DNA of 64,000 nt, taken from contig JAZRMF010000001.1 of assembly GCA_045647355.1 (NCBI GenBank), positions 81,714-145,713 of the forward strand, in the 5' to 3' direction. The translations under genes were made by a program, and so were the position numbers. The notes under the pieces were generated by a model. It was given only the letters and a program-made list of their open reading frames with translations, made no database searches and had not been told where the DNA came from. The stretch's first letter is position 1, and every line of letters starts with the position of its first letter. The stretch comes from Candidatus Enterousia sp. Lineage in GTDB: Bacteria; Pseudomonadota; Alphaproteobacteria; Rs-D84. Below, piece after piece: positions 1 through 64,000 of the stretch.

Positions 1-6
1 CAAATT

Positions 7-453
7 TTATTCGATAATGATTAATGGTTGATCAAATTCAACGGCCTGGCCGTCAGATACCAATATTTCTTTGACCGTACCATCTTTGTCAGATTTAATT
101 GGGTTAAAGGTCTTCATGGCCTCGACCAAAATAACTGTATCGCCGGCCTTGATTTGTGCGCCGACCTTGGTAAATGGCTTTGCGCCCGGTTCCGGGGACA
201 GATACGCAACCCCAACCATAGGCGATTTTAACGCATAGCCCGATGCATTTTCATTGGATGGTTCACTGGTTGTGTGCTTCGCATTTTCAGAAACAGGTAA
301 TGCCGGCATCGCAACCGCAGTCGCCGTTTGCTTTGATAAATGTATATGTTTACGATAAACACCAAACAAGAACTGACGTTCCAAATCAAGTTCTGTAATC
401 CCCATATCATCCATAATCTTGGACATGGATTCTACGGTTGAACGAAATGACAT
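7..453 (-). CDS. accB: Acetyl-CoA carboxylase biotin carboxyl carrier protein
   Basis: C-terminal biotinyl domain with EAMK motif (LVEAMKTFN) and SPMVG. Confidence 0.95.
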   Translation of the reverse strand: MSFRSTVESMSKIMDDMGITELDLERQFLFGVYRKHIHLSKQTATAVAMPALPVSENAKHTTSEPSNENASGYALKSPMVGVAYLSPEPGAKPFTKVGAQIKAGDTVILVEAMKTFNPIKSDKDGTVKEILVSDGQAVEFDQPLIIIE

Positions 454-492
454 TTCATAATCCTTTTGTAAAATTACTTTTATATCAACAAG

Positions 493-520
493 ATTCTAAC
501 ATAAAACCATAACTTGTCAA
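493..520 (-). promoter_or_regulatory. Sigma70-like promoter for accB
   Basis: TTGACA-16 nt-TAGAAT with extended -10 TG on the minus strand. Confidence 0.6.
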
Positions 521-756
521 GGCACAGGGTCAAAACCGAACCCGCCACCCGGCCGACACCGCAGAATTCTGCGGATTCCCATAATTGTTCCCCGAACCAA
601 TCCGTAACGCGAAATTGCCGTTTTGGTGTATTCACTGCACGTTGGAGTGAAACGGCATGCCGCACGTCCCCCAAATACGGGCGAAATAAACCCTTGGTAG
701 AAACGAATAAGCGCAATTCCAAAAACACGCGGAAAATTACGAATTTTATTTAACAT
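517..756 (-). CDS. yidD: Membrane protein insertion efficiency factor YidD
   Basis: IRFYQGFISP...CRFTPTCSEY...RILRCRP...GFDPVP signature; start trimmed to MLNKIRN (765 is an alternative), overlapping the rnpA stop. Confidence 0.9.
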   Translation of the reverse strand: MLNKIRNFPRVFGIALIRFYQGFISPVFGGRAACRFTPTCSEYTKTAISRYGLVRGTIMGIRRILRCRPGGGFGFDPVP

Positions 757-1093
757 TTTTATCATGTTCTGTGGCGATATACCGCAACGCCTTGGCCATC
801 GCATTACGACCATCTTCACGCGTCGCAGTAAGAATATTTGCATACGCAATAAAGATATAGTCGTATTCGCCCAGCATCAGCCCCTCGTTAAACCGTACCC
901 AATCACGCAACAGGCGCTTTGCCCGATTACGGTCAACGGCAAACCGAAATGTCCGCTTGGCCGCGACAAATCCGACACGCGGGTCATCTGGGAATTTTGC
1001 GGATTTGGCCCGAATCATGAAATAGGCAGAACGTGCCGATGGATCTGTATCGGCGGTTTTAAAATCTTGATATTTTTTTATTGTGTCTCGCAT
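746..1093 (-). CDS. rnpA: Ribonuclease P protein component
   Basis: RVGFVAAKRTFRFAVDRNRAKRLLR RNR motif; adjacent to yidD. Confidence 0.92.
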   Translation of the reverse strand: MRDTIKKYQDFKTADTDPSARSAYFMIRAKSAKFPDDPRVGFVAAKRTFRFAVDRNRAKRLLRDWVRFNEGLMLGEYDYIFIAYANILTATREDGRNAMAKALRYIATEHDKNVK

Positions 1094-1201
1094 ATGGGTA
1101 ATAATACCAAAATATATGTAAAGTCAAAGAAAAAACGTTTTTCAACGTTTTTCGCCTCTACGGCTTGATTTTTCATAATTCCGCGTTTATAGTGGTGTTG
1201 A

Positions 1202-2302
<1,101 letters not shown>

Positions 2303-2329
2303 AAAACACCGGCAAATGCCGGTGTTTTT
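2303..2329 (+). terminator. Rho-independent terminator after mreB
   Basis: AAAACACCGGC-AAAT-GCCGGTGTTTTT hairpin plus T tract. Confidence 0.85.
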
Positions 2330-2383
2330 GCTTGCTTTCCCTTAAATTTTTGCTAAATTTCAGCGAGAACAAAGGGGTTTTTA

Positions 2384-3184
2384 ATGAGCGATCCAAATCA
2401 AGAATATATTGCGTATCGAAATGCATTTAGATACGATGATTATGAAACTTTTAAGAAAGTTTGTTTAAACAACAAACATGATTATAGCGTTATAAGATTT
2501 ATAGATAAAGATGTTAATAAAAAACTGAAGCGGGATTCAGAATTTATCGAGATTTATCGCGATGACATCGGCAGGACACCGTATCTCGTAATTGAATCTG
2601 CGGTTAAAGATAATGAGATCTATACGACAGAATTAGGACATTGTCTGTATAAAGATCAAAACTTTTTATCAAAGTTTGGTTTGGGGCGTTTGGCGGATTT
2701 TGCCACAGGATACCTGCGCGCCGATATTTTAAATGGTTGCGACGGTCTGGAACCAACATACGAATTTTGCCAAGATTTTGACATTAGAAATGAACAATAC
2801 AGGGAATTGAAAAAATTATTATTATCTGATACATTTAGTATAAAAATTAGTGAACCAGATAATGCGTTCGCACATCAGCAAACATACCAAAGCAGAGTCG
2901 TAAGCGAATATTACAGACCTGTGTTCAGAATTATTACAAGTCCGACAACCCATAATTATTATATAAATCTATTGGCGTGCAACAGTCGGTTCTTTGATTC
3001 ATCTACTAATCGGGTTACCGATAAAAAAGAAAAAGAGAAGGTTGATTTTATTCCTTTGTTATATTGTCAAAAAGTGTTAATAAGCCGATTGGTAAATCAT
3101 TTGGCAGAAGTTCAGAAATCATGGTCTGATGTAGACAGACAACGTCTGTGGGCGCTGCGTGGAATTGAAAAAGGCAGCAAATAA
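2384..3184 (+). CDS. Hypothetical protein (266 aa)
   Basis: Long ORF, AAAGGGG SD, own terminator; no motif recognised. Confidence 0.8.
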   Translation: MSDPNQEYIAYRNAFRYDDYETFKKVCLNNKHDYSVIRFIDKDVNKKLKRDSEFIEIYRDDIGRTPYLVIESAVKDNEIYTTELGHCLYKDQNFLSKFGLGRLADFATGYLRADILNGCDGLEPTYEFCQDFDIRNEQYRELKKLLLSDTFSIKISEPDNAFAHQQTYQSRVVSEYYRPVFRIITSPTTHNYYINLLACNSRFFDSSTNRVTDKKEKEKVDFIPLLYCQKVLISRLVNHLAEVQKSWSDVDRQRLWALRGIEKGSK

Positions 3185-3213
3185 ATAAAAACCGGCACAT
3201 GCCGGTTTTTATT
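3184..3213. terminator. Bidirectional terminator between convergent genes
   Basis: AATAAAAACCGGC-ACAT-GCCGGTTTTTATT. Confidence 0.85.
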
Positions 3214-3856
3214 TTTTATAATCACAATATTTTGCCAATGGGCAATTTTCACACTTTGGACGAAGGGCGGTGCATGTGTACCGTCCAAACAGGACCATTA
3301 CGTGATTTACAATTGAATGATACTCTTTCGGAATTTTCTTTAATAATTCTGTTTCAACTTTTTCCGGTGTATTCACACCATCATTAACCCACCCATACCT
3401 GTGTGCCAGACGGAATACATGTGTATCAACACCGATATTTGGCGCGTCCCATAAAACATTCATTATTACATTTGCGGTTTTCTGACCAATTCCCGGTAAT
3501 TTCATCAGGGTATCGCGATTATGGTATTTCTGTGGAAAGACCCAATTATCGTCATCAGTTTTAATATCCGCCAATTGTTCGGACAATGCTATGATATTTT
3601 TGGCCTTGTTATTAAAGAACGATATAACGCGTATATGTTTCTTTAAACCATCCAATCCCAATTCCAACATCTTTTGTGGTGTCGGTGCCACGCGAAATAG
3701 GGCGGGTGTAACTTCGTTCACCTTTTTATCGGTTGCCTGAGCCGAAAGTATTACCGCAACCGCAAATGTAAAATCATTTACAGAATATAACTCTGACCGA
3801 ATATTCATATTAAGATTATTCGGTACAACACCAAAGAAACGCGCAGGTGTTATCAT
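3209..3856 (-). CDS. nth: Endonuclease III
   Basis: VILSAQATD, HhH LPGIGQKTANV, VDTHVFR and C-terminal CX6CX2CX5C 4Fe-4S motif. Confidence 0.96.
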   Translation of the reverse strand: MITPARFFGVVPNNLNMNIRSELYSVNDFTFAVAVILSAQATDKKVNEVTPALFRVAPTPQKMLELGLDGLKKHIRVISFFNNKAKNIIALSEQLADIKTDDDNWVFPQKYHNRDTLMKLPGIGQKTANVIMNVLWDAPNIGVDTHVFRLAHRYGWVNDGVNTPEKVETELLKKIPKEYHSIVNHVMVLFGRYTCTALRPKCENCPLAKYCDYKK

Positions 3857-3859
3857 ATT

Positions 3860-4387
3860 CTAATTCTGCGCACAGATTGCCCCACATTTTGAATTGCAAT
3901 CCAATTCAACCTTTTTGGGTTCGGTGGTATACTGATAACGTACGGTTCTTTCGACAATTAAACCGTCCAAATCACATGTACATGTGATTGTATTTTGCGC
4001 GCTGTATTGCGCAGTTTTTTCACCATTTACAATACTGGTGTTGCGTGACGAAGAAAAACTGGACCCGCAACCAATAAATTTCCCTTTGGTGTCACCATCT
4101 GTCTTTTTGGCAGTTTCGTTTTTTTCAGCGGTTGTCACAGATACAGTTTGTTTGCTATCTTTGTTAACTTCTGTTTTTTGCGAAACCTTTTGTTCTGTGA
4201 CAGATTTTTCATCTGCCTTTACATCATTTTTTTCTGCACCTTTGTCAGAAAATGATTGTTCGGTAACGGTGATATTATCTGCCGCCCTTGGGATAGTTCC
4301 CCAAGGGTTAGCAAACAACATCCAGAATTTACAGAAAACAACCAAACATACCACACATACCAAAATAAATTTATCTTCTTTTTTCAT
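3860..4387 (-). CDS. Hypothetical membrane-anchored protein with Cys-rich C-terminus
   Basis: N-terminal hydrophobic segment, low-complexity K/E/T linker, several C-terminal Cys; tightly coupled to ileS and nth. Confidence 0.75.
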   Translation of the reverse strand: MKKEDKFILVCVVCLVVFCKFWMLFANPWGTIPRAADNITVTEQSFSDKGAEKNDVKADEKSVTEQKVSQKTEVNKDSKQTVSVTTAEKNETAKKTDGDTKGKFIGCGSSFSSSRNTSIVNGEKTAQYSAQNTITCTCDLDGLIVERTVRYQYTTEPKKVELDCNSKCGAICAQN

Positions 4388-4389
4388 TT

Positions 4390-7300
4390 TTATGCCTTTT
4401 GTATTGATATTCCAAAGTTATACCCTTCGATGTCTTTAAAGTATTCGGCATCACCGGGTGCCATTTCACGGATTAACGCATCCGCCATAATACGTTTACG
4501 ATGCTGTTCGATTGCACCAGACAGTGCCAAATCCGCCGTATAGGTAAGATTTATTCTGTCGGATACATCCAAACCAATTTCTTTACGTGTGTCTTGGATA
4601 AATCGCAACGCATCGTTCGCCAAACCTTCGGCAATCAATTCTGAATTAAGTTCCGTATCCAAAATCACAACCGCCGTATTATCGGGCAGGGCGATTCCAG
4701 TTACACCATCTTTGATAGTTAAACGGTTTTCAAATTCATCTGCATTCAATGTGTATGAACCGACAACCAATTTATCACCATCCAATTCATAATCGCCACG
4801 TTTTACGGCCGGTATGATTTCACGTAATGCACCACCCAGGCGGCTACCGATTTTTGGTGTGACCAAGTATATGAAACTGTCTGCGACTTTATTCGCGCTG
4901 TCCACCCATTCAACAGATTTCACATTTAATTCATCACGAATTATATTTGTGTAATCTGGCATTGCGTGTCCACCCGCAACCGTCAATTTGGCAAGTGGCA
5001 AACGATTACGCAATTTGTATTGTTCGCGCAACTGTTTACCTGCGGACACTATTGCCTGAACCCGGCGCATATCGGTCACAATATTCATATCCACAGAATC
5101 TGCGACAGGCCAATCTTCCAAATGCACGGATTCTTTGCCTGTTAAATTCTTGTAGATATATTCCGATATAAACGGTGCGAACGGTGCCATTATCTTGGCC
5201 AGATTTACCAACACATAATATAACGTATTAAATGCGGTATTATCTTCATCCCAGAAGCGGTCACGATTACGACGGATATACCAGTTATTCAATATATCCA
5301 AGAATCTAATAAATTCTTTGATTGCTATATCAGGTTTATACTGGTTCAAAGAATCCGTTGTGATTTTCATCAATCGGCTTAATTCAGCCATGATGTATTT
5401 ATCCAACAGATTCGTAGATGTATTGTTCATCTCGGCTGTGATATTCCCTGCATTGGCGTACAATGTAAAGAAGTGATACGCATTCCAAAGCGGTGTCAAA
5501 ATCGTTTTGATTGTATCGCCAAATACTTTACCTTCTTTATCCACACCAACTGTTTCCGCCTTCATAAATGTGCTGCCTTGGATGAATAAACGTATTGCAT
5601 CCGCACTGTATGTTTCTAATTGTTCAGACGGTTCAACATAGTTGTGTAATGATTTCGAGAATTTTCTTTTTTGTTCGTCACAAATCAGACCATTGGCCGA
5701 CACAACACGGAACGCAGGTTTATCAAACAGCGCAACCGCCATAACCATCAACCCATAGAACCATCCACGTGTTTGTTCGTCCGCTTCGATAATGTAATCA
5801 GCCGGAAATGTCTTTTCAAACACATCTTTGTTTTCAAATGGGTAATGCAGGTGTGCAAACGGCATAGAACCACTTTCAAACCAACAATCCAAAACATCGG
5901 GTATACGTTTCCATCCGTCTTTTTCCAATTTATCCAATGTTGGGCGATGCAAATCGTCTATCTTGGTGCCAAAGAATTCTTCCATTTCGGCGATAGAACC
6001 GAATACCTTGTATTCGCCGTTTCTTTCCCAAATTGGTAAAGGAACACCCCAATATCTGTTTCTGGTTATACCCCATTCACGTGCGTTCTCAATCCATGAC
6101 AAGAATCGATTACCTGCAGACGTCCATGTTGTTTGGGTCTTGGTTATTTCAACCAACCTGTCACGGATTTTTGGCACATCAACATACCATGCATCGGTCG
6201 CACGATAGATAAGTTTTTCTTTACTACGTGGGCCATATGGGTAACTGTGCTTGTGCTGGTCCTTTTTAACCAGTATGCCATTACTGCGCAACCAGTCTAT
6301 TATTTTTGGATTTGCATCAAAAATATTCATACCCGGCCAATCTTTTACTGTTGAATCAAAATTACCAAAGTCATCAACATTTAATATGACTGGGAATTTT
6401 GGATCAATTGCTTTGGCCGCCCAATAATCATCTTCACCATATGCCGGGGCAATATGAACGATACCCGTACCATCACCATCCGAAACATAATCCGCAGGAA
6501 TTATCGTATACAGGCCATGTCCTTCTTTGGCCAAATCTGTATAGTATGGGAATATCGGTGTATAGTGCAAACCAACCAATTCGGCACCCGTACATTCGCC
6601 AACCTTTTCCGATGTCGCAAATATCTTTTCATACGCAGACACCCTTGATTCTGCCAAGATATATACATGGCCATCATCGTGGCGCATTTTTACATACTTC
6701 ATCTTTGGGTTTACGGCCAATGCAGAATTCGCCGGCAATGTCCATGGTGTTGTCGTCCATGCAATTGCACGTTCACCATTTTCCAATTCAAACCAGACGG
6801 TCACCGTATCATCGACAACATCCTTGTATTCTGATGAAGCCTCGGAATTAGAAAGGACGGTTCCCAATTTCCAATCATACGGATTAACTTTGAAATCTTT
6901 ATACAACAAACCTTTGTCATATAACTGTTTCAATCCCCATATTACAGATTCCATATAATTTTTATCCATGGTGCGATAACCATAATTGTCACCACCATCA
7001 ACCCAACGGCCAACGCGTTCAACAAATCGCAACCATCCGTTGCAGTATGTTGTCACACTGGTTCTGCATAAATCGCAGAACACATCTATGCCGTCTTGTT
7101 CAACAATTTTCTTGGCGGTGCGGCCTTCTTGTTGTTCAACGGCTGTTTCTGCCGGTAACCCATGGCAATCCCAACCAAGTTCGCGTTTTACATATCTTCC
7201 GCACATGGTTTTATAACGGGAAACCATATCTTTTATACACGAAACCCCCAAGTGTCCCCAATGCGGTAAACCATTGGCAAACGGTGGACCATCATAGAAA

Positions 7301-7428
7301 TTAAATGGTTCACCCATTTTTGTCTTTTCTAGTGATTTATGAAACGTATCATCTTGCCGCCAAAAGTCCAACACTTCATGTTCCAATTCAGAAAAGTTTA
7401 CTTTCGGTTCTGTTTTTTTATATGCCAT
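4390..7428 (-). CDS. ileS: Isoleucine--tRNA ligase (IleRS type 2-like)
   Basis: FYDGPPFANGLPHWGH, GWDCHGLP, WTTTPWTLP, GDGTGIVHIAP and KFSKS; type-2-like C-terminus without zinc finger; start at MAYKK after GGAG. Confidence 0.97.
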   Translation of the reverse strand: MAYKKTEPKVNFSELEHEVLDFWRQDDTFHKSLEKTKMGEPFNFYDGPPFANGLPHWGHLGVSCIKDMVSRYKTMCGRYVKRELGWDCHGLPAETAVEQQEGRTAKKIVEQDGIDVFCDLCRTSVTTYCNGWLRFVERVGRWVDGGDNYGYRTMDKNYMESVIWGLKQLYDKGLLYKDFKVNPYDWKLGTVLSNSEASSEYKDVVDDTVTVWFELENGERAIAWTTTPWTLPANSALAVNPKMKYVKMRHDDGHVYILAESRVSAYEKIFATSEKVGECTGAELVGLHYTPIFPYYTDLAKEGHGLYTIIPADYVSDGDGTGIVHIAPAYGEDDYWAAKAIDPKFPVILNVDDFGNFDSTVKDWPGMNIFDANPKIIDWLRSNGILVKKDQHKHSYPYGPRSKEKLIYRATDAWYVDVPKIRDRLVEITKTQTTWTSAGNRFLSWIENAREWGITRNRYWGVPLPIWERNGEYKVFGSIAEMEEFFGTKIDDLHRPTLDKLEKDGWKRIPDVLDCWFESGSMPFAHLHYPFENKDVFEKTFPADYIIEADEQTRGWFYGLMVMAVALFDKPAFRVVSANGLICDEQKRKFSKSLHNYVEPSEQLETYSADAIRLFIQGSTFMKAETVGVDKEGKVFGDTIKTILTPLWNAYHFFTLYANAGNITAEMNNTSTNLLDKYIMAELSRLMKITTDSLNQYKPDIAIKEFIRFLDILNNWYIRRNRDRFWDEDNTAFNTLYYVLVNLAKIMAPFAPFISEYIYKNLTGKESVHLEDWPVADSVDMNIVTDMRRVQAIVSAGKQLREQYKLRNRLPLAKLTVAGGHAMPDYTNIIRDELNVKSVEWVDSANKVADSFIYLVTPKIGSRLGGALREIIPAVKRGDYELDGDKLVVGSYTLNADEFENRLTIKDGVTGIALPDNTAVVILDTELNSELIAEGLANDALRFIQDTRKEIGLDVSDRINLTYTADLALSGAIEQHRKRIMADALIREMAPGDAEYFKDIEGYNFGISIQKA

Positions 7429-7456
7429 TTTTATGTACTCCATATGCTGTTATTAT

Positions 7457-7480
7457 AAAAAAACGGGCGCCTATGCGCCC
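7457..7480 (-). terminator. Attenuator terminator upstream of ileS
   Basis: Minus strand GGGCGC-ATAG-GCGCCC-G-TTTTTTT between the leader ORF and the ileS SD. Confidence 0.8.
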
Positions 7481-7507
7481 CAGCCAACGCCAAAGCGCAG
7501 CACTGGT

Positions 7508-7540
7508 TTACCTTATAATAATTATTTCTTTTGTTTTCAT
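7508..7540 (-). CDS. Putative ileS leader peptide MKTKEIIIIR
   Basis: ATG AAA ACA AAA GAA ATA ATT ATT ATA AGG TAA: four tandem Ile codons directly upstream of the terminator and ileS. Confidence 0.75.
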   Translation of the reverse strand: MKTKEIIIIR

Positions 7541-7548
7541 CGCAGGTT

Positions 7549-7577
7549 AGTGTAATATATTAAAATTGGAATTTCCA
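7549..7577 (-). promoter_or_regulatory. Putative promoter for the ileS leader (near-leaderless)
   Basis: TGGAAA-17 nt-TACACT ending 8 nt before the leader ATG. Confidence 0.5.
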
Positions 7578-7604
7578 GTATTTTATGCAAAAAATACAAG
7601 TTGC

Positions 7605-7632
7605 TTGACAAGTTTACTTTTTGTGCTATATT
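7605..7632 (+). promoter_or_regulatory. Sigma70-like promoter
   Basis: TTGACA-16 nt-TATATT with extended -10 TG. Confidence 0.65.
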
Positions 7633-7664
7633 TTGAGTACAAGAAGTTTATTGAGGAGACGAAC

Positions 7665-8273
7665 ATGATAAAAGACGAAAAGTTAAAAAGAAGACTGTAT
7701 ATGTTGTTGTGTGATATTGCGAAACTGGGTGACAAGACAGCGGCATTTTTTATTGCGGTATTTAAGGCACCAAACGATGTTCAAGAAGACATGACAGACC
7801 CTGAAAAATTCAAGGAATCTGTATTCAACAGATATAGAATTAATTATAAACGCTATATCCTGGAACAGAATCAACACCGCCTGCAAAAACTTGTTGGTGG
7901 AAAAGTAGAGCGCGTCACAAAAAGTGCGGATTCTGATATGTTGCAAGAGATTGCCGATAAAGGCCTGACAGATGTTATCTTGTCAGAAAACAGCCCTTTC
8001 CGTATTTCCGATGTTAGCTATTTCGAAGCAACCGAACATCAATTGCCATTACCTATGGTATGTAAATATGGTGATTATAGAATCAAATTTGCATCTGCGG
8101 GTATGGGATGGTGCGGCAGCACACAGCGCGAAAACGGATTCATATCCAAGCGCAACGCAAAAGGTCATTATGAACCTGTTGCCACAATTTCACCGGAATT
8201 ATCCGACTATTTGGCAAAAATTGTCGATGAAAAGGCGAAGATGCAAAAGGCCGAAAAGGAACAAGCACGTTAA
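7665..8273 (+). CDS. Hypothetical protein
   Basis: ORF with GAGGAG SD before MIKDEK; promoter upstream and terminator downstream. Confidence 0.8.
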   Translation: MIKDEKLKRRLYMLLCDIAKLGDKTAAFFIAVFKAPNDVQEDMTDPEKFKESVFNRYRINYKRYILEQNQHRLQKLVGGKVERVTKSADSDMLQEIADKGLTDVILSENSPFRISDVSYFEATEHQLPLPMVCKYGDYRIKFASAGMGWCGSTQRENGFISKRNAKGHYEPVATISPELSDYLAKIVDEKAKMQKAEKEQAR

Positions 8274-8294
8274 TATAAAAAAATTAAACAAAAC

Positions 8295-8316
8295 ACCGCC
8301 CAAATGGGCGGTTTTT
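8295..8316. terminator. Terminator between the hypothetical gene and tRNA-Thr
   Basis: ACCGCCC-AAAT-GGGCGGT-TTTT. Confidence 0.8.
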
Positions 8317-8321
8317 ATTTG

Positions 8322-8397
8322 TGGTGCCGGTGATAGGACTTGAACCTACGACCCCCTCATTACGAATGAGATGCTCTACCAGCTGAGCTACACCGGC
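8322..8397 (-). tRNA. tRNA-Thr(CGT)
   Basis: GCCGGTGTAGCTCAGCTGGTAGAGC...TTCGTAA loop...GGTTCAAGTCC...ACCA cloverleaf with encoded CCA. Confidence 0.95.
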
Positions 8398-8443
8398 GAT
8401 GCGCAAGTCACTTTACATAACATCCTTTCCTTTTGCAAGTATT

Positions 8444-8890
8444 TTATTTGCCGTTATACGGGGTCAATTGTGACATAAAAAATCTATTTAAATCGCTAAG
8501 GCGTTCCATGTTATAATCTTGGGGCATTTCAGAATCCCATTGTTCTTTTGCAGCAATTGATTCAAAAATCTGCATATTCCTTTGATTTTTGCGGTCTGTG
8601 ATTGCCCTGGCCTTTATACTTGTATATGAATTCACCAAAAACGAATTTTTTTCGGGATATCGCGAATCATATCTATGATTGTCTGTAACCAAAGTCCACT
8701 TGTCTGGATTGTGAACCGTGATTTGTTCAGACGTTGGAACAGATTTAATGAACGTATATCTTAACACCCATTGATTACAATAATATCGTGTTATCATGGC
8801 AAGGTCGTTATCTGGTGTTATACCATATTCAAACTCTACGTTCACTTTGTATTGGTTCATTGCCATATTAAATTCGTCAACCCACGTCAT
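8444..8890 (-). CDS. Hypothetical protein (148 aa)
   Basis: ATGA overlap with the mnmG stop, consistent with translational coupling. Confidence 0.75.
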   Translation of the reverse strand: MTWVDEFNMAMNQYKVNVEFEYGITPDNDLAMITRYYCNQWVLRYTFIKSVPTSEQITVHNPDKWTLVTDNHRYDSRYPEKNSFLVNSYTSIKARAITDRKNQRNMQIFESIAAKEQWDSEMPQDYNMERLSDLNRFFMSQLTPYNGK

Positions 8891-10545
8891 TGTTTATCCT
8901 TTCCTTGATTTATTTTCCGCAACACAACCATTATCCCCGCCGGGGTCATTCCCGGTATTCTTTGCAATTCTGCAAGTGTCGTTGGACGCGCACGATTTAA
9001 TTTTTCACACAATTCCCGTGTCAGCCCCGAAAGACCACTATAATCAAAATCCGCCGGTATTTTTATTGTTCTGTCGCGGCGGTATGATTCTATTTCCCGT
9101 TCATTTCGCATAATATATCCGGCATAAAATCTGTCGTTTTCGGCAATTTTACCGGCTTTTTCGTGCATTTTTTTCAAAAAGGCACTTTCAGATATCAAAC
9201 CCAAATCAACCCCAATTGGCCCCATACGTGATATTGCATTATCCGCACGCAGGTTTAAACGATATTCCGAACGCGAAGTAAACATACGATATGGTTCATC
9301 AACCCCAAGTGTTGTTATATCATCTATCATAACACCTATCATTGAATTGGTTCTATCGATTTCCAACCCGGGCAATGAAAGAGCAAATGCGGCGGCGTTT
9401 GCGCCGGCAACAATTCCCTGGGCGGCGGCTTCTTCGTATCCAGACGTACCGTTTATTTGTCCTGCAAAGAATAACCCGGGGGCATCGCGTGACATTAAAT
9501 GTGAATCCAGCACGCGTGCATCAATCGCATCATATTCAATTGCGTATCCATACCGGGCAATCCGCGCATTTTGCAGCCCCGGAATAGTGCGAATCCACCT
9601 GTCTTGGATATCGCGGCCAAAACTGGTTGAAATACCATTTGGGTAAATTAAATCACTGTGTAATCCTTCGGGTTCTAAAAACACATGATGCGACAGGTGT
9701 TCTGGGAACCGCATTACTTTATCTTCCAAAGACGGGCAATAACGTGGCCCAATTCCCGAAATATCACCATTATACATTGGCGCATTTTTAATATTATCAC
9801 GAATTATTTTGTGAGTTTCTTCGTTGGTGTGTGTGATAAAACAGACCGCAACATTATTGTCTGTATCACACCCATCAGAAAACCAATCATGTGGGTTATC
9901 GGGGCGTTGTTCTTCACACACAGAAAAATCAATAGAATCACGATAAATACGTGCTGGTGTCCCAGTTTTAAGGCGAATTATATCAAATCCAAAATCGCGC
10001 AATGCACCAGAAATTACCGTATCGGGCGATTGATACGTACCGTCGTCCATGATTCGCCCTGATGGTGTTTTTTCCGCACCCATTGTGACCAAACCACCCA
10101 AAAATGTTCCAGTTGTAAAAACAATAGACTTTGCCATGTATGCGTTATTTATTACTTTATTCGCCAAATCAACAGATTCGACCGTTTCAAATAACACGGT
10201 CAAGTTTTCGTATTCGGCCAAAATTTTGATAATCGCATTATGATATAATTCACGGTCAATTTGTGCGCGCAACGCTTGGGTCGCCGGTCCATGTGATGCA
10301 TTCAATGTTCTAAAATGTATTCCGGCCATATCGGCACCGCGTGGCATTACACTACCAAGTGCATCTATTTCCGCAACCATTTGCGATTTTCCCGGCCCGC
10401 CAATAGAAGGATTGCACGACATCGCACCTAAATCTGATTCGCGCATTGTTAACAGTAATGTCGTGGCACCACGACGCGCAGATGCCGCGGCTGCCTCGAC
10501 ACCCGCATGTCCACCACCAATAACAATTACATCAAACCTTTGCAT
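8887..10545 (-). CDS. mnmG: tRNA uridine-5-carboxymethylaminomethyl(34) synthesis enzyme MnmG
   Basis: VIGGGHAGVEAA, MSCNPSIGG, RLKTGTPAR, GPRYCPSLEDK and AGQINGTSGYEEAAAQG. Confidence 0.97.
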   Translation of the reverse strand: MQRFDVIVIGGGHAGVEAAAASARRGATTLLLTMRESDLGAMSCNPSIGGPGKSQMVAEIDALGSVMPRGADMAGIHFRTLNASHGPATQALRAQIDRELYHNAIIKILAEYENLTVLFETVESVDLANKVINNAYMAKSIVFTTGTFLGGLVTMGAEKTPSGRIMDDGTYQSPDTVISGALRDFGFDIIRLKTGTPARIYRDSIDFSVCEEQRPDNPHDWFSDGCDTDNNVAVCFITHTNEETHKIIRDNIKNAPMYNGDISGIGPRYCPSLEDKVMRFPEHLSHHVFLEPEGLHSDLIYPNGISTSFGRDIQDRWIRTIPGLQNARIARYGYAIEYDAIDARVLDSHLMSRDAPGLFFAGQINGTSGYEEAAAQGIVAGANAAAFALSLPGLEIDRTNSMIGVMIDDITTLGVDEPYRMFTSRSEYRLNLRADNAISRMGPIGVDLGLISESAFLKKMHEKAGKIAENDRFYAGYIMRNEREIESYRRDRTIKIPADFDYSGLSGLTRELCEKLNRARPTTLAELQRIPGMTPAGIMVVLRKINQGKDKQ

Positions 10546-11103
10546 TTATTTATCATTTATTTTTGAATACACCGCAAAATCTTCGCGTTGATTTAAATAT
10601 GGATTAAATTCACAACTGCGTAATGTACCTTCGTAATCAAATCCGCATTTTTCCGCAACACGACGTGATGCGACATTTGCCGTATTTGCACGTATCATAA
10701 CACGTTTAAAGCCCATATCTAAAAATGCCTGTGTGGTTGTCTTAACGGCCTCGGTCATGAAACCTTGGGACGCATAGTCCATATTTACCCATGCACCAAT
10801 CTCGCAACTTTCGGCGTCCCAATCTATATTGAACATAGAACATGCACCGATAAACGCACCATTTGATTTTATGTACATACCATATGTCGCCTTGGTTTTA
10901 TTTTTCCAACCTTTTTCCACACCACGCAGAAAATCAAATTCTGATTCTGCATTTGGGGCGCCTGCAAGTTTCGGTATATATTTATACGAATCACGATGAC
11001 GTTTGATAATTTCAAACAATTCGTTTGCAAAATCGAACGTCGCAACCAATGGTTTCAGCAACAAACGTTCACTTTGTAATTCTTTGAATTCCTGTGGCGC
11101 CAT
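10546..11103 (-). CDS. GNAT N-acetyltransferase, RimJ/RimL family
   Basis: ERLLLKP, CEIGAWV...QGFMTEAV, NVASRRVAEKCGFDYEG. Confidence 0.9.
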   Translation of the reverse strand: MAPQEFKELQSERLLLKPLVATFDFANELFEIIKRHRDSYKYIPKLAGAPNAESEFDFLRGVEKGWKNKTKATYGMYIKSNGAFIGACSMFNIDWDAESCEIGAWVNMDYASQGFMTEAVKTTTQAFLDMGFKRVMIRANTANVASRRVAEKCGFDYEGTLRSCEFNPYLNQREDFAVYSKINDK

Positions 11104-11832
11104 TTAAAACCTCCCCAAACCACCGTTAATGTGCAGTGTTTGTCCGTTGATATACGATGCTTCGTCAGATGCCAAGAACACACATGCGTTTGCAATATCT
11201 TCGGGTTCACCAAAACGACCCGCCGGTATTTGTGCAAGGTAATTTTTCTTTAATTCTTCTGGTAAAACATCTGTCATTGGTGTTTTGATAAAGCCTGGCG
11301 CAATTGCGTTTGCGGTAATTCCGCGTGATGCCACTTCGGCCGCAATAGATTTAGTCATACCGATCATACCACCTTTGGATGCGGCATAGTTTGCCTGGCC
11401 TGGTCCGCCAATAACCCCGATAATAGACGCCATATTTATAATGCGCCCGAAACGCTGTTTCATCATTGGCATAATCGCCGCGCGGCACATTTTAAAGCAT
11501 GAACGTAAATTAGTATTTAAAACATTATCAAACTGTTCATCGGTCATACGCATTAGTAATGTATCTGCAGTGATACCAGCATTGTTAACCAACACATCTA
11601 ATCTGCCACATTTTTCAATAGCCGCCGCAACCAGTTTTGCCGCACCATCATCAGATGCCAAATCACACGGAATTTTTACAAAACCATCATCAAATTCTGC
11701 GTCCATTTTTTGCGTGTTACGACCAGACACAATCACCGTTGCACCAGATTCCTTCATCTTGCGCGCAATGGCACCACCGATGCCACCGGTCGCCCCAGTA
11801 ATTAATACAACTTTATTTGTTAAATCAAACAT
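11104..11832 (-). CDS. fabG: 3-oxoacyl-ACP reductase
   Basis: TGATGGIG, NNAG, YAASK and IAPGFI SDR motifs; near fabD; start trimmed to MFDLTNK. Confidence 0.95.
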   Translation of the reverse strand: MFDLTNKVVLITGATGGIGGAIARKMKESGATVIVSGRNTQKMDAEFDDGFVKIPCDLASDDGAAKLVAAAIEKCGRLDVLVNNAGITADTLLMRMTDEQFDNVLNTNLRSCFKMCRAAIMPMMKQRFGRIINMASIIGVIGGPGQANYAASKGGMIGMTKSIAAEVASRGITANAIAPGFIKTPMTDVLPEELKKNYLAQIPAGRFGEPEDIANACVFLASDEASYINGQTLHINGGLGRF

Positions 11833-11848
11833 TTTATCCCCCGTGTTT

Positions 11849-12097
11849 TTAAGCATATTGTCTTAATTCTTGCATTTGACCCATCGCCAAATTTTGTTGC
11901 GACATGGATTTTGAAAAGAATAAACGCAAACCGTAATCTAATGTTGTCGTTGGCGTTACAATTAATTTGAACCAATTATTATAAACCAAAGTATAATTTT
12001 CATTGTTCAATTTTGCCAACTTTATAACTTCTGTGATGGCATCACCTATATACGTACCGATATCATATTTTTTAATATTATCCACCTTACTAGCCAT
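11849..12097 (-). CDS. Small hypothetical protein (82 aa) between fabD and fabG
   Basis: Fills the gap with AGAGG SD and 2-nt spacing from the fabD stop. Confidence 0.7.
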   Translation of the reverse strand: MASKVDNIKKYDIGTYIGDAITEVIKLAKLNNENYTLVYNNWFKLIVTPTTTLDYGLRLFFSKSMSQQNLAMGQMQELRQYA

Positions 12098-12099
12098 TT

Positions 12100-12975
12100 T
12101 TATACCTCTAATTTTTTACCTTCCATTTCTGGACAGATTCTTGGGGTTAACCCTGTTAAAACCGAACCTGGGCCAACCTCGATTGTTTCAGTAATTCCCA
12201 TATCATGCATTGCCAAAACACTTTCGCGCCAGCGTACACCATGTGTAATTTGATAAACCAGTGCAGAACGGATTTCATCTGGGTCACTAATAGGTGTGCA
12301 TGTTTTATTCGAAATTAATTGTGCCGCCGGGATTTTTATTTCTGTGTTTGCAAGTGCCGCACGCATTTCTTCTGCGGCAGGTGCCTGAATCCGACAATGA
12401 ACAGGTACAGACAATGCCAAAGGCATGGCGCGACGCGCACCAGCAGATTTGGTGTCTTCCAATGTTTTTTCAACAATATCTTTTGCACCCGATATTACAA
12501 CCTGGCCTGGGGAATTATCATTTGCCAAATCACAGTCATTTTTTGCACAGATTTCACGTACCGTATCTATATCTAATCCTAAAATCACGGCCGTCAAACC
12601 ATGACCCACCGGTACCGCACGTTGCATCGCATCGCCCCGCAAGCGTAATAATTTTGCGGTATCTGCGACAGATAATGCACCCGCCGCACACAGCGCCGTA
12701 TATTCACCCAAAGAATGTCCCGCCACATATTCGGTAAGTGGCACCCCCGATGCGCGTAACATCGCAATAGACGTTGCCATAATTGCAGGCTGAACATTTG
12801 TTGTTAATGTTAAATCTTCCATTGGGCCATTAAAAATAATGTCTGACAATTTCTGATTTAATGCATCATCAACCTCGTCAAAGACGGCACGTGCCGCCGC
12901 ATTATTTTTATACAGTTCATAACCCATACCAACACTTTGGGAACCTTGACCTGGGAATACAAGTATAGATGACAT
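12100..12975 (-). CDS. fabD: Malonyl CoA-ACP transacylase
   Basis: VFPGQGSQ, QPAI, GHSLGEY and ANDNSPGQVVISG; true start MSSILVF (the ORF-track N-terminal extension is spurious). Confidence 0.96.
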   Translation of the reverse strand: MSSILVFPGQGSQSVGMGYELYKNNAAARAVFDEVDDALNQKLSDIIFNGPMEDLTLTTNVQPAIMATSIAMLRASGVPLTEYVAGHSLGEYTALCAAGALSVADTAKLLRLRGDAMQRAVPVGHGLTAVILGLDIDTVREICAKNDCDLANDNSPGQVVISGAKDIVEKTLEDTKSAGARRAMPLALSVPVHCRIQAPAAEEMRAALANTEIKIPAAQLISNKTCTPISDPDEIRSALVYQITHGVRWRESVLAMHDMGITETIEVGPGSVLTGLTPRICPEMEGKKLEV

Positions 12976-13003
12976 ATTTGCCCCTTTGTTATGTACAGGT
13001 GGA

Positions 13004-13543
13004 TTATACTTTTCGAATACTAAATTCGCAACCACAATAATTTTGACGATAAAAGTCTGATTCTCGGTTGATTTTTTGGCGCAAGGCTTCGTCCCATTTG
13101 ACCGGAATATATGGCATGTCGCCCGGGGCAGATTCGCCCGCCGCGTCAACCTGGTGTTGGTCTTTGTGTTTTGACACCCCAAGTACAGATGCCACCGCAT
13201 TATATCCATTTTCGCGTGCAAATCTCTTGGCGTATTCAAAACGATATGCGAAACAAACACTGCATCGCCCGCCACGTTCTGGCTCATTTTCCAATCCACG
13301 AACCGCCGCACGCCATGCGTCATGGTCATATTCACCGATTTTGTATTTTACACCCAATTTTTCACAATATTTTACTTGTTCGTTCATACGTTTTGTGTAT
13401 TCGCTTTCGGGGAAAATATTTGGATTGAAAAATAAAACAATAAAATCGTCCACACCGGGGATTTCGCCGTGTGCCAATTGCTCAATCGCACCCGCGCTGC
13501 ATGGCGCACAACAAGATACCAAAACCAGTTTCATTTTTTCCAT
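13004..13543 (-). CDS. queH: Epoxyqueuosine reductase QueH (DUF208)
   Basis: SCCAPCS, FFNPNI, RCSVCF and YRQNYCGCEFS motifs. Confidence 0.9.
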   Translation of the reverse strand: MEKMKLVLVSCCAPCSAGAIEQLAHGEIPGVDDFIVLFFNPNIFPESEYTKRMNEQVKYCEKLGVKYKIGEYDHDAWRAAVRGLENEPERGGRCSVCFAYRFEYAKRFARENGYNAVASVLGVSKHKDQHQVDAAGESAPGDMPYIPVKWDEALRQKINRESDFYRQNYCGCEFSIRKV

Positions 13544-13553
13544 AGTTTTATCT

Positions 13554-14297
13554 TTAACGTCCTGCATATTTTTCGAACCGTTTAATTGCAGGATTTGCAA
13601 TTTCTACCAATCCTGGATACAAACTGTGTTCTCGAAACCTTTGACGTTCCGCGTTTGAATTCTGAAAATATTTATTGGCATCGTCATTATTTTTGAATAG
13701 TGAAATCTGTACACACGGACGGATAAAATAAAGATCTGGAATGTCACCAACAGATTTTATTAAACGCAGTTCATAAATGTAAATATATGAACTGTTGCTG
13801 GCGAAACTTGCACGACTGTTAAATATAGGTGCACAGCCATCAACAACAACCAAATCTTTGCTGTCTTTTTTGATAACCATTGGATTATACTCTTCAAACG
13901 CATTTTTTATAATGGTGCATGGCTTTCCAAATTTGAAATTACTTTTCAATCTTTTTGATAATGTTGTCGTTTCTGGATTATATGCGGCATTAAACAGTGC
14001 AATTTCTTTCTGGTATGCATCCGCAATCACGGCATTTTCGGTAACATCAGATGCCAAATATTCTTCATAATCTTTTTGTTTACTTAATAAATTATACCCA
14101 TCAGTACAGCGAAAACTATCAGCAAATTGGTATTTTTCTATACCAATATTGCGTCCGTGCCATACTTGTAACACATCGCCAGGCATATAAAAAAACAGTG
14201 CATATACAGCGTTTTCTTTATCATTGCGTTGTAACCCCAGCAAATGTTTATATGCCGTTGATACAGAATATTCTGGAATCACTTTTATGTCTTGCAT
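13554..14297 (-). CDS. Hypothetical protein (247 aa)
   Basis: Long ORF with GGGGGA SD in a co-directional orphan array. Confidence 0.8.
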   Translation of the reverse strand: MQDIKVIPEYSVSTAYKHLLGLQRNDKENAVYALFFYMPGDVLQVWHGRNIGIEKYQFADSFRCTDGYNLLSKQKDYEEYLASDVTENAVIADAYQKEIALFNAAYNPETTTLSKRLKSNFKFGKPCTIIKNAFEEYNPMVIKKDSKDLVVVDGCAPIFNSRASFASNSSYIYIYELRLIKSVGDIPDLYFIRPCVQISLFKNNDDANKYFQNSNAERQRFREHSLYPGLVEIANPAIKRFEKYAGR

Positions 14298-14308
14298 TTA
14301 TTCCCCCA

Positions 14309-14899
14309 TTAACGTGTTTTGGTAAAGAATCTTTTTAAACTAATTGGTACCCTACACACATGACCTTTTTCTGTTATTCGCCTAAGTGTTTTTCTATCGA
14401 CAAAAACTCCGTTGGCGCGGTCTAAATAATTCCAATCTACAAACCGATTAACCTTTGGCCGGCGGGTCTTTGGATCATATGTTCCCGCCAATGTTTGTGT
14501 ACGAACATGAAACACTATCGGTTTTTGTTCAACCGTGGCAACATCAAAATCTAATGGAGAAGCATATTGCTCTCTAACAAATTTATCGACATCATTTGGA
14601 TAAACCAATTTGTCACCAACATAGAGTTTATACGTATCAACAACTTCTTCTTTTATAATTGGGTGATTTTCATAACTTGCGGTTTGGCCAAGTTTATGTC
14701 TTGTATTTGTACTTTCGTGCCTATTTTCATCATATGTTTTAACAACGCACTTTAATTCTATTGTATACGGCATCGAAGAAGAATATGAATTGGTGTAATT
14801 TACCAAATCTTCAAAAGAATTAATTTGTTTTTCATCACCCCCACCCAATGGTGTGCACGGGCCAGTATTAGTTAAATAAAATTCAACAAGTTTCGCCAT
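14309..14899 (-). CDS. Hypothetical protein (196 aa)
   Basis: Long ORF with AAAGGA SD. Confidence 0.8.
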   Translation of the reverse strand: MAKLVEFYLTNTGPCTPLGGGDEKQINSFEDLVNYTNSYSSSMPYTIELKCVVKTYDENRHESTNTRHKLGQTASYENHPIIKEEVVDTYKLYVGDKLVYPNDVDKFVREQYASPLDFDVATVEQKPIVFHVRTQTLAGTYDPKTRRPKVNRFVDWNYLDRANGVFVDRKTLRRITEKGHVCRVPISLKRFFTKTR

Positions 14900-14910
14900 T
14901 TCATATCCTT

Positions 14911-15540
14911 TTATTTACAATATACTTTTTCACGTTTTTGTTTTAACAAATATGTTACATCCGGACACATTTTACCAACAAGACTTTCATCAGATGCCCA
15001 TAAATAATGCCCATTCGTATCAAGGACCCTATCATTTTGTGTAATATTTCGCACGGTCGCAAAATACCTATTATATTTTTCAATAAACACCGGGGTATTA
15101 TTATCCAGTGCAGATTTATCAGGGTTATTTACAATAATTTCTTTGAAATAATGCGGTACACTTAACGCATCACAAATGTCCCCGGGATATATTAATTTGC
15201 CATTTGGAATAAGAATAAAATCTACACACCCACCGTTAAAATTATGTGATTGATAATATTCTTTGTCGGCTTCGTCTTTAATACATACCTGTCGCACCAA
15301 TTTAATATCGTATGTTTTTTTATCCAGATAATATGGATTCCGAACAGTTTGGGCAAAACGTTTACAGAAACTGCGAAAATCGCGTTCCATTTCACGGGTG
15401 CGTCTCATTTTGCCATCTATTTTCACGCCTATTTGATCTCTTTTCGTATGCGAATTCAATTCCAAATGACCTGCTTTTGTATTCCACAAGTAAAAGACGT
15501 CACCATAAATATCAAAAAACACTTCTGATGTCATATACAT
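14911..15540 (-). CDS. Hypothetical protein (209 aa)
   Basis: Long ORF with AAAGGA SD. Confidence 0.8.
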   Translation of the reverse strand: MYMTSEVFFDIYGDVFYLWNTKAGHLELNSHTKRDQIGVKIDGKMRRTREMERDFRSFCKRFAQTVRNPYYLDKKTYDIKLVRQVCIKDEADKEYYQSHNFNGGCVDFILIPNGKLIYPGDICDALSVPHYFKEIIVNNPDKSALDNNTPVFIEKYNRYFATVRNITQNDRVLDTNGHYLWASDESLVGKMCPDVTYLLKQKREKVYCK

Positions 15541-15579
15541 TTTTTATCCTTTTGCGTTTATACTCTCTCGATTGATTAC

Positions 15580-15900
15580 TTAACGACCGTTTTTTTTGCG
15601 CGGATAATTTAACCAATCAGATAAACCGCGATTATATTCATCCCAAACTTCTATTTTTCGTAACCTGGTTTTATTTTGTTCTACAAAACCGCCAATCTTG
15701 GCATGAAAGTTTTTCGTTGTTGTTTCTCGTGTTATCATTACAGGTAATACCCATTCTTCCGCGCAACGATAAAGCTCGGCTTTTAAATAATCTTGCATTT
15801 GCTCTATTTCTGAACTCTTAAACACCGCAACGCGTTTCTTATTCGAAATCTTTGTTTTTGATATAATGGTGTATTCGGTGCTTTTTGCATTCTGTGACAT
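15580..15900 (-). CDS. Hypothetical protein (106 aa), probable paralog of the next ORF
   Basis: AAAGGA SD; N-terminus MSQNAKSTEYTI...F..SEIEQM resembles 15918-16253. Confidence 0.75.
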   Translation of the reverse strand: MSQNAKSTEYTIISKTKISNKKRVAVFKSSEIEQMQDYLKAELYRCAEEWVLPVMITRETTTKNFHAKIGGFVEQNKTRLRKIEVWDEYNRGLSDWLNYPRKKNGR

Positions 15901-15917
15901 AGTTTAATCCTTTTGCG

Positions 15918-16253
15918 TTAATGTTGATACCCAATAAAATCAAAGAATCCTGCATTTGGAGATTTGGGTTCACCAACACGGCAATACCGTTCTACACGAT
16001 AAACCTTTTTACGTGGTTTGTGTGTTTCGGGTGCTTTTTGAGTTTTTAACCACGGAAAGCCATTTTTGGACAAATGATAGTTCATTGTTATTGTTGTTTT
16101 CACTACATCCATATAAATTTCTGATTCATTTTGTTCTTGCACATACTTTATCAGCTCTTGAATTTCTAATTCACTAAATGTCCTCTGGGGGTTCACAGAA
16201 TGGCCCATATATGATGTTACTGTGTATGTAGTATATTTGATATTTTGCGACAT
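15918..16253 (-). CDS. Hypothetical protein (111 aa)
   Basis: AAAGGA SD; N-terminus MSQNIKYTTYTV...FSELEIQEL. Confidence 0.75.
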   Translation of the reverse strand: MSQNIKYTTYTVTSYMGHSVNPQRTFSELEIQELIKYVQEQNESEIYMDVVKTTITMNYHLSKNGFPWLKTQKAPETHKPRKKVYRVERYCRVGEPKSPNAGFFDFIGYQH

Positions 16254-16297
16254 AGTTTTTATCCTTTTACAAAACTACATCCTCTCTCCGTATTGTT

Positions 16298-17917
16298 TTA
16301 TTCTTCTGGTAATTCAATACGTGTGAACAGGTTTTCTGGGACAGTAAATTTTTCACCGTTTGCAATTCTGTGTTCGTACATTGTTGGCCAAGATAAATCA
16401 TGGTTGCCATCAAATATACCGCGAATCTTGTCCGCCGCATCCGGTATAAATGGTGCAGATATACGCGCGAACAAATCAATTAATTGAAAACACTCGTTCA
16501 ACACCGCCGCCGCGGTTGCCGTATCACCATTTTTAACCAATGCCCATGGTTCTTTTTCGGTCATATATTCATTTGCGATACCGTAAATATCGCGCAGGGC
16601 TATAATAGATTTACGGAATTCACATGCGTCCAATGCACCCGTTAATTCCGCTAATTTTTCATTTACACGATGCGCCAATGTTTCATCCATCGTGGCACCG
16701 GTCGGAACCGTGTCACCAAAGTTTTTCTGTGACAGTTTGCATACACGTGACACAAAATTGCCCAACAATCCGTTCAAATCTTTATTAACAATTTCGGCAA
16801 AACGCGTCATTGTAAAGTCTGTATCATCTGTTTCCGGTGCAGATGCAAGCAGGGCATAACGCCAGCAATCAGATGGTGCAATATTTAATGCCTCGTCTAA
16901 AAATATTCCGTTACCGGTTGATTTGGAAATCTTGGCACCATTAAAGTTCAAGAAATTTTGACCCTTTAATACATCAACTGTTTTCCAATTGTCATCCATT
17001 GCCAATTCGTAGGCTGGGAAAAACACAGAATGGAAAGATACATTATCCTTGGCCATGAATTGTGTATAGTGGCAATCTGGGTTTTTCCACCAGGACGCCC
17101 AATCTGGATTTGCAATTTGCGAAATAGAAACATATCCCCATGGTGCATCAAACCACACATAGAAAACTTTGTCTTCGTAACCCGGTTTGTTTACCGGAAT
17201 ACCCCATTTCAAATCACGCGTAATTGGATTATCATGCAATCCTTCGTCCAACCATTTATTTGCAATTTTAATTGCGGTTTTTGGCCAACCAACACGCGAA
17301 TTTATCCATGCGCGCAGTTTATCTTGCATTTTACTTAATTTGAAATACAGATGTTTTGTTTCGCGCATTTCAACCGGGGATGATGGGTCAATAGAACTGT
17401 GTGGATTTATCAATTCATCTGGATCCAGTGACGCACCGCATTTTTCACATTCGTTTCCGTATGCTTTTTCATACCCACACTTTGGACATGTGCCAATAAC
17501 ATAACGGTCGGCCAAGAATTTCTTTTCATTTACAGAATAGGGCTGTTTAGAGGCTTTTTCTTCTATCATGCCCAATGAATCTAAACGATTAAACAATTCA
17601 TGAATCAGTTTTTCATGTTGGGGGGTATGTGTGCGCCCGTATAAATCAAAAGACAATTTGAAATCACGCACCGCGTCCAGGTGTTTTGCACGATATTTAT
17701 CAACATAATCTTCCACCGACATATTCTCGCGTGCCGCGCCGATTTCGGATGTTGTTCCATGTTCATCAGACCCGCCAATATACAAAACATCACGACCCAT
17801 TGCACGACAGAAACGGGCGTATACATCAGACGGCAATAAACAGCCAATTAAATGCCCAATATGCAAATTATTATTTACGTATGGTAATGCCGAAGTAATA
17901 AGATATTTTTTGCTCAT
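16298..17917 (-). CDS. metG: Methionine--tRNA ligase (short form without C-terminal tRNA-binding domain)
   Basis: ITSALPYVN..HIGH, SDEHG, CPKC/CEKC knuckles, YVWFDAP and KISKS. Confidence 0.97.
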   Translation of the reverse strand: MSKKYLITSALPYVNNNLHIGHLIGCLLPSDVYARFCRAMGRDVLYIGGSDEHGTTSEIGAARENMSVEDYVDKYRAKHLDAVRDFKLSFDLYGRTHTPQHEKLIHELFNRLDSLGMIEEKASKQPYSVNEKKFLADRYVIGTCPKCGYEKAYGNECEKCGASLDPDELINPHSSIDPSSPVEMRETKHLYFKLSKMQDKLRAWINSRVGWPKTAIKIANKWLDEGLHDNPITRDLKWGIPVNKPGYEDKVFYVWFDAPWGYVSISQIANPDWASWWKNPDCHYTQFMAKDNVSFHSVFFPAYELAMDDNWKTVDVLKGQNFLNFNGAKISKSTGNGIFLDEALNIAPSDCWRYALLASAPETDDTDFTMTRFAEIVNKDLNGLLGNFVSRVCKLSQKNFGDTVPTGATMDETLAHRVNEKLAELTGALDACEFRKSIIALRDIYGIANEYMTEKEPWALVKNGDTATAAAVLNECFQLIDLFARISAPFIPDAADKIRGIFDGNHDLSWPTMYEHRIANGEKFTVPENLFTRIELPEE

Positions 17918-17935
17918 TTACCCATCCTTTTTATG

Positions 17936-17962
17936 AAAAAGGGACGCCAAACGGGGCGTCCC
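17936..17962 (-). terminator. Attenuator terminator upstream of metG
   Basis: Minus strand GGGACGCC-CCGTTT-GGCGTCCC-TTTTT (8-bp stem), about 20 nt before the metG start. Confidence 0.85.
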
Positions 17963-17992
17963 AAAGAATCCCGTTCAAACTTGTTCTAAAAA

Positions 17993-18010
17993 TTAGTTTT
18001 GCATTCGCAT
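17993..18010 (-). CDS. Putative metG leader peptide MRMQN
   Basis: ATG CGA ATG CAA AAC TAA preceded by AGAGGA; two Met codons; followed by antiterminator/terminator sequences. Confidence 0.55.
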   Translation of the reverse strand: MRMQN

Positions 18011-18036
18011 TTTTTATCTTTTGTCCTCTGAAAATC

Positions 18037-18113
18037 TGGTGGGTGATATTGGACTCGAACCAACGACCTTTACGATGTCAACGTAACGCTCTAACCAACT
18101 GAGCTAATCACCC
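18037..18113 (-). tRNA. tRNA-Val(GAC)
   Basis: GGGTGATTAGCTCAGTTGGTTAGAGCG...TTGACAT loop...GGTTCGAGTCC...ACCA. Confidence 0.96.
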
Positions 18114-18125
18114 AAGGCAGTCGCC

Positions 18126-18153
18126 ATTATAACAAAGAATTTGGCGATTGCAA
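18126..18153 (-). promoter_or_regulatory. Promoter for tRNA-Val (and probably metG)
   Basis: TTGCAA-16 nt-TATAAT with extended -10 TG. Confidence 0.7.
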
Positions 18154-18157
18154 GTTT

Positions 18158-18266
18158 TTAGTGGTTAGTGTTAGTGGATAGTTGTTAGTGCGGGTATCTG
18201 GAATATTTTCACAATCACGAAATTGTTCCAGATATTACTAACCACTTACACTAGCCACTAACCACT
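18158..18266. repeat. About 110-bp imperfect palindrome with TTAGTG(G) repeat arms (MITE/REP-like)
   Basis: AGTGGTTAGTG (18160-70) and CACTAACCACT (18256-66) terminal IR; inner TATCTGGAA/TTCCAGATA IR. Confidence 0.75.
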
Positions 18267-18271
18267 CTCTG

Positions 18272-20596
18272 CTACTTATCACGGACATGGGCTGGGCATT
18301 TCTTTTCCACCGCCGCGATTATGTCGCCGTGCAATTTTGCCAAATCGGCCTCTGACATTTTTTCGGTTGGGATTATTGTCACACTGAATGCCACAGATTT
18401 ATTGCCGTCCGACATTTCAAATGAATCAAACACCGTAATATCAGACACCATGTTTGATGCCCCACGTGCGGCAGACACCAAATTGGCCGCCGGGAAATCG
18501 TTTGGCACAATAAACGCGAAATCGCGCGATATCGGTTGAAAATCTGTTACCGGAATCTTTTGATATTTTGGATTCTTGGGCAGGTTTTCAATATCTTCGA
18601 CCAATCCAATAAACACGTTTGTTTTTATGTGCATTTGTTTTGCAACAGACGGATGCAACTGTCCAAATTCGGCCAGAACTTTCTTGCCTTGGACGATTCT
18701 GCCATATCTGTATGGATGCGCCCAAAGTGGTACATTATCTGTATCAATAGTATATTTCTGGGCACCAAGTAATGACACTAAATCTGATTTAACATCGAAC
18801 AAATCAACCGGTCTATTGCGTTTCAGCCAATGCTTTGGCGATGTCACACCACACCGGATAATGCATATTGATGTATGTTGCGCCCCCGGGGTATCACCAT
18901 CAAATACTGTTCCCAATTCAAACATGTTGATATCAGAAAATCCACGTTTTTCATTATTGGCAACCGCAATCAACAGATTTCCAATCAAACTATTACGTGC
19001 CGTATCCAAATCAACAATAATTGGATTCGCAACACTGATTATTGGCTTGTCTGTCACCAACTTTTCAACTTTTGAATTACCAAAACCAAAAGAAATCGTT
19101 TCGTTCAAACCACGATTCGCCAATTTTTGTTTCAATTCTAAATCAAAATCTTTATGCGTCGTGCTTGTTATGTCCTTTGGCATTTCTTTAAGGCCGATTT
19201 TTTCGTACCCATACATACGCACCAATTCAGACACAATTGTTTCAGCTATCACAATATCTGTTCTTTGCGGGTTTGGTGTGATTACCCAATCGCCGTTCTT
19301 GTTTTCCTTTATTTCGAAATGCAGTTTCTGCAAAATTTCTTTTTGTATTTTGGCATCCAGTTTTATACCCGTTTTCTGTTCCATCAAAGACGGGTTATAC
19401 ACTACGGATTCCGGTGTATAGGACGCACGTCCCGCGACACCAACGTTTACAATTTCACCACCACATTCATCCATTATTATTTTTGCAGCCATCGCCAATG
19501 CCGCACCCGTTCCATCTGGGTTGATACCACGTTCATAACGATATGAAGAATCTGTGGATATGCCGTATCTTTTTGATGATTTACGAACAGTAACTGGGTT
19601 AAAGTATGCCGATTCAAGGATGATATTTTTTGTATCATCGCTTGTGCAACTGCGTTCACCACCAACGATACCGGCCAATGCCAACACACCTGCATCGTCA
19701 CATATAACCAAATCTTTATCACACAGTTCGTAATCCGTTCCGAATAAATCTGTAAATTTTTCACCATTGTTTGCCATACGAACGGTTATATCACCAACAA
19801 TTTTATCGGCATCAAAACAATGCATAGGTTGTGCCAAATCATAACAAACATAATTGGTTGTATCAATTGGCGCATTCTTTGGATTTATACCCGCAGAAAG
19901 CAATCTTGATTGCACGGTTTTATTTGATGGCGCATTTTTTATACCGCGTATTTCACAGAAACGATACGTTGGGCATGCCTCTGGGGCAAGCAGGTTAACC
20001 TTGCGTTCACCCTTGATTGGTTTTAATTCATCAATTTTATTTTCAATGTATGTACCGGCACCCGCCGCAGACAAATCTAATGAGATTCCGCGCAAAGATA
20101 AATAATCTGGACGGTTTGGTGTAATAGATGTTTCAAAAACCGCACCCGCCAATCCACGTAACGCAGATATTGGTTGCCCAATAACCTCGGCCTTGTCATC
20201 TAATTCGATAATGCCAGTGTGGTCATCGTTTATGCCTAATTCGCGACCACTGCACATCATGCCATCAGACACAACCCCACGCAGTTTTCCAGATTGAATT
20301 TCATGACCTTCGATTATGCATCCTGGGGTGGCCAGCGCAGATATCAAACCAACACGTACATTTGGCGCACCACATACAACCTGACGCAATTTTCCAGAAC
20401 CATCGTCAACCATTAACACGTGCATATGGTCACTGTTTTCGTGTGGTTTGCATTCAACAATTTTTGCCGCAATTGGTAACACAGGTTCAGATAAATCTTC
20501 AACCTCTAACCCGATTGCCGTCAATTTATCCGCGATTTCTTGTGGGGTTAATTTTGTATCCAAATATTGTTTTAACCATTCATAAGACCATTTCAT
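18272..20596 (-). CDS. pheT: Phenylalanine--tRNA ligase beta subunit
   Basis: MKWSYEWL, VVCGAPNV, ITPNRPDYLS, LESAYF, YRYERG and FDX-ACB C-terminus (ISRDFAF). Confidence 0.97.
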   Translation of the reverse strand: MKWSYEWLKQYLDTKLTPQEIADKLTAIGLEVEDLSEPVLPIAAKIVECKPHENSDHMHVLMVDDGSGKLRQVVCGAPNVRVGLISALATPGCIIEGHEIQSGKLRGVVSDGMMCSGRELGINDDHTGIIELDDKAEVIGQPISALRGLAGAVFETSITPNRPDYLSLRGISLDLSAAGAGTYIENKIDELKPIKGERKVNLLAPEACPTYRFCEIRGIKNAPSNKTVQSRLLSAGINPKNAPIDTTNYVCYDLAQPMHCFDADKIVGDITVRMANNGEKFTDLFGTDYELCDKDLVICDDAGVLALAGIVGGERSCTSDDTKNIILESAYFNPVTVRKSSKRYGISTDSSYRYERGINPDGTGAALAMAAKIIMDECGGEIVNVGVAGRASYTPESVVYNPSLMEQKTGIKLDAKIQKEILQKLHFEIKENKNGDWVITPNPQRTDIVIAETIVSELVRMYGYEKIGLKEMPKDITSTTHKDFDLELKQKLANRGLNETISFGFGNSKVEKLVTDKPIISVANPIIVDLDTARNSLIGNLLIAVANNEKRGFSDINMFELGTVFDGDTPGAQHTSICIIRCGVTSPKHWLKRNRPVDLFDVKSDLVSLLGAQKYTIDTDNVPLWAHPYRYGRIVQGKKVLAEFGQLHPSVAKQMHIKTNVFIGLVEDIENLPKNPKYQKIPVTDFQPISRDFAFIVPNDFPAANLVSAARGASNMVSDITVFDSFEMSDGNKSVAFSVTIIPTEKMSEADLAKLHGDIIAAVEKKCPAHVRDK

Positions 20597-20611
20597 TTTT
20601 TTACCCCTTTA

Positions 20612-21568
20612 TTAAAATCCACTGTTTTTTAACCAACGCACATCTGAATCAGTAAATGCACGTATATCGTTTAGACCATATTTAACCATCGCCAACCTGG
20701 CCCAACCAAACCCAAATGCAAAACCTTGATATTTATTCGGGTCAACATTGCAGTTTTTTAATACGTTTGGATGAACCATACCACCACATAATAATTCCAT
20801 CCATTTATCACCGAATTTCATATCTATTTCAATAGATGGTTCTGTAAAAGGAAAGTAAGATGGACGTATGCGCAGTTCTACATCATCTTTTTCAAAAAAC
20901 TTGGATGCAAATGTTCGCATAGTTGCCAACATATCAGACAGGTTTATGCCTTTTTCTACTGTATCAATATGCAACCCTTCGATTTGACCGAACATTGCAG
21001 AATGGGTCGCATCCAATTCACGACGATAACACTGGCCAACCGAGAACATTTTAATTGGCACACCATTTTTTTCCATCGCACGAATTTGAACCGCGGACGT
21101 TTGTGTACGCATAACATTGCCATTCGGCAAAAAGAACGTATCTTGCATATCACGCGCAGGATGATATACCGGCATATTTAACGCGGTAAAATTATGCCAA
21201 TCGTCTTCGATTTCCGGCCCGGTCATTAACGTGTACCCCAAAGATTCGAAAATATCTACGACTTCTTTGAAACTTTGTGTCAATGGATGCAACGTACCAC
21301 GATTTTCTGGTTCTGAATCCAATGTTACATCAATATATTCACCGGCCAATTTTTCGTTTAATACGGCATTTTCTATTTCTGTCTGTTTATCTTTGAACAA
21401 TTGACGCAGCTCCGTATTTTCGGCATTAATGGCCGCACGTTCATCGTTTGACAATGTAGCCATAGACTTTAATTTCTGGGTCATTGTACCGTTTTTGCCG
21501 AACGTTGCGGTGTACAATTCTTGTAATTCTTGTAACGATTTTATATTTTTAATTTTTTCTTGTAACAT
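20612..21568 (-). CDS. pheS: Phenylalanine--tRNA ligase alpha subunit
   Basis: HPARDMQDTF, MRTQTSAVQIR, F.QIEGL, YFPFTEPS and GFAFGFG. Confidence 0.97.
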   Translation of the reverse strand: MLQEKIKNIKSLQELQELYTATFGKNGTMTQKLKSMATLSNDERAAINAENTELRQLFKDKQTEIENAVLNEKLAGEYIDVTLDSEPENRGTLHPLTQSFKEVVDIFESLGYTLMTGPEIEDDWHNFTALNMPVYHPARDMQDTFFLPNGNVMRTQTSAVQIRAMEKNGVPIKMFSVGQCYRRELDATHSAMFGQIEGLHIDTVEKGINLSDMLATMRTFASKFFEKDDVELRIRPSYFPFTEPSIEIDMKFGDKWMELLCGGMVHPNVLKNCNVDPNKYQGFAFGFGWARLAMVKYGLNDIRAFTDSDVRWLKNSGF

Positions 21569-21584
21569 TGATTCAACCTTTTAA

Positions 21585-21617
21585 TAAATATGGGGCCAAC
21601 TTACGCGGCCCCATAAT
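21585..21617 (-). terminator. Strong hairpin between rplT and pheS
   Basis: Minus strand TATGGGGCC-GCGTAAGTT-GGCCCCATA-TTTATT. Confidence 0.6.
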
Positions 21618-21649
21618 CATAAACAAAAAACAACCTGCCGCCAAGGGTT

Positions 21650-22015
21650 TTATTTATCCCCTGCGATAAATCGTTTTGCGGTTTCAATAAGTGTGGCGAA
21701 ATTCTTGTCGCCGGCATATGCCATTTCGGCCAAAACCTTGCGATCCAATTCAACACCGGCCTTGCGCAGACCATTCATGAATTGGCTGTATGTGATGCCT
21801 GATGGACGAACCGCCGCATTGATACGAACAATCCACAAACTGCGGAAATCGCGTTTTTTGGTGCGACGATCACGATATGCATACTGACCCGCTTTTTCTG
21901 ATTTTTCACGTGCGGCACGATACGTGCTGCTGTGGCGTCCAAGGAAGCCCTTGGCACGTTCCAAAATTTTATTGTGTTTTTGACGAACTGTTGTTCCACG
22001 TTTTACTCTTGCCAT
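21650..22015 (-). CDS. rplT: 50S ribosomal protein L20
   Basis: MARVKRG...[22 protein letters not shown]. Confidence 0.98.
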
Positions 22016-22027
22016 GATGCACCCCCA

Positions 22028-22231
22028 TTATTTCAAACCGTACGGCGCCAAGATTTTAGCCTGGCCGACCATGTTATCATTCAAATACTGCGGCTTTGTC
22101 CCCGCGTTATTTGCGCGTTTGGACTTATGCGTCAGACATTTGTGGTGAGCATTTCTGGCAACGCGGATTTTACCGGTTGCGGTCATAGATGCACGTTTCT
22201 TCATATATGACTTTGTTTTTAATTTTGGCAT
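22028..22231 (-). CDS. rpmI: 50S ribosomal protein L35
   Basis: MPKLKTKS..KKR...TATGKI; directly upstream of rplT. Confidence 0.95.
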   Translation of the reverse strand: MPKLKTKSYMKKRASMTATGKIRVARNAHHKCLTHKSKRANNAGTKPQYLNDNMVGQAKILAPYGLK

Positions 22232-22371
22232 TTTTTAACCTCTTGTTTATATATCCTGGTGGCAATGCCTTTGCCACTTTGGATGGTTCGATGGGCCTAT
22301 TTTGACATAATTTATGGAAAAATCAAGTTTTTATTGAATATTATTTTTTTTGCTATTAAACTGACGTCGAC

Positions 22372-23196
22372 ATGAACCCAAAGAAAGTATCTTCCAGATT
22401 ACACACCATTATAAAATCCGCTTTGGTCGCGGCGCTTTTACCAATCATACTTATATATATAGTGGTTGCAAAGCCTGATTATCGGGTTATGAATGGGGCA
22501 GCGCATATATTTTTGCCCATTGCCCATGGGGTTGGTAACTTTATTACGTGGCCAATCAGGGCGGGCGGTGATTTGATTAGAAATATTCATGATATTTCGA
22601 ACCTTAGGGCGGAAAATCAGGAATTACGTGCGCGTCTTGATATGGCATTGGCCAATAAAAACGAATGTGATGTCGCATTGGTTGAAAATAGACGCTTGGC
22701 CAATGAATTAGATATGAAAAGAAGTGTCGGATATGATACAGTGGTTGCAGATGTGGTATTGGATAACACCGCAATAAATCACGGAACGTTTTTAATAGAC
22801 CGCGGGGCAGACGATGGTGTCAAGGCAGGGATGGTTGTTGTATCTTTTGATAACACCATGGTTGGCATCGTTATAGATACGGGTATTCATTATTCACGCG
22901 TACGCGCATTAACCGATTCTAATACAAATATCGCGGTTCGTGTGGCGGGGTCTGATGTGTATGGTTTTTTACATGGCAATGGTTCAACAAGCCCGACAAT
23001 CGGTTTCTTTAACGACCCAAAATTTCAGGGCGGCAAGGGAACAAAACTTGTCACCAGCAGCATCAGCGGCATATTACCCCCAGAAATATTCGTTGGCACG
23101 ATGCAAAATACGTCCGAAGTTGATGTGGTATCGCCAAGTAAATTATCCAGTGTCATCGTGTTAAAATTTAATGTGAATCAGGAAAATTACAAATGA
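22372..23196 (+). CDS. mreC: Rod shape-determining protein MreC
   Basis: TM segment, coiled coil LRAENQELR, IDRGADDGVKAGMVV; first gene of the mreCD-mrdA-rodA block. Confidence 0.9.
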   Translation: MNPKKVSSRLHTIIKSALVAALLPIILIYIVVAKPDYRVMNGAAHIFLPIAHGVGNFITWPIRAGGDLIRNIHDISNLRAENQELRARLDMALANKNECDVALVENRRLANELDMKRSVGYDTVVADVVLDNTAINHGTFLIDRGADDGVKAGMVVVSFDNTMVGIVIDTGIHYSRVRALTDSNTNIAVRVAGSDVYGFLHGNGSTSPTIGFFNDPKFQGGKGTKLVTSSISGILPPEIFVGTMQNTSEVDVVSPSKLSSVIVLKFNVNQENYK

Positions 23197-23648
23197 AGCA
23201 AAAAATTATTAGATATTTGCAGATTATGTTTCCTTTTTTGCTTACGATTGCATTATGGCGGTTATCAAATCCGTGGATTAATCCGGCGGGGGTGCTTGCG
23301 ATTATTCCCATATTTTATTGTTCTTTTATAAAACCGATTCCATATTTTACGGCCTTTGCAATTCTGTTCTGTTTTTTAATAGATTATAATTTTGATACTG
23401 TTGTGTTTTGGACACTATTATATTGCGCGTACTATGCGGTTATGAATATTCAAACCGTTATCGATTTAACCCATACAAAAAAATACGGTCTTTATGCGTT
23501 TATGGTATTTTTTGGAATTGCAAGTGTTTCTATGATTATTTGGAATCTGGGTTGGTTTGGATTATTATTTGGGTTATTGATGTTTATTGTAACATGCGCC
23601 GTATATATTCCAATTGCATATTTAATCAAGGTGGTGTGTGATGATTGA
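23193..23648 (+). CDS. mreD: Rod shape-determining protein MreD (divergent)
   Basis: Highly hydrophobic multi-TM protein located between mreC and mrdA. Confidence 0.75.
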   Translation: MKQKIIRYLQIMFPFLLTIALWRLSNPWINPAGVLAIIPIFYCSFIKPIPYFTAFAILFCFLIDYNFDTVVFWTLLYCAYYAVMNIQTVIDLTHTKKYGLYAFMVFFGIASVSMIIWNLGWFGLLFGLLMFIVTCAVYIPIAYLIKVVCDD

Positions 23649-25413
23649 TACAGAAATATCAAAAATCTTTGACCGCCGCAGTGCATTGTTTCTAACAACA
23701 GGAATGATTCTTACATCTGCGCTTGTTCTGCGCATGTTGCAAATGCAGGTTTTTAACTATCATGATTACAAGAAAAAAAGTGAAAATAATTCGTTCCGTA
23801 TTCAGGTTAATATGCCTCAACGCGGAAATATCTTGTCAAAGTACGGAACCCCAATATCACATGATGCACCAATTTATCGTATCTATATAATTCCCGAAGA
23901 AACAGATGATTTAGAAGGTCTGGTCGCGACGGTTGCAAATGATTTAAACCTTACCCAGAAACGCGTTAATAAAATATGGCAACGTATAAAAAAGCAACAA
24001 AAATTCCAACCAGTATTGGTTAGTGAAAATACAAATTGGAACTCTCTTGCGGGGTTGCAGGCGAAAAACCTAAATGGTTTGCATGTCGAAAGTGGTTTTG
24101 CACGCGTGTATGAATTGGGACCGGCGGGTGCACAATTTTTCGGTTATGTTGGTGCGCCGGATAAACCCGTTGCAAATACCCCGTTTTATACACATGGAAT
24201 AACCGGATTAGAAAAAAGATTTAATAACGAACTGTCCGGTGTACCCGGTCAAAATGTTATGATAACAAACGCGGTTGGACGTGTTACGGGTGAAGATAAA
24301 ACACAATACAAGCCATCTGTGGTCGGTAAAGATATTCAAACAACAATTAATGACAATGTGCAACGGAAATTGTACGATGCGTTAACATTACATAAATCTG
24401 GATGCGGTGTCGCCATCGATATTGAAACTGGGGATGTTTTGGCAATGGCATCAACCCCAAGTTTTGACCCAAATGCTTTTGCCGGTGATGATGCCGAAGA
24501 ATATATTGCGGGCCTGCGTCAAAACTTTGCAAAACCATTTATGAACAAAGTATTCGAAGGACTTTATCCACCGGGTTCAACATTTAAAATTGTTGTTGCA
24601 CTTGCCGCATTAGAGGCCGGCGCAATTACACCAAACGAAACCGTATTTTGTCCGGGACATTGGGATTATGGTGACCGGCGATATCATTGTTGGGAAAGCA
24701 AGGGACATGGTCGCGTAAACCTTGTCGGTGCGTTGAAACATTCTTGTGACATTTATTTTTATCAAATGGCGTTGCGTATCGGTATAGATGCAATTAAACG
24801 TATGGCTGTGCGTTTGGGAATGACAGAAAAGTATATGGAAGATATTATATCAAAACAAATGCCGGGCGTTATCCCTGACCGCGAATGGAAGGAAACAAAC
24901 ATTGGTTCAAAATGGGTTCATGGGGATACTGTTATTTCTGGTATTGGTCAGGGATTCATATTGGTAAATTGCATGCAATTAGCGGTCATGATTGCACGTG
25001 CCGTATCAAACAAACGTGTTATTCCGCGCTTAATCAAAGATGATTCTGTTCCACAATTTGAAAGCATGGGATTGCAACAGAAAAACATTAAAATTGTTCT
25101 TAATGGTTTAGAAGAGGTTACTAAAAAAGGCGGTACCGCATCTGGCAGCGCCATAAATGTCAAGGGTGCAAAAATGGGTGGTAAAACCGGCACGTCCCAG
25201 GTACGCAGTATTTCACGCGCAGAACGTATATCTGGGGTATTGACCAACGAACAATTAAAATGGAATATGCGTAATCATGGGCTTTTTGTTGGATACGCAC
25301 CAACAAATGCCCCAAAATATGCCGTATGCGTGATTACAGAACATTCCGGTGGCAGTGGCAGTGCCGCGCGCACCGCCGCAAGTATAATGAAGGAACTTTT
25401 AACAAATAACTAA
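23641..25413 (+). CDS. mrdA: Penicillin-binding protein 2
   Basis: PQRGNI, YPPGSTFK (SxxK), SCD (SxN-like) and GKTGT. Confidence 0.95.
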   Translation: MIDTEISKIFDRRSALFLTTGMILTSALVLRMLQMQVFNYHDYKKKSENNSFRIQVNMPQRGNILSKYGTPISHDAPIYRIYIIPEETDDLEGLVATVANDLNLTQKRVNKIWQRIKKQQKFQPVLVSENTNWNSLAGLQAKNLNGLHVESGFARVYELGPAGAQFFGYVGAPDKPVANTPFYTHGITGLEKRFNNELSGVPGQNVMITNAVGRVTGEDKTQYKPSVVGKDIQTTINDNVQRKLYDALTLHKSGCGVAIDIETGDVLAMASTPSFDPNAFAGDDAEEYIAGLRQNFAKPFMNKVFEGLYPPGSTFKIVVALAALEAGAITPNETVFCPGHWDYGDRRYHCWESKGHGRVNLVGALKHSCDIYFYQMALRIGIDAIKRMAVRLGMTEKYMEDIISKQMPGVIPDREWKETNIGSKWVHGDTVISGIGQGFILVNCMQLAVMIARAVSNKRVIPRLIKDDSVPQFESMGLQQKNIKIVLNGLEEVTKKGGTASGSAINVKGAKMGGKTGTSQVRSISRAERISGVLTNEQLKWNMRNHGLFVGYAPTNAPKYAVCVITEHSGGSGSAARTAASIMKELLTNN

Positions 25414-25418
25414 ATAAA

Positions 25419-26564
25419 ATGACAAAACAGACACGTGTTTCTAATGCGAATATGATGACCTTTTCAGAAAAACTGGAACGGTTTTCTTGGGTGATGTTTG
25501 CACCAATGTGTTTGATATTGGTTATATCCGAAGTTGTCCTTTATTCCGCCGGTGGTGGTTCGTGGCAACCTTTTGCATTGTCGCAATTATTAAAAATAAT
25601 TATGGGTATGGCCGTGTTCTTTGTTGCCGCATTTACGAACATAAAATTCTGGTTAAAGTCGGCATATACTATTTATGCTATTGCGGCGATTCTTATTGTT
25701 CTGGTTACATTTGTTGGACATACAGGTATGGGGGCACAACGGTGGTTAAACCTTGGGTTTATACATATTCAACCATCAGAATTGTTTAAAATCGCACTTG
25801 TTATGGCATTGGCACGGTATTTTGCGTGGATGAATTCGGTGGAATTAAGCAAATTTAAAAATTACCTGGTGCCGACGTTTATGATGTTGATTCCATTTGG
25901 ATTGGTTGTTATGCAGCCGGATTTAGGTACGGCAATTTCAATTGCGCTTATAACACTTGGGATGTTTTATATTGTTGGTGCCAATAAAAAATGGTTCATT
26001 ATTGGGGCAATTCTTGCGGTTATGGCCGCGCCAGTTGTTTGGTTTGGTGGCATGCACCAGTACCAGCGTGAAAGAATTATCACATTTTTAGACCCGGACC
26101 ATGACGCCAAAGGTGCAGGTTATCAAATTAACCAGGCAAAAATTGCTTTCGGCAGCGGAGGCCTTATCGGTAAAGGTTATATGAACGGTTCCCAATCCCA
26201 GCAATCATTTTTACCAGAAAAACAAACTGATTTCATATTTACCATGCTTGGTGAAGAATTCGGGTTTTTTGGTGCATTTACAATAATTTTCATATACACA
26301 ATCACCATTATCATATTGTTTTGGGCGGCAAAAACATGCCGAAACAGGTTTGGGCAATTGGTCTGTTTTGGTTTTATGTTGAACTTTTTCATTTATTATT
26401 TTATAAATATCGCTATGGTGTTGGGTATGGTTCCAACCGTTGGTGTGCCATTACCACTTATGTCCTTTGGGGGCAGCAGTCTATTATCACTGATGTTCGG
26501 ATTTGGACTTTGCGAGAATGCACATATACATAAAGACCAACAATTATCGGCCAAAGGAAGTTAA
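25419..26564 (+). CDS. rodA: Rod shape-determining protein RodA
   Basis: GAQRWL, QPSELFK, QPDLGT, PEKQTDFIF and PLPLMSFGGSS. Confidence 0.96.
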   Translation: MTKQTRVSNANMMTFSEKLERFSWVMFAPMCLILVISEVVLYSAGGGSWQPFALSQLLKIIMGMAVFFVAAFTNIKFWLKSAYTIYAIAAILIVLVTFVGHTGMGAQRWLNLGFIHIQPSELFKIALVMALARYFAWMNSVELSKFKNYLVPTFMMLIPFGLVVMQPDLGTAISIALITLGMFYIVGANKKWFIIGAILAVMAAPVVWFGGMHQYQRERIITFLDPDHDAKGAGYQINQAKIAFGSGGLIGKGYMNGSQSQQSFLPEKQTDFIFTMLGEEFGFFGAFTIIFIYTITIIILFWAAKTCRNRFGQLVCFGFMLNFFIYYFINIAMVLGMVPTVGVPLPLMSFGGSSLLSLMFGFGLCENAHIHKDQQLSAKGS

Positions 26565-26565
26565 A

Positions 26566-28791
26566 ATGAATCTACTTATTGTTGAATCTCCGTCAAAGGC
26601 AAAGACAATTGAAAAATACCTTGGAAAAGGTTGGCGTGTTATCGCGTCTGTTGGTCATGTACGTGATTTGGTTCCCGAAAACGGCAGTGTCGATACCGCA
26701 CATAATTTTGAAATGCATTGGCAAATTATGCCGGGCAAAGAAAAACAAATTAAACTTATCACAGACGAAGTTAAAAAGGCCGATGCAGTGTATCTGGCAT
26801 CCGATCCTGACCGCGAGGGAGAGGCCATTGCATGGCATATATTGGATATATTAACATCAAAAAAATTACTTGGTAAAACACCGGTATACCGTGTTGCGTT
26901 TCATGAAATTACAAAAAACGCCGTCACAGATGCGATTGCACATCCGCGTGAAATAGATTCTAATTTGGTTGATGCATACCTGGTACGGCGCGCATTAGAT
27001 TATTTAATTGGGTTTGAAATATCGCCATTGTTGTGGCGTCGGAATCTTGGCCGGTCGGCGGGTCGTGTGCAATCTGTGGCGGTAAAATTGGTTGTTGACC
27101 GCGAACGCGAAATAGAAGATTTTAAGCCGGTTGAATATTGGTCTGTTGCAGCAGATTGTGATTTGAATAAATCGTCCTTCGCGGCGAATTTGGTGTCATT
27201 CAATGGCAAAAAAATTGAAAAAATGACATTGGGCAGCAAGCCAGATGTTGATGCGGTGTTATCAAAACTTGTTGCGCCACTCTCTGCGAAAATATCAAAT
27301 ATAGATAAGAAAAAATTATCTTATCGGCCATATGCACCGTTTACAACCAGTACTTTACAACAAGAGGCCGCACGTAAACTTTATTTCTCATCGAAAAAAA
27401 CAATGTCTGTTGCACAAAAATTGTATGAAAACGGATTTATTACGTATATGCGTACCGATGCAACAAACCTCTCGGCCGAGGCAGTTGGTGAAATAAGAAA
27501 CTTTATCGGTAAAAATTATGGTGATAAATTCTTGCCTAAATCACCAAATGTTTATGTAACAAAGTCTAAAAACGCCCAAGAAGCTCACGAAGCAATTCGT
27601 CCAACACACTTTGATGGTAATGCGGGCGAATTGTCGGGTGATGAAAAGAAACTGTATGATTTAATATGGAAACGTACAATTGCATGTCAAATGACAAATG
27701 CAGAATTTGATTCTGTTGGTGCAGATATTACAACAAACGATAATATTGCAACATTCCGCGCGGTTGGGCGTACACGTACGTTCGATGGATTTATGAAGGT
27801 CTATATCGAAGACAAAGATGATGGTGATGATGAAACTGATGCAAAATTACCAGTTATGAATATTGGTGATAATGTTACAATTTCTAAATTAAATACTGAC
27901 CAACATTTTACACAACCACCGGCACGTTATACCGAAGCATCACTTGTGAAAAAAATGGAAGAACTGGGAATAGGGCGCCCATCAACGTATGCAACGATTA
28001 TGTCAACCATTGTTGATAGAAAATATGTTGAACAAGACAAGCAGCGTCGGTTTCACCCAACATCTGGTGGTTGGGTTATTGCAGCGTATTTGGCAAAGTA
28101 TTTTACAGATTTGGTTGATGTTAATTTTACCGCAAAAACCGAAGATACATTGGATGATGTTTCAAATGGTAAAACAAATAAACTTACCGCTTTAAATGAT
28201 TTCTGGGGCGATACAGAAAATATGATTTCTGGGGCAAAAGGAGTAAAAACAACAGATATCATTGATGAAATAAATCGGTTTATGAATAAACATCTGTTTG
28301 GTGAATCTGGTGATAAATGCCCAAAATGCGGTGGAAAACTGGGGATAAAATTATCCAAATATGGCGCGTTTATTGGTTGTGAAAATTATCCAACATGCGA
28401 TTATACAAAACGTTTGGGTGTCGAAGATTTGGTCGAAAACAAAAACGAACCTCTTGATTTGGGCGATGGTATATCTTATCGTACAGGCAAATTTGGGCCG
28501 TATGTGACGGATGGCAAGAAAAACGCATCTGCAAAAAAATATACACGCGATACCATTACACAGGAAATTGCAAAAGAATTATTATCTGGGGATAATAAAA
28601 AGGCCGACCCAATTGAAATCGGTAAAAATCCTGCAACAGATAAAATGATTTATTATTATCCAACCGGACGTTATGGCGCATATATATCTTCGAACAAGGT
28701 AAACGTCAGTGTCAAAGAACAACCAGATTTGGCAACCGCAATTGAATTAATAAACAATAAAAAACCGACAAAAAGATTTAGTAAAAAATAA
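26566..28791 (+). CDS. topA: DNA topoisomerase I
   Basis: LLIVESPSKAKTI, ASDPDREGEAI, SAGRVQS, ITYMRTD and C-terminal Zn ribbon. Confidence 0.97.
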   Translation: MNLLIVESPSKAKTIEKYLGKGWRVIASVGHVRDLVPENGSVDTAHNFEMHWQIMPGKEKQIKLITDEVKKADAVYLASDPDREGEAIAWHILDILTSKKLLGKTPVYRVAFHEITKNAVTDAIAHPREIDSNLVDAYLVRRALDYLIGFEISPLLWRRNLGRSAGRVQSVAVKLVVDREREIEDFKPVEYWSVAADCDLNKSSFAANLVSFNGKKIEKMTLGSKPDVDAVLSKLVAPLSAKISNIDKKKLSYRPYAPFTTSTLQQEAARKLYFSSKKTMSVAQKLYENGFITYMRTDATNLSAEAVGEIRNFIGKNYGDKFLPKSPNVYVTKSKNAQEAHEAIRPTHFDGNAGELSGDEKKLYDLIWKRTIACQMTNAEFDSVGADITTNDNIATFRAVGRTRTFDGFMKVYIEDKDDGDDETDAKLPVMNIGDNVTISKLNTDQHFTQPPARYTEASLVKKMEELGIGRPSTYATIMSTIVDRKYVEQDKQRRFHPTSGGWVIAAYLAKYFTDLVDVNFTAKTEDTLDDVSNGKTNKLTALNDFWGDTENMISGAKGVKTTDIIDEINRFMNKHLFGESGDKCPKCGGKLGIKLSKYGAFIGCENYPTCDYTKRLGVEDLVENKNEPLDLGDGISYRTGKFGPYVTDGKKNASAKKYTRDTITQEIAKELLSGDNKKADPIEIGKNPATDKMIYYYPTGRYGAYISSNKVNVSVKEQPDLATAIELINNKKPTKRFSKK

Positions 28792-30410
28792 TGGCGAAAT
28801 ACGACAATAATTTTACAGACCAATTACGTGAAAGACTTTCTATTGTAGACGTTGTTTCCCGCCGTGTACCACTTACAAAAAAAGGTCAAAATTATTGGGG
28901 ATGTTGCCCATTTCATAATGAAAAAACTCCGTCTTTTTCTGTTCGTGAAGACAAAGGTTTTTATCACTGTTTTGGGTGCGGTAAACATGGTGATATTATT
29001 TCGTTTACAATGGAAATGGAACATGTTGATTTTATGGCCGCAATCAAAGAATTGGCCGAAATGGCCGGGATTCCATTACCAGAATACAAACCTAAAACAC
29101 AACAACAAATAGAAGCAGAAGAAACTTATATTAGTATAACTGCGGATGCGGCAAAATTGTATGCGGAAAAACTTTTCACGCCCGATGGTGCGCATGCGTT
29201 AGAATATATACGCGGTCGTGGATTTACCGATGAAATGATAAAAAAATATGGTATTGGGTATGCCCCGAAAAATAACATTATTTCAAATAAATTCGTAAAC
29301 ACACGCCAAGATAAATTAATTGCAACTGGTTTGGTACGGCGTGGCGAATACGGCATTTATGATTTCTTTCGTGACAAATTAATGTTTCCAATATTTAATG
29401 CACATGGCCAAATTGTTGCTTTTTCGGGGCGTAGCCTGGATGGGTCAGAACCAAAATATATAAATACAACCGATACAGAAATGTTCCATAAAAGACAAAC
29501 TTTGTTCGGTTTTAATTTTGCACGTGAAAATATCCATCGGGCAAATCGCGCAATTATTGTCGAAGGTCAAATAGACGCAATTCAAATGCAATGTAATGGT
29601 TTTGGTGAAACGGTTGCGCCACTTGGTACCGCCTTGACCGAAGATCATATTGCAATACTTTGCAAGGCGAATAGAAATATAACATTTTGCTTTGATGGTG
29701 ACGGCGCAGGACAAAAAGCCGCGGCCAGGGCGTGTGGTATTATTTTACCGTTCTTGCGTGATAATTCTGATGTGCGTTTTGCATTTGTGACGGGTGGTAA
29801 AGACCCGGATGAAATACTGCGTAAATCGGGCAGGGCAGAAATGGAAAAAATTATAAATGGTGCTATGCCTTTGGTTGATTTTTTGTGGAAAATTACAAAT
29901 ACAAATTATCTTGTTAATACACCATCTGGGAAAACACAGGCGGAAAAATTCCTTAAATCACAATTAGAAAAAATAACTGATAAATTACTTCGTGCCGAAT
30001 ATGAACATGAATATGATTCACGCAAATTTAATGAATGGCATAAATGGAAGAAAAAATCAGACACACAAAATATTGATGTGCCTGATATAGAATTAACAAC
30101 AAAAAATACTCTATTATTTATCATTAATAAATATCCAGAATTGGCCGAACGTTATGGTGATTTTATAAGCAGTTTTCATATTGATTTTGATTCAAATACG
30201 CCAGAGATGAACCTTGATTTTGAATCCGCAGAAAAGTATTTAATATCTTTAAAGTTACAAAAGTATCTTGAAAAATTAACAACTGATAGAAAACAACTGG
30301 TCGCCGATGCGTTAAAAAATAATAATTCTGATTCTATTAAAGAAATCGATGAAAAGATAAAGAAAGCAAAAGAAAAATTAGAATTATTATTAGATACAAA
30401 TGATAAATAA
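28791..30410 (+). CDS. dnaG: DNA primase
   Basis: CPFHNEKTPSF..HCFGC zinc finger, KYINT, VEGQID and CFDGDGAG TOPRIM. Confidence 0.97.
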   Translation: MAKYDNNFTDQLRERLSIVDVVSRRVPLTKKGQNYWGCCPFHNEKTPSFSVREDKGFYHCFGCGKHGDIISFTMEMEHVDFMAAIKELAEMAGIPLPEYKPKTQQQIEAEETYISITADAAKLYAEKLFTPDGAHALEYIRGRGFTDEMIKKYGIGYAPKNNIISNKFVNTRQDKLIATGLVRRGEYGIYDFFRDKLMFPIFNAHGQIVAFSGRSLDGSEPKYINTTDTEMFHKRQTLFGFNFARENIHRANRAIIVEGQIDAIQMQCNGFGETVAPLGTALTEDHIAILCKANRNITFCFDGDGAGQKAAARACGIILPFLRDNSDVRFAFVTGGKDPDEILRKSGRAEMEKIINGAMPLVDFLWKITNTNYLVNTPSGKTQAEKFLKSQLEKITDKLLRAEYEHEYDSRKFNEWHKWKKKSDTQNIDVPDIELTTKNTLLFIINKYPELAERYGDFISSFHIDFDSNTPEMNLDFESAEKYLISLKLQKYLEKLTTDRKQLVADALKNNNSDSIKEIDEKIKKAKEKLELLLDTNDK

Positions 30411-30411
30411 T

Positions 30412-30975
30412 TTACTTTTCTTGTGATTGTGCAAGGTTATACATTTGTTCTATGATTTTATTATATTTATTTTTATCCGCATAATGAAGAAATATAACTA
30501 TACAAAATAAAGACCAAAAAATGTAATTTTCTTCGGGTTGTATTATGTTATACAATTCTGGAAATTTCATATCAATAATAAAATTAGATACCGCCATAAT
30601 CCCCATAACCAGCGCCAAATATTTCTTGGTTATTGCCAAAATACGCCAAAAAGATACATCACGAGACATATTTTCCAACATTTGTTTTTGTTCGTGTGTC
30701 ATATCTTTTGTTAATCCCTTTCTTTCGGCATATTGATATGTGTCCATACCATTAAATTTTGTTCTGCCAAGGACAACACAAGGAATTAAGTTTCTATAAC
30801 GAACCTCTATCTTTTTTTGTTTAATAAATTCTTCACGTTCTTTATCGGTCAATTTCAACATAAAATATTTGGTTTTTGGATCTAATAAATCTTCAAGTGT
30901 ATATGTCTCTTCGGCCAATAATTTGTCCGCTATTTCTAGATTTTCAATTTCTTTTAATTCACGTCTTAATGTCAA
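30412..30975 (-). CDS. Hypothetical membrane protein (187 aa)
   Basis: ORF with two hydrophobic segments near the C-terminus. Confidence 0.7.
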   Translation of the reverse strand: MTLRRELKEIENLEIADKLLAEETYTLEDLLDPKTKYFMLKLTDKEREEFIKQKKIEVRYRNLIPCVVLGRTKFNGMDTYQYAERKGLTKDMTHEQKQMLENMSRDVSFWRILAITKKYLALVMGIMAVSNFIIDMKFPELYNIIQPEENYIFWSLFCIVIFLHYADKNKYNKIIEQMYNLAQSQEK

Positions 30976-31036
30976 TATATATACCTTTTTAGATTTTTTA
31001 AAATATCATATACATAATACTTGTCAATAAAAAAGC

Positions 31037-31062
31037 AAAAATCCGCCGTATAGCGGATTTTT
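31037..31062 (-). terminator. Terminator after ychF
   Basis: AAAAATCCGC-CGTATA-GCGGATTTTT. Confidence 0.8.
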
Positions 31063-31091
31063 TATTAACAACTTATATTTATAATTCTTAA

Positions 31092-32171
31092 CTAGTTATT
31101 AAACAAGAAATGGCATATATCGCCTTCTTGCATAACATAATCACGTCCCACAAGGCGCATTTTGCCGGCCTCTTTGACCGCAACTTCACCACCAAGCGCG
31201 ATATAATCTGATGGGGATATAACCTCGGCCCGGATAAAACCTTTTTCAAAATCAGTATGAATTTTACCGGCGGCCTGGGGCGCGGTCATTCCACGTGTTA
31301 TCGTCCACGCATGTGCTTCTTTTGGTCCAACAGTATAAAATGTTTGTAGTCCCAATGTTTCATACCCGGTTTTTATAACCTTTTCTAACCCAGATTGTTC
31401 CAAACCCAAATCATTTAAGAACATTTTGCGTTCTTCGGGGTCGACAATTTGTGCAATTTCCATTTCTATTTTACCAGAAATTATTAAAACTGGGGCACGC
31501 CCTGAAAACTTTTGCACAACCATATCGGAATATTTGTTACCATTTGCCGCCGCCGCTTCTTCAACATTACATACATATATAACAGGTTTTGCGGTCAGTA
31601 AATTAAACGGTTTTGAATCAACATCTGTTTCACGTGCCGGTATAGATTTTTCAAGATTTTCTGCAATAACTTTGGCATCAGCAAGTAATTTTATTGCCTC
31701 TTTATCCAATCCATGTGCCTTTTTTTCAAGGTTTTTCATCTGTTTGTTTATACTTTCAAGATCCGCCATCATAAGTTCTGTTTCAATAGTATCAATATCA
31801 GCAATTGGATCTATGCGACCATCAACATGAACAATATCATCATTTTCAAAACAACGTACAACGTGAATTATAGCATCTGTTTCAAGAATATTCCCCAAGA
31901 ATTTATTTCCCAAACCTTCGCCATTTGATGCACCACGAACCAGGCCGGCAATATCGACTATTTCAAGCTGTGTCGGTATTATTTTTGCCGAATTATCAAC
32001 AGCCGCCAATTTATGTAATGTTTCGTCTGGTACCACAACACGACCAGTATTTGGTTCAATAGTACAAAAAGGATAATTTTGCGCATCCGCCGCCGCACTT
32101 TGTGTTAATGCATTAAATAGTGTCGATTTTCCAACATTTGGTAAACCAACAATTCCACAATTGAAACCCAT
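31092..32171 (-). CDS. ychF: Redox-regulated ATPase YchF
   Basis: GIVGLPNVGKSTLFNAL, NYPFCTIEPN, DIAGLV and TGS C-terminus. Confidence 0.98.
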   Translation of the reverse strand: MGFNCGIVGLPNVGKSTLFNALTQSAAADAQNYPFCTIEPNTGRVVVPDETLHKLAAVDNSAKIIPTQLEIVDIAGLVRGASNGEGLGNKFLGNILETDAIIHVVRCFENDDIVHVDGRIDPIADIDTIETELMMADLESINKQMKNLEKKAHGLDKEAIKLLADAKVIAENLEKSIPARETDVDSKPFNLLTAKPVIYVCNVEEAAAANGNKYSDMVVQKFSGRAPVLIISGKIEMEIAQIVDPEERKMFLNDLGLEQSGLEKVIKTGYETLGLQTFYTVGPKEAHAWTITRGMTAPQAAGKIHTDFEKGFIRAEVISPSDYIALGGEVAVKEAGKMRLVGRDYVMQEGDICHFLFNN

Positions 32172-32198
32172 AATAAAATCCTTTATAATACAGATAAT

Positions 32199-32885
32199 AT
32201 GTCATACATGTGGAACAAATTCAATATAAAAACTTTTCCATCAGAAACTATTGTTTACTGTGATGGGGAATATATGCCCGAACTTTCAACAATAGAAAAC
32301 ACAGAAACAATAGATAAAAAATACGATTTGCCGATACATATTATATATGTCGGTGATATACGTGATGATAACACATTAAATATAAATATAAATGTACCAA
32401 ATCAACCGGTATTTTTAAGTGTTAATACAGAAAATAAATCCCCGGCCTTTTTGAACATTTTTATCAAAAACACCGGGAAAAATTCTGAAATTCGTGGCCA
32501 TATTTTGTGTAAAAATTCGTCTGAATTATCTTTAAAAATTATTGCTGAACATGATGCTCCTGATACCAGTATTTTAATTCAGGCAAAAGTTATTGGTTCA
32601 AAAAACAGTTCATCCACAGCATCTGGGGTCGCAATAATTAATCCAAATTGTAAGAATTGTGGATCTGATATACGATTTGCCGGACATAGTTTGGACAAAA
32701 GTGCAAAAATACGATTTTTACCACACCAACGTATTTTATCTGTTCCAGACTTTGCAGACCATAGTGCGTATATTTTCCACCCAGATGAGCAAAAAGAGAA
32801 CTATTTACGTATGGCCGGCCTGTCAGGAGCAGAGGTTAAAGATGCCTTGGTCGAGGCATTTATGAATGATTTCAACCTGTTTTAA
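32199..32885 (+). CDS. SufD-like (SufBD family beta-helix) protein
   Basis: Beta-helix-like sequence and C-terminal DHSAY...YLRMAGLSGAEVKDALVEAF, resembling SufD; no other suf genes adjacent. Confidence 0.6.
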   Translation: MSYMWNKFNIKTFPSETIVYCDGEYMPELSTIENTETIDKKYDLPIHIIYVGDIRDDNTLNININVPNQPVFLSVNTENKSPAFLNIFIKNTGKNSEIRGHILCKNSSELSLKIIAEHDAPDTSILIQAKVIGSKNSSSTASGVAIINPNCKNCGSDIRFAGHSLDKSAKIRFLPHQRILSVPDFADHSAYIFHPDEQKENYLRMAGLSGAEVKDALVEAFMNDFNLF

Positions 32886-32942
32886 TAAAAAAATACGGTA
32901 TTCCAACCGGCGTACCGTAAAATAGAGAAGAAAAACACGGGA

Positions 32943-33077
32943 TTATTTTCTTTTAAAACCCTGTTTTGCTTTGAATTTCGGGTTATCAGGATCGATTAAA
33001 ACAATCTGTTTTCCACGACGAACCTGTTTAATATTTCCACGTTTTTTCCACGCACGTAGCGAACTTAAAAATTTCAT
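32943..33077 (-). CDS. rpmJ: 50S ribosomal protein L36, type B (Zn-free, YkgO-like); missed by the ORF track
   Basis: Translates to MKFLSSLRAWKKRGNIKQVRRGKQIVLIDPDNPKFKAKQGFKRK. Confidence 0.9.
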   Translation of the reverse strand: MKFLSSLRAWKKRGNIKQVRRGKQIVLIDPDNPKFKAKQGFKRK

Positions 33078-33387
33078 TTTATATCCTTTTTGCCAAGGCA
33101 TTATAAACACTTTTTAACAAAAATCAAATATTATATTTATATTTTGTTGTTATTGTTGTACCTGTTGAAAATGTTGAAAAGTTGTTATTAACAAAGTTTT
33201 AAACAATTTTTAGGCTGATTTTTGCGGTTTTTAACATTTTTGTTGAAAAACAAACTAGGTTGAAAATCGTTTAAAATATGGCGTTTTTTTCAACATTTTT
33301 AACAATTTTACCTTTTTGTTTTTTATGCTTGTTGAAAATTGTTGAAATTGTTATAATAAAATTATCCATGGAGGGATTCTTAGTATA
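33078..33387. other. Candidate chromosomal replication origin
   Basis: AT-rich 310-bp intergenic region with five exact TGTTGAAAA/TTTTCAACA boxes plus near matches, and TTAA-N7-TTAA at 33188-33202. Confidence 0.55.
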
Positions 33388-33693
33388 ATGAGACAACGAG
33401 TACTAAAAGCTTTGGCGAATCCATCGCTTTTGTTTGGGGTGCCGTATGCCCTGGCGGTTCTGAATTTTATGGTTCAGTTCAGTATATTTATTGTCTTGTA
33501 TATAGTTGGTTTGATGTTTTTTGATATAGATATACTTATTAAGTATGTAAATCCAGTGTATTTTTTTGTGTCTGTGGCCGGTGTTCATATGTTTTGTGCA
33601 AGGCTTGCAAAAAATGATTCACAAATAAGTCAGGTTTTGGTCGCTAAAATTAAAATGATGAGAAATAAAATACCACGGAGATTATCTGCATGA
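33388..33693 (+). CDS. virB3: Type IV secretion system protein VirB3
   Basis: KALANPSLLFGVPY start, two TM segments; ATGA overlap with virB4. Confidence 0.8.
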   Translation: MRQRVLKALANPSLLFGVPYALAVLNFMVQFSIFIVLYIVGLMFFDIDILIKYVNPVYFFVSVAGVHMFCARLAKNDSQISQVLVAKIKMMRNKIPRRLSA

Positions 33694-36110
33694 TAGAAAG
33701 TTTTTTTAAATATTTTTCCGGTGGTGGTTTTTCGGTGACTATGACGCTGACTATCATGGTTGTTGCGGTTATTTTTGTTTTTATTATTTTAATGATGTAT
33801 GTACCGACAATTATAAAGCATGTCTTTCCAAAGTTTGGTTATAGACATTATTCTGACTATGTTCCATTTGATACTGTTTATACAGATGATTCTTTGGAAA
33901 TTAATAATGGGGCGTTGGTTCGTGTTTACCGTGTGTCTGGGGTGCAAACAAGTATGCAAACAGACGAACAACGTGAAAAATTCTTGGATTTACGGTCCCA
34001 GATTTTTAATCAAATTCATGACCCAAATGTAATTTTACGTTTCTTTACTGTGCGTGATGCAGTGGCAGAAAATACAGATTACGAGTTTGACCAGCCTGTA
34101 TTACAAAAAATATATGATAAATGGCGGTCCCAGGGTCTAAGAATATTTATCAATAATTATTATATAGTATTGTCTGTTAATAGTGGCGCAAATTCACGTG
34201 ATTTATTAAATCAATATGGAAATTACATAGAATCTATACTTGCACCATATAATCCGCGTGTTTTAAAAAATAATTCACGTGATAATATGGCACGATTTTT
34301 TGGTCGTATATTTTCACCAATTACAAAACCAGAACCCGAGGTTTGTGACGAACAAATCCGGGAAGTTTCAACCGTTGATGATGTTGAATTCTTATCAAAT
34401 GGTCTTGTAAAATATATAAGTGGTGATAGAGAATATTATTCTGGGTTGGTGTCTTTCCGCGCAGCCCCAGATTATTTAGATGAAGAATTTTTTGATTCTA
34501 TTAATACAATTCAAACAGAAATGATTTGTATGAACGGATTCAAAATTATGGGGGCATCGGATGTTGCATCTGTTCTGCGTCAACGCCGCGTTGTGGCATC
34601 AAAAGAAAATGATGCAACCGAAGAACAACTTTCAGATGCAGAATCTGTGATGGATGAAAATGTTTCTGGTAATCAAACATTGGTTAATTATTATCCTTTA
34701 TTCTTGGTATTCGGTAAAACCGAAGAAGAATTAAAAGAATATATTGATGAGTTTAAGAAAATATGTGCGTCATTCGGTGTTTCGCCAATTCAAGAGAGTT
34801 TCGCAACCAAGGTTTCTTGGTTTTCAATGGTGCCTGGGTTCGATACTTTCCCGCGTACATTTAAAATGTTGTCACGTGCGGCGGCGATAAGTATTCCAAT
34901 GTCCAGTACACCACGTGGTATTACAAATTCTGATTGGGGTCAGGGACCATTGGTTGTATTTCCAACCGCCCAAGGTACACCATATCAATTTCAATTCCAT
35001 GTTTCAGATAAACCTGCGGCGGTGGGGCATACGCTTACTATTGGTCCGACCGGTGGTGGTAAAACAACATTATTCTCGTTCTTAATTGCGCAGTCTTTGC
35101 GTCATAAAAAATTAAAAGCATTTTTCTTTGATAGAAACAAAGGTGCAGAAATCTTTACACTTGCGGTTGGTGGAAAATATATAACTATGCAGGGTAAAGA
35201 AAAATCTGATGCCGCGTTTTTAACACACCTTAATCCGTTAAAGATGCAAGATACTGTTGCAAATCGTGCGTTCTTGCGTCGTTGGTTTGCGATGATTTCT
35301 GAACAGGGTGATGCAACATCTGCGGATGAAATTGCACGTGCGGTATCGGTTAATTTTGATTATTTGTCTGATAAAGATCGTATGCTTAAAAACCTGTGGG
35401 AAAGTTGTTTTTCATCATCGGGGAATATGCGCGCGGCACTTAAGAAATGGGTTGATCCGTTGCAATATGGTGAAATATTTAATGAAGACGAAGATACACT
35501 TGACCTGCAATCACGTCTTACAACATTTGACTTTACCGATATTTTACAAGATTCAACACTTGCGCCGGCGGTTATATCGTACATATTACATCGTATAAAT
35601 AACACAACGGTATCTGGTGGAAATCCGTCACTTATTATGATTGACGAAACCGCGCCTATGTTGGAAAACAAAATGTTCCGTGATAACTTTATCACAGGTT
35701 TACAAGAAGGTCGTAAAAATCGTCAGGCATATATGGTCGCGTTCCAGCGTGCAAATGTTTTGGATAAATTGGGAATAGGGGACGTTGTTCGTGGTCAGGC
35801 ACAAACTATTATGTTCTTCCGTAATCCGGCGGCGGATGCGGCGGATTATGAACATTGGAATTTGAATCCATTAGAAATGGCATTTATCCAAGGTAAAGCA
35901 TATCCAAATTTAAAACGTGCAGTTTTGCTTGCGCGACCGGTTAATAATGAATCTGTGATATTGAATACAGAACTTGGTGGGTTGGGTAATTTATTGCGGT
36001 TGTTTGAATCTGGACGTTCATCGGTATTATTGGCCGAAGAATTATATCGGCAGTTTGGTTCGGCGTTTGTTGCGGAATACCTGAAAAAGCAGGGTGCAGG
36101 CGATTTATAA
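33690..36110 (+). CDS. virB4: Type IV secretion system ATPase VirB4
   Basis: GHTLTIGPTGGGKT Walker A, FFDRNKG, LIMIDE Walker B and GRKNR; downstream of virB3. Confidence 0.9.
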   Translation: MIESFFKYFSGGGFSVTMTLTIMVVAVIFVFIILMMYVPTIIKHVFPKFGYRHYSDYVPFDTVYTDDSLEINNGALVRVYRVSGVQTSMQTDEQREKFLDLRSQIFNQIHDPNVILRFFTVRDAVAENTDYEFDQPVLQKIYDKWRSQGLRIFINNYYIVLSVNSGANSRDLLNQYGNYIESILAPYNPRVLKNNSRDNMARFFGRIFSPITKPEPEVCDEQIREVSTVDDVEFLSNGLVKYISGDREYYSGLVSFRAAPDYLDEEFFDSINTIQTEMICMNGFKIMGASDVASVLRQRRVVASKENDATEEQLSDAESVMDENVSGNQTLVNYYPLFLVFGKTEEELKEYIDEFKKICASFGVSPIQESFATKVSWFSMVPGFDTFPRTFKMLSRAAAISIPMSSTPRGITNSDWGQGPLVVFPTAQGTPYQFQFHVSDKPAAVGHTLTIGPTGGGKTTLFSFLIAQSLRHKKLKAFFFDRNKGAEIFTLAVGGKYITMQGKEKSDAAFLTHLNPLKMQDTVANRAFLRRWFAMISEQGDATSADEIARAVSVNFDYLSDKDRMLKNLWESCFSSSGNMRAALKKWVDPLQYGEIFNEDEDTLDLQSRLTTFDFTDILQDSTLAPAVISYILHRINNTTVSGGNPSLIMIDETAPMLENKMFRDNFITGLQEGRKNRQAYMVAFQRANVLDKLGIGDVVRGQAQTIMFFRNPAADAADYEHWNLNPLEMAFIQGKAYPNLKRAVLLARPVNNESVILNTELGGLGNLLRLFESGRSSVLLAEELYRQFGSAFVAEYLKKQGAGDL

Positions 36111-36111
36111 A

Positions 36112-36723
36112 ATGTTAAAAAATACGTTTGTTTTGTTGTTATCTTGTTTTTGTGGATTTGCCGTTGCGGATGATTGTGTTAAATACAAATTATTACCAAA
36201 AATAAATATAACTAATCCAATATATGAAAGACATATTATCCAACCAGATGAACCAATGGATAAATTACACGGTAATGTTCTTGCAACGTTTGTTCAAGAT
36301 TTTGATTTGGTTGTTGATATAATTGTTCAAGATGGTGGATATTGTGTTGTTCTTAAAAAATTAGATGCAGATATTGGATATAATGATTTCTTGGTTAAAA
36401 TTGATAAATCGCATATGCGTGGGTCATGCACGTATAGTGCGATTTTAAATCATGAAAAAAAACATATTGATGCATATTTATCCGTGACACGTGATATGAA
36501 TTCTGATATTAAAGATTCTGTATTTAATGCGGCGAATTCTGTAATGCCAGTATTTGTTGATTCACGTGATAAAATAGATTCTGTGATAGAAACTATGAAT
36601 TATAAAATACAATCTCATCCAGAGGTTGTTTTGATAAAACAAAAAATTAATGCAGCCCAAGAAATTCGTAACAAACGTGTTGATCAAAACGAAGATAATA
36701 GTGAATTAAAAAGCTGTATGTAA
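36112..36723 (+). CDS. Secreted protein with HExxH motif (DUF922-like putative Zn metalloprotease)
   Basis: Signal peptide MLKNTFVLLLSCFCGFAVA; ILNHEKKHIDAY. Confidence 0.55.
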   Translation: MLKNTFVLLLSCFCGFAVADDCVKYKLLPKINITNPIYERHIIQPDEPMDKLHGNVLATFVQDFDLVVDIIVQDGGYCVVLKKLDADIGYNDFLVKIDKSHMRGSCTYSAILNHEKKHIDAYLSVTRDMNSDIKDSVFNAANSVMPVFVDSRDKIDSVIETMNYKIQSHPEVVLIKQKINAAQEIRNKRVDQNEDNSELKSCM

Positions 36724-36761
36724 AAACTGTCTATATGCCTGTTTTTAACGTATACAGTAAT

Positions 36762-37460
36762 TTATCCAAAATAAAACCAAATTGCAATTGGTGCAAGTAC
36801 AGCCGTCATAAGACCGGAAATTACAATAGCCAAACTGCTAAAAGAACCTTCTATATGTCCCATTTCCATTGCTTTGACAGTACCGGCGGCATGTGATGCA
36901 TTACCAATAGCAAGTCCACGCGATATCGGATTTTTTAATTTCATCCATTTACATAGTTTATCACTGACCGATGCACCAAGTATTCCTGTTATAATAACCG
37001 CCGAAACAGTTAATGATACAATACCACCAAGTTTTCGTGTAATCCCGATGGCAAGTGCCGTTGTCACTGATATTGATACCAATGAACGCGCAATAACATC
37101 GGCAAGTCCAAGTAATGCAACAACCAAACATACTGATACAACCGATGCGATTACACCAACAAACATTGCAAATAGTATCGTCCAAATATGTTTTTTAAGT
37201 AACGGTAATTGTCGATACATTGGAACCGCAAAACATACTGTTACCGGCATAAGAAAGTATGTTAAATATTTTGCACTTTGGTTATAATTATCATATGGAA
37301 TTTTAAACAACAGCAAAACAAAAACCACAACAGCGGTTGCCAAAAAGAGTGGGGTGGTGAACGGATTTGGCCATTTTTTATTGATAATTGTTGCAAGTAT
37401 AAATGCCGCAACTGTTATTGCCGCCCCAAAATATGTCGATGTAGTAAAAAGTTCCATCAT
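36762..37460 (-). CDS. lrgB: LrgB family protein
   Basis: PVTVCFAVPMY, SISVTTALA and GLAIGNASHAAGT. Confidence 0.92.
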   Translation of the reverse strand: MMELFTTSTYFGAAITVAAFILATIINKKWPNPFTTPLFLATAVVVFVLLLFKIPYDNYNQSAKYLTYFLMPVTVCFAVPMYRQLPLLKKHIWTILFAMFVGVIASVVSVCLVVALLGLADVIARSLVSISVTTALAIGITRKLGGIVSLTVSAVIITGILGASVSDKLCKWMKLKNPISRGLAIGNASHAAGTVKAMEMGHIEGSFSSLAIVISGLMTAVLAPIAIWFYFG

Positions 37461-37813
37461 TTTTTATTTTTCCCACGTTCAAGAAAGAAATCTGCGGTTT
37501 TTCCCGTAATAACCATTGTCACAAAGTATGCCACGACCAGCAAAATAACCAAATAATACCATATGTTCGATATTTCTGGCCAAATATCAATGATTGCAAC
37601 CGCCGGCGCCACAAAAAACAGCGCCATAATACCATGAAACCAATCTGCAACATCACAAACCCATTCTAATTTTATAATATGTGTGCAAAGTGCCAAAAAT
37701 AACAACAAAAGGCCGTAAATACTGCCCGCGATAGGCAGTGGAATCAGAAATTCGCACAGTTCGCCCAAAAAGACGAAAATAAGTATAATCATAAATTGAA
37801 ATAGATATTTCAT
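37457..37813 (-). CDS. lrgA: CidA/LrgA family protein
   Basis: LPIAGSIYGLLLLF, MALFFVAPAV; overlaps the lrgB start. Confidence 0.9.
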   Translation of the reverse strand: MKYLFQFMIILIFVFLGELCEFLIPLPIAGSIYGLLLLFLALCTHIIKLEWVCDVADWFHGIMALFFVAPAVAIIDIWPEISNIWYYLVILLVVAYFVTMVITGKTADFFLERGKNKK

Positions 37814-37935
37814 GGGGCGACTCTCTCTTGGCAAGTATATTATCGAAAAATATAAAAAAATTAAAGAATAAAAAACTTGACAACACGATTTTTTGTATTA
37901 TATTGTTCCACAGAAGGTAACCAAGAGGTGCATAA

Positions 37936-39465
37936 ATGAATGATTTATTAGATATTCTTAAACAGATGGGTATCACACCAACTGATGCTGATGATGAAAC
38001 AAAAAAGGCTTTATTAAAGTCTGTTGGATTACCGGCGGATGTTTTGGACCCAAAAAATGTATTTTTGATGAACGTGGATGATTTAGAAGCGGTTGCTGGC
38101 AATAAACGTATTGCGGGTATATCAAAAGGAAAAGAACCAGATTTGAGTCCTGAATTTGTTATGAAACACCTGAAGTTTTCACAAAAGGAAATCAAGTCTT
38201 TATTGTATTTGAAAGTGACAGTAGAAGAAGCAATATTTATAAGTGAAGCCCCAAAGAGTATAAACAAAATAGGGTTGTTACTTGCATTGCGTGGTATGCA
38301 ATATAGCAAAGTGCAAAATAGCAGCCAGGGTGTAGAAATAATCACCAAATACCCAGAATATGTACCAGAAAATGCCAAAGAATACCTTAATGGCATAATA
38401 CATAAACAAGAAGTTGGTAAATCTGGTAACGTGACAGATATTGAATTATTAGATGAAAAAGAAAAATGGATAATGAACGGTGTTGTTTCTGGAAATGTTG
38501 CTGTCGCGTGCAACGGTATTTTGGCCGATTACCCTGGTAAACTTGTACGGGTCAAAGGTGATTTGGATTTAAGAAAATGTATCGATAAAAAATCCGAATT
38601 GGATGACTCGTTCCTTAGTCGTGTTATCGTTGGTGGTGATTTGTATGTATCAAAGTACAGCAAAACATTGCCAAGAAAAGTACAAGGTACTGTTTACTTT
38701 GTAAGTTTGGGTAAAGGTGATGCAGAAAAAGGTGTGCCAAGTTATATCACAAAGGATACTGTATTTCCTGTGACAGAAAAAATAGATTGCTCGTACAGTA
38801 TCAGTGGTTTTGATGTATTCTTTACCACAGATGAAAAGGGTGAATTGGTTGGTACATTGCCAGATAGTTTAAAAACATTGGTTGTTGAACCAGGATTTCT
38901 TAGAAAAGATTATATCTACAAAAATCTTGACGCTGTGTTAAAGTTTATCGAATTGTATCAAGGTGTTGTCGTTGTTGATACCAAAGGCAATATTTTGTTG
39001 AACAAACTTATAGAAATATGCGACGAAATTGATGCCAAGAAAACACAGGTACAGGAAGAAAAAACAGTTAAACCAGTTGAAAGAACAACAACATTAATAG
39101 ATGCTGAAGAGAAAAGATTGGGTACAGATTTAACTGTTATGGATTTGTTGATGTACGTGCGTTCAATTCCAGAAAAATATGGTAAAGATAAGTTTTCAGA
39201 TAAAGAATTAAGAAACCTTATCAAAGAAGCCTTGAAATATACAAACCTTACCAAGAAAAAGGTTACGGATAAAGAAGGCAACATTGTAGATACTATTAAT
39301 TTTTCTGAATTCAATACGTTTATCGCAAATTTGGATAAGGTTATTGAAGAACGTAAACCTAAGAAAAATGATGGTAATTCAGATGGCGATGTTGATTTGT
39401 CATTCTTGGAAGATGGTAGTTTAGCCACACAAAAAATGGCAGATTTGTCGCATCCTGCGCACTAA
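37936..39465 (+). CDS. Hypothetical protein (509 aa) with possible short beta-solenoid/LRR-like segments
   Basis: TTGACA promoter and AAGAGG SD; VKGDLDL, VGGDLYV and TLPDSLKTLVV segments. Confidence 0.75.
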   Translation: MNDLLDILKQMGITPTDADDETKKALLKSVGLPADVLDPKNVFLMNVDDLEAVAGNKRIAGISKGKEPDLSPEFVMKHLKFSQKEIKSLLYLKVTVEEAIFISEAPKSINKIGLLLALRGMQYSKVQNSSQGVEIITKYPEYVPENAKEYLNGIIHKQEVGKSGNVTDIELLDEKEKWIMNGVVSGNVAVACNGILADYPGKLVRVKGDLDLRKCIDKKSELDDSFLSRVIVGGDLYVSKYSKTLPRKVQGTVYFVSLGKGDAEKGVPSYITKDTVFPVTEKIDCSYSISGFDVFFTTDEKGELVGTLPDSLKTLVVEPGFLRKDYIYKNLDAVLKFIELYQGVVVVDTKGNILLNKLIEICDEIDAKKTQVQEEKTVKPVERTTTLIDAEEKRLGTDLTVMDLLMYVRSIPEKYGKDKFSDKELRNLIKEALKYTNLTKKKVTDKEGNIVDTINFSEFNTFIANLDKVIEERKPKKNDGNSDGDVDLSFLEDGSLATQKMADLSHPAH

Positions 39466-39521
39466 TTAAACATATTTTGTTTGACAATAATAAAATATGA
39501 TTTATAATTAGTGCCGTTTAT

Positions 39522-39598
<77 letters not shown>

Positions 39599-39606
39599 GT
39601 TAAAAT

Positions 39607-39636
39607 AAAAAATACACCCATCGTGGTGTATTTTTT
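39607..39636 (+). terminator. Terminator after tRNA-fMet
   Basis: AAAAAATACACC-CATCGT-GGTGTATTTTTT. Confidence 0.8.
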
Positions 39637-39678
39637 GTTTTAATAGTTTTGATGGTTGAATCACCGAAGCAAGGTGGT

Positions 39679-39948
39679 TCACCACAAACGAAAGCCAGAC
39701 GTAAGTATGGCGGTCGCCAATTTGGCGATGAGCGCAGTTGCCGCGTAAGCGAAATCCATCCCCCGCAACCACTGTTTACAACCGTTCGATTTTTTTAGTA
39801 AATCGAACGGTTTTTTCAGAGAAATCCAAGCTTTTTTGTCAGTGATGCTCGAGTTCAAAAGTACAAGTTTCAAAAATGCTCGTTTTTGCTCAACTTTTGA
39901 ACTCTTTAATAAAAACTTAGCATTTCCAATGATTTTTTTTGACTTTTG
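39679..39948 (-). pseudogene. C-terminal remnant of a large serine recombinase reading into the att repeat
   Basis: AKFLLKSSKVEQKRAFLKLVLLNSSITDKKAWISLKKPFDLLKKSNGCKQWLRGMD resembles tRNA-targeting recombinase C-termini; no catalytic N-terminus present. Confidence 0.65.
39752..39771 (+). repeat. att-like direct repeat of the tRNA-fMet 3' end
   Basis: AAATCCATCCCCCGCAACCA is identical to 39579-39598 (20 bp). Confidence 0.9.
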
Positions 39949-39986
39949 TTATGGTTGTAGTATAAATAGCCTGATGGAGCAAAAGC

Positions 39987-40394
39987 ATGAAGTCGAAATA
40001 TGTACACTCAAAAAAAGAAAATTTAGACCAACTGGTTCGTGAATATGAAAACGAACGTCTGCAAAAGATAGCAGAAAGAACAGATAATAATAAATATATG
40101 GAATCTCTGGCTTTGGCAAAGTTGGAGTATCAAGAGGAACAAAAAAGTACATCTTATGATGAATCTGTTATAGACTTATCATTAGGTAGTTTTGATCAAA
40201 GAATGAGATGGTGGACGGCGATACATTATGAGAACCTTGCAACCAAAATGTTTAATCTATATTTAAATAAAAATGTTTATCGAATAAGGCCTTTGCCTGA
40301 TTTGATTACCATAATGAAAGAACCAAAAAAATATGGTGGGTATCGTTTTGGTGTAGATTATCGGAAATTTTACGATAGATATGTAAAATCATAA
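39987..40394 (+). CDS. Hypothetical protein (135 aa), island cargo
   Basis: GGAG SD; TTGACT-16-TATAAA promoter upstream. Confidence 0.7.
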   Translation: MKSKYVHSKKENLDQLVREYENERLQKIAERTDNNKYMESLALAKLEYQEEQKSTSYDESVIDLSLGSFDQRMRWWTAIHYENLATKMFNLYLNKNVYRIRPLPDLITIMKEPKKYGGYRFGVDYRKFYDRYVKS

Positions 40395-40410
40395 ATCTCT
40401 CGCCCCATTT

Positions 40411-40563
40411 CTAACAATTCGGCTCGAGAATTGCACACACTGCACAACCAGAGTTTCAAAACTTGCCAATCGGGGCAAGTTTTCTTTTGTTTCGTAATAC
40501 TTTCACAAAGTTCGAAAGTTAAAGTTTAAAATATTGTGATTTTTCGGCACTTTTGAACTCTTT
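40411..40563 (-). pseudogene. Second, more degenerate serine recombinase C-terminal remnant
   Basis: Frameshifted KSSKV...LSNF...NSGC, colinear with the 39679-39948 remnant; shared ACTTTTGAACTCTTT. Confidence 0.45.
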
Positions 40564-40581
40564 GCGGTATAATAGTAAACT

Positions 40582-40735
40582 ATGAAAGCATTTACTTTAT
40601 ATCAACCTTATGCTACTGCGATAGCGCGTGGATTAAAAAAACACAAAACGTTATGGAATAAATGATATAGAATATGGAGAAATAATAGCAATTTGTGAAT
40701 TGCAAGACTGTATTGAAATGACAAAAGCTTTCTAT
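40582..40735 (+). pseudogene. ASCH domain pseudogene
   Basis: MKAFTLYQPYATAIARGLKK followed by a stop; another frame gives YGEIIAICELQDCIEMT, typical of ASCH proteins. Confidence 0.65.
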
Positions 40736-40744
40736 GCCAATAAA

Positions 40745-41641
40745 TTACGAATAAATATTTTTATAAAAATCGTGTTTAAACTCTTTTACTGTTTTATATC
40801 TATCGTTTTTATCGTAAGCCGTTGCTTTTAATAATACATTATAAATATCGTTATTTAATTCAAATTCTTCTAATTTATTTGGTATAAAACACCCTTTGTT
40901 GTATCTCTCTTGTATATTTGATGGATTGCTGAACATATCGAATATAATTGCGCCCAATGTAAATAATGATGTTTGTTCGTCTATTATTGCACCTAATTCA
41001 TTTTCTTCGGGAGCTTTTAATCTTTTAGTTCCAAAATAATCTTTTCCTAAATCATTTACTGTGGGCATTTTTCTAAATAAATCTATATCACAAAAAGTGA
41101 CATTATCATTTTCAAAATCATAAATTATACTGCTATCGTAAAAATCTACTGCAACGTATCCCGTATCAATAAATGATTCAAAAAATGAAAATAATTTATC
41201 TGCAACTTTTAATCTTTTTTCTATTGGTAATGATTTGAATTTCATCAAAGGGGTTGTTTCTTTGGTCTTTTCATATCTATCAAAATTCCAATGATCAAAC
41301 AAACACTCACCTTTGGCATATTCATAAATTACAACATAAAAATCTTTATATTCAAAAGCATCCACCAGTTTAATCAAATTTTCATGTTTGATATCTTTAT
41401 ATTTTACTACAGCTTCTTTTAATAATTTAATCGATTCTTCTTCACTTATTTCAGCATTAACCGTTTTTGCACCTGCAATTTTGAAAAAATACTTTTTACT
41501 GTCCTTTTTTATACCGAAAGATATACAACCACTGCCAGTTTCATCTATAACATTAAATACTGTTCCATAATCATTTAACCAAGAAAAATCTTGATATTCT
41601 TTTAATTTAAATTCTATTCCATCTATAATTTGTTTAATCAT
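40745..41641 (-). CDS. Ser/Thr protein kinase-like protein
   Basis: YFFKIAG, HENLIKLV, degenerate catalytic loop AVDFYDSSII, FCDID, KAPEE and RYKTVKEF; very AT-rich. Confidence 0.75.
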   Translation of the reverse strand: MIKQIIDGIEFKLKEYQDFSWLNDYGTVFNVIDETGSGCISFGIKKDSKKYFFKIAGAKTVNAEISEEESIKLLKEAVVKYKDIKHENLIKLVDAFEYKDFYVVIYEYAKGECLFDHWNFDRYEKTKETTPLMKFKSLPIEKRLKVADKLFSFFESFIDTGYVAVDFYDSSIIYDFENDNVTFCDIDLFRKMPTVNDLGKDYFGTKRLKAPEENELGAIIDEQTSLFTLGAIIFDMFSNPSNIQERYNKGCFIPNKLEEFELNNDIYNVLLKATAYDKNDRYKTVKEFKHDFYKNIYS

Positions 41642-41665
41642 ATTATTATCTTTTGTTTTTATGTC

Positions 41666-42118
41666 TTAATTAAGATTTTTTACATATACTCTGGTTGGTT
41701 TGCCTTCACGATTATTCATTGTTTTCCAGAATACGAAACCATATTTTTCATATAAACCTATTTCTTCGGTAGATATAAATACTTTTTCAATTTTATCAGA
41801 TTTTAATGTGTCACAAATATAATTAATCAATTTGCCAATATTGTTATTACCGCGATATTTTGAAAATGTGTATCCAAAACCAATCCATGGGGATAATTCT
41901 GGTGCGTCAATTTCATCTTGTTCGGCCAAGATTGCAAAAGAAACCAAATTATTGCCATCTGTAAGTAAAAAAACATCTGTTGATTTCCCGCATATTTGTT
42001 TTAATTTGTCGGTGTTTAACCATGAATACAAAAGTTTTGCCGCCGACCAATCTGCTTTACCTATCTCGTTTTTCCAGTATTCTTGATTTTTTGATTGATA
42101 ATATTTAATAATTTGCAC
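41666..42118 (-). CDS. GNAT family N-acetyltransferase
   Basis: PWIGFGYTFSKYRGNNNIG acetyl-CoA motif and GLYEKYGF. Confidence 0.85.
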   Translation of the reverse strand: MQIIKYYQSKNQEYWKNEIGKADWSAAKLLYSWLNTDKLKQICGKSTDVFLLTDGNNLVSFAILAEQDEIDAPELSPWIGFGYTFSKYRGNNNIGKLINYICDTLKSDKIEKVFISTEEIGLYEKYGFVFWKTMNNREGKPTRVYVKNLN

Positions 42119-42138
42119 GTGTTATCCTTTGAATCTAT

Positions 42139-42729
42139 TTAATCTTTTGCTTGTTTTTTCGGCAATACAAAATATATGTCTGCTTTTCTTGTTGGTAAAG
42201 ACGGATTGTTAGAATTATATAACCCGTTATTAATTTCTATTTCACCGATACCAATACCGGTACTTGTACGTGTATCGTTTTTATGCGGATATTGCGTAGA
42301 ATCTATTACACGTAAAATAGTACTGGTTTTATCATTGTTAATAATTTTATCAACAAACATGCAATGTCCATTGCCATCTGGAAAAACAACAACCAAAATA
42401 CATCCGGATACGGGTTTGTTTATAAAATCCCAGTATTTGAATTCTTTTTGGTGTTCGTAAAGAAATGTGAAGTCTTTACAAAAAAATCTGTTTATTTTTA
42501 GAAAATTGTATTGTTTTAAAAAAAGTCTTAATTCAACCAATGCGCGTTTGTATCCCATTTGTACCAAACACCAATTTATAAAACCGCTGCAATCCATATG
42601 AAAATATTGTTTGTTATCTAGTTTATCAATGTAATTTGAATGATTGTATTCAGAAACAAAATCATTACTGAAAAATTGTCTAAAAAAATCAATATCTGTT
42701 TGCACGGTTTGATTATACCAAAAAAACAA
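42139..42729 (-). CDS. NlpC/P60-like (papain-fold) protein
   Basis: MDCSGFINWCL catalytic Cys, GHCMFVD His and VIDST; start codon uncertain. Confidence 0.6.
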   Translation of the reverse strand: MFFWYNQTVQTDIDFFRQFFSNDFVSEYNHSNYIDKLDNKQYFHMDCSGFINWCLVQMGYKRALVELRLFLKQYNFLKINRFFCKDFTFLYEHQKEFKYWDFINKPVSGCILVVVFPDGNGHCMFVDKIINNDKTSTILRVIDSTQYPHKNDTRTSTGIGIGEIEINNGLYNSNNPSLPTRKADIYFVLPKKQAKD

Positions 42730-42854
42730 ATTAATGTAAATATAACAAATATCTAGTAAAATTCGGTGGTTATATCGGTTAGGGGTCTGATTGGCGGTGA
42801 AATATCACAAAATAGCCGATGGTTTATAATGATAATGACAAAATCTGTTAAATC

Positions 42855-42882
42855 TTGACATTTTAAATATTTGTGCTATATT
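42855..42882 (+). promoter_or_regulatory. Sigma70-like promoter for the paralog cluster
   Basis: TTGACA-16 nt-TATATT with extended -10; same TTGTGCTATATTT as at 7621. Confidence 0.65.
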
Positions 42883-42901
42883 TAACTACAAGAGGGTTAA
42901 G

Positions 42902-43774
42902 ATGGACAGATACGTACAAGAACCAATTCCAAATGTGTTAGAGGCGAAAGACTATGTTTTTCGTTCGTTGCGGGCCCATGATGAATACCATTTTTACAAT
43001 AAATATGTGCCACAAATAATTTCAACAAATGAACTTCGGCAAATTTATGAATTGAAAAATCATGTAACACCTGGGTCGCGTGTTTTAACGGTTTCTGCAT
43101 CAGGGGAACAGCCGTTGTTTTTTAAACAGTATGGCGCAGAATATGTACTGACTTTTGATATTTCGTATAATTCGTATTTATTGACATCGTTAAAGATTGC
43201 CGCATTACAGACCTTTACAAAACGTTGGGACTATGAAAAGTTCGTGCGCAGTTTAATAGATCATTGTAAACCGCAACAGTTAATGTCTACACCGGGTATG
43301 GACAAGGTTTTCAGAAACCTTAGTGATGTGCAAAAGAACCATATAAGTGTTATGGATAGAATAGGTATCCCGGTATTTGTGGACGATATCAAATGCCAAA
43401 TCCCTTATATTGGACAAGATGATTATGATAAATTAAGGGCCAGTGTAAAATCACCTTTTCCTTTTATTTGGACCGATATTACAGAATTAGATAAAAAACT
43501 GGGCGACGAAAAGTTTGATTTTGTTTATTATTCCAATATATTGGGATTCATACATCCGCACAAGGTCAGACAAGTTATGGAAAAAACAAAAAATTACGTA
43601 AATGCGGGTGGCAAAATCTTTTTGGTCGAAGATGTGCATATGGATTTAATAAAATCGGCGACTGACGATGTGTACAAGGCACCTGATTGGGATGTGCAAA
43701 TATTGCCATCGCCGCAGAACACTGGTTTTAACCAATTTGTTATTCAACGTGTACAATTTACAAAACAAAAATAA
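42902..43774 (+). CDS. DUF3419/BtaA-like SAM-dependent transferase, paralog 1
   Basis: STNE..RVLTVSASGEQ...TFDISYNSY.LTSLKIAAL...FDFVYYSNI. Confidence 0.65.
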   Translation: MDRYVQEPIPNVLEAKDYVFRSLRAHDEYHFYNKYVPQIISTNELRQIYELKNHVTPGSRVLTVSASGEQPLFFKQYGAEYVLTFDISYNSYLLTSLKIAALQTFTKRWDYEKFVRSLIDHCKPQQLMSTPGMDKVFRNLSDVQKNHISVMDRIGIPVFVDDIKCQIPYIGQDDYDKLRASVKSPFPFIWTDITELDKKLGDEKFDFVYYSNILGFIHPHKVRQVMEKTKNYVNAGGKIFLVEDVHMDLIKSATDDVYKAPDWDVQILPSPQNTGFNQFVIQRVQFTKQK

Positions 43775-43827
43775 CAAAACATTGACATTTTGTGTTATGT
43801 TTTTGTTTGGTTTACAAAGGATGTTAA

Positions 43828-44718
43828 ATGCCAAAGTATCACGAAGCACCAATACCAAATGTGGCGGATGCCATCAAAGAGGGAAAGCGAATATATTACT
43901 ATCGTATGTCGCATCCGTATAATGCGGATTTAAAAAAGATGTATGGTTCGTATAACCCGCAAATGGTGACAACAAACGAATTAAATCAGATTTTAAAATT
44001 AAGGTATTTTATTACCCCTGGGTCGAGTTTTCTTGGTACGTGTGGGTCGGGGGAACAGGCTTTGTTTGCGTATTTGTTTGGTGCAAAAAATAATGTGTTT
44101 TTTGATATTTCGTATAATGCGTATTGGTTAACTTGTTTAAAAATAGGGGCCATCAAAGCATTTGATAAACACACAGAATATGAGAATTTTGTTCAGGAAT
44201 TAAAGGAAAATTGCGGACCGGCGGGCAGTTTATTAAAAGTACCAAATATATGGCATGTATTAACGTATTTAACAGATGTTCAGGTAAAATACCTTGAACT
44301 TATGGATGTGGCCAGGATGCCTGTGGTGGTACGCAACGGAACGTGCCAGTTTTTTGATATAACCCAAACAGATTATGATATATTAAAACAATCGGTTGAA
44401 ATGCCGATACCATTTATTCGTACAGATATAAGAAATCTGGATGAAAAATTGGGTGAAGATAAATTTGATAATGTGTATTATTCTAATATCTTGTGTTGGG
44501 TTGAACCATATGAAGTTGAACCAATTTTGGAAAAAACTAAAAAATGCATAAAACCTGGCGGAAGGTTGTTTTTAATGGCGGACTGTGTTAGCTTTGATAA
44601 TATGTTGACGGCCGCGACAAATGTATATTCTGGGCCAGAATGGGATGTTGTTTTTTTACCAAAAGATGATGATATTTATCAAATAATTGTTCAGCGTGCA
44701 CAAAGTCGTAGTTATTAA
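43828..44718 (+). CDS. DUF3419/BtaA-like SAM-dependent transferase, paralog 2
   Basis: TTNE..SFLGTCGSGEQ...FFDISYNAY.LTCLKIGAI...FDNVYYSNI. Confidence 0.65.
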   Translation: MPKYHEAPIPNVADAIKEGKRIYYYRMSHPYNADLKKMYGSYNPQMVTTNELNQILKLRYFITPGSSFLGTCGSGEQALFAYLFGAKNNVFFDISYNAYWLTCLKIGAIKAFDKHTEYENFVQELKENCGPAGSLLKVPNIWHVLTYLTDVQVKYLELMDVARMPVVVRNGTCQFFDITQTDYDILKQSVEMPIPFIRTDIRNLDEKLGEDKFDNVYYSNILCWVEPYEVEPILEKTKKCIKPGGRLFLMADCVSFDNMLTAATNVYSGPEWDVVFLPKDDDIYQIIVQRAQSRSY

Positions 44719-44719
44719 C

Positions 44720-45595
44720 ATGATTAGATATAAAAGACCTTTGCCAGATATACAAGAAGCCGGGCGTGCCATAGAGCACATGTGTACCAGTTGTAAAGAA
44801 GAGGATTTTTATTGTAAATATACCCCGCAAATGGTGACAACAAACGAATTTTATCAAATTCGTGATATAGAACCATATATTACCAGTGGTGCAAAGGTAT
44901 TAACGGTTTGTGGGCCCGGTGAGCAACCGTTATTTCTAAAATCATATGGTGCGGGGGATATCGTCACTTTCGATATTTCTTATCATTCTTATTTGCTTAC
45001 ATCATTAAAGATTGCGGCATTACAATCATTTGATGATACGCAAGACTTTCGAAAATTTATAGATATTTTGTATAATAAACCAAGTGATTTATTAACAAAT
45101 CCTTTTATGTATAATGTGGTAAAAAAATTAAATAAAGTAGAAAAAAATTATCTTTTCAAAGCGGCGGATACTGCAACACATATATTTTGGTCTGCCCAAA
45201 GTTGTTTTTTTTATACAATGCCACAAAACTATTATGACAATGTACGAAATTTAGTTAAAAAACCATTTCCTTTTATTTGGACGAATATTACAGAACTTGG
45301 TGATAAATTAAAAATAGCAAACAGCAAAACCGGTAAATACAATGCTTTTGATATAATAGATTATTCTAATATTCTTGAATTTATGCAACCATATTATATT
45401 AGACAGGTTTTAGAGGACACGATTAACTTTATGAATCCAGATTGCAAATTATTTTTAACAGTACGAAACAAGGAAGAACGTATAGACTTGATAAAATGCG
45501 CGGTAGATGATGTTTATAATTCATCGGAATGGGCCATAGAATTGCAGCCGGAAAAACAGGGATTTAGGCAATTCATTATCCAACGCGCGCGATAG
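44720..45595 (+). CDS. DUF3419/BtaA-like SAM-dependent transferase, paralog 3
   Basis: TTNE..KVLTVCGPGEQ...TFDISYHSY.LTSLKIAAL...FDIIDYSNI. Confidence 0.65.
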   Translation: MIRYKRPLPDIQEAGRAIEHMCTSCKEEDFYCKYTPQMVTTNEFYQIRDIEPYITSGAKVLTVCGPGEQPLFLKSYGAGDIVTFDISYHSYLLTSLKIAALQSFDDTQDFRKFIDILYNKPSDLLTNPFMYNVVKKLNKVEKNYLFKAADTATHIFWSAQSCFFYTMPQNYYDNVRNLVKKPFPFIWTNITELGDKLKIANSKTGKYNAFDIIDYSNILEFMQPYYIRQVLEDTINFMNPDCKLFLTVRNKEERIDLIKCAVDDVYNSSEWAIELQPEKQGFRQFIIQRAR

Positions 45596-45653
45596 ACAGA
45601 AAATTGTACGAATTTACGTTTTTTGTGTTATAATAACCCCAAGAGGTTTTGAA

Positions 45654-46442
45654 ATGATAAGATATTATTGTAGTGGTTTTGATGTCGAGAATTCTTTTGG
45701 ACATGGGTTGGGTGAAAAGTTCAAATCTGAATTAAAAAAGACAGACAGTATTGTTTATATTCCTGGGGGCCCAAAAAAGGTGGAAAAATCAATTGAGAAA
45801 TATTTACCTTTGTTTCGCAAGCATTTTGCCACGTGTCAAATTCATTTTGAAACAGAAAATCTGATTACCCCGGATACACCATCTGCGATGGCCCAGAATA
45901 TGGTAAAAAATGCCGACTTTGTAATGCTGATGGGTGGTGACCCAATTATGCAGAAAGATATGTGCGAAAAATTGGGTATAATGGATGCATTAAAAAATTA
46001 CAATAACGGAATAATGTTGGGGTACAGTGCGGGTGCAATGTTAATGTCAAAGTATATTATCATTACCCCAGGATGCGAGGAACACCCAGATCCAAAATCT
46101 AAAGATTCTTTTGTAACCACGGGATTAAATTTAGATGGATTATCTATTTATCCACACAATAATACCGCAGATATAGAATACCCAGATGTATTGGATTTAG
46201 ATGGCGAAGTATATAGAAAGTCTGATTTAATTCAGGTTGCCAAAGATTACGGCGAATATTATTTATTGCAGGATAATAAACGCGAAACAGGCAAGGTTGA
46301 TGTCAGTTTGATAAAGTCCATTGATGGAAAGATTACCACATATATCGAAAATGCCGGTAAGATTTGGGTTGTGGGCAGTGGTGGTATAAAACTGTATAAT
46401 AATAGTATCACGCCTATAATGAAAAAAGATCGTGAATATTAA
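45654..46442 (+). CDS. Peptidase S51 (dipeptidase E) family, type 1 glutamine amidotransferase-like
   Basis: ADFVMLMGGD, nucleophile elbow GYSAGAM, GLNL...IYPH. Confidence 0.8.
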   Translation: MIRYYCSGFDVENSFGHGLGEKFKSELKKTDSIVYIPGGPKKVEKSIEKYLPLFRKHFATCQIHFETENLITPDTPSAMAQNMVKNADFVMLMGGDPIMQKDMCEKLGIMDALKNYNNGIMLGYSAGAMLMSKYIIITPGCEEHPDPKSKDSFVTTGLNLDGLSIYPHNNTADIEYPDVLDLDGEVYRKSDLIQVAKDYGEYYLLQDNKRETGKVDVSLIKSIDGKITTYIENAGKIWVVGSGGIKLYNNSITPIMKKDREY

Positions 46443-46521
46443 ATCGATATAACTGGCGGTTTGGGACGATTCCCAATGTAGACTTGAAATATGGTTTTTT
46501 TATTGGTAAAATCTAAACGTT

Positions 46522-47301
46522 ATGTTTAGAAAGATATGGAAAAATTTTTGGGGATGGATACTGGGGTTTTCCCTGTTGCAGTGGATTATTACCATTGTTA
46601 TGGCGGCCTTGATATGGTTTATTTACTTAACCAGTCGTCGGGAAATCGTAAATTACGAAACATTTAAAAAATTTCGAAATAAACCCGCAATATTTGTATT
46701 TTGGCATGGGCGCAGTTTAATGCTGTCGCCGATTGTTTGCCTTGGGGGTATGAAATCCTATGCGATTGCATCGCGGCATAAAGATGGTCGTATGATGGCA
46801 AAGTTGCAACATTTATTCGGCCTGCGCGCAATTTATGGCAGTTCGCACAAGGGTGGAATCGCCGTCTTGCGTGAAGGGGTGCGCGTGTTGCGGCGTGGTG
46901 ACCATTCGCTGTGTATTTCGCCCGATGGGCCAGGGGGGCCGTCACTGCATGTGCAAGAAGGTGCGTTGTATTTTGCCAAAATGACCGGGGCGCCAATTAT
47001 ACCAGTATGCTTTTCTGCAAAACATGTATGGATGCAAAATCGATGGGATAGGTATTTATTAGTGTATCCTTTTACAAAAATAAAATGCAATGTTGGTAAT
47101 CCAATCTATATAGATTCAAAAATATCACCAGAAGAATTCGAGGCAAAACGCCAAGAATTAGAAGATATTATGATTGCACAATTACGTGAATTAGATGCGG
47201 AATTTAACCTGTATGTGGTAGAGCAGGGGTTAAAATCGCGCGCGTTTAAACGTGCAAAAAAGCACGGGTTGGCACCAAAATTAACAAAAAGGTATCACTA
47301 G
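46522..47301 (+). CDS. DUF374 / lysophospholipid acyltransferase family protein
   Basis: FVFWHGR, SRHKDG, GSSHKGG, ISPDGPGGP and MTGAPIIP; upstream of lpxK. Confidence 0.85.
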   Translation: MFRKIWKNFWGWILGFSLLQWIITIVMAALIWFIYLTSRREIVNYETFKKFRNKPAIFVFWHGRSLMLSPIVCLGGMKSYAIASRHKDGRMMAKLQHLFGLRAIYGSSHKGGIAVLREGVRVLRRGDHSLCISPDGPGGPSLHVQEGALYFAKMTGAPIIPVCFSAKHVWMQNRWDRYLLVYPFTKIKCNVGNPIYIDSKISPEEFEAKRQELEDIMIAQLRELDAEFNLYVVEQGLKSRAFKRAKKHGLAPKLTKRYH

Positions 47302-47303
47302 GG

Positions 47304-48233
47304 ATGAAAACACCGTGGTGGTTTTTGCATAAAACACCGTTGGCATTTTTGTTGTTGCCAATTGCGTGGGTTTATTATTTTATTTCACGTCTTGTGTTCA
47401 CGTGGCGTCGTATGTTTGCGTATAAATCACGTCGCAAGGTTGTTTGCATTGGTGGGTTGTTGGCTGGCGGTGTTGGAAAAACACCAATCGTTCGTGCGAT
47501 TGCAAATTATTTGGATGCGCCGGTTGTTATGCGCGGTTATAAACGTACAGCCAGTACCAGTAATATCGGGGACGAGGCCGCAATGTTAATGTCTGATGGT
47601 ATCGCGGTGCATGTCGGACACAGAAAAAGCAATATAATGTTATTGGACAGGCAATTAAATGAAAAAGGTCCGATTTTAATGGATGACGGTTTGCAAAATC
47701 CACTTATTAAAAAAGATATTTCTATTTTAGTTTTTGACCAAATGATTGGTTTCGGAAATGGGTTTTTATTACCGGCGGGGCCACTGCGTGAACCAAAGCG
47801 CAAGGCAAAAAAAGCGGATGCAATTATTGTTATAAAAAACGCCAAGAATAGTAAAAGAAAATTTAAATTGCCGGATGACCTGCCGGTGTTTTATGCAGAA
47901 AATAAAACAATATCGCCATATGGTAAAAACGTGCGTGTATTCGCATTTGCGGGAATTGGATATCCAAAAAAGTTTTTTAAAGCCCTGGATGGTTTGGTTG
48001 GGCATCGTGCCTTTGGTGACCATTATCAATATACAAATGATGATATAGCCGAACTTAAAAAAATCGCGACCCGCAAAAAGGCAAAACTTGTTACCACAGA
48101 AAAAGACTGGGTTCGGTTAGCGCAAGACATTAGAAAAGATATAAAATATGCAAAATTGGAAACCGTATTGGACCCAAAGTTTTTTGATTGGTTAAAGGAG
48201 AAATTAAATGCCGACAGTAAAAAAACAAATTAA
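47304..48233 (+). CDS. lpxK: Tetraacyldisaccharide 4'-kinase
   Basis: IGGLLAGGVGKTP, RGYK, GDEA, MDDGLQ, LPAGPLREP, FAGIGYP, FGDHY and TTEKD. Confidence 0.95.
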   Translation: MKTPWWFLHKTPLAFLLLPIAWVYYFISRLVFTWRRMFAYKSRRKVVCIGGLLAGGVGKTPIVRAIANYLDAPVVMRGYKRTASTSNIGDEAAMLMSDGIAVHVGHRKSNIMLLDRQLNEKGPILMDDGLQNPLIKKDISILVFDQMIGFGNGFLLPAGPLREPKRKAKKADAIIVIKNAKNSKRKFKLPDDLPVFYAENKTISPYGKNVRVFAFAGIGYPKKFFKALDGLVGHRAFGDHYQYTNDDIAELKKIATRKKAKLVTTEKDWVRLAQDIRKDIKYAKLETVLDPKFFDWLKEKLNADSKKTN

Positions 48234-49143
48234 GTTTTCTGGGGTTGGTATTCATTCGGGACTGCCGGTCAATATGGTTATAAAGCCATCAAAAGAACGT
48301 GGTGTTTTTTTCCGTCGTGTTGATATGGAAAATAATAAAATTCTTGCATCATTTGATAATGTTGGCGATACAAAGATGCGTAATACAACGATTGGTTCTT
48401 TGTCCGCGGCGCATGTTAAAACAGTTGAACATTTGATGGCGGCATTATTTATCGCGGGTGTGGACAGTGCGATTGTTGAAATTAATGGTGCCGAAACCCC
48501 GATACTGGATGGCAGCGCGATTGAATTTTACAATGCTATAATCAATGGTGGTGTCACAGATGGCAAAATGAAGCGGGTAATTGTGCGGCGACCGGTTATT
48601 GTTACCGCGCGTCAGGCATTGCGCCAGGTTTCATTTTTTACGCGCATGAAAATATACATTATGAATTTGTTGTCCGGTCGCAAGACAGATGGGTTTGTGA
48701 AACTGGCGCCATGTGATAATAACAGTTTGAATATTTGTGCTACGTTGGTGTATAAAGAAAAAATAATAGGCACACAAAGTTATTCTTATTCTTTTGATGG
48801 AACCCAAAAATCTATAAATAATTTTGTTAAAAATATTGCCCGCGCAAGAACGTTTGGAAAATATTCTGAATGGGAATATTTGAAAGCGCATGGCATGGCG
48901 CGTGGTGCAAATGAAAACAATATTATCGCGTTAAATGATACTGGGGATGCGACATTGAACAAGGTTTTTTGGCCGGATGAATTTGTGCGTCATAAAATTA
49001 TAGATGCAATTGGTGATATGTTTACGTCTGGGGGTATTGTAATCGGAAATTTAGAATCATACAAGGGCAGTCATGCCATGAATAACATGGTCCTTAAAAA
49101 GTTGTTTAGTAATCCAGACAATTATGGTATAATTGATGCATAA
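48208..49143 (+). CDS. lpxC: UDP-3-O-acyl-N-acetylglucosamine deacetylase
   Basis: GVGIHSG, TVEHLMAAL, E.PILDGSA, ARTFG and HKIIDAIGD. Confidence 0.95.
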   Translation: MPTVKKQIKFSGVGIHSGLPVNMVIKPSKERGVFFRRVDMENNKILASFDNVGDTKMRNTTIGSLSAAHVKTVEHLMAALFIAGVDSAIVEINGAETPILDGSAIEFYNAIINGGVTDGKMKRVIVRRPVIVTARQALRQVSFFTRMKIYIMNLLSGRKTDGFVKLAPCDNNSLNICATLVYKEKIIGTQSYSYSFDGTQKSINNFVKNIARARTFGKYSEWEYLKAHGMARGANENNIIALNDTGDATLNKVFWPDEFVRHKIIDAIGDMFTSGGIVIGNLESYKGSHAMNNMVLKKLFSNPDNYGIIDA

Positions 49144-49163
49144 AATAAAAAAGGAAGGAAGGG

Positions 49164-49604
49164 ATGAAAAAATATTTGGCTTTGGTATTTGCCGCATTGG
49201 TTATGGTGGGATGTGGTGGATATATAAAAAATGAAAACGGCAGCGAATATATTAAACAATTAGATGGCGAGCCAATTGGTTGTACGTTTTTGTACAAAAT
49301 CGAATCCGAGGTTTCTGTCTATGACCAAGATGATGCGCGCAGATATCTTGAAAACCGTATCGCAGACCAGGCGCGTCCAGGTAATGCATATTGGATTACC
49401 AGTGAACGTACAAAACCAAATGAATGGGTGGTCTTTGGTCCAGAACGCAGTTTCATATTTGTCGCAAATGTTTATGATTGCCCAAATGTGTTGAATGTTC
49501 GTACGGCCCGATCTGACCAGCCGATGCCGGAATCAGACATTAAAAAGTGTAACAGCAGCATGTTCTATGGTGTTGCACCGGGTGGATGTGTAAACAATCA
49601 ATAA
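49164..49604 (+). CDS. Putative lipoprotein (DUF4156-like)
   Basis: Lipobox LVMVGC; GCTFL..I..., GN...., VYDCP. Confidence 0.55.
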   Translation: MKKYLALVFAALVMVGCGGYIKNENGSEYIKQLDGEPIGCTFLYKIESEVSVYDQDDARRYLENRIADQARPGNAYWITSERTKPNEWVVFGPERSFIFVANVYDCPNVLNVRTARSDQPMPESDIKKCNSSMFYGVAPGGCVNNQ

Positions 49605-49621
49605 TTAGAAAAATAAAAAAT

Positions 49622-49650
49622 AAGGCCGTTATTTATATAACGGCTTTTTT
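49622..49650 (+). terminator. Terminator
   Basis: GCCGTTAT-TTAT-ATAACGGC-TTTTTT. Confidence 0.75.
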
Positions 49651-49714
49651 TACACTGGAATTAATTTGTCGTTTTATGTTATAATTCTATCACGATAGGT
49701 ATCGGAGAGAGAAT

Positions 49715-50977
49715 TTGTCTGGACAATATGTACATGTTAAACGGAAAAAATATGCCGCTGGACTGCTGTGGCAGCCCATGGTTGCGGGCTTTACTGCGCG
49801 TGCGTATGCGTATAAATTGGCACGTGGAATTGACAGACGTTTAAATCGATATATTGCATATTCGGGGATGATTGGACTGGGCGCGCGTTCAAGTGGTCAG
49901 CGGTCTGGCATGCCATCAATTGCGGCCGAAATCATAGAATCTTTGCCAGGATATGCGTCTATGCTTTGTGCGTTTCATGTTGATGGTAAATATGTTCTGG
50001 TTGCGGTAAGAAATGGCGTTATATTGCATGATGCTTTGTTTGATAATGAATCAGAAGCACGTGAAAAATACGCAGAGTTAACGGATATTCCGGATTGGAA
50101 TGCGTTAATTGCGCCGGCAGAATGGGGAATGCCACGTGCAGTTGAACGTGAGTTAAGTGAATTACTATCTGGAAATAATCATGGTGTGTTGCGTCCAATC
50201 AGTCGTATGGGGGCCGGTGCAATATCTTTCTTGATGTTGGCATTGTTTGTAATGTTGTTCATTTATCTGTTTCGTGACCCAATAAATCAAATGTTTACAC
50301 CTACGCCCCAGGTTGCAAAAATAAATCCAGAATTGGCCGAAGAGTACAAGCGTCAAATAGAGGAAAAAAATAAAGAATTAGATAAAGAATATGATATGCG
50401 CCAAGAACCGGTCAAAGAACCGCTTGTTATGCCGTTTGATTCTTTGCCCGACCCAATAGAACGTGCAGAATTGTGCTATAAAGCAATAGGTTTTTTGATG
50501 CAGCCTGTAACTGGGTGGGTTCAGGTTTCGTCCGAATGTGATGAAGAATATGTGCATGCGGTATTCAGACGTTCGTTTGGGACGTTGGATGATTTTTATG
50601 CCGTTGCGGCGGATATTATGCCTGGGGTTTTTGTTCAAGAAATAAATGATAATGAAATATCGGTTAGGGCAAAGTTACCACAGCGTGTACCAGTATCATC
50701 ACGCGATGAACGCGATGCGGACACGGTTGTACGCGAATTGACCAGCAGATTCCAGGCAATAAAACTGGATGTGAATATGAATATCGTATCGGATGTTATT
50801 TCAAATGCAACAGAATCTGCCGAAATATATGTTGTCGAAGTATCCGCAGAATCAAAAATGATACCGTACGAGTTTATGCAAATCTTTGATGGTTTTGGTG
50901 GTGTGTACATGACCAAGGTGTCATGGAATATGATAAAAAAAATCTGGAACTATGAGGTGATAATCTATGCAAACTAA
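49715..50977 (+). CDS. Type IVb pilus accessory protein PilO-like
   Basis: KYAAGLLWQ N-terminus typical of PilO2, central TM; TTG start after GGAGAG; first gene of a pilOPQR-like block. Confidence 0.6.
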   Translation: MSGQYVHVKRKKYAAGLLWQPMVAGFTARAYAYKLARGIDRRLNRYIAYSGMIGLGARSSGQRSGMPSIAAEIIESLPGYASMLCAFHVDGKYVLVAVRNGVILHDALFDNESEAREKYAELTDIPDWNALIAPAEWGMPRAVERELSELLSGNNHGVLRPISRMGAGAISFLMLALFVMLFIYLFRDPINQMFTPTPQVAKINPELAEEYKRQIEEKNKELDKEYDMRQEPVKEPLVMPFDSLPDPIERAELCYKAIGFLMQPVTGWVQVSSECDEEYVHAVFRRSFGTLDDFYAVAADIMPGVFVQEINDNEISVRAKLPQRVPVSSRDERDADTVVRELTSRFQAIKLDVNMNIVSDVISNATESAEIYVVEVSAESKMIPYEFMQIFDGFGGVYMTKVSWNMIKKIWNYEVIIYAN

Positions 50978-51701
50978 AATAAAAATGTTGTTCTTTATCT
51001 TTATCATGGGGGTTGCATCTGTGGCACATGCGGGTGAACCAACCGAATTTGATAACGTTATTGATGTTATCGAATCTGTGAATTCTGATGCCGAAATAAA
51101 TGACGGTATATCGGCTGATGCCATTGAAGATTATCAAATCGAAGGTTCTTTGTTTCAACAAATCACCGATTTGGAACAGGAAAAAGTTTTAATGCAATTG
51201 GAAAAAGAACGTGCGCAATTAAACCTGGATTTGGATAGGCTGGCGGCGGAAAAAATTAAATTGCATATGGAAATTGATACTTTGTCTGGACGTGCAGAAC
51301 AGCAACAGCAAGAATTTGAAACAGAACGGGTTCGTCTAGAGGCCGAAGCCAAACGTTTGGAAAAAGAAAAAGAGGCATTGGATACAAATCAACCAGCAAT
51401 TGGTGCATTGACCGCGGCGGCGGCTTCGTCTGCGAAAAAATCATTTATTGCCGAAGATGTTCCAGAAACAGAAATCACAAAGAAGTATAAACTGCTTAAT
51501 GTATTTGGTGCAGGCGACCAATTGCAGGCGACAATCCAAGAATTGTCAAATGGTCAAAACAAACGTATAAGTGTTGGTAAAGATATTGATGGGTTCATTG
51601 TGAAGTCAATATCATTAGATGAAGGTGTTGTGTTTATCAAAGATGGAGAAACACAGACACTTAATGTTGGTGGTCAAAACAAGGCAGATTTGACGAAATG
51701 A
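50967..51701 (+). CDS. Type IVb pilus biogenesis protein PilP-like
   Basis: Signal peptide, coiled coil, C-terminal beta domain (VFGAGDQLQATI...VKSISLDEGV); lies between the PilO-like gene and the ATPase. Confidence 0.5.
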   Translation: MQTKIKMLFFIFIMGVASVAHAGEPTEFDNVIDVIESVNSDAEINDGISADAIEDYQIEGSLFQQITDLEQEKVLMQLEKERAQLNLDLDRLAAEKIKLHMEIDTLSGRAEQQQQEFETERVRLEAEAKRLEKEKEALDTNQPAIGALTAAAASSAKKSFIAEDVPETEITKKYKLLNVFGAGDQLQATIQELSNGQNKRISVGKDIDGFIVKSISLDEGVVFIKDGETQTLNVGGQNKADLTK

Positions 51702-53335
51702 AAACAGAAGACACAGGTATTATGGATGTTTTGCCAAATTCCAAAAAACCGTCGGTTCCGGCGGGGTTGGAACATGCCGATAACAAGGATATCATAGAAT
51801 ACCTTTTTTCTGAAGATAATAAATTGTTGACTGCGCCAGGTGGCGAATTTGAATTGCCCAAGGAAACGCAAGGGCTGTTGGCATACTTTTCTGGTGGGTG
51901 CATTGTGATTTCGCGAACCCACAAATATGATGGACGGGTATTGGCTTTTCTAGATTTATTGGCGCGAAAAAATCGGCCGGTTCGCCTGCCGTTTTATTCA
52001 GATTTGGGTTTGGTTTCGGCAATCTATAAATACTATGAAAACCAATTGGGGGATACGGTAAAATCGCGGTTTGATTATAACAATCAAATGCAAAAAGACT
52101 TTGTCGATATTGTCGCACGTGCCGCGGCACAAAAAGTATCTGATATTCATATCGAAGTCGCAGACCAAACAACAATATATTTTCGTATCGATGGCAGTAT
52201 GCAACCTGTATTGGAATTTAATTCCAGTTGGGGCGAATCTTTTGTTCGTGCCGCATTTGCATCGGCGGATATTTCAAATGCAAACTATGCGCAAAATGAA
52301 TATCAATCTGCGCAAAAAGATGGTCGTACACCGTTGCGTGGAACCAAGGATTTATATTTGCCCCAAGGGGTACTTAGTATAAGAATGCAATTTAATCCGA
52401 TTGCGTTTGGTTCGCGATATGTTGTTATGCGATTGCTGTATGATAATCCGTCTGAAAACATAACAACAGAACAAGAGTTTGGAAAATATGAACAACGGTT
52501 GCTGCATCGTCTGCGTTCCTATCCAACCGGTTTGGTTGTTGTTGCGGGTCCAACCAGTTCAGGGAAGTCAACGACACTTGTTCGTAATATGGTTTTGATG
52601 TTAAAAGAACATCATTATGAAATTAACCTTATAACTGTGGAAGACCCGGTTGAACAGAAAATATTCGGTGCGCATCAAATCCCGGTGGTTAATACCGCAA
52701 CCGAAGAACAACGTGAATCCGAATATACCGAAGCATTGGCCGCTGCATTGCGCAGTGACCCTGATACATTGATGGTCGGTGAAATAAGAACGCTTGCCGC
52801 CGCACAATTAACGGTCAAAGGCGCATTGTCTGGGCATAATGTTTGGACAACATTGCATGCAAATTCCGCGATGGCGGCATTGGTCCGTTTGTTGGATATG
52901 GGGGTCGAGGCATTTAAGTTAAAAGAAGAAACCATGATGCGCGGTCTTGTTTCAATGCGTTTGTTTAAACGTTTGTGTCCACATTGTCGTGAACATTTGG
53001 CCCAGCATCCAGAACTTTCGGAATATAATCGTGTGATGGATGCCTTTGGCGAAGTCGGCCTTAAACAAGTATATGTTCGCGGGCAGGGTTGTGAACATTG
53101 TGGTGGAACCGGAACACATGGGCGTATCAAGGCCGGAGAAATTATTATTACAAACAGTGAATTTTTAAAACTTGCACTTGCGGGCGATACCGATGCGGCG
53201 GTGAAATACTGGCTTGAAGAAATGGATGGTCGCACGTTGAAAGAGGCGGCATCAGAATTGATGTTGCGCGGCATAATCGGTGTTGATGAATTGGAACGTT
53301 GGGTTGGTTTGTTGGATAGGCCAGGGGTTTATTAA
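51698..53335 (+). CDS. GspE/PilQ-family pilus assembly ATPase
   Basis: SDIHIE, FRIDG, GPTSSGKST, TVEDPVE, ALRSDPD.LMVGEIR, TLHANS and CPHC...CEHC. Confidence 0.92.
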   Translation: MKTEDTGIMDVLPNSKKPSVPAGLEHADNKDIIEYLFSEDNKLLTAPGGEFELPKETQGLLAYFSGGCIVISRTHKYDGRVLAFLDLLARKNRPVRLPFYSDLGLVSAIYKYYENQLGDTVKSRFDYNNQMQKDFVDIVARAAAQKVSDIHIEVADQTTIYFRIDGSMQPVLEFNSSWGESFVRAAFASADISNANYAQNEYQSAQKDGRTPLRGTKDLYLPQGVLSIRMQFNPIAFGSRYVVMRLLYDNPSENITTEQEFGKYEQRLLHRLRSYPTGLVVVAGPTSSGKSTTLVRNMVLMLKEHHYEINLITVEDPVEQKIFGAHQIPVVNTATEEQRESEYTEALAAALRSDPDTLMVGEIRTLAAAQLTVKGALSGHNVWTTLHANSAMAALVRLLDMGVEAFKLKEETMMRGLVSMRLFKRLCPHCREHLAQHPELSEYNRVMDAFGEVGLKQVYVRGQGCEHCGGTGTHGRIKAGEIIITNSEFLKLALAGDTDAAVKYWLEEMDGRTLKEAASELMLRGIIGVDELERWVGLLDRPGVY

Positions 53336-53340
53336 AGACA

Positions 53341-54411
53341 ATGAATAAACTTGAAAGACTTTATGCAAAATTAATTTGCAGATTCAGTCGTGACAAGCGC
53401 ATTACCATTTGGCGCAAGTTGGTTTCATTACTTAAAAATGATTTTACATTGGTTGATGCCTTGAACCGTATCCAGATGATTGAATCGCGTGGTGGCGCAA
53501 AACCAAACGAACCATTTGCGATATGTATGCGCGAATGGGAAAAGAATTTGGAACGTGGACTTAGTTTTTCCGAAGCAACCCGTGGTTGGATTCCCGCCGA
53601 AGAGACATTGTTATTAACATCTGGGAATATGTCGAGTTTGGTTGTTGCATTAGAAAACGTAAGCAAAATAATCATTGCCAATAAACGTATCAGTGGCGCG
53701 GTATTCAGTGCGATTGCATATCCGTTATTGCTGTTGGTGTTGGTTATTGGAATAATTATTATGGTCGGTATTTATCTTGTTCCACCCTTGGCCGAGGTTG
53801 CCGGTGATTCAATGGTTTGGACGGGGGGCGCCGCGACGTTAATATGGATGTCTGGTATAGCAAGTCGTTATTGGCACATAATTGCAATATCTTTTGTCGC
53901 GTTGGGTATAATTATCGCATGGTCTTTGCCGCGATGGGCGGGGCGTATTCGTGCGGCATTTGACAAGTTCCCACCATGGAATATTTATAAAATACGTTTA
54001 TCGGTCAGTTGGATGATGTCACTTGCGGCGATGGTTTCGTCTGGGGTTGCGATTCCAAATGCGATGAGAATGCTTGCCGATAATTCAAATAGGTATTTAC
54101 GGAAAATTTTGGAAGAAACGTTACATTATATTGCCAACGGTGATAATTTGGGTGACGCGTTGCAAAATACAGGAATGGATTTTCCAAACCAAGAATTAAT
54201 TGGCGATTTAACAATTTATGCCGATATGAATGATTTTGATGTTAACCTGGGGCAGATTTCAAATGACTATCTGGAAAATTCGGTCAAGAAAATAGAATCT
54301 GTATCAAATGCATTAAATAGTGTTGGTGTTTTATTAATTACCGCGGTCATTGCATGGGTTGTACTTGGCACCTTTCAGATGCAAGACCAGATTACGGCGT
54401 TCCTGTCATAG
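53341..54411 (+). CDS. Type II secretion F family platform protein (PilR-like)
   Basis: Two T2SSF repeats, AIAYP TM segments, LGDALQ..G..FP; follows the ATPase. Confidence 0.85.
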   Translation: MNKLERLYAKLICRFSRDKRITIWRKLVSLLKNDFTLVDALNRIQMIESRGGAKPNEPFAICMREWEKNLERGLSFSEATRGWIPAEETLLLTSGNMSSLVVALENVSKIIIANKRISGAVFSAIAYPLLLLVLVIGIIIMVGIYLVPPLAEVAGDSMVWTGGAATLIWMSGIASRYWHIIAISFVALGIIIAWSLPRWAGRIRAAFDKFPPWNIYKIRLSVSWMMSLAAMVSSGVAIPNAMRMLADNSNRYLRKILEETLHYIANGDNLGDALQNTGMDFPNQELIGDLTIYADMNDFDVNLGQISNDYLENSVKKIESVSNALNSVGVLLITAVIAWVVLGTFQMQDQITAFLS

Positions 54412-54423
54412 TTTACATATTAT

Positions 54424-54465
54424 TTGAAGTTTTACCTGTTTTTTGATACAATAAAAGTATCAAAA
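54424..54465 (+). promoter_or_regulatory. Promoter with overlapping palindromic operator
   Basis: TTGAAG-17-TACAAT; IR TTTTGATAC-N7-GTATCAAAA (54441-54465) over the -10/+1 region. Confidence 0.5.
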
Positions 54466-54475
54466 GAGGCAGAAA

Positions 54476-55363
54476 ATGGATAAATATAAATTTAATAGCA
54501 GTGGTAATGAATTACTGGAATTAATGGCAATTGTTGTTAATATTATCGGCGACGCGCCATGGGAGGCAGATTTCTTTTTCAATGAAAAATATTCGTTACT
54601 GGCACGCGAAAATGCAATTCGAAGTTCGCGTATTCATAGTAATGCGGAAGATTTTGTAAAAATGGCAAATCGTCTTGTGCACCGGGAACCAGATATAATT
54701 CAAGATGCCCAAAAAATTGTTACGATGTTTCAAGATACAAATGATTTAGAAGGACAAAAGGTTCTGTTTAATATATTAAAAGAAATTGATAAAAGAAAAC
54801 TTGCCGATGGTGTCAATAAATCCAATATAAAAAGGATATATTCTCATTTCCTTTATAATAGAGGTTATGCAAGTAGTGGTTTTCGTGTGAATGTTCCCGA
54901 GATAAATAAATATCTACTTATAAAACTTTTGGAATCAGAAAGTCCAGACAAGGAAGATTTTCAGATTTTGGCGCATAATGCAGAAAGTTTAGGAATTCCA
55001 GATGAAGACGTAGAAAAGATTTATAAAATGTTAAAGCATAAGTATGAATCTGACCGTGATTATCTTGGTAAAATAAATTATCCGGAGAGATTGGCACAAA
55101 TACAAAAATCTTTTGCGCCCGTCCAGGAAAGATTAGAGGTAAAAAAACAACAGGCCCAGCAGGCGCAATCGGTACAAACATCGGAAGAATACGAACCGAA
55201 AACATTGGAAGAGGCGTTGGCATTGATACGGCAACTTAGGGAAGAAAATGGAAACCTTAAAAAACGAAATGCGGTATTAGACGGTATAATCAAAGCCAGC
55301 CAATTGCAGAACCAAGGGGGCAGAAATAATTATGTTCCCCCAGAGTTAGTACAGACTATATAA
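54476..55363 (+). CDS. Hypothetical protein (295 aa) with C-terminal coiled coil
   Basis: AAGAGG SD, own promoter and terminator. Confidence 0.8.
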   Translation: MDKYKFNSSGNELLELMAIVVNIIGDAPWEADFFFNEKYSLLARENAIRSSRIHSNAEDFVKMANRLVHREPDIIQDAQKIVTMFQDTNDLEGQKVLFNILKEIDKRKLADGVNKSNIKRIYSHFLYNRGYASSGFRVNVPEINKYLLIKLLESESPDKEDFQILAHNAESLGIPDEDVEKIYKMLKHKYESDRDYLGKINYPERLAQIQKSFAPVQERLEVKKQQAQQAQSVQTSEEYEPKTLEEALALIRQLREENGNLKKRNAVLDGIIKASQLQNQGGRNNYVPPELVQTI

Positions 55364-55394
55364 AAAACACCGGATAATTTATCCGGTGTTTTTT
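55362..55394. terminator. Bidirectional terminator
   Basis: AAAAAACACCGGAT...ATCCGGTGTTTTTT between convergent genes. Confidence 0.85.
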
Positions 55395-55411
55395 ATTTCT
55401 CGGTTTTATAC

Positions 55412-55984
55412 CTATACCATAAATGGCAGGTTTTCCAGTGTTCCTTCGGCGACACGCATATTAACGTCTATCATCAGAAATACACAATCGGGACTGATGT
55501 TTGCAATATCTTGGTTGAACATGTGTGTGGATAGCAAGTGGCTTGTGTTCACCGATATCTTGGTAATCAAATGGTCGTCATCCAACAACGTATAAATCGG
55601 CCCGGCATCGCGTGGAACATTTTGACCGATTTCATGTTCATTTTGCGGACAACGCAATCCATCAAATAATGTCTTGATACGATTATCAATATCAGAACGT
55701 GGTACACCAACAATTTCTGGGTGCAACATTTGAATATCCAATTCCGCAATAAGTTTTAATTTTGGGGTAATAATTGGATTCCAATCTATGCCACCAATAT
55801 GGCGCGTGGTAATCGGACTTTTTGTTGCATCTGGTGCCATATATTGTTTCAAGTTATCCCACGGCTGGTGTTCGACCAGTTTTTTTAATTGTGGGTGGAA
55901 TTGCATGCGGATATCAGATATATGTTGGGCACGTTTTTTCGGGTTAACCAATATTTCGCCAAAATAGATTAATTTAAATTTCAT
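55412..55984 (-). CDS. RusA-like nuclease-fold protein
   Basis: SDIDNRIKTLFDGL and LLDDDHLIT resemble the RusA DxDNxxKxxxD and DD motifs. Confidence 0.5.
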   Translation of the reverse strand: MKFKLIYFGEILVNPKKRAQHISDIRMQFHPQLKKLVEHQPWDNLKQYMAPDATKSPITTRHIGGIDWNPIITPKLKLIAELDIQMLHPEIVGVPRSDIDNRIKTLFDGLRCPQNEHEIGQNVPRDAGPIYTLLDDDHLITKISVNTSHLLSTHMFNQDIANISPDCVFLMIDVNMRVAEGTLENLPFMV

Positions 55985-56112
55985 TTTTCTGCCTCTTGGG
56001 TATGATATTGTTGTTTAACTTGTTGATAATAGCAGATAATTATATGGTTTGCTGTTTTTGGGTCTCATAATGGTCTGCTATGTTTAAATTTCCTTTATTT
56101 TTTCCTTTTTCT

Positions 56113-56141
56113 TTGACAATTATAGCATAATTTGCTATCTT
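56113..56141 (+). promoter_or_regulatory. gyrB promoter
   Basis: TTGACA-17-TATCTT with extended -10; ATAGCA-N5-TGCTAT palindrome in the spacer. Confidence 0.55.
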
Positions 56142-56146
56142 TTTGA

Positions 56147-58570
<2,424 letters not shown>

Positions 58571-58573
58571 GAT

Positions 58574-59242
58574 ATGACAAAGTCCGATGAATTTCGTCGT
58601 GCTGCGGCATATACCAAGGCGCTTTCGCGTATATCGTTAAGTGCCGGTGCGAATTCGGTCGTTGATAATAATCGTCTGCCACGTATGTCGAGCGACAGCA
58701 AGATTGTAATGACAGATGACGTTTATCAGACATTGAAAATTGTTGGTGAAGTCACAAACGAAACTGGTGCCGAAGTTCCATTTTTATTATTTGGACATAG
58801 TGAAGGGCAATCTGTTTTTTTTGATAGGGTTATTGCAGATAGGTCTGGGTCAAACAATGGAACAGAAGCCGTTTTTACAGAGGCACAAGAACGAGAGTTG
58901 GTGTCTTTTTGTAGAGCCGCTGAAAAATCTGAAAATAAGATTATCGCGCATGGACATTCACACCCACGGATTGGCCCTGGATATCTAAACTATTCTCTTG
59001 GTGATATAAATGCGTATATAGGTTTACGTGAAGATAATGAATTTATCAAGAACAATGTGGATGTTTGTGGTTGTTTGGTAACTGGCGGAAATTACAATTT
59101 TGTTTTCTTTGATGGAAACGACACATACAGATTTGATAATGTTTTTGTATCGGATAAAAATGGCAAAATGATGCGTCTGCAGGCTTTTGGCCCAGATGTA
59201 ATGTCACAACAATATGGAAGATCTAATAACGCTAGGCGATAA
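58574..59242 (+). CDS. JAB/MPN (JAMM) domain protein
   Basis: Catalytic Glu (GAEVPF) and HGHSHPRIGPGYLNYSLGD matching HxH-x-S-xx-D. Confidence 0.65.
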   Translation: MTKSDEFRRAAAYTKALSRISLSAGANSVVDNNRLPRMSSDSKIVMTDDVYQTLKIVGEVTNETGAEVPFLLFGHSEGQSVFFDRVIADRSGSNNGTEAVFTEAQERELVSFCRAAEKSENKIIAHGHSHPRIGPGYLNYSLGDINAYIGLREDNEFIKNNVDVCGCLVTGGNYNFVFFDGNDTYRFDNVFVSDKNGKMMRLQAFGPDVMSQQYGRSNNARR

Positions 59243-59243
59243 T

Positions 59244-59882
59244 ATGTTTGATGCCAATTGGTTCTTTGATTTGGAAAAACAGATTCGCAGCATGGGCGCG
59301 GATAGTGACGATCAGTCTTTCGATGAAATTCGTGAAATATTGGCGAATCCGCGGAAATTTTCATCGGATGATTTTGCGACTATGTGTGCATATGTAATCT
59401 TGGCCGGTGGATTTTCACAAAAGACCGCAAAACGTATTCACAAAAATATTATGGAGTATATCCATAAAAATGGGGCAGGCTTTGATGGCCTGTTTCAATT
59501 GTTTCATAATAAAAATAAAATAAACGCAATTTGTGAAATATGGAAAAATCGTAATGCGTTGTGCGATGGTTTTTATGCGTGCAATAGTGATGACGAGAAG
59601 ATAAAATATCTTGCGACTTTGCCACATATCGGCAAAATTACTGCGAATCATTTGGCACGAAATCTTGGTGTGGATGTGGTTAAATATGATGTTTGGATAC
59701 GGCGTTTGGGCGCGCTATACGCCGGAATCTGTGGCATAGACGAACATGGTAAATTAACAGATACTGTTAAAAATGCATGTGATGATATGTTTACACATTT
59801 GGTAAATGAAACAGGGTTGCCACGTGGATATATCGATGTTGTGTTGTGGAAGGCTTTGCAGATTGGGTTGATAAAATTATAG
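59244..59882 (+). CDS. HhH-GPD superfamily DNA glycosylase-like protein
   Basis: LATLPHIGKITANHLARNLG HhH motif followed by KYDVWIRR; C-terminal IDVVLW. Confidence 0.65.
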   Translation: MFDANWFFDLEKQIRSMGADSDDQSFDEIREILANPRKFSSDDFATMCAYVILAGGFSQKTAKRIHKNIMEYIHKNGAGFDGLFQLFHNKNKINAICEIWKNRNALCDGFYACNSDDEKIKYLATLPHIGKITANHLARNLGVDVVKYDVWIRRLGALYAGICGIDEHGKLTDTVKNACDDMFTHLVNETGLPRGYIDVVLWKALQIGLIKL

Positions 59883-59892
59883 GGTGGATACG

Positions 59893-60558
59893 ATGGATGT
59901 AAAAATAGAAGAATCTTGGAAGAGGGTATTGGCCGATGAGTTTGATAAAGATTATTTTATCAAATTAACCGACTTTGTGCGCGGTGAATATCTGGCAGGG
60001 AAACAGATTTATCCTGCGGCAAAAAATATTTTTAACGCATTCAATTTGTGTCCATTTGATAAAGTTCGTGTTGTAATTATTGGGCAAGACCCATATCATG
60101 AACCCGGCCAGGCGCATGGATTGTGCTTTTCGGTGCCAAATGGTATTACACCGCCACCGTCATTAGTAAATATATATAAAGAAATTGCAGATGATACGGG
60201 GCGCCCAAGTACAACCAATGGCGATTTGACATCTTGGGCGCAACAGGGGGTATTACTGTTGAATTCGACATTAACGGTTGCGGCGCATTTGGCGGCATCG
60301 CATGCGGGCAGGGGATGGGAACAATTTACCGATGCGGTAATTCGGGCAATCGCGACCGGACGCAGTGGTGTGGTATATATGCTGTGGGGTTCATATGCCC
60401 AGAAAAAGGCCGAGTTTGTCGATAGTAATAAAAACCTGGTGTTAAAAAGTGTGCACCCATCACCACTTTCTGCATACAGGGGATTCTTTGGTTGTAAACA
60501 TTTTTCACGCGCCAATGAATACTTGGTCGCCCATGGGCAAGAGCCGATTGAGTGGTAA
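59893..60558 (+). CDS. ung: Uracil-DNA glycosylase (family 1)
   Basis: VVIIGQDPYH, GLCFSV, PPSLVNI, GVLLLN and HPSPLSAYRGF. Confidence 0.97.
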   Translation: MDVKIEESWKRVLADEFDKDYFIKLTDFVRGEYLAGKQIYPAAKNIFNAFNLCPFDKVRVVIIGQDPYHEPGQAHGLCFSVPNGITPPPSLVNIYKEIADDTGRPSTTNGDLTSWAQQGVLLLNSTLTVAAHLAASHAGRGWEQFTDAVIRAIATGRSGVVYMLWGSYAQKKAEFVDSNKNLVLKSVHPSPLSAYRGFFGCKHFSRANEYLVAHGQEPIEW

Positions 60559-60559
60559 A

Positions 60560-61123
60560 TTAAAAATTATACGTTACCCCCAGGCCGTAAAATGCATAGG
60601 AATAATTTTCGGGTGCGGTGTTCGCATTGGAAAAGTGCTGCATAAACATTTCTAGACCCCATTTATGGTTTATGTGCCACCCAGCCGTTAGTTTAAATTG
60701 AAATAATAATTTTGCGCCCAGTCGTTCGTTTTCTTGGGCCTGGAGACCGACACCAACACCGCCTGCAAAATAAAAATCTTTATAACACCCCAGTAATACA
60801 TCACCAGATAACAATGCCATCGGTATTGTATAATCGCCCCATCGCCATCCATATTTGTTACCAAAACCAACCGTTTGAGCAATATTTAAAGACTGTCGCG
60901 CCGACACACCGAAAAATGTTGTCGGTTGCGAATATTGAATATGGAACATGTAAAACGGAACAATCTGGGTTGGTGGTGGTACAATAAAACCGCTGTTTAC
61001 ACCCTGGCCCAGGTTAAATGTAATCTGATTTTTGTAATATCCGGTAATTGGATTATATTTCGTATCCGCCATTGCCGGTAACGAAAAAGCGCATAGTAAA
61101 ATTGCAAAGATTTTTTTGGACAT
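60560..61123 (-). CDS. pagL: Acyloxyacyl hydrolase / lipid A 3-O-deacylase PagL family
   Basis: Signal peptide, beta-barrel pattern, QHFSNAN (HxSNA) and terminal YNF. Confidence 0.75.
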   Translation of the reverse strand: MSKKIFAILLCAFSLPAMADTKYNPITGYYKNQITFNLGQGVNSGFIVPPPTQIVPFYMFHIQYSQPTTFFGVSARQSLNIAQTVGFGNKYGWRWGDYTIPMALLSGDVLLGCYKDFYFAGGVGVGLQAQENERLGAKLLFQFKLTAGWHINHKWGLEMFMQHFSNANTAPENYSYAFYGLGVTYNF

Positions 61124-61279
61124 GGGTATATTATACACTATTTTTGTTAAAATTCTAAATAGGATATAAAAAAATATTTTATAAAAGAAATCGGATAAAA
61201 ATCATAGTGTTTCTATTTTGTTATGGAAATCCTTGCATTTGGAAAAATGTTTGTTATAATGATGCGGTCATTTTGATAT

Positions 61280-61354
61280 GGCGGCGTAGCTCAGTGGTAG
61301 AGCAGAGGAATCATAATCCTTTGGTCAGGGGTCCGAATCCCTTCGCCGCTACCA
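61280..61354 (+). tRNA. tRNA-Met(CAT), elongator
   Basis: GGCGGCGTAGCTCAG...GAGGAATCATAATCCTT...ACCA; alphaproteobacterial elongator-type anticodon arm; T-loop reads TCCGAAT. Confidence 0.88.
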
Positions 61355-61360
61355 AAAATT

Positions 61361-61384
61361 AAGTCGGGCGTGGGCCCGATTTTG
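61361..61384 (+). terminator. Terminator after tRNA-Met
   Basis: AAGTCGGGC-GTGG-GCCCGATTTT. Confidence 0.7.
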
Positions 61385-61506
61385 TTTTTGGTATAGTCGC
61401 GAAAGATGAGGCCGTCTGACCGACACCAACGGTGCAAATCGCATTTCGGTGGGGTAGGGGACTAAAATATTTCTTGACAATTTATATTTTTGGTCTATAT
61501 TTTAGT

Positions 61507-62373
61507 ATGCAAATTAACAAAAAGGATTTTATGATGAGCAAAAAACAAATAAGAAAAATTTTCTCACATCCGATCGCCACACATATATATGCAGTGGGTT
61601 TTGGAATGTTGTTTTCGTGGCTGTTGGTAAATAATGCAAAACAAAATCGTATGGAAGAACGTGAAGATAATGCATTGCATACATTTCATACAGAATATGT
61701 TGACCCGGCAACAGGGGATTTGGTGACCGCGGAAACATTTAATCCGGCAATGTTTAACCGCGCATATTTTGATCCGGCATCCATTCCAGAAATTAATTGG
61801 GTAAATTATACCAATCAACATATTGGCGAGGTTTTCGGTGAAATTGTTGCCAAAGAAATGGCATTGGGGATTGATTCTGTGAACCATCGTTTAACAACAC
61901 CGGGTAAAAAATACGGTTTGGATTATAACTATTGTACCAAGGCCGCAACAACCGCTGTTCGTGACGCGATGATCCGTTGCCAAATGATAAAACGCGGTAA
62001 GATAGACTTGTTTGATAAAGCCGAAGGTTCTCATGAAGCCATGTATAATGGTGATTCTTTTGTAAATTATTTCAAGGGACAATATGGCAATGTGCCGGGT
62101 GCGATTATAGAAAATCCAACGATAGATGCATTTGCAAATATGGGCAAGGGTGCGATTGTACGATTCCCAGGGCATACCAAAATGTTCATCGGTATCGGAT
62201 TTATTGATGATTCGGGTTGTGTGTTTGCGCCCGACCCGCACGGTTTCCCTGTTATCGCATCAGGCTATAATGATAGATTTACATACTATACATGTGATGA
62301 AAATTGTATGGTTGTCGATTTATCAAAAATCGTTTACTTTAAATTGGAAGAACGTGGACGTAATAGCAGATAA
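61507..62373 (+). CDS. Membrane-anchored protein with possible CHAP/NlpC-like Cys-His dyad
   Basis: N-terminal TM; NYCTKAA and GAIVRFPGHTKMFIG; TTGACA promoter at 61474. Confidence 0.6.
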   Translation: MQINKKDFMMSKKQIRKIFSHPIATHIYAVGFGMLFSWLLVNNAKQNRMEEREDNALHTFHTEYVDPATGDLVTAETFNPAMFNRAYFDPASIPEINWVNYTNQHIGEVFGEIVAKEMALGIDSVNHRLTTPGKKYGLDYNYCTKAATTAVRDAMIRCQMIKRGKIDLFDKAEGSHEAMYNGDSFVNYFKGQYGNVPGAIIENPTIDAFANMGKGAIVRFPGHTKMFIGIGFIDDSGCVFAPDPHGFPVIASGYNDRFTYYTCDENCMVVDLSKIVYFKLEERGRNSR

Positions 62374-62377
62374 AAAT

Positions 62378-62407
62378 AAAAAAGACCCAGATATGGGTCT
62401 TTTTTTT
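62378..62407. terminator. Bidirectional terminator
   Basis: AAAAAAGACCCA-GATA-TGGGTCTTTTTT. Confidence 0.85.
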
Positions 62408-62424
62408 GTAAAGGTTTATTTACT

Positions 62425-63999
62425 TTATGCACCGTATGCGGCGGTTTTTTCTATCACCGCTTCGCGAACTTGCGCGATTTCTTCTTCGGTGAATTTTTCT
62501 TGACGCATTTGTTCTTCTAATGCTTCAATGCCAGCCTCGAATGCTTTCTTCGACATTTTAAGACCTTTAATTGCCGCTTTATATTTCGCAGCTCTGTCTT
62601 TACGTTCTCCTTTGAGTTCAGCAATTTTGTTTTTAAATTCCTCTAATTCAACATCTGCTTTTGATGGGAACAAGAATCGTCTGATACGATCACGTAAACT
62701 GGTTGCATGTTCCTCTGCGGATTCGTCTTTTATATGCCGAGTAGTGCGGGCGCCTTCTGCACGCGTTGTTTCTATATTTACTTCGCTTTTTGCGTGTTCT
62801 TCGGCTGCAGTATCCTGAACGCCTTGAACATCGCGATCACTTTCGGCATCTACTTTTCGAACCTGACCACGGCCTGTGGCATGTATTACGTCTTGTTGTA
62901 CTCCGCTTTGTGCGTGTTCTTCGGCTGCAGTATCCTGAACGCCTTGAACATCGCGATCACTTTCGGCATCTATTTTTCGAACCTGACCACGGCCTGTGGC
63001 ATGTATCACGTCTTGTTGTACTTCGCTTTGTGCGTGTTCTTCGGCCCCGGTATCTCTAATTTCCTGTGTTTTCACCGCACGTTTTGCATCTCCAAGTTCC
63101 ATTATGTCTTTGGCGCGTTGCAAATCTTCTAATGCACTCAAGAGGGTCTTGGGGTCGCCATTTCCTTCGAATATCATTTTTTTTGCCAGTGCTATCAAAT
63201 TATCAGCCTCGGCTATTGCGTTGCGTCGTGCGGCTTCGTTACGAAGATCTTGTTCAGCCAAATCAGTTTCTACGTCCAGGAGTCTATTGCCACGCTGTCT
63301 TTGAGCATTTTCATCCGTGCTTGCCAAGGCTTGTGCGGCTTTCAGAAGCGATTGTGCAAGACTCGCCATATCTACATCTTTCAGTTTTCCGTGAACCCCC
63401 AAGGCGTGATCCACAGCAGACATGGCTCTTTCTTCCGCAGCCTTTTGGGCTGCTAATCTGCGCGCTTCTTCTGCAGCTTGTTCGGCTGCCTTGCGTTCAT
63501 TTTCACTTTGCATGTGTTCGTCTTTCATTTTGTTTACTCCTTTTTGTATTTTTTGTAATCCGTGGTACACGCTGCGCATTATTTTATATGTAAAGTCTTT
63601 ACATCTACCGAAAAATCCACGCCTCTTTTTGGCTTGTGGTCTGGAATTCCCCGCGCCATCACGGCCTGTATCATTAGTATGAGGTCTGTCATCGTCGTCG
63701 TGTGGTCTGTCATCATCGTTGTGTGGTCTGTCGTCATCGTCATGTGGTCTGTCATCATCGTCATGCGGTTTGTCGTCACCACGTTGATCATCATTATTTT
63801 CATCATTACGTGAGATTAATCCTCTGGCACGATCAGCCAACGCGCCAAGGCGTTTACGCATCCGTTTAAAGAGTCCGCCAGATTCCCGTTCTTGACGTGG
63901 TTCATAAATACCAAACGTTCCGACCCCATACGGTGGTGTTTCGCCATATGGTGCACCTACAACACCGCCTACGACGGATGCACCTATAACACTAACCGC
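62425..63999 (-). CDS. Large repetitive coiled-coil protein, 5' end beyond the window
   Basis: Frame stays open upstream of ATG 63861 to the window edge (AVSVIGASVVGG...); contains HDDDDRP and 40-aa repeats. Confidence 0.8.
   Translation of the reverse strand, partial: AVSVIGASVVGGVVGAPYGETPPYGVGTFGIYEPRQERESGGLFKRMRKRLGALADRARGLISRNDENNDDQRGDDKPHDDDDRPHDDDDRPHNDDDRPHDDDDRPHTNDTGRDGAGNSRPQAKKRRGFFGRCKDFTYKIMRSVYHGLQKIQKGVNKMKDEHMQSENERKAAEQAAEEARRLAAQKAAEERAMSAVDHALGVHGKLKDVDMASLAQSLLKAAQALASTDENAQRQRGNRLLDVETDLAEQDLRNEAARRNAIAEADNLIALAKKMIFEGNGDPKTLLSALEDLQRAKDIMELGDAKRAVKTQEIRDTGAEEHAQSEVQQDVIHATGRGQVRKIDAESDRDVQGVQDTAAEEHAQSGVQQDVIHATGRGQVRKVDAESDRDVQGVQDTAAEEHAKSEVNIETTRAEGARTTRHIKDESAEEHATSLRDRIRRFLFPSKADVELEEFKNKIAELKGERKDRAAKYKAAIKGLKMSKKAFEAGIEALEEQMRQEKFTEEEIAQVREAVIEKTAAYGA
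62779..63045 (-). repeat. 120-bp intragenic tandem repeat (about 2.2 copies)
   Basis: 62779-62898 recurs with period 120; encodes AEEHAQS.VQQDVIHATGRGQVRK.DAESDRDVQGVQDT. Confidence 0.9.
63680..63777 (-). repeat. 21-bp intragenic tandem repeat (about 4.7 copies)
   Basis: tgtggtctgtcatcatcgtca units encoding HDDDDRP. Confidence 0.9.
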
Positions 64000-64000
64000 G

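Follow-up and report, generated by a model that had tools for sequence, protein, structure and literature searches.

The ileS locus described here raises the question of how an alphaproteobacterium might adjust transcription of its isoleucyl-tRNA synthetase (IleRS) gene to the supply of charged tRNA-Ile. To our knowledge, Proteobacteria are without T-boxes, and little is known of how feedback acts on most of their synthetase genes. The gene lies on the minus strand of a stretch of 64,000 nucleotides, referred to here as the window, and relatives found through IleRS place the source organism with 'Candidatus Enterousia'-like alphaproteobacteria of the gut and rumen, and not with Gram-positive bacteria. 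An earlier note on this DNA had proposed that ileS is preceded by a classical ribosome-mediated attenuator, a proposal supported by the conserved leader open reading frame (ORF), its run of Ile codons, the terminator, the antiterminator and the spacing from the stop codon to the antiterminator core. On comparative sequence evidence, it is highly probable that the element is a ribosome-mediated (leader-peptide) transcription attenuator, which would make ileS transcription depend on how much Ile-tRNA(Ile) is available.

Organisation of the ileS leader

The features of the locus are collected in Table 1. Homologues of the gene product carry the name isoleucine--tRNA ligase and the domains PF00133/PF08264. 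The leader is small, measuring approximately 84 nt from the AUG of its ORF to the end of the U-tract and approximately 110 nt as a whole. The coordinates that the earlier note had assigned to the element are all correct, base for base, on the minus strand. The 10-codon ORF with four consecutive Ile codons (ATA ATT ATT ATA) is indeed found at 7540-7508, TGCGC (7499-7495) is complementary to GCGCA (7478-7474), and the terminator GGGCGC-ATAG-GCGCCC is as had been read. The competing local hairpin that had also been pointed out is present at 7505-7481 and would be the counterpart of the classical 1:2 hairpin. A terminator scan recovers exactly the same terminator hairpin, with one site against 0.3 expected by chance.

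Table 1. Features of the ileS leader and its neighbourhood in the window
Feature	Coordinates	Strand	Description
tRNA-Thr(CGU)	8322-8397	minus	Syntenic upstream neighbour of the leader, same strand
Divergent ORF	7665-8273	plus	Between tRNA-Thr(CGU) and the leader
Promoter of divergent ORF	7605-7632	plus	Strong; TTGACA-16-TATATT; serves ORF 7665-8273
Putative leader promoter	7549-7577	minus	-35 TGGAAA 7577-7572, 17-nt spacer, -10 TACACT 7554-7549
Leader ORF	7508-7540	minus	ATG AAA ACA AAA GAA ATA ATT ATT ATA AGG TAA (MKTKEIIIIR, stop)
Parts of leader ORF		minus	ATG 7540-7538; Ile codons 7525-7514; AGG 7513-7511; TAA 7510-7508
H1, 5' hairpin	7481-7505	minus	CAGTGCTGCGC (7505-7495) with GCGTTGGCTG (7490-7481), loop TTTG
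H1 arms		minus	CAGU-G-C-U-GCGC 7505-7495 and GCGU-U-G-GCUG 7490-7481
H2, antiterminator	7475-7498	minus	GCGCUUUGGC 7498-7489 pairs with GCUGGGGCGC 7484-7475, loop GUUG
H3, intrinsic terminator	7457-7480	minus	GGGCGC 7480-7475, ATAG, GCGCCC 7470-7465, G, T7 7463-7457
ileS Shine-Dalgarno sequence	7437-7440	minus	GGAG 7440-7437
ileS, type 2 IleRS	4390-7440	minus	Including Shine-Dalgarno; ATG 7428, stop 4392-4390; 1012 aa; class I synthetase (from translation)

An arrangement of tRNA-Val, a tiny ORF, a terminator and metG is also seen in the window. The metG leader was considered as a second attenuator and set aside, with no convincing alternative structure or antiterminator and a z-score of -0.43.

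Conservation of the leader among relatives

With the IleRS protein as query, GTDB species representatives gave 80 loci at 70-94% identity, all from uncultured gut, rumen or faecal Alphaproteobacteria and many of them from Candidatus Enterousia; one relative is a circular genome of 958,618 bp (OZ007020.1). A protein homologue search gave only close relatives, at identities of at least 76%. One of the 80 loci is cut inside ileS (L032), and a full leader is present in 77 of the 79 that are informative, the two others being a locus cut inside the leader (L048) and one without the element, in which tRNA-Glu lies directly before ileS (L044). The window and the 77 loci together make up the set of 78 sequences used below. 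In addition, a DNA pattern scan of metagenomes gave 120 matching stretches, 73 of them full leaders, with rumen, human gut and termite gut among the sources, and with IleRS (N-terminal) identity down to 58-61%; the remaining 47 are mostly chance matches, together with a few cuts at contig ends (L114, L184). In the alignment of ileS upstream regions, which the earlier note had put forward as a check, the Ile-rich ORF is kept in about 150 loci and the stems covary, if thinly.

In the common layout, five codons lead up to the run of four Ile codons; one more codon and a stop follow, and the antiterminator and then the terminator precede ileS. Among the metagenome leaders, 69 of 73 lie directly before ileS. 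At least two others (L148, L180) precede an ORF of approximately 190 aa, with ileS after it or presumably after it, and in L184, where the start of the leader ORF is lost at the contig end, an ORF of approximately 190 aa overlaps the start of ileS. No unrelated gene follows the leader in any of the 73, the rest being too short to tell. Moreover, nhmmer finds a single copy per locus and no other in the 64-kb window. By these sequences the element is specific to ileS. In the window by itself, the leader has parts that depart only modestly from chance (runs of four Ile codons number 12, where shuffles give 5.8 +/- 3.3), and its non-randomness rests on conservation across about 150 independent loci.

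Constraint on the leader ORF

The leader ORF has a length of exactly 10 codons in 72 of the 78 sequences and begins with ATG or, rarely, GTG. Exactly five codons precede the Ile run in 73 sequences, the run itself comprises exactly four codons in 76 (one lineage has three and one has five), and a single codon separates it from the stop in 77, encoding K in 54 and R in 17. Free variation is seen at leader codons 2-5 (K, N, T, Q, D, S and others), unlike in the Ile run, where the changes are otherwise confined to third, synonymous positions; the 312 codons of the runs comprise 98 ATA, 203 ATT and 11 ATC. The choice among these codons is also kept, with ATA at the first position of the run in 71 of 76 sequences and ATT at the second and third positions in 73 of 76. 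Judged by this pattern of substitution, the leader ORF is under coding constraint.

AUA and AUU are read by different tRNAs, AUU by wobble. The near-exclusion of AUC is as would be expected of starvation-sensitive codons, by analogy with the leu leader of E. coli. An argument from the rarity of ATA, as made in the earlier note, does not apply, because ATA is common in this genome and accounts for 34% of Ile codons when the window's 33 long ORFs are counted.

Alternative pairings in the leader RNA

The antiterminator (H2) uses up the whole 5' arm of the terminator (H3), and the two are mutually exclusive, while the 5' hairpin (H1) excludes the antiterminator and is compatible with the terminator. 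H2 is the minimum free energy (MFE) structure of the leader, the fold of which has a z-score of -2.2, and reaches -16.7 kcal/mol before the 3' arm of the terminator exists; it is also the RNAalifold consensus, even when that arm is included. Across the family, 97.2% of cells pair in H2 among 76 distinct sequences and 98.2% among 126, as against 32-55% when the partner strand is slid by 1-3 columns. Changes from wobble to Watson-Crick pairs occur in H2 as UG to CG (14) and GU to GC (9). In two loci (L067/L071) a GC pair of H2 is changed to AU, and the new U in the strand shared with the terminator is matched by a G to A change in the terminator 3' arm, a three-way covariation. A hairpin comparable with H3 and followed by T5-9 is found in all 78 leaders, at -6 to -15 kcal/mol; 95.6% of its cells pair, with compensatory CG to UA changes at two pairs. 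Double-sided changes affect two pairs in each of H2 and H3 and probably represent one or two events, the helices being otherwise nearly invariant, and the covariation is thin because the primary sequence is so conserved. Against shuffles of its upstream strand, the stability of H2 has a z-score of -1.9 in the window, single sequences lying at about 1.6-1.9 sd.

H1 has an MFE of -8.6 kcal/mol in the window, with a z-score of -1.8 against shuffles, and a hairpin of this type is present in every sequence (family median -10.6 kcal/mol). In a fixed register only 76-78% of its cells pair and covariation is not significant, making it the least conserved helix; sublineages appear to use different H1 registers. 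Two other pairings were set aside. An extended antiterminator, in which GUGCU (7503-7499) pairs with the terminator 3' arm, is possible in the window and in only 8 of 78 sequences, and so is not a feature of the family. A long A-U helix that joins the Ile codons to the U-tract appears in the full-length MFE structure and was taken as an effect of composition.

The degree of conservation could also be read as the mark of an RNA that is itself the sensor, its GC-rich part bound by a protein (for example IleRS, as ThrRS on thrS) or by a tRNA, with an ORF that is incidental or serves in ribosome loading. The segment 7505-7475 is more conserved than base pairing alone requires, the loops UUUG and GGUG/GUUG are nearly fixed, and covariation is sparse, all of which would suit a bound RNA. 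Strong conservation of sequence would, however, also follow from the need of each base to fit two or three alternative pairings. An incidental ORF would lose its distinguishing features, whereas the length, the start, the four Ile codons and the single codon before the stop are kept where IleRS is only 58-70% identical. Binding of tRNA by a T-box finds no place in a leader of approximately 84 nt, which is too short for one. When the window was searched against Rfam with cmscan at the gathering threshold, only 4 tRNAs were returned, and at E<=10 the region 7300-7800 gave only spurious matches to S15 and ODC_IRES, below threshold, with no T-box and no amino-acid leader family. Direct sensing by the RNA thus seems a very poor explanation of this leader.

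Putative promoter and transcript start

The promoter TGGAAA-17-TACACT of the earlier note has the sequence and spacing that had been given, and its motif and distance from the ATG are kept in relatives, but its match to the consensus is only 8/12, too low for the threshold of the promoter scan. Eight nucleotides (AACCTGCG) separate the -10 element from the leader ATG. The motif CTGGAAAT...TA(C/A)ACT, with 7-8 nt to the ATG, is kept in L001-L003, L011, L016, L027, L045, L049, L056 and L066. Most other loci have a TTGATT-17-TATAAA promoter with exactly 7 nt between its end and the leader ATG, and 20 of the loci with a promoter match of at least 9/12 show the 7-nt spacing. The base preceding the ATG is mostly C, which gives a YR start site. 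With the -10 element ending so close to the ATG, the transcript would start at or beside the AUG, and the leader mRNA is therefore predicted to be probably leaderless. This would account for the lack of a Shine-Dalgarno sequence, none being found before the leader ORF.

A second source of transcripts is suggested by approximately 20 relatives in which tRNA-Thr(CGU) ends 10-25 nt before the leader ATG, with no promoter in between. At these loci the leader would come from the tRNA-Thr transcript by read-through and processing. Downstream of the terminator, the T-run and the ATG of ileS lie 23-45 nt apart across the family, including the Shine-Dalgarno sequence, a distance that leaves no room for a promoter, and the promoter scan found no promoter-like site there or anywhere else on the minus strand in 7300-7800.

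A terminator after a tRNA gene is ordinary, and the tRNA-Thr gene immediately upstream in about 20 relatives, together with the similar tRNA-Val, terminator and metG arrangement that has no obvious antiterminator, could suggest that H3 is a constitutive, leaky terminator which insulates ileS from the tRNA-Thr and divergent promoter region, the micro-ORF having an unrelated role or none. In most loci, though, a dedicated promoter lies 7 nt before the leader ATG, and with no promoter room after the terminator the latter must be read through if an essential gene is to be expressed. Moreover, about 150 loci keep the Ile-codon ORF together with the pairing of the antiterminator. Simple insulation is the least credible of the explanations weighed here, and regulated attenuation by a translating ribosome remains the preferred reading.

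Ribosome position and the choice between structures

In 66 of the 78 leaders, the distance from the first base of the stop codon to the start of the H2 5' core is 11-13 nt. The leading edge of a ribosome is known from toeprinting and footprinting to lie 12 nt past the first base of the A site, so that a ribosome standing at the stop would extend over no more than 0-2 bases at the beginning of the core, a tighter arrangement than in trp. The sharp conservation of this spacing is as would be expected if a terminating ribosome must touch the core.

The effect of ribosome position was simulated for the 78 leaders by masking the RNA stepwise, with the ribosome edge set at that 12-nt offset, and was read as the probability of the terminator core pairs and as ddG, a criterion of all six pairs or of a fully unpaired 5' arm being too strict. 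Unmasked, the terminator core has a median probability of 0.97. A mask ending at +5 to +11 disfavours the terminator (median 0.17 at +11; in the window, 0.05 at +6/7 and 0.14-0.17 at +11/12), and with a mask from about +12/13 on its probability is back at 0.94-1.0. The median ddG is -2.1 kcal/mol with no ribosome, -2.3, -2.3, -2.1 and -0.8 for Ile1 to Ile4, +0.5 for codon 10, -1.8 for the stop and -3.6 for stop+3. The profile has three states: absence of translation would lead to termination, a ribosome just before the stop to read-through, and a ribosome at the stop to termination.

The balance of energies at equilibrium is a fine one and favours antitermination only with the ribosome at Ile4 or codon 10, and not at Ile1-3, so that the outcome of an early stall depends on the kinetics of folding. 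Before the 3' arm of the terminator exists, H2 is more stable than H1 by a median of 5.4 kcal/mol, and in stepwise folding it is the MFE structure at this point wherever the ribosome stands, save at the stop. It is accordingly plausible that earlier stalls could lead to read-through by a kinetic route.

Some parts of the profile would also suit the same elements working with an inverted or otherwise different logic, in which full translation melts H1 and so allows the antiterminator to form, an early stall on the Ile codons leaves H1 and the terminator, and ileS expression falls in Ile shortage. At equilibrium, the terminator is favoured with a ribosome on Ile1-Ile3 much as it is on ribosome-free RNA (median ddG about -2.1 to -2.3 kcal/mol), and antitermination is restricted to edges at +5 to +11, that is, to an A site on Ile4 or codon 10. 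With a ribosome at the stop, the H2 core is covered in its first bases at most, and a reach shorter than A+12 would place this ribosome inside the antitermination window. The jump of the terminator probability to 0.94-1.0 at +12/13 and the sharp maintenance of the H2 core at +11 to +13 from the stop speak against such a scheme, as does the standing of H1 as the least conserved helix. A fall in IleRS when Ile-tRNA is short would also be a destabilising feedback, opposite to the way in which characterised amino-acid leaders work; every such leader known to us (trp, his, leu, thr, ilv, pheST) raises expression upon shortage. Inverted logic is hence considered very improbable, if marginally less so than direct sensing by the RNA.

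Proposed mechanism

In the mechanism favoured here, read-through on Ile shortage, transcription would start at the leader AUG or no more than a base away from it, or would read through from tRNA-Thr in some relatives. A ribosome would then translate the 10-codon ORF as RNA polymerase moves through the next approximately 50 nt. When charged tRNA-Ile is plentiful, this ribosome would reach the stop codon (7510-7508), where its edge, approximately 12 nt downstream, would touch GCGC (7498-7495). These bases would nucleate the antiterminator, and covering them would weaken it and allow GGGCGC/GCGCCC and the U7 tract to form, giving 3' ends at about 7457-7463, before ileS. When charged tRNA-Ile is scarce, the ribosome would stall on the AUA/AUU codons (7525-7514), leaving GCGCUUUGGC free to pair with GCUGGGGCGC as it emerges, so that the 5' arm of the terminator would be sequestered and polymerase would continue into ileS. 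H1 (7505-7481) could hold the 5' strand of the antiterminator, which would bring about termination in the absence of leader translation, like the trp 1:2 hairpin. The base of H1 would be melted by a ribosome that has reached the last Ile codon or codon 10. The stall positions that permit read-through, and the response of ileS in the cell, are to be taken as predictions of this scheme.

The scheme amounts to a predicted control of ileS by the leader-peptide route in an uncultured, host-associated alphaproteobacterial clade. It defines a cis-regulatory family that is well delimited, easily modelled and absent from Rfam, and the 10-codon ORF and the attenuator merit annotation in these metagenome-assembled genomes. 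The compactness of the leader and its probable leaderless start would make it a convenient natural system for the study of transcription-translation coupling in attenuation. As IleRS is the target of mupirocin, the element also predicts a transcriptional response to IleRS inhibition.

Relation to known regulatory systems

T-box leaders bind uncharged tRNA directly, have a Stem I with a specifier codon and a T-box sequence in the antiterminator bulge, and extend over 200-300 nt. They are found upstream of ileS in Firmicutes, with translational variants in Actinobacteria (PMC1262725). Those of ileS share with the present element the regulated gene and the tRNA-Ile charging signal, and many of them are terminator/antiterminator switches. 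The element described here differs in that it would read charging through a translating ribosome, and none of the parts of a T-box were found in it. The Gram-positive T-box context mentioned in the earlier note does not carry over to this locus, which has no T-box match and belongs to an alphaproteobacterium.

The pheST attenuator of E. coli (pheM) is closer in kind, with a synthetase operon, a run of cognate codons, alternative hairpins and an intrinsic terminator. It is likewise a leader-peptide transcription attenuator before aminoacyl-tRNA synthetase gene(s), although it serves Phe, has a 14-codon leader with a conventional 5' UTR and Shine-Dalgarno sequence, is gammaproteobacterial and shows no sequence similarity to the present leader. 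In Caulobacter crescentus, a small translated 'ileS leader CDS' (CCNA_03934) was detected by ribosome profiling (Schrader et al. 2014, PMC4117421), in a paper that gives no sequence, codon content or mechanism for it. It resembles the present ORF in being a small CDS upstream of ileS in an alphaproteobacterium, the likeness being one of label and position; the Caulobacter ileS measures 2,910 nt (about 969 aa), compared with an IleRS of 1012 aa here. Since control of synthetases by leader peptides is classical (pheST) and the Caulobacter leader CDS is known (PMC4117421), the novelty suggested in the earlier note was too strong. In mycobacteria, leaderless polycysteine short ORFs are presented as Cys-responsive attenuators of operonic expression (10.1101/834739). 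By the mechanism named in its title, that system is comparable in the leaderless 5'-AUG and the run of codons for a single amino acid, and differs in the amino acid (Cys), the actinobacterial host and the Cys-metabolism genes that are controlled; a terminator/antiterminator layout is not implied by the comparison. Lopatovskaya and colleagues reportedly carried out a comparative survey of attenuation in synthetase operons in 2010 (Mol Biol 44:128), which may already predict ileS. Outside that survey, the literature searched contains no described Ile leader peptide or attenuator for ileS except the Caulobacter label.

The enterobacterial leaders trpL, ilvL, ivbL and thrL use hairpins 1:2, 2:3 and 3:4, among which the position of the ribosome picks terminator or antiterminator. 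Of these, ilvL and thrL likewise count Ile codons, and the masking profile obtained here has the same three states as classical leaders. The classical leaders control biosynthetic operons, whereas the present element precedes a synthetase gene, belongs to genomes of approximately 1 Mb and is much smaller. It also differs from them in that H1, the equivalent of 1:2, is poorly conserved, and in that the regulatory codons lie upstream of segment 1 and not inside it. The mechanism is thus classical, and what appears to be new is its application to ileS; the compactness of the element and its probable leaderless start are notable. A more ambitious interpretation can be offered only tentatively, and we would not yet expect all of it to hold: that this is the first defined Ile-codon attenuator of a synthetase gene, near-minimal, leaderless, approximately 84 nt in length and clade-wide in gut alphaproteobacteria with reduced genomes, with some members fed by an upstream tRNA transcript. 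On that interpretation the choice of AUA followed by AUU, and almost never AUC, kept despite saturated synonymous divergence, might allow the leader, by its use of 'hungry' codons, to sample both tRNA-Ile isoacceptors, the lysidine-dependent reader of AUA and the wobble-reading GAU tRNA.

Gene context of the probable ileS attenuator

The gene that follows the ileS attenuator is not the same in all loci. On a small number of metagenome contigs, L180 among them, whose isoleucyl-tRNA synthetases (IleRS) are more distant (about 60% identity in L148 and about 67% in L184), the attenuator precedes an ORF of ~190 aa (MQIIIRDAVPEDAPDIARIHADGWEYAYRGIF...) that, judged by eye, looks like a putative acetyltransferase. 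In L184 (oriented extract 70-642) the stop of this ORF overlaps the ileS start, so that control by the attenuator would there extend to an operon of two genes; in L148 a gap of ~590 nt precedes ileS, and the L180 contig ends before ileS. Leader and terminator have been entirely lost in a single relative, L044 (2403-2503), a horse-faeces MAG with an IleRS 73% identical, where the ileS ATG lies ~23 nt after the end of tRNA-Glu(CTC).

In many relatives 10-25 nt separate tRNA-Thr(CGU) from the ileS leader that follows it. A plus-strand ORF of 202 aa is inserted between the two in the window and in the related locus L001; the window's copy has a strong promoter and no Pfam match.

Features of the window
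Feature	Position	Strand	Detail
Endonuclease III gene	3209-3856	minus	HhH-GPD; after 175-aa ORF
175-aa ORF	3860-4387	minus	directly 3' of ileS
Promoter of 202-aa ORF	7605-7632		TTGACA-16-TATATT
202-aa ORF	7665-8273	plus	
tRNA-Thr(CGU)	8322-8397	minus	
mnmG/gidA	8887-10545		
metG	16298-17917	minus	Pfam tRNA-synt_1g, E 6e-139
Terminator before metG	17962-17941	minus	GGGACGCC-CCGTTT-GGCGTCCC + T5
Tiny ORF MRMQN*	~18009-17992	minus	ATG CGA ATG CAA AAC TAA
tRNA-Val(GAC)	18113-18037	minus	
Promoter, tRNA-Val/metG	within 17917-18153	minus	TTGCAA-17-TATAAT

Other features of the window

A second arrangement of tRNA gene, tiny ORF, terminator and synthetase gene is present before metG (17917-18153, minus strand). 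The terminator is 23 nt from metG and must be read through, because there is no room for a promoter of metG's own; no convincing antiterminator was found in this upstream region of the window (fold z -0.43).

Across window positions 1-64000, GC skew lies below zero over ~4-24 kb and above zero over ~24-60 kb, which places the minimum of the cumulative skew near 20-24 kb, a candidate region that could hold a replication origin. GC content is lower (0.31-0.35 vs about 0.40) at ~28-44 kb.

Downstream of ileS, the 175-aa ORF is without a Pfam match; in other bacteria the slot that it occupies is often taken by lspA.

Follow-up and report, generated by a model that had tools for sequence, protein, structure and literature searches.

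We found that the three synthetase operons of the window, ileS, metG and pheST, are likely to be controlled by three different attenuators with competing helices and not by one leader-peptide regulon, and that aspS of relatives is T-box-like. The window is the whole 64,000-nt stretch of DNA analyzed here. Its host is an uncultured gut alphaproteobacterium of the Candidatus Enterousia type, from the order Rs-D84 with its small genomes (about 0.9 Mb), and all three operons lie on the minus strand. As shown in Table 1, a strong intrinsic terminator is found approximately 20-40 nt 5' of the start codon at each of them. An earlier sequence-only reading had described a micro-ORF followed by a strong terminator just before ileS and metG, and a strong hairpin before pheST; both arrangements were confirmed, the pheST hairpin (21615..21589) lying between the rplT stop and the pheS ATG. 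It had also proposed that leader peptides control synthetase genes across the lineage. This held for ileS, and metG has a conserved micro-ORF with one internal Met. Overall, the regulon idea is only partly supported, because pheST has no conserved Phe-rich leader ORF, the link between the metG micro-ORF and its switch is not demonstrable, and aspS is T-box-like. Transcription start sites, micro-ORF translation and termination at the three loci are predictions from the DNA.

Table 1. Coordinates of the predicted control elements and genes at ileS, metG and pheST (window numbering).
Feature	Position	Strand	Sequence or detail	Basis
Predicted promoter of ileS leader	7549..7578	-	-35 CTGGAA (7578..7573), 18-nt spacer, -10 TACACT (7554..7549)	inferred
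ileS leader ORF	7508..7540	-	MKTKEIIIIR*, 10 codons + stop: ATG AAA ACA AAA GAA ATA ATT ATT ATA AGG TAA	
Four tandem Ile codons, regulatory	7514..7525	-	ATA ATT ATT ATA	codon comparison across relatives
ileS antiterminator	7474..7499	-	5' arm TGCGCTTTGG (7499..7490), loop CGTTGG, 3' arm CTGGGGCGCA (7483..7474)	RNAalifold
ileS intrinsic terminator	7457..7480	-	GGGCGC-ATAG-GCGCCC (7480..7465), then G + T7 (7463..7457)	hairpin scan, folding
ileS (IleRS)	4390..7443 as listed	-		ORF listing
tRNA-Val(GAC) and promoter	18037..18153	-	tRNA 18113..18037; promoter TTGCAA-16-TATAAT (18153..18126)	sequence
metG micro-ORF	17993..18010	-	MRMQN*: ATG CGA ATG CAA AAC TAA	
metG switch	17936..17975	-	helix A AACGGG (17975..17970) pairs with CCCGTT (17955..17950) inside terminator	alifold
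metG terminator	17962..17941, then T5 17940..17936	-	GGGACGCC-CCGTTT-GGCGTCCC	hairpin scan
metG (MetRS, 539 aa)	16298..17917	-		ORF listing
rplT stop and helix A	21637..21652	-	TAA 21652..21650, then 4 nt on helix A CTTGGCGGC (21645..21637)	alignment
Conserved T-rich spacer	21616..21636	-	-10-like TATGAT (21621..21616); relatives TGTCAnAAT	invariant A..AT columns; inferred
pheS terminator-like hairpin	21589..21615	-	TATGGGGCC-GCGTAAGT-TGGCCCCATA, then TTTATT	hairpin scan, alignment
pheS and pheT	18272..21568	-	pheS 21568..20612; pheT 20596..18272	ORF listing

The ileS leader was found in 77/78 evaluable relatives (Candidatus Enterousia, order Rs-D84; IleRS identity 70-94%), and all 77 kept the pattern M-x4-IIII-x-stop together with the helices and the T-run. 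Tandem cognate codons, as expected of a leader-peptide attenuator, were thus present in 77/78 relatives, in the form of four consecutive Ile codons. The ORF was 10 codons long in 73/78, every indel comprised one or more whole codons, and the stop was TAA in 72, TAG in 4 and TGA in 2. Within the Ile run only ATA, ATT and ATC were used, with all third-position changes synonymous; codon 1 was ATA in 70/74, and codons 2 and 3 were ATT in 71/74. The IIII core, start, stop and frame were constant, and the remainder of the peptide, including its N-terminal sequence, varied freely. A run of four Ile codons occurred 12 times in the window against 5.8 +/- 3.3 expected, which is not clearly an excess over chance. 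It is the conservation in 77/78 relatives, and not the window statistics, that places the leader beyond chance. In 1.2 Mb of DNA from the lineage, micro-ORFs with an amino-acid run and a terminator behind them recurred as one class only, the ileS leader.

The ORF has no Shine-Dalgarno sequence, and its predicted promoter abuts the start codon. The ATG begins 8 nt past the -10 hexamer in the window, and 55 relatives have a -35/-10 pair whose 3' end lies 6-12 nt (modal distance 7 nt) before the leader start codon. This geometry suggests that the ORF is leaderless or near-leaderless. In 19 relatives a tRNA-Thr gene lies directly upstream. For ileS itself, the true start is probably ATG 7427 and not 7443, as judged from a GGAG Shine-Dalgarno sequence at 7440..7437 and the agreeing N-termini of relatives.

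RNAalifold on 76 sequences returned the ileS antiterminator as the consensus, with 9 pairs, and its 3' arm overlaps the 5' arm of the terminator. In two relatives (L066 and L074) a three-way covariation, GCAC/GTGC/GCAC, keeps both helices. Mutually exclusive helices with covariation, as expected of a leader-peptide attenuator, were therefore found at ileS. The mean dG of the terminator was -11.5 kcal/mol over the 76 relatives. For the segment up to the terminator 5' arm, the mean energy of the best fold was about -14 kcal/mol; this fold corresponds to the antiterminator in some sequences and to a rival local hairpin in others. The rival hairpin, of similar energy, was predicted in about one third of the leader sequences and begins 2 nt past the leader stop. 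The antiterminator 5' arm begins 8 nt past the stop, close to the limit at which a terminating ribosome could still mask it; a choice between the helices by the ribosome, through a three- or four-region logic, is plausible.

These results support ileS as a classical ribosome-mediated leader-peptide attenuator, lineage-wide, with its cognate codons in an ultrashort ORF. The minor tRNA-Ile would decode the first Ile codon, ATA. With little charged tRNA-Ile in the cell, a ribosome would stall at 7525..7514; 7499..7490 could then pair with 7483..7474, the terminator at 7480..7465 would be blocked, and RNA polymerase would enter ileS. If Ile-tRNA is abundant, the ribosome would reach the stop at 7510..7508 and cover the adjoining downstream sequence. 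The antiterminator would then be weakened, or the rival local hairpin would form after ribosome release, and transcription would end at the T-run.

At metG, the only evident promoter able to feed the gene is that of tRNA-Val, and metG would be co-transcribed with this tRNA. The gap of 23 nt between the terminator and the start codon is too short for a promoter. The micro-ORF begins 26 nt past tRNA-Val, and six lineages (L005, L127, L129/L136, L133, L135 and L114) keep it in the form M(K)RM[QY][NIK]*. Its variation is of the coding type, with one whole-codon indel, synonymous changes (AAA/AAG, AAC/AAT, ATT/ATA, TAC/TAT) and a fixed in-frame stop. One internal AUG in 5-6 codons is invariant across the six lineages, as is CGAATG as a whole. 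CGA is a rare Arg codon in this genome (15/405 Arg codons), yet it does not vary here. The micro-ORF is absent from two relatives, one with tRNA-Val, a plain terminator and metG (L134) and one in which metG has its own promoter (L131). The pattern of variation suggests that the micro-ORF looks translated, and it is probably regulatory; its one internal AUG may serve to sense Met-tRNA.

The upstream AACGGG could pair with the loop and 5' arm of the metG terminator. Alifold chose this A:B helix with 5 pairs and no compensatory change, which supports an antiterminator weakly. Helix A sits 17 nt past the micro-ORF stop, too far for a ribosome in either position to cover it, and the ORF paired with helix A no better than in shuffles. 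A convincing route from the ribosome to the metG switch was not found, and the single internal Met codon also counts against a leader-peptide attenuator here.

At pheST, no conserved Phe-rich ORF was found between rplT and pheS in 31 distinct intergenic regions: starts and stops were not conserved, and at most 1-2 Phe codons were present. A TTG-start ORF of the window, MFFVYDYGAA*, was considered as a Phe leader and rejected, as it is lost in close relatives (in L081 it reads into pheS, and L095 has no start); the regulatory logic of the one candidate ORF also runs the wrong way. A set of 28-31 distinct sequences retains both the hairpin (TATGGGGCC...GGCCCCATA), which ends 21 nt 5' of the pheS ATG (21568), and the helix that competes with it. 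Helix A and the terminator 5' arm (A:B) were paired in 89% of cells with compensatory changes at 3 pairs, and the hairpin (B:C) in 84% of cells with compensatory changes at 4 pairs, against 25-57% of cells in slid controls. Exclusive antiterminator and terminator helices with covariation were thus present here as well. As judged from the alignment, pheST is a terminator/antiterminator switch without a leader peptide, placed directly past the rplT stop. The hairpin would end the rpmI-rplT transcript; helix A, 2-5 nt past the rplT stop, would be masked by the terminating ribosome and, when free, would block the terminator. Helix A also reads as a -35-like hexamer, and the extended -10-like element embedded in the spacer is a possible internal pheST promoter, from which transcripts may begin within the hairpin.

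The sampled relatives' loci were gathered around ileS, metG and pheST; aspS was the sole further synthetase gene in the sample, and about 16 others lay outside it. For a T-box we required the core AGGGUGGNACCGCG in the antiterminator and a Stem I with specifier (RF00230). The aspS leaders of four relatives carry an exact T-box core, AGGGTGGCACCGCG, and no Asp-rich ORF was found there. The match to RF00230 covers the antiterminator part only, at 25.7 bits (gathering score 93) and E 4.4e-4, and the full model was unmatched. These leaders of aspS therefore look T-box-like and not like leader peptides, and this one extra data point, as read from the DNA, already contradicts leader peptides "across its synthetase genes". 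The sequence-only reading had reported no T-box or riboswitch at ileS, metG and pheST. In agreement with this, Rfam gave 0 matches at the three loci, both at gathering thresholds and in lenient small-window scans; for the T-box, neither the gathering threshold nor small-window scans at E<=10 gave a match. The Rfam families of amino-acid leaders (Leu_leader, Thr_leader, His_leader, Trp_leader and others) gave none at the gathering threshold at these loci. The only hits to Leu_leader were sub-threshold noise at an unrelated terminator (8268..8388). All three elements are absent from Rfam, as expected from the claim that they are invisible to standard annotation.

It appears very improbable that the small hydrophobic peptide of the ileS micro-ORF has a function of its own, or that the AT-rich run is a DNA or RNA signal, with the Ile codons in either case not acting as a sensor. 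Leader peptides can act in trans, as reported for peTrpL in Sinorhizobium, and a run of four Ile codons is statistically not rare in this AT-rich window. Against this, only the IIII core, start, stop and frame are kept while other residues are free, third-position changes inside the run are all synonymous, and the ORF never occurs apart from the antiterminator/terminator pair just 5' of ileS. A stronger, though still rather unlikely, alternative concerns the other two loci. The metG and pheS hairpins could be plain terminators of tRNA-Val and rpmI-rplT, with the metG ORF kept by RNA- or DNA-level constraint or by ancestry, and the synthetases expressed by constitutive leak-through or overlapping promoters with no amino-acid sensing. 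The relative L134, with tRNA-Val, a plain terminator and metG but no micro-ORF, fits this, as do the CGA that is invariant even at its synonymous position, the non-significant pairing of the metG ORF with helix A, and the conserved extended -10-like TGTCAnAAT at pheS, whose predicted start falls inside the hairpin 5' arm. However, a second helix in competition with the terminator is conserved at both loci, and a plain terminator would need none; helix A of pheS covaries with the terminator 3' arm. The whole-codon indel and synonymous changes of the metG ORF with its fixed in-frame stop, and the 23-nt gap that leaves no promoter room, also speak against it.

A uniform compact regulon, in which the lineage's synthetase genes in general are under cognate-codon ultrashort leader peptides, is improbable. 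ileS fits it fully, the conserved metG micro-ORF has an internal AUG that never varies, and leader CDSs occur at ileS and trpS in Caulobacter. Moreover, all three synthetase operons have a terminator directly upstream, and no strong one lies as near to any other gene of the window. In a window-wide scan for hairpins with T-runs, ileS and metG were the only strong intergenic sites within about 25 nt of a start, the others lying 50-70 nt away; the pheS hairpin was missed by this T-run rule and was picked up in a separate hairpin listing. On the other side, pheST has no conserved Phe ORF, aspS in four relatives is T-box-like with no Asp-rich ORF, metG lacks a workable ribosome-to-switch geometry, and about 16 other synthetase genes are outside the sample. 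Three different attenuators with competing helices remain the preferred reading of the window.

The pheM-pheST attenuator of E. coli has a 14-residue leader peptide with 5 Phe. It shares with the window a synthetase operon past rpmI-rplT and termination/antitermination between rplT and pheS. In contrast, a conserved Phe-rich ORF is missing between rplT and pheS here, and the competing helix lies directly against the rplT stop; the pheM principle of cognate codons in a short leader ORF is found at ileS and not at pheS. T-boxes (RF00230) also control synthetases by tRNA charging through an antiterminator/terminator choice, and their core is shared by aspS of relatives, whereas ileS, metG and pheST have no T-box similarity. 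For trpS and leuS in Streptomyces, Seliverstov et al. in 2005 reportedly predicted classical attenuators by comparative genomics, and ileS in Actinobacteria is reported to be assigned there to T-boxes and not to leader peptides. The likeness lies in leader-peptide attenuation before synthetase genes; the phylum and the genes differ.

The ileS leader resembles the ilvL/ivbL-type leaders of branched-chain amino-acid operons and the trp attenuator in its tandem regulatory codons, mutually exclusive helices and T-run. It differs from them in that the target is a synthetase and not a biosynthetic operon, and in its 10-codon ORF with no Shine-Dalgarno sequence and no Rfam leader match. In Sinorhizobium meliloti, the trpL leader ORF is leaderless, starting right at the transcript 5' end (PMC10117765). 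This system, trpL/rnTrpL, is likewise alphaproteobacterial, and the leaderless geometry at ileS is suggested by the -10-to-ATG distance; the amino acid and target gene are different. In Caulobacter crescentus, ribosome profiling revealed leader CDSs of ileS (CCNA_03934) and trpS (Schrader et al. 2014, PMC4117421); the former served only as a control there, and no mechanism was described. This alphaproteobacterium also has a small translated ORF directly 5' of ileS, a likeness drawn by annotation and not by sequence. The ileS leader of the window thus belongs to a kind already known, with an ileS leader CDS annotated in Caulobacter.

The regions upstream of ileS, metG and pheS were re-read (window G+C, 38.8%), and they matched the description from which a sequence-only reading had proposed leader-peptide control across the synthetase genes of this lineage. 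The strong hairpins at all three loci ranked among the strongest terminator-like sites of the minus strand in a consensus scan. No T-box, riboswitch or known leader was detected there, either with Rfam at gathering thresholds or in lenient scans of the region and of each leader. Across the whole window, Rfam at gathering thresholds returned four tRNAs and nothing else, and Pfam scans of ten other large window ORFs revealed no further synthetase gene. In a window-wide scan, strong intergenic hairpins with a T-run that stopped no more than about 25 nt short of a start codon were found only before ileS and metG; the remaining strong sites lay 50-70 nt from the start codon, which leaves space for a promoter. 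Some 21 nt separate the pheS hairpin from the pheS ATG; this hairpin was missed by the T-run rule of that scan but was present in the consensus-scan listing.

Positions of the genes, micro-ORFs and leaders considered (window coordinates, except where a locus of a relative, prefixed L, is given)
Feature	Position	Strand	Type or remark
ileS	4390..7443	-	gene
ileS leader ORF, MKTKEIIIIR-stop	7540..7508	-	micro-ORF
tRNA-Thr(CGT)	8397..8322	-	gene
metG	16298..17917	-	gene
metG micro-ORF, MRMQN-stop	18010..17993	-	micro-ORF
tRNA-Val(GAC)	18113..18037	-	gene
pheT	18272..20596	-	gene
pheS	20612..21568	-	gene
rplT	21650..22015	-	gene; rpmI adjoins upstream
aspS leader	L074:2608-2960	-	T-box-like
aspS leader	L138:9790-10000		T-box-like
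aspS leader	L139:9816-10000		T-box-like
aspS leader	L142:2820-3000		T-box-like

An IleRS probe recovered 80 loci from relatives, one genome per species. All were from uncultured gut or rumen Alphaproteobacteria with 70-94% identity, many of them named Candidatus Enterousia, a genus of the order Rs-D84, in which genomes are mostly below 1 Mb (PMC12306168). Runs of four Ile codons were not significantly enriched in this AT-rich window (12 observed vs 5.8 +/- 3.3 expected), and the case for the ileS leader therefore rests on its conservation. Two loci were truncated upstream, and the element was present in 77 of the 78 that could be evaluated, the exception being L044, where a tRNA takes its place. 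The peptide has the consensus M-x4-I-I-I-I-[K/R/E/G/Q]-stop and a length of 10 codons in 73/78; the four residues following Met vary freely, the Ile codons are ATA, ATT and ATC only, and the stop is TAA (72), TAG (4) or TGA (2). All length differences are whole codons, and L035 has five Ile codons. Variation of this kind indicates that the ORF is translated and that the Ile run is the one constrained part of it. The first Ile codon was ATA in 70 of 74 distinct leaders, and the second and third were ATT in 71 of 74. Because ATA is decoded by a minor lysidine-modified tRNA-Ile, the ATA and ATT run would probe both tRNA-Ile isoacceptors.

Downstream of the leader ORF, the stretch GCGCTTTGGCGGTGGCTGGGGCGC-loop-GCGCCC-T-run was nearly invariant across relatives. 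The RNAalifold consensus of 76 distinct sequences contained the helix TGCGCTTTGG:CTGGGGCGCA (window 7499..7490 with 7483..7474), an antiterminator that takes up the 5' arm of the terminator. L066 and L074 carry GCAC in place of GCGC in both the upstream arm and the terminator 3' arm, and GTGC in place of GCGC in the shared arm; this triple change leaves both helices intact. The terminator had a mean energy of -11.5 kcal/mol, and the best fold of the segment up to its 5' arm averaged about -14 kcal/mol; in about two thirds of the sequences that fold was the antiterminator, and in the others it was a local hairpin, a rival with similar energy. In 55 relatives the leader start codon is preceded by a promoter of the sigma-70 type (in most, TTGATT-17-TATAAA with a TG extension) that ends 6-12 nt away (mode 7 nt), and that of the window (CTGGAA-18-TACACT) ends 8 nt before the ATG. 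Since the promoter abuts the start codon and no Shine-Dalgarno was found upstream of the ORF, we infer that the leader is leaderless or near-leaderless. A ribosome stalled on the Ile codons would leave the antiterminator free, and transcription would read into ileS; a ribosome that completed the ORF would cover the sequence immediately after its stop codon, and the terminator would form. This exact scheme is only tentative because the 8-nt spacing between the stop and the antiterminator arm is borderline and the rival hairpin competes. On comparative grounds, the ileS element can be regarded as a well-supported example of a known attenuator class.

The listed ileS start is ATG 7443 (7425-7443, minus strand); the start in relatives (MAYKKTE...) corresponds to ATG 7427, which has GGAG in front of it at 7440..7437, so the annotated start is probably about 16 nt too far upstream. 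A tRNA-Thr(CGT) gene lies directly upstream of the ileS leader in 19 relatives (including L029, L031, L034, L038, L048, L052-L054, L062, L064, L067, L073, L076 and L079). The window has a divergent gene (about 7665..8273, plus strand) with a strong promoter (7605..7632) that separates tRNA-Thr (8322-8397) from the leader. Non-cognate tRNAs are also found upstream of the metG leader (tRNA-Val) and the aspS leader (tRNA-Thr(GGT)); as read from gene order, synthetase leaders of the lineage often share a transcript with a tRNA for another amino acid.

At pheST, we recovered 31 distinct rplT-pheS spacers. A pheT-anchored metagenome scan captured pheS leaders only, and no metG leaders, because synteny around pheT is not conserved; in most relatives ileS or other genes follow pheT. 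In every spacer the rplT stop is followed after 2-5 nt by a segment A (CTTTACGGC or CTTGGCGGC) and then by the T-rich TTTTGTTTTGTCAnAATA; next come a hairpin with T-rich sequence behind it and, some 20 nt further on, pheS. Segment A resembles the hairpin 3' arm and co-varies with it, as in L097 (A CTATACGGC, 5' arm GCCGTATA, 3' arm ATACGGCC). In an alignment of 28 sequences, A and the hairpin 5' arm were paired in 89% of cells with three compensatory pairs, and the hairpin itself in 84% with four, compared with 25-57% in slid-strand controls. The pairing above controls and the compensatory pairs argue that this is a real terminator/antiterminator pair.

A leader peptide at pheS was considered as the sensor. 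The window offers a candidate, TTG TTT TTT GTT TAT GAT TAT GGG GCC GCG TAA, and it was rejected because it is not conserved among the 31 spacers: its counterpart continues into pheS in L081 and lacks a start codon in L095, and other groups share only TTG TTT TGT, with scattered stops. Moreover, a stall on its Phe codons would cover A and favour termination, the wrong direction for homeostasis. Coupling to the upstream gene may explain the arrangement: termination of translation at the end of rplT would place a ribosome over A so that the terminator forms, and a lagging ribosome would leave A free for read-through. It may also be that the invariant A..AT after TGT acts as an extended -10-like element, in which case transcripts would begin in the hairpin 5' arm and evade termination.

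The sole evident promoter for metG is that of tRNA-Val (TTGCAA-16-TATAAT, 18153..18126), so metG must be transcribed through its terminator (17962..17941), which ends 23 nt before the metG ATG. Counterparts of the metG micro-ORF were found in L114 (same species), L005, L127, L129/L136, L133 and L135, with 81-90% MetRS identity and always 3' of a tRNA-Val gene, as the variants MKRMQI, MRMYN and MRMYK, each followed by a stop. The surrounding spacer has diverged, with about 100 nt gained in some relatives; no relative with the ORF differs in CGAATG, the stop or the frame. The differences within the ORF include one whole-codon insertion (AAA/AAG) and synonymous changes (AAC/AAT, ATT/ATA, TAC/TAT), which, with the fixed frame, suggests that it is translated. 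CGA accounts for few of the Arg codons (15/405), yet it does not change here.

RNAalifold gave a metG switch with a 5-bp helix in which RCGGG (17975..17970) pairs with CCCGU inside the terminator, with no compensatory change. A classical attenuator is disfavoured by several points: Met is encoded only once inside the ORF, 17 nt separate the stop from the competing helix, which is out of range for a stalled or terminating ribosome, and the micro-ORF is absent from L134 (L134:1790-1978, plain terminator) and L131 (L131:9700-10000, own promoter, no terminator). An anti-antiterminator, in which the micro-ORF would pair with the upstream strand of that helix, was rejected as not better than shuffles. 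A promoter within the micro-ORF was also rejected, since the -10-like hexamers of some relatives are inconsistent and lack a -35. We regard the micro-ORF as likely regulatory, and it possibly senses Met. Long MetRS forms (about 660 aa, with a C-terminal tRNA-binding domain) are mostly without the micro-ORF (L131, L134); the long-form L135 keeps it. A long imperfect inverted repeat of GTGGTTAGT-like units (18153-18266), with 30-nt arms (83% complementary) and an inner 16-nt pair, separates the pheT stop from the promoter of tRNA-Val; such units also adjoin terminators in relatives, for example L001.

Lineage DNA was clustered for ORFs of at least 300 aa across the fetched loci, and the only additional synthetase gene was aspS, in L074, which we traced to three more lineages (L138, L139, L142). 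Its leader is conserved and about 190 nt long, with no start-adjacent terminator and no Asp-rich ORF in these four relatives. It holds AGTCAGGGTGGCACCGCGC-loop-GCGCCCCTG, the T-box core consensus, with the exact core AGGGTGGCACCGCG in an antiterminator-like helix, a small hairpin with GAC and then A in the loop region, and, further downstream, GGGTGCC, which is able to pair with the core. The Rfam T-box model matched the antiterminator part only (25.7 bits, E 4.4e-4 in a 271-nt search, vs a gathering threshold of 93). These features point to T-box-like control of aspS. A 2008 survey listed T-boxes in only 2/125 proteobacterial genomes, both deltaproteobacteria (PMC2494555).

Generic scans covered all 1.2 Mb of fetched lineage DNA. 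With a terminator cut-off of at most 45 nt from the start codon, the recurrent gene classes were ileS, pheS and metG only, besides an unrelated structured element before small secreted-protein genes, and the ileS leader was the only recurrent amino-acid-run micro-ORF with a terminator. The proposed leader-peptide regulon is thus only partly supported: it fits ileS, and metG has a suggestive ultrashort ORF; it does not extend to pheST, which appears to have an attenuator of another design, or to aspS with its T-box-like leader. As these elements differ, synthetase-gene control in the lineage is heterogeneous, and a pattern at one or two genes is no ground for a regulon claim without checking the others. 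We consider it rather improbable that Rs-D84/Enterousia, with most biosynthesis lost, keep most synthetase genes behind diverse, very compact cis-acting sensors of tRNA charging that form a largely unannotated regulatory layer: at ileS the leaderless four-Ile leader, at metG a 5-codon ORF sensing Met-tRNA by its single internal AUG after the rare CGA, ribosome readout at the rplT end, and a minimal alphaproteobacterial T-box.

Other recurrent structures were observed. A ~110-nt element (GGTTGGAG ... GAATAtATTGAATAAgC ... GCAATT..AATTGTT ... CTCCAACC, then GCC...GGCGGTT and a T-run) occurs at L103:2746-2860(+), L129:7902-8010(+), L028:6833-6930(+), L087:6011-6120(+) and no fewer than 11 further loci, all outside the window. 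The 3' arm of its long hairpin overlaps the terminator 5' arm, an arrangement like that of riboswitches and attenuators; the genes downstream encode small proteins starting MKK..., and the element matched no Rfam family. A stereotyped terminator hairpin, CACCGG-YANNTR-CCGGTG, stands at the ends of many unrelated genes of the lineage (30/142 fetched loci; window 2306-2325, plus strand). A fourth tRNA-terminator-gene arrangement of the window lies at 61280-61432 (plus strand), with tRNA-Met (61280..61354), a strong hairpin with T-run (61361..61382) and, 50 nt on, a 313-aa ORF for which Pfam gave no match.

E. coli pheST is an established example of a synthetase operon under ribosome-mediated attenuation. 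To our knowledge, this is the one textbook case of leader-peptide attenuation of a synthetase gene, besides a few predictions; classical attenuators of Streptomyces trpS and leuS were reportedly predicted by Seliverstov et al. in 2005. The ileS element adds a clean example from an uncultured gut lineage with reduced genomes, about 80 of which give it comparative support; the element is absent from Rfam and from annotation and could found a new RNA family. Within this one small-genome lineage, several terminator-based designs occur together: a leader peptide, a tiny ORF, upstream-gene coupling and a T-box-like element. Our literature search found no description of the Enterousia element or of a mechanism for any alphaproteobacterial ileS leader. 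In Caulobacter crescentus, leader CDSs of ileS (CCNA_03934) and trpS were annotated by ribosome profiling (PMC4117421). The leaderless layout that we propose for the ileS leader is the same as that demonstrated for trpL of Sinorhizobium meliloti (PMC10117765).

Follow-up and report, generated by a model that had tools for sequence, protein, structure and literature searches.

A putative methionine-codon attenuator between tRNA-Val and metG in Candidatus Enterousia and related bacteria

The attenuator of pheST in Escherichia coli has the pheM leader peptide. The 1:2 (anti-antiterminator) pairing marks the classical trp type and is not a property of every attenuator. Among synthetase genes, pheST, trpS and leuS have attenuators that were either described or predicted; S-box/SAM riboswitches govern methionine genes, and T-boxes the synthetase genes of Firmicutes (PMC1262725). 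For attenuation, methionine is an awkward case, since the same synthetase also charges the initiator tRNA. A full-text literature search found neither a methionine-codon attenuator nor a metG leader peptide, and to our knowledge no methionine-specific leader-peptide attenuator and no metG attenuator has been described. The module reported here, found upstream of metG in Enterousia, a member of the uncultured order Rs-D84 with genomes of <1 Mb (PMC12306168), looks like the first methionine-specific leader-peptide attenuator.

Layout of the tRNA-Val and metG segment

The segment lies on the minus strand of the window, by which we mean the whole stretch of 64,000 nucleotides analysed here, and the genes upstream of it are pheT and pheS. 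A predicted sigma-70-type promoter, TTGCAA-16 nt-TATAAT with a TG extension (18126..18153; 10/12 matches), is followed by a tRNA-Val gene with the anticodon GAC and an encoded CCA (18037..18113; found by ARAGORN and scored at 71.7 bits by Rfam tRNA). The leader micro-ORF, ATG CGA ATG CAA AAC TAA (MRMQN; 17993..18010), starts 26 nt after the tRNA-Val 3' end. Next comes an A/U-rich spacer (17979..17992) whose first base is U, giving a UAAU stop context, and then the two strands of a putative antiterminator, UUGAACGGG (17970..17978) and CCCGUUUGG (17947..17955). The intrinsic terminator, called by terminator prediction and by covariation, is GGGACGCC-CCGUUU-GGCGUCCC followed by UUUUU (17936..17962); in the DNA, GGGACGCC-CCGTTT-GGCGTCCC occupies 17962-17941 and the T5 tract 17940-17936. 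A Shine-Dalgarno sequence, AAGGA (17925..17929), can be read ahead of metG, which encodes a methionine--tRNA ligase of the short form (539 aa; 16298..17917; TIGR00398, 473 bits) and starts with the ATG at 17917, 18 nt past the T-run. Relatives, too, have an AAGGA-like sequence, 8-12 nt ahead of the start codon of metG.

The initial annotation, made from the window alone, had placed the tRNA-Val, an AGAGGA ahead of the ORF, the ORF itself, AACGGG (17975-17970, 17 nt past the stop), its complement CCCGTT (17955-17950) and the terminator correctly. Its 6-bp AACGGG/CCCGTT antiterminator holds as a pairing and falls short in length, the helix being 9 bp (17978-17970 with 17955-17947). Likewise, AGAGGA is present (18029-18024), but 13 nt separate it from the ATG and it lacks conservation; across relatives the Shine-Dalgarno-like purines upstream of the micro-ORF are weak and variably placed.

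The same annotation had the leader fed by the tRNA-Val promoter, and the neighbourhood fits this. In every locus checked, tRNA-Val(GAC) lies upstream on the same strand, and a TATAAT 8-12 nt before the tRNA-Val 5' end recurs in relatives. No other promoter was predicted in the window from the tRNA promoter to metG, and since metG starts 18 nt after the T-run (11-34 nt from the T-run end to the metG ATG across relatives), there is no room for a separate metG promoter. A TATAAA-like sequence after the T-run was considered for that role and rejected: it has no -35 box, and its start would fall inside the Shine-Dalgarno sequence. The exception is one relative, L124, where the leader has its own promoter, ending 7 nt before the ORF ATG. 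In the window the tRNA-Val promoter presumably drives the leader and metG as well. Because of the conserved tRNA-Val synteny and the lack of another promoter, the hairpin would be both the tRNA-Val terminator and a gate for metG. In the one metatranscriptome (X25), contigs on the window are confined to the 3' end of metG and a portion of the tRNA. The window is matched as well by two runs of unknown type; one contig (X12) spans the leader, its RNA origin being not assignable.

A GC-rich hairpin with a U-tract downstream of tRNA-Val on the same strand is a Rho-independent terminator of the tRNA unit, and the initial annotation named as its fallback that the hairpin might be just this. The label is true but incomplete, as it leaves the conserved ORF and antiterminator unaccounted for. 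The stop codon and the first antiterminator pair are 12-17 nt apart (mode 14) in all of 66 distinct sequences, whereas across loci the tRNA-Val 3' end and the ORF are separated by anything from 9 to 716 nt, with MITE-like inserts in some loci. The spacer sequence itself is not conserved apart from the U after the stop.

Conservation of the leader among relatives

Searching with MetG, at one genome per species, gave 80 loci, the closest of them, at 94-59% identity, being rumen and gut MAGs that bear the names Candidatus Enterousia or Alphaproteobacteria. The module precedes metG in 30 of the 39 closest genome loci. Metagenomes were then scanned with a pattern in which CGAATG, a stop-like triplet, ACGGG and YGCCCCGTT were fixed, while the start codon, the terminator 3' arm and the downstream gene were left free. 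The 57 matches comprised 48 genuine modules and 9 chance matches. All 48 genuine matches precede a gene starting ...KYLITSALPY (metG), and no other gene; an ATG or GTG, with or without AAA, stands in frame directly before CGAATG in 48/48 of the genuine matches and in 0/9 of the chance ones. With the window this makes 79 instances (78 further: 30 genome and 48 metagenome), or 66 distinct sequences, reaching down to ~60% MetG identity. In loci L040-L080, where MetG is 46-51% identical (below about 55%), the leader is absent and own promoters are present.

These relatives bear first on the simplest explanation, a chance ORF and a chance AACGGG/CCCGTT match beside an ordinary terminator. In the window alone, neither the 5-codon ORF nor the 6-nt complement is significant, and the leader fold is no better than that of shuffles (137 nt, z 0.01). 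The initial annotation had allowed for a chance ORF on similar grounds. Against this, the module and its covariation are seen again in 78 other loci, with MetG identity as low as about 60%, and the ORF in them shows constraints of the coding type, which refutes the chance explanation and leaves it extremely improbable. It is conservation across these sequences, not single-sequence statistics, that sets the metG leader module above chance. In two further loci, L027 and L034, metG follows tRNA-Val with just a plain terminator in between; the ORF and the antiterminator strand are both missing and appear to have been lost together.

The covariation of AACGGG with CCCGTT in relatives, proposed as a check by the initial annotation, was positive among the 66 distinct sequences. 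The helix is 7-9 bp long in 63 of them, anchored on CGGG:CCCG, and its pairs covary at positions 5-8. The variants include AACGGG/CCCGUU, UUGCGGG/CCCGUGA, UCUGACGGG/CCCGUUGGG and CAACGGG/CCCGUUG, the last occurring where the terminator loop loses one U, and position 7 is variously A-U, U-G, C-G, U-A and G-U. Mean helix length is 8.15 bp, compared with 6.98 for permuted partners (0/2000), and in a column-based check 94.2% of cells are paired (0/500 shuffles as good). For the terminator, 94% of cells are paired, compensatory changes are seen in 5 of its 8 pairs, and again 0/500 shuffles were as good.

In the window, CCCGUUUGG spans the terminator loop completely and reaches one C back into the 5' arm and two G forward into the 3' arm; in the family, the corresponding strand likewise contains the loop, with the final base or bases of the 5' arm on one side and 1-3 bases from the start of the 3' arm on the other. 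Since the antiterminator takes the apical pairs of the terminator, the two structures are mutually exclusive there, and most of the 5' arm stays free when the antiterminator forms. When the transcript is truncated, every predicted minimum-energy fold includes the antiterminator. For the full-length RNA the terminator is predicted to be the more stable structure (-11 to -22 kcal/mol, versus about -10 kcal/mol for the antiterminator duplex), and that the antiterminator is so much the weaker helix speaks against an attenuator.

The initial annotation had also proposed conservation of the M-x-M micro-ORF as a check. The ORF is indeed kept in all 66 sequences, and the motif is rather M-(K/M)-R-M-x-x: the frame opens with [A/G]UG, may then carry AAA or AUG, continues with CGA-AUG, which never varies, and closes with two free codons and UAA or UAG. 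Start codons are ATG in 64 sequences and GTG in 2, stop codons TAA in 64 and TAG in 2, and the base after the stop is U in 64/66. The most frequent peptides are MKRMQI (30), MRMQN (14), MRMYK (5), MRMYN (3) and MRMQI (3), followed by MKRMKI, MMRMYN and MMRMYK (2 each) and five singletons. The only changes in length are insertions of 3 nt, AAA or ATG, which keep the frame; the internal ATG is always two codons ahead of the stop. Codons 4-5 vary, including between synonymous forms (CAA/CAG, ATA/ATT, TAC/TAT, AAC/AAT). Forms with and without the insertion are both found where MetG shares 90% identity or more with that of the window, so the insertion or deletion occurred more than once. Judged by these patterns, the constraints on the micro-ORF are of coding type. 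Other readings of the region found no such conservation: a second ORF from an NUG before the terminator arm or from UUG 17978 has no conserved frame, and read-through of the UAA to an in-frame stop inside the antiterminator strand is contradicted by spacer lengths that are not multiples of three.

Coding alone explains neither the invariant CGA nor the weak Shine-Dalgarno-like purines. CGA makes up 3.9% of the Arg codons in the long ORFs of the window and is invariant in the leader; being rare yet invariant, it points to a constraint at the nucleotide or tRNA level, which a simple attenuator model does not predict. One could therefore picture a sensor made of RNA only, in which single-stranded CGAAUG and the ACGGG/CCCGU helix would be bound by a factor in trans (MetRS itself, some small ligand, or tRNA-Met by way of its CAU anticodon) and the ORF would be a by-product. 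Such a sensor would suit a CGAAUG invariant in its nucleotides, the weak Shine-Dalgarno sequences, a ribosome footprint that falls short of the antiterminator (see below) and the L124 promoter that ends so close to the ATG. However, translation, and not an aptamer, would lead one to expect ATG/GTG starts, TAA/TAG stops, only insertions that keep the frame and a constant gap of two codons. In agreement with the initial annotation, which saw neither a T-box nor a SAM riboswitch, cmscan of 17600-18500 with 4227 Rfam families returned the tRNA only, and no family (T-box, SAM classes or others) matched the leader at E up to 10. In the sequences of relatives the antiterminator loop shows no conserved UGGN, nor does any hairpin present CAU, so that a T-box-like UGGN and a CAU-loop MetRS mimic, both considered as candidates, were dropped. 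The ORF region has no conserved pairing with any partner tested; with the metG 5' coding region, for example, the ORF core gave z -0.94 at inconsistent partner positions, the partners arising from the GCAU-rich codons of the SALPY and HIGH motifs. We regard an RNA-only sensor as distinctly unlikely.

A candidate switch and its cognate codons

We think it fairly probable that the metG leader is a ribosome-dependent transcription attenuator that reports the charging of Met-tRNA. The attenuator would determine what share of the transcription begun at the tRNA-Val promoter continues into metG. The polymerase would transcribe, in order, tRNA-Val, the ORF of 5-7 codons (fMet-(Lys/Met)-Arg-Met-x-x-stop), UUGAACGGG and the terminator. 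If UUGAACGGG is free as the top of the terminator emerges, it would pair with CCCGUUUGG, nucleation of the hairpin would be blocked and metG would be transcribed. If the ORF is initiated and quickly translated to its efficient UAAU stop, termination would win. Translation of the ORF would need charged initiator tRNA at the first AUG and charged elongator tRNA-Met at the second, such that a low output of MetRS would leave the leader empty, or a ribosome stalled at the second AUG, and metG would be raised in an autoregulatory loop. We infer that the ORF is translated and that Met-tRNA is the signal.

No anti-antiterminator could be detected: pairing of the ORF or spacer with the antiterminator strand or the linker gave z of ~0 to -0.5, the same as shuffled sequences, where the antiterminator pair itself, as positive control in the duplex test, gave -3.15. 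Individual candidates, namely GAAU in the ORF with AUUC after GGG, UAAUCUU with GGGAUU, and the A-rich stretch upstream with the U-rich stretch that follows the stop, did no better than shuffled controls, and AUUY is missing from several leaders. Pairing of the spacer with the U-tract as an outer antiterminator helix was no better than chance. With no anti-antiterminator, an untranslated leader should be ON. This no-ribosome ON state suits a methionine sensor, because failure of MetRS or methionine starvation also stops initiation. The metG leader would thus suggest a solution to the difficulty posed by the initiator tRNA: by omitting the anti-antiterminator, failure of initiation too would turn the gene on.

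In this model a ribosome that has reached the stop would somehow disfavour the antiterminator. The toeprint geometry of a ribosome with a stop codon in the A site implies coverage of about 9-10 nt downstream. The first antiterminator pair lies beyond that, at 12-17 nt past the stop, and the GC core of the helix at 14-18 nt; the initial annotation's caution that AACGGG is borderline for ribosome coverage was thus well placed. Because the antiterminator begins beyond the reach of the ribosome, simple occlusion does not explain termination. Candidate routes to the OFF state are that a parked ribosome would sterically hinder the polymerase at the base of the hairpin, that the ribosome and polymerase would be coupled, or that the ribosome would move after termination. 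The invariant CGA might, immediately ahead of the AUG, slow the ribosome down or make it less stable, or it may mark a contact at the level of the RNA. A more specific version would make the leader a minimal sensor: a single hungry AUG, sensitised by the rare, inosine-decoded CGA in the P site, with the antiterminator beyond the footprint and a non-steric relay (for example, coupling of ribosome and RNA polymerase, or post-termination movement), integrating initiator and elongator Met-tRNA within five codons. We consider this version doubtful. The invariant CGA and the out-of-reach antiterminator are puzzles that bear on how few codons a ribosome-based sensor needs.

The Met codons of the leader are cognate to metG and are not in tandem, there being one invariant internal AUG besides the start codon; a further AUG (MMRM) is present in 4/66 sequences. 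That most leaders have only one internal sensing codon counts against reading them as Met attenuators.

The strongest argument for taking the AUG as the sensing codon comes from a cognate-codon leader before ileS in the same clade. In the window, ileS (TIGR00392, 733 bits) is preceded on the minus strand by ATG AAA ACA AAA GAA ATA ATT ATT ATA AGG TAA (MKTKEIIIIR; 7540-7508) and by a terminator, GGGCGC-ATAG-GCGCCC (7480-7465) followed by seven T and then ileS. The IIII run is kept in 5 relatives (MKTKEIIIIE, MNKKTIIIIK, MKAKQIIIIR, MNKKEIIIIR and MKQIAIIIIK) while the other residues change. The ileS antiterminator is strong, starts about 5 nt past the leader stop, takes both arms of the terminator and is the minimum-free-energy fold. 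The metG and ileS leaders share their genomes and their layout (tRNA or promoter, short ORF, antiterminator, terminator, synthetase gene), as well as a weak Shine-Dalgarno sequence and the lack of evident 1:2 pairing. They differ in that ileS has four tandem cognate codons and metG one internal AUG, and in that the gap of about 5 nt in ileS fits occlusion by the ribosome, which the wider metG gap fits less simply. A neighbouring leader that is plainly codon-sensing also speaks against the RNA-only sensor.

In three relatives (L105, L128 and L133) a tRNA 3' end lies just upstream of the ileS leader; in L105 and L133 it could be assigned by ARAGORN to a tRNA-Thr(CGU) on the ileS strand. When the window was scanned for terminators just before long ORFs, four cases were found. 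The one at 44327 is inside a gene and was set aside, and the other three precede the three synthetase loci of the window, pheS, metG and ileS, in each case with the terminator 21-24 nt before the ATG of the longest ORF. For a Phe-codon leader before pheS the evidence is ambiguous. For metG and ileS, the sequences suggest that in this clade synthetase genes sit downstream of tRNA genes, with leader ORFs of cognate codons as their gates. If so, the Rs-D84 bacteria, with their small genomes, would use read-through from tRNA genes, controlled by mini-ORFs, to express their synthetases.

The remaining reading keeps translation and drops methionine. The leader would be a translation-coupled attenuator without specificity for Met, or a constitutive tuner, with the hairpin serving as the tRNA-Val terminator; it would provide a fixed leak into metG or would report general translation capacity (ribosomes, Arg-tRNA at the CGA, inhibitors). 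The hairpin does end the tRNA-Val unit and stands alone as a plain terminator in L027 and L034, the single internal Met codon is compatible with such a role, the rare CGA could be the slow step, and any failure of translation gives read-through when there is no anti-antiterminator. A pure tuner, however, would need no conserved ORF at a fixed distance. Nor would a non-specific device account for an internal AUG that is invariant and at a fixed distance from the stop in all 66 sequences, for the third AUG in some of them, or for the restriction of the 48 genuine metagenome matches to metG, and the Ile codons of the ileS leader make cognate-codon logic the local rule. We hold this reading to be unlikely.

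Comparison with known regulatory leaders

T-boxes and SAM riboswitches share with the metG leader their position in the 5' leader, the choice between terminator and antiterminator and the physiological purpose. The metG leader differs from them in having no sequence or structure match, in being too small for a T-box and in its coding-type constraints. The antibiotic-responsive leader ORFs of erm and cat are also very short, and there too ribosome occupancy decides an RNA switch; however, they control resistance genes through drug-induced arrest on peptide motifs, whereas metG is a synthetase gene, and the +x+ arrest motif is absent from most variants of the metG leader.

With the trp, his, leu, thr and ilv attenuators of proteobacteria, the metG leader shares the alternative hairpins, the dependence on ribosome position on the ORF (in the proposed mechanism) and the terminator before the first structural gene. 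These attenuators have tandem regulatory codons and 1:2 pairing, with the result that an untranslated leader terminates, whereas the metG leader is predicted to be ON in that state. In addition, their stop codon lies within a few nt of segment 2, in contrast to the longer gap in metG. As far as the sequences tell, the metG leader has an ORF under conservation, a terminator next to the gene and an antiterminator that excludes it, all features of leader-peptide attenuators, and arguably a fourth in its codon cognate to metG, which is not in tandem; no 1:2 pairing of the classical kind was detected.

The nearest counterparts are the attenuators of pheST, with pheM, and the predicted ones of trpS and leuS in Streptomyces. 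They too have a short ORF with cognate codons, an antiterminator and a terminator before a synthetase gene, and their logic, autoregulation through the charging of the cognate tRNA, would be that of metG as well. Unlike these, the metG leader has only 5-7 codons, a single internal sensing codon besides the start, a rare CGA before it and no anti-antiterminator; its antiterminator takes no entire arm of the terminator, only the apex with the loop, and its amino acid is methionine.

Arginine codon and variant forms of the metG leader

In all 66 distinct metG leaders, the proposed micro-ORFs of a leader-peptide attenuator preceding metG, the Arg codon is CGA (window 18005-18007). Within the long ORFs of the window, CGA accounts for 22 of the 570 Arg codons (3.9%), and none of the 12 Arg-Met pairs there uses it.

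The region upstream of metG takes other forms among the relatives. In L124, a metagenome relative (L124:402-520, minus strand), the promoter TTGGAA...TATAAT ends 7 nt 5' of the leader ATG, and tRNA-Val lies at a distance of 716 nt; the leader ORF in this relative would be leaderless or almost so. Both L025 and L037, relatives of the leaderless type at metG, carry CGAATGATGCGC...GCGC...CAA(C/T)TGATT about 100-130 nt 5' of metG, a stretch which may be either a leader remnant or a piece of a neighbouring gene.

Repeats, inserts and a low-GC region

Inserts of 50-170 nt with the recurring ends GTGTCTCGCCGTAGC ... GCGAAGGCGGAC separate tRNA-Val from the metG leader in many related loci (L001, L004, L005, L007, L009, L011, L018, L021, L023, L031 and others), and the leader itself is undamaged in these loci. 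The inserts resemble miniature repeat elements of one family, aimed at the post-tRNA gap. On the other side of tRNA-Val, downstream of the pheT stop and ahead of the tRNA-Val promoter, the window holds a nested imperfect inverted repeat (18153-18266) made up of TTAGTGG-like units, with 30-nt arms that are 83% complementary and an additional inner 16-nt pair. It may serve as a terminator for pheT, or it may be a small mobile element.

At about 30000-46000, GC content is 0.29-0.38, versus about 0.40 elsewhere in the window. This stretch, perhaps an element that has integrated or an island of secretion or pilus genes, includes a VirB4/TrbE-like ATPase gene (33690-36107) and a tRNA-Met (39522-39598); genes for a PilO-like protein and a T2SSE-type ATPase (49715-53332) lie beyond it.

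Regions upstream of pheS and ileS

Between rplT (21650-22015) and pheS (ATG 21568) there is a minus-strand terminator of 9-10 bp (21589-21615), 21 nt 5' of pheS; two relatives retain it. A pair of short, overlapping frames enters it, one reading UUG UUU UUU GUU UAU GAU UAU..., the other AUG AUU AUG GGG... and extending across the hairpin; no clear Phe leader is seen in either.

Upstream of ileS (minus strand, 4390-7443 or 7427) lies a predicted attenuator of the textbook leader-peptide type. Its leader ORF, MKTKEIIIIR* (7508-7540, minus), has four Ile codons in a row, a run kept in five relatives, and is followed by the terminator GGGCGC-ATAG-GCGCCC (7465-7480, minus) and T7; the minimum-energy fold of the leader is the antiterminator. 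The ATG at 7427, with GGAG 10 nt 5' of it, is a likelier ileS start than 7443. In the window, a promoter-like sequence of its own (TGGAAA...TATATT, about 7577-7553) precedes this leader, and tRNA-Thr (8322-8397) is ~780 nt farther upstream. In three relatives (L105, L128 and L133) a tRNA 3' end precedes the ileS leader, and in L105 and L133 the tRNA was confirmed as tRNA-Thr(CGU), the same arrangement as that of tRNA-Val and metG.

What the first reader, a model, noticed from the sequence alone, without database searches (positions are those of the whole stretch)
39579..42729. Decayed integrative island at tRNA-fMet with a serine recombinase C-terminus overlapping the att site
The last 20 bp of the tRNA are repeated at 39752-39771. 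On the minus strand a recombinase-like C-terminal peptide (...ISLKKPFDLLKKSNGCKQWLRGMD) reads straight through that repeat, an arrangement I associate with tRNA-targeting large serine recombinases. The catalytic part is missing. Very AT-rich cargo follows (kinase-like, GNAT, NlpC/P60-like), consistent with horizontal acquisition.
Basis: partly seen in the sequence, partly recalled or inferred. Interest (0 to 1): 0.55.

Follow-up and report, generated by a model that had tools for sequence, protein, structure and literature searches.

The report
tRNA-linked structured repeat behind tRNA-fMet
The repeated tRNA end is real, but it closes a small folded non-coding element of a family found behind many tRNA genes in these tiny gut bacteria (much like the poorly understood tRNA-linked repeats of E. 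coli); it is not a recombinase stump, and the AT-rich genes beyond it are swappable accessory cassettes.

Summary
The 20-nt copy of the tRNA-fMet 3' end (39752-39771) is real and not chance. The recombinase reading fails. The "peptide" is the reverse translation of the tRNA tail, it matches no Pfam family, and six-frame searches find no resolvase, recombinase or integrase domain in the window.

The two repeats enclose only 153 bp: terminator T1 plus a ~107-nt folded body, followed by terminator T2. My covariance model of this unit hits 114 of 151 genomes of the genus (Candidatus Enterousia, ruminant gut). Four helices show compensatory changes. Hits lie behind about ten different tRNA species, each carrying that tRNA's own tail and sense and antisense copies of its T-arm.

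The layout matches E. coli tRNA-linked repeats (TLRs; PMC8144298). There is no sequence or Rfam relationship.

An earlier report of this scan described the same kind of element at tRNA-His and tRNA-Lys of this genome (e1-1253630).

The cargo is accessory. The kinase-GNAT pair is a 1.4-kb cassette found in 7 of 150 other genus genomes, in other contexts. Its nearest outside relatives are in gut Bacilli. Real islands at this tRNA in relatives use P4-type tyrosine integrases.

Function and origin of the element are unproven; no RNA evidence was obtained.

The parts
39481..39508 (+). Promoter-like site of the tRNA-fMet transcription unit (TTGACA, 16 nt, TATAAT)
   Evidence: 12 of 12 hexamer matches. 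The same arrangement is visible upstream of the tRNA in relatives. Consensus match only.
39522..39598 (+). Initiator tRNA-Met(CAT) gene with encoded CCA
   Evidence: ARAGORN; Rfam tRNA 64.4 bits; C1:A72 mismatch read from the sequence.
39599..39644 (+). Terminator T1: 20-bp hairpin with an A-tract before and a U-tract after
   Evidence: Terminator scan. Fold -21.3 kcal/mol, z -7.5. The same type of terminator follows tRNA-fMet in relatives with and without the element.
39645..39751 (+). Structured body of the tRNA-linked element. 5' arm 39648-39655 pairs with 39684-39690. hp1 is 39657-39665/39673-39681: its 5' strand is antisense to the tRNA T-arm and its 3' strand GGTGGTTCA is a sense copy of the T-stem plus loop. 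hp2 is 39694-39711, hp3 is 39714-39728, and the variable hp4 region is 39732-39751.
   Evidence: Fold z -2.6. Compensatory changes on a MAFFT alignment: 92% paired, 9 pairs changed on both sides, 0 of 500 shuffles as high. The same on 64 model-aligned copies. Model R1 scores it 123 bits. No Rfam family at E<=1.
39752..39771 (+). Tail: exact copy of the last 20 nt of tRNA-fMet, running from the T-loop to CCA
   Evidence: In relatives the tail follows each species' own tRNA variant.
39780..39818 (+). Terminator T2: 13-bp hairpin followed by UUUUUU
   Evidence: Fold -19.1 kcal/mol, z -4.8.
39851..39907 (+). Inverted-repeat module (GTTCAAAAGT ... ACTTTTGAAC), first copy
   Evidence: Repeat D16. 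Aligns with the module that follows the tail in G012 and G007. Function untested.
39987..40394 (+). 135-aa ORF of unknown family, lying between the exact tail and the degenerate third tRNA-end copy
   Evidence: ORF list. Only a sub-threshold Pfam hit. Whether it is a real gene was not tested.
40437..40580 (+). Degenerate third copy of the tRNA end (about 40437-40451), terminator T3 (40458-40483), second copy of the inverted-repeat module, and TATAAT (40568-40573). This looks like the older flank that directly follows the tail in relatives.
   Evidence: Alignment with the post-tail flanks of G012 and G007; fold of T3.
40738..42146 (-). Kinase-like (40745-41641) plus GNAT-like (41666-42118) two-gene cassette, AT-rich
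   Evidence: Pfam. 87-91% nucleotide identity with sharp ends in about 10 other Ca. Enterousia species, and a kinase-only form in 3, all in other contexts. Found in 7 of 150 other genus genomes. 70-79% protein identity to gut Bacilli MAGs.
42139..42729 (-). CHAP/NlpC-P60-like accessory gene
   Evidence: Weak CHAP match. Found in 16 of 150 other genus genomes, best 77%. A 66-68% relative lies next to the tRNA-fMet element in G118.
42902..45595 (+). Three tandem methyltransferase-like paralogs, inside the variable region that ends near 46460
   Evidence: Repeats D1-D4; Pfam. G215 has one copy at the equivalent place, and synteny resumes at ~46467.

Best explanation
The repeat is the 3' cap of a tRNA-linked repeat (TLR)-type element, not an att site read through by a recombinase gene.

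The unit is tRNA-fMet, terminator T1, a ~107-nt folded non-coding body, an exact copy of the tRNA's last 20 nt, and terminator T2. It belongs to a family that is widespread in the genus and sits directly behind many different tRNA genes. Each copy carries three segments copied from its own tRNA: an antisense T-arm, a sense T-stem plus half loop, and the 3' tail.

Most likely mode of action (inferred, not shown): it has no promoter of its own and is transcribed from the tRNA promoter by read-through of T1, as shown for E. coli RrB. Its tRNA-identical tail then lets the tRNA 3'-end machinery trim and stabilise it, giving a small structured RNA whose level follows tRNA transcription.

Units are gained, lost and multiplied by recombination between the tRNA end and the tail. 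The same short repeats make the site a docking place for integrase islands and accessory cassettes, which explains the AT-rich genes downstream.

Shown: the anatomy, conservation, covariation, link to many tRNAs, presence or absence exactly at the repeat, and absence of a recombinase. Inferred: transcription, processing, and any cellular function.

The confidence of 0.6 is for the whole statement. The identity as a TLR-type structured element alone I rate about 0.85, and the read-through RNA step alone about 0.45-0.5.
For: 1. Anatomy. The repeat is exact. T1 and T2 are strong hairpins with U-runs. I saw no promoter-like site between T1 and the body.

2. Conservation.
- The unit aligns at 70-85% in many congeners.
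- Model R1 hits 114 of 151 genus genomes, and 90 of 109 good-quality ones.
- It hits 86 of 121 genomes of the family and 3 of 19 of a second family.

3. Structure.
- MAFFT alignment of 17 copies: 92.3% of cells paired, 9 pairs changed on both sides, 0 of 500 shuffles as high; slid controls give 26-52%.
- 64 model-aligned copies: hp1, hp2 and hp3 are 95-99.7% paired, and 21 of 26 pairs changed on both sides.
- A further helix enclosing hp2 and hp3 shows 19-20 double changes.
- Copy lengths differ by steps that are not multiples of 3, which argues against coding.

4. Not tied to one tRNA.
- Hits lie behind fMet, a second Met(CAT), Ser, Val (two species), His, Arg, Pro (two species) and Ala tRNAs.
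- 50 of 64 distinct copies lie directly behind a tRNA.
- The sense 9-nt T-arm copy is exact in 29 of 50, against 0 of 50 when compared with another locus's tRNA. The antisense copy is exact in 19 of 50, and within 1 mismatch in 39 of 50.
- This genome has five such loci: Val, fMet, Lys (two) and His.

5. The tail follows the local tRNA variant (CCATC, CCATT, CCAAC, CCACA; CCCCGCA, TCCCGCA, CTCCGCA).

6. Filled and empty sites. 12 of 23 unselected congeners have a tail copy behind tRNA-fMet. G006 and G018 differ by exactly one unit at the repeat, with the same flank after it.

7. Same layout as the published E. coli TLRs. Those are 22 TLRs at 10 loci, 1-5 per locus, with 18-19 bp of 3' identity to the upstream gene. 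For three of them (RrA, RrB, RrF), a position between dual terminators and read-through transcription are reported (PMC8144298).

8. No recombinase.
Against: - No RNA evidence. In the three RNA-library runs that were laid, contigs cover the tRNA and 39755-39903 but not the body. These were contigs, two of them from polyA libraries, so this says nothing either way.
- T1 is a very strong terminator, so read-through could be low.
- Conserved pairing would also fit a folded single-stranded DNA or a recognition structure for an unknown mobilising enzyme.
- The 5' arm helix is weak (69-77% paired).
- This copy's hp4 region departs from the family consensus.
- There is no homology to the E. coli RtT family, so likeness to TLRs is one of layout only.
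- The counts on alignment A4 lean towards the model structure, because the alignment was fitted to it.
Confidence: 0.6

Rival explanations
1. The unit is a gene-less integrative mini-element, like a cis-mobilisable element. On this reading, T1 plus the body is what remains of, or all there ever was of, an element that enters the tRNA 3' end by site-specific or short-homology recombination and is moved in trans. The fold would be needed for mobilisation, not for an RNA function.
For: - The direct repeat starts in the T-loop and ends at CCA, as in T-loop-class att sites (own knowledge: Williams 2002).
- Presence or absence falls exactly at the repeat.
- Tandem arrays of 2-3 units occur.
- Occupancy differs between species and between tRNAs.
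- Terminators change places between the post-tRNA and post-tail positions in different species.
- P4-type integrase islands use the same tRNA in G021 and G004.
Against: - One core family is linked to about ten tRNA species, each with its own tail, in genomes of ~0.9 Mb. This genome holds only three tyrosine recombinases and one serine recombinase.
- The integrase islands in relatives use a repeat of at least 37 nt, and the resident unit lies beyond their attR. The islands' own ends give no hit to the model.
- Compensatory changes in four helices are not expected of protein-binding att arms.
- At the Val and Lys loci of this genome the repeat also includes the whole terminator (~54 nt), which points to local duplication or homologous recombination.
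- The core motif occurs on only 1 of 2.9 million viral contigs, and there it again lies behind a tRNA.
Confidence: 0.25
2. The unit is a neutral leftover of a partial tandem duplication of the tRNA gene, with no function and no mobility.
For: Tail and terminator are duplicated together at the Val and Lys loci. Tandem units can be identical to each other.
Against: - Homologous cores occur behind many different tRNAs.
- Helices are kept through double changes across more than 100 species.
- The tail and the T-arm copies stay matched to the local tRNA.
Confidence: 0.07
3. One reading: a decayed island whose large serine recombinase gene once read through the att site, leaving its C-terminal coding part at 39679-39873.
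For: An open frame of 64 codons crosses the repeat. Accessory AT-rich genes follow.
Against: - The ORF matches no Pfam family at E<=0.1.
- No Resolvase or Recombinase domain is found in six frames in the window.
- The same DNA is a conserved structured element whose length varies out of frame between species.
- The WLRGMD letters are the reverse translation of the tRNA tail.
- The repeat pair encloses 153 bp, not the cargo.
Confidence: 0.03

Closest known systems
tRNA-linked repeats (TLRs) of Escherichia coli K-12, including RrA/RrB/RrF and the tyrT-locus repeats (Egan and Landy 1978 and Rudd 1999, as cited in Stenum et al. 2021, PMC8144298)
   Same: - The unit lies immediately downstream of a tRNA (or rRNA) gene on the same strand.
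- Its 3' end is an 18-19 bp (here 20 bp) copy of that gene's 3' end.
- There are one to several tandem units per locus.
- It is about 100-180 nt long.
- It lies between two terminators.
[quoted passage not shown]
   Different: - There is no sequence or structure relationship. Rfam RtT (RF00391) gives no hit at E<=1 in this genome but does hit the E. coli control.
- The host is a reduced-genome alphaproteobacterium.
- The family has a conserved multi-helix core plus sense and antisense copies of the T-arm. I did not check whether E. coli TLRs have these.
- Nothing here bears on Hfq or CsrA binding.
att repeats of tRNA-integrating islands with P4-type tyrosine integrases, and their integrase-less derivatives (CIMEs)
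   Same: A direct repeat of the tRNA 3' end; tandem accretion; presence or absence exactly at the repeat. Real islands of this kind sit at the same tRNA in G021 and G004.
   Different: - Only 153 bp are enclosed and there is no integrase.
- The same core is linked to about ten tRNA species.
- The unit carries internal T-arm copies and compensatory helices.
- The islands in relatives use a repeat of at least 37 nt and lie upstream of the resident unit.
tRNA-like domain of tmRNA (two-piece form in Alphaproteobacteria)
   Same: A structured RNA that ends in a tRNA-like T-arm, acceptor strand and CCA.
   Different: The tail has initiator-tRNA letters and no 5' acceptor partner. The genome's real two-piece tmRNA lies elsewhere (C5:85876-86215, 171 bits).
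Earlier reports of this scan on tRNA-tail-copying structured elements (e1-1253630 in this genome; e1-905543, e1-1219841, e1-2527337, e1-720555 elsewhere)
   Same: The same layout, and at His and Lys the same genome. The units are gene-less and folded, end in the neighbour tRNA's tail, and are absent from Rfam.
   Different: This copy has a different core (type A) from the Val, Lys and His copies of this genome; R1 finds only this copy here. Those reports are AI notes. The bolder 'guide' or 'mobile' readings in several of them were later marked as fallen.

Membership tests
Large serine recombinase (remnant) | Similarity to the Resolvase catalytic domain, the Recombinase domain or the C-terminal zinc-ribbon/coiled-coil region | tested here: not met
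   The ORF 39679-39873 has 0 Pfam families at E<=0.1. Six-frame searches with PF00239 and PF07508 hit only C5:303933-304742.
tRNA-integrated genomic island | Direct repeats of the tRNA 3' part bracket the cargo | tested here: not met
   The exact pair brackets 153 bp. No other copy with up to 3 mismatches exists in 64 kb, and sensitive BLAST finds none. Only a degenerate copy near 40437-40451 precedes the cargo.
tRNA-integrated genomic island | An integrase gene, or a recognisable remnant, next to an att site | tested here: not met
   All PF00589 matches lie outside the window. Relatives G021 and G004 do have one at this tRNA.
tRNA-integrated genomic island | Cargo patchy among relatives and of foreign composition or affinity | tested here: met
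   GC 0.27-0.30. Kinase-like gene in 7 of 150 and CHAP-like gene in 16 of 150 other genus genomes. The cassette sits in other contexts and is 70-79% identical in protein to Bacilli MAGs.
tRNA-linked repeat (TLR), defined by layout | Lies directly downstream of a tRNA or rRNA gene, on the same strand | tested here: met
   The body starts 47 nt after the tRNA. 50 of 64 family copies lie directly behind a tRNA.
tRNA-linked repeat (TLR), defined by layout | The 3' end is identical to the last ~18-19 nt of the upstream gene | tested here: met
   20 of 20 nt.
tRNA-linked repeat (TLR), defined by layout | Lies between two terminators | tested here: met
   T1 and T2.
tRNA-linked repeat (TLR), defined by layout | [quoted passage not shown] | tested here: inconclusive
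   Only contigs of three RNA libraries could be laid, and none covers the body. Raw strand-specific reads are needed.
E. coli RtT/TLR sequence family (Rfam RF00391) | Match to the covariance model | tested here: not met
   No match at E<=1 in the genome; the E. coli control is found.
Any Rfam 15 family other than tRNA | Covariance-model match over the body | tested here: not met
   Nothing at E<=1 over 39645-39751, nor over five typical copies in relatives.
tmRNA | Match to a tmRNA model | tested here: not met
   ARAGORN and RF00023 find nothing here. The real alpha_tmRNA is at C5:85876-86215.

The most novel reading that the evidence does not exclude
These units are a distinct kind of gene-less element that is built or re-addressed from the tRNA itself. 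A generic mechanism (not one integrase per tRNA) would copy the local T-arm in both senses, and the 3' tail, around a conserved folded core. The same core could then settle behind any tRNA gene, and the mirrored T-arm would be part of how the target is recognised or the unit is copied.
Probability: 0.15. Interest if true: 0.8.

Novelty: new variant of a known kind. Interest (0 to 1): 0.4.

Why it matters
The report removes a false recombinase and island-boundary call.

More than 100 species and about ten tRNA specificities give enough variation to define a structure and to design expression and deletion tests.

If the RNA is made by terminator read-through, it would couple a small RNA to tRNA output in organisms with very few known regulators. 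If instead the units move, they are a cheap marker of how accessory cassettes gather behind tRNA genes.

In practice, annotators should not take a lone tRNA-end repeat as an island boundary.

Tried and rejected
- **RNA evidence.** Three RNA-library runs and one DNA run were laid. RNA contigs cover the tRNA and 39755-39903, but none covers the body. One contig gives a joint 39598>39755 marked 'between: not known', so it could be an empty site or a divergent unit. This gives no verdict on expression or on an empty allele.
- **Metagenome scans.** I searched for the empty junction and for any junction of this locus. Both gave 0 hits, so the collection lacks this organism and the result is uninformative.
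- **tmRNA idea.** ARAGORN and RF00023 found no tmRNA although SmpB is present. I dropped the idea once RF01849 found the two-piece tmRNA elsewhere.
- **Phage origin.** The core motif occurs on 1 viral contig only, behind tRNA-Thr and probably in host flank.
- **Pairing of the 5' arm with the tail ('guide' idea).** No covariation beyond what shared descent from the tRNA gives. The arm pairs instead with the linker after hp1, and weakly.
- **Further tRNA fragments or flank-module copies beyond the cargo.** None found.
- **Small-protein reading of the body.** Rejected because of out-of-frame length variation and paired substitutions.
- **RNAalifold on the raw MAFFT alignment.** It recovered only hp1 and hp2 because hp3 and hp4 vary in length. 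I added hp3 by hand and then tested it.


Full report
**Observation**

ARAGORN and Rfam place a tRNA-Met(CAT) gene at 39522-39598 on the plus strand. Its 5' C and 3' A cannot pair, which marks a bacterial initiator tRNA (sequence). Its last 20 nt, AAATCCATCCCCCGCAACCA, recur exactly at 39752-39771. These are the only two matches in the window even with three mismatches allowed, and none was found in 100 shuffles. A contig from a DNA run spans 39575-39771, so the arrangement is not peculiar to this assembly, although that run may be the source sample.

The ORF continues past that peptide. The letters WLRGMD also appear in the minus-strand ORF over the tRNA gene itself (39518-39772), so they are just the reverse translation of the tRNA tail.

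**No recombinase**

- The 64-residue ORF matches no Pfam family at E<=0.1.
- Six-frame searches of the whole 1.09-Mb genome find Resolvase and Recombinase domains only at C5:303933-304742, and Phage_integrase domains at three places outside the window.

**What lies between the repeats**

Only 153 bp lie between the two copies.
- Terminator T1 (39599-39644) is a 20-bp hairpin with a U-run.
- A body of ~107 nt follows.
- After the second copy comes terminator T2 (39780-39818).

The body is G+C-richer than its surroundings and folds better than shuffles (z -2.6). No Rfam family other than tRNA matches at E<=1.

**The unit is conserved and folded**

The tRNA plus unit aligns at 70-85% in many congeners. 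Reading those copies shows hairpins whose two sides change together.
- On a plain MAFFT alignment of 17 copies, the helices I defined are 92.3% paired, and 9 pairs have changes on both sides. No shuffle in 500 reaches the observed values on four of five measures. Sliding the partners drops pairing to 26-52%.
- A covariance model built from that alignment (R1) hits 114 of 151 genus genomes, and 90 of 109 good-quality ones.
- It hits 86 of 121 genomes of the family, 3 of 19 of a second family, and none in the four other families sampled in the order.
- On 64 distinct model-aligned copies, hp1, hp2 and hp3 are 95-99.7% paired and 21 of 26 pairs change on both sides. This alignment leans towards the model.
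- A scan of column pairs adds a helix, consensus GCAAAA with UUUUGC, that encloses hp2 and hp3 and has 19-20 double changes.
- The 5' arm helix is weak (69-77%).
- Copy lengths range from 120 to 142 nt and differ out of frame, so the body is not coding.

**It is not specific to tRNA-fMet**

- In other genomes of the genus, R1 hits lie behind a second Met(CAT) tRNA and behind Ser-cga, Val-tac, Val-cac, His, Arg-tct, Pro-ggg, Pro-cgg and Ala-cgc. Usually they end in a 12-17-nt exact copy of that tRNA's end, and some form tandem arrays.
- Of 64 distinct copies, 57 have a same-strand tRNA within 1.2 kb upstream, and 50 lie directly behind it.
- Each copy carries a sense copy of its own tRNA's T-stem plus half loop. 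This is exact in 29 of 50, against 0 of 50 when compared with another locus's tRNA.
- Each also carries an antisense copy that forms the other strand of hp1. This is exact in 19 of 50 and within one mismatch in 39 of 50.
- In this genome five tRNAs have the layout: Val-tac, fMet, Lys-ctt, His and Lys-ttt. The other four use a different core, and at Val and Lys the repeat also covers the terminator.

**Gain and loss**

- In the first 24 genomes drawn as relatives, which were not chosen for this element, 12 of the 23 with a detectable tRNA-fMet have a tail copy downstream. Eight of these are exact, across four tRNA-tail variants.
- Sites with no tail copy in G008 and G014 keep a T1-type terminator.
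- G006 and G018 have the same ~56-nt flank, with 3 differences. In G006 it comes after the tail and in G018 directly after the tRNA, so they differ by exactly one unit.
- Real islands exist at this tRNA in G021 and G004. They are 7.7-9 kb long, carry a P4-type tyrosine integrase (Arm-DNA-bind_3 plus Phage_integrase), and end in a tRNA fragment of at least 37 nt. The resident unit lies beyond that fragment.

**The downstream DNA**

- After T2 comes an inverted-repeat module and a 135-codon ORF. Near 40437-40451 there is a degenerate copy of the tRNA end, followed by a terminator, the same module and a TATAAT box. This arrangement directly follows the tail in G012 and G007. So 39772-40451 looks like a further insert placed in front of an older flank.
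- The kinase-like and GNAT-like genes form a 1.4-kb block (40738-42146). It recurs at 87-91% nucleotide identity with the same ends in about ten other Ca. Enterousia species, and as a kinase-only form in three. In no case is it near tRNA-fMet. Several copies lie about 0.3-1.3 kb downstream of tRNA-Glu or tRNA-Ala genes.
- Only 7 of 150 other genus genomes have the kinase-like gene, and 16 of 150 have the CHAP-like gene.
- The nearest relatives of the kinase outside the genus are in gut Bacilli and Tenericutes-like MAGs, at 70-79% protein identity. This fits the low G+C.
- Synteny with G215 resumes at ~46467. In G155 the whole block 37835-46460 is missing from this site and its tRNA-fMet unit lies elsewhere.

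The record titles name the close relatives as Candidatus Enterousia or unnamed Alphaproteobacteria from ruminant guts.

**Comparison with what is known**

Stenum et al. 2021 (PMC8144298) describe the E. coli tRNA-linked repeats.
- There are 22 units at ten loci, with one to five per locus.
- Each ends in 18-19 bp identical to the 3' end of the upstream tRNA or rRNA gene.
- Their function is otherwise unknown.

The present unit meets every layout criterion I could test. It has no sequence or structural relationship to the Rfam RtT family. It is not a tmRNA, because the genome's two-piece tmRNA is at C5:85876-86215.

**Verdict**

- The recombinase reading is wrong.
- The 'acquired cargo at a tRNA' part is right, but the boundary drawn from the repeat is not.
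- The repeat belongs to a TLR-type structured element family. I rate this about 0.85. It is absent from Rfam 15, and I found no published description beyond the E. coli TLRs.
- I rate a read-through small RNA with tRNA-type 3' maturation as the most likely way it works, at about 0.45-0.5 for that step alone.
- The main rival is a gene-less recombining mini-element, at about 0.25.
- Earlier notes of this scan report the same kind of element in this genome and in other phyla. Their bolder 'guide' or 'mobile' readings were later marked as fallen, and my data do not rescue them.

Noticed in passing
window 40738-42146: The kinase-like plus GNAT-like pair is a sharply bounded 1.4-kb cassette. It recurs at 87-91% nucleotide identity in about ten other Ca. 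Enterousia species, and as a kinase-only form (40738-41660) in three. All copies are in other contexts; several lie about 0.3-1.3 kb downstream of tRNA-Glu or tRNA-Ala genes. The nearest outside relatives are in gut Bacilli MAGs (70-79% protein identity). How it moves is unknown.
   Followed up: partly
window 39851-39907 and 40508-40573; L002 and L011 after the tail: An inverted-repeat module (GTTCRAAAGT ... ACTTTTGAAC) followed by TATAAT recurs after terminators behind tRNA-fMet in several species, and twice in this window. It could be an operator-promoter or a cassette junction.
   Followed up: partly
window 40583-40770: Short frames after the second module read like the two ends of a small ASCH-type protein (MKAFTLYQPYA..., ...GEIIAICELQDC...), broken by stop codons and cut off by the kinase cassette. 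This is read by eye only and was not tested against any library.
   Followed up: no
window 42902-45595: Three tandem paralogs of a methyltransferase-like gene (about 290-300 aa, 60-84% alike in patches at DNA level). The close relative G215 has one copy at the equivalent place.
   Followed up: partly
G000 C1:58509, C1:268755, C5:194322, C5:218075 (outside the window): Four more tRNA genes of this genome (Val-tac, Lys-ctt, His, Lys-ttt) are followed by a terminator, a ~110-135-nt element with a different shared core, and a copy of their own 3' end. At Val and Lys the repeat includes the whole terminator (~54 nt). His has a second tail copy 769 nt downstream.
   Followed up: partly
window 37835-46460 compared with L075 (G155) and L074 (G215): In G155 the LrgA/B-like genes (my reading of the ORFs, untested) abut the block that starts at ~46460 here. 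Its tRNA-fMet unit lies between the equivalents of window ~30200 and ~31085. So the whole tRNA-bearing block has moved in one lineage.
   Followed up: no
L076 (G021:C38) and L077 (G004:C6): Islands of 7.7-9 kb at tRNA-fMet carry a 392-aa P4-type integrase, a BRO-N or RhuM-family gene and a DUF5677 gene. They are bounded by the tRNA and a tRNA fragment of at least 37 nt.
   Followed up: partly
G000 C5:85876-86215: ARAGORN and Rfam RF00023 both miss the tmRNA of this genome. The alphaproteobacterial two-piece model RF01849 finds it at 171 bits. SmpB is at C5:69510-69938.
   Followed up: yes
L174 11022-11419 (IMGVR_UViG_3300029770_000229): One viral-collection contig carries tRNA-Thr(tgt) followed by two tandem units that match model R1. 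This is probably host flank of a predicted prophage.
   Followed up: partly
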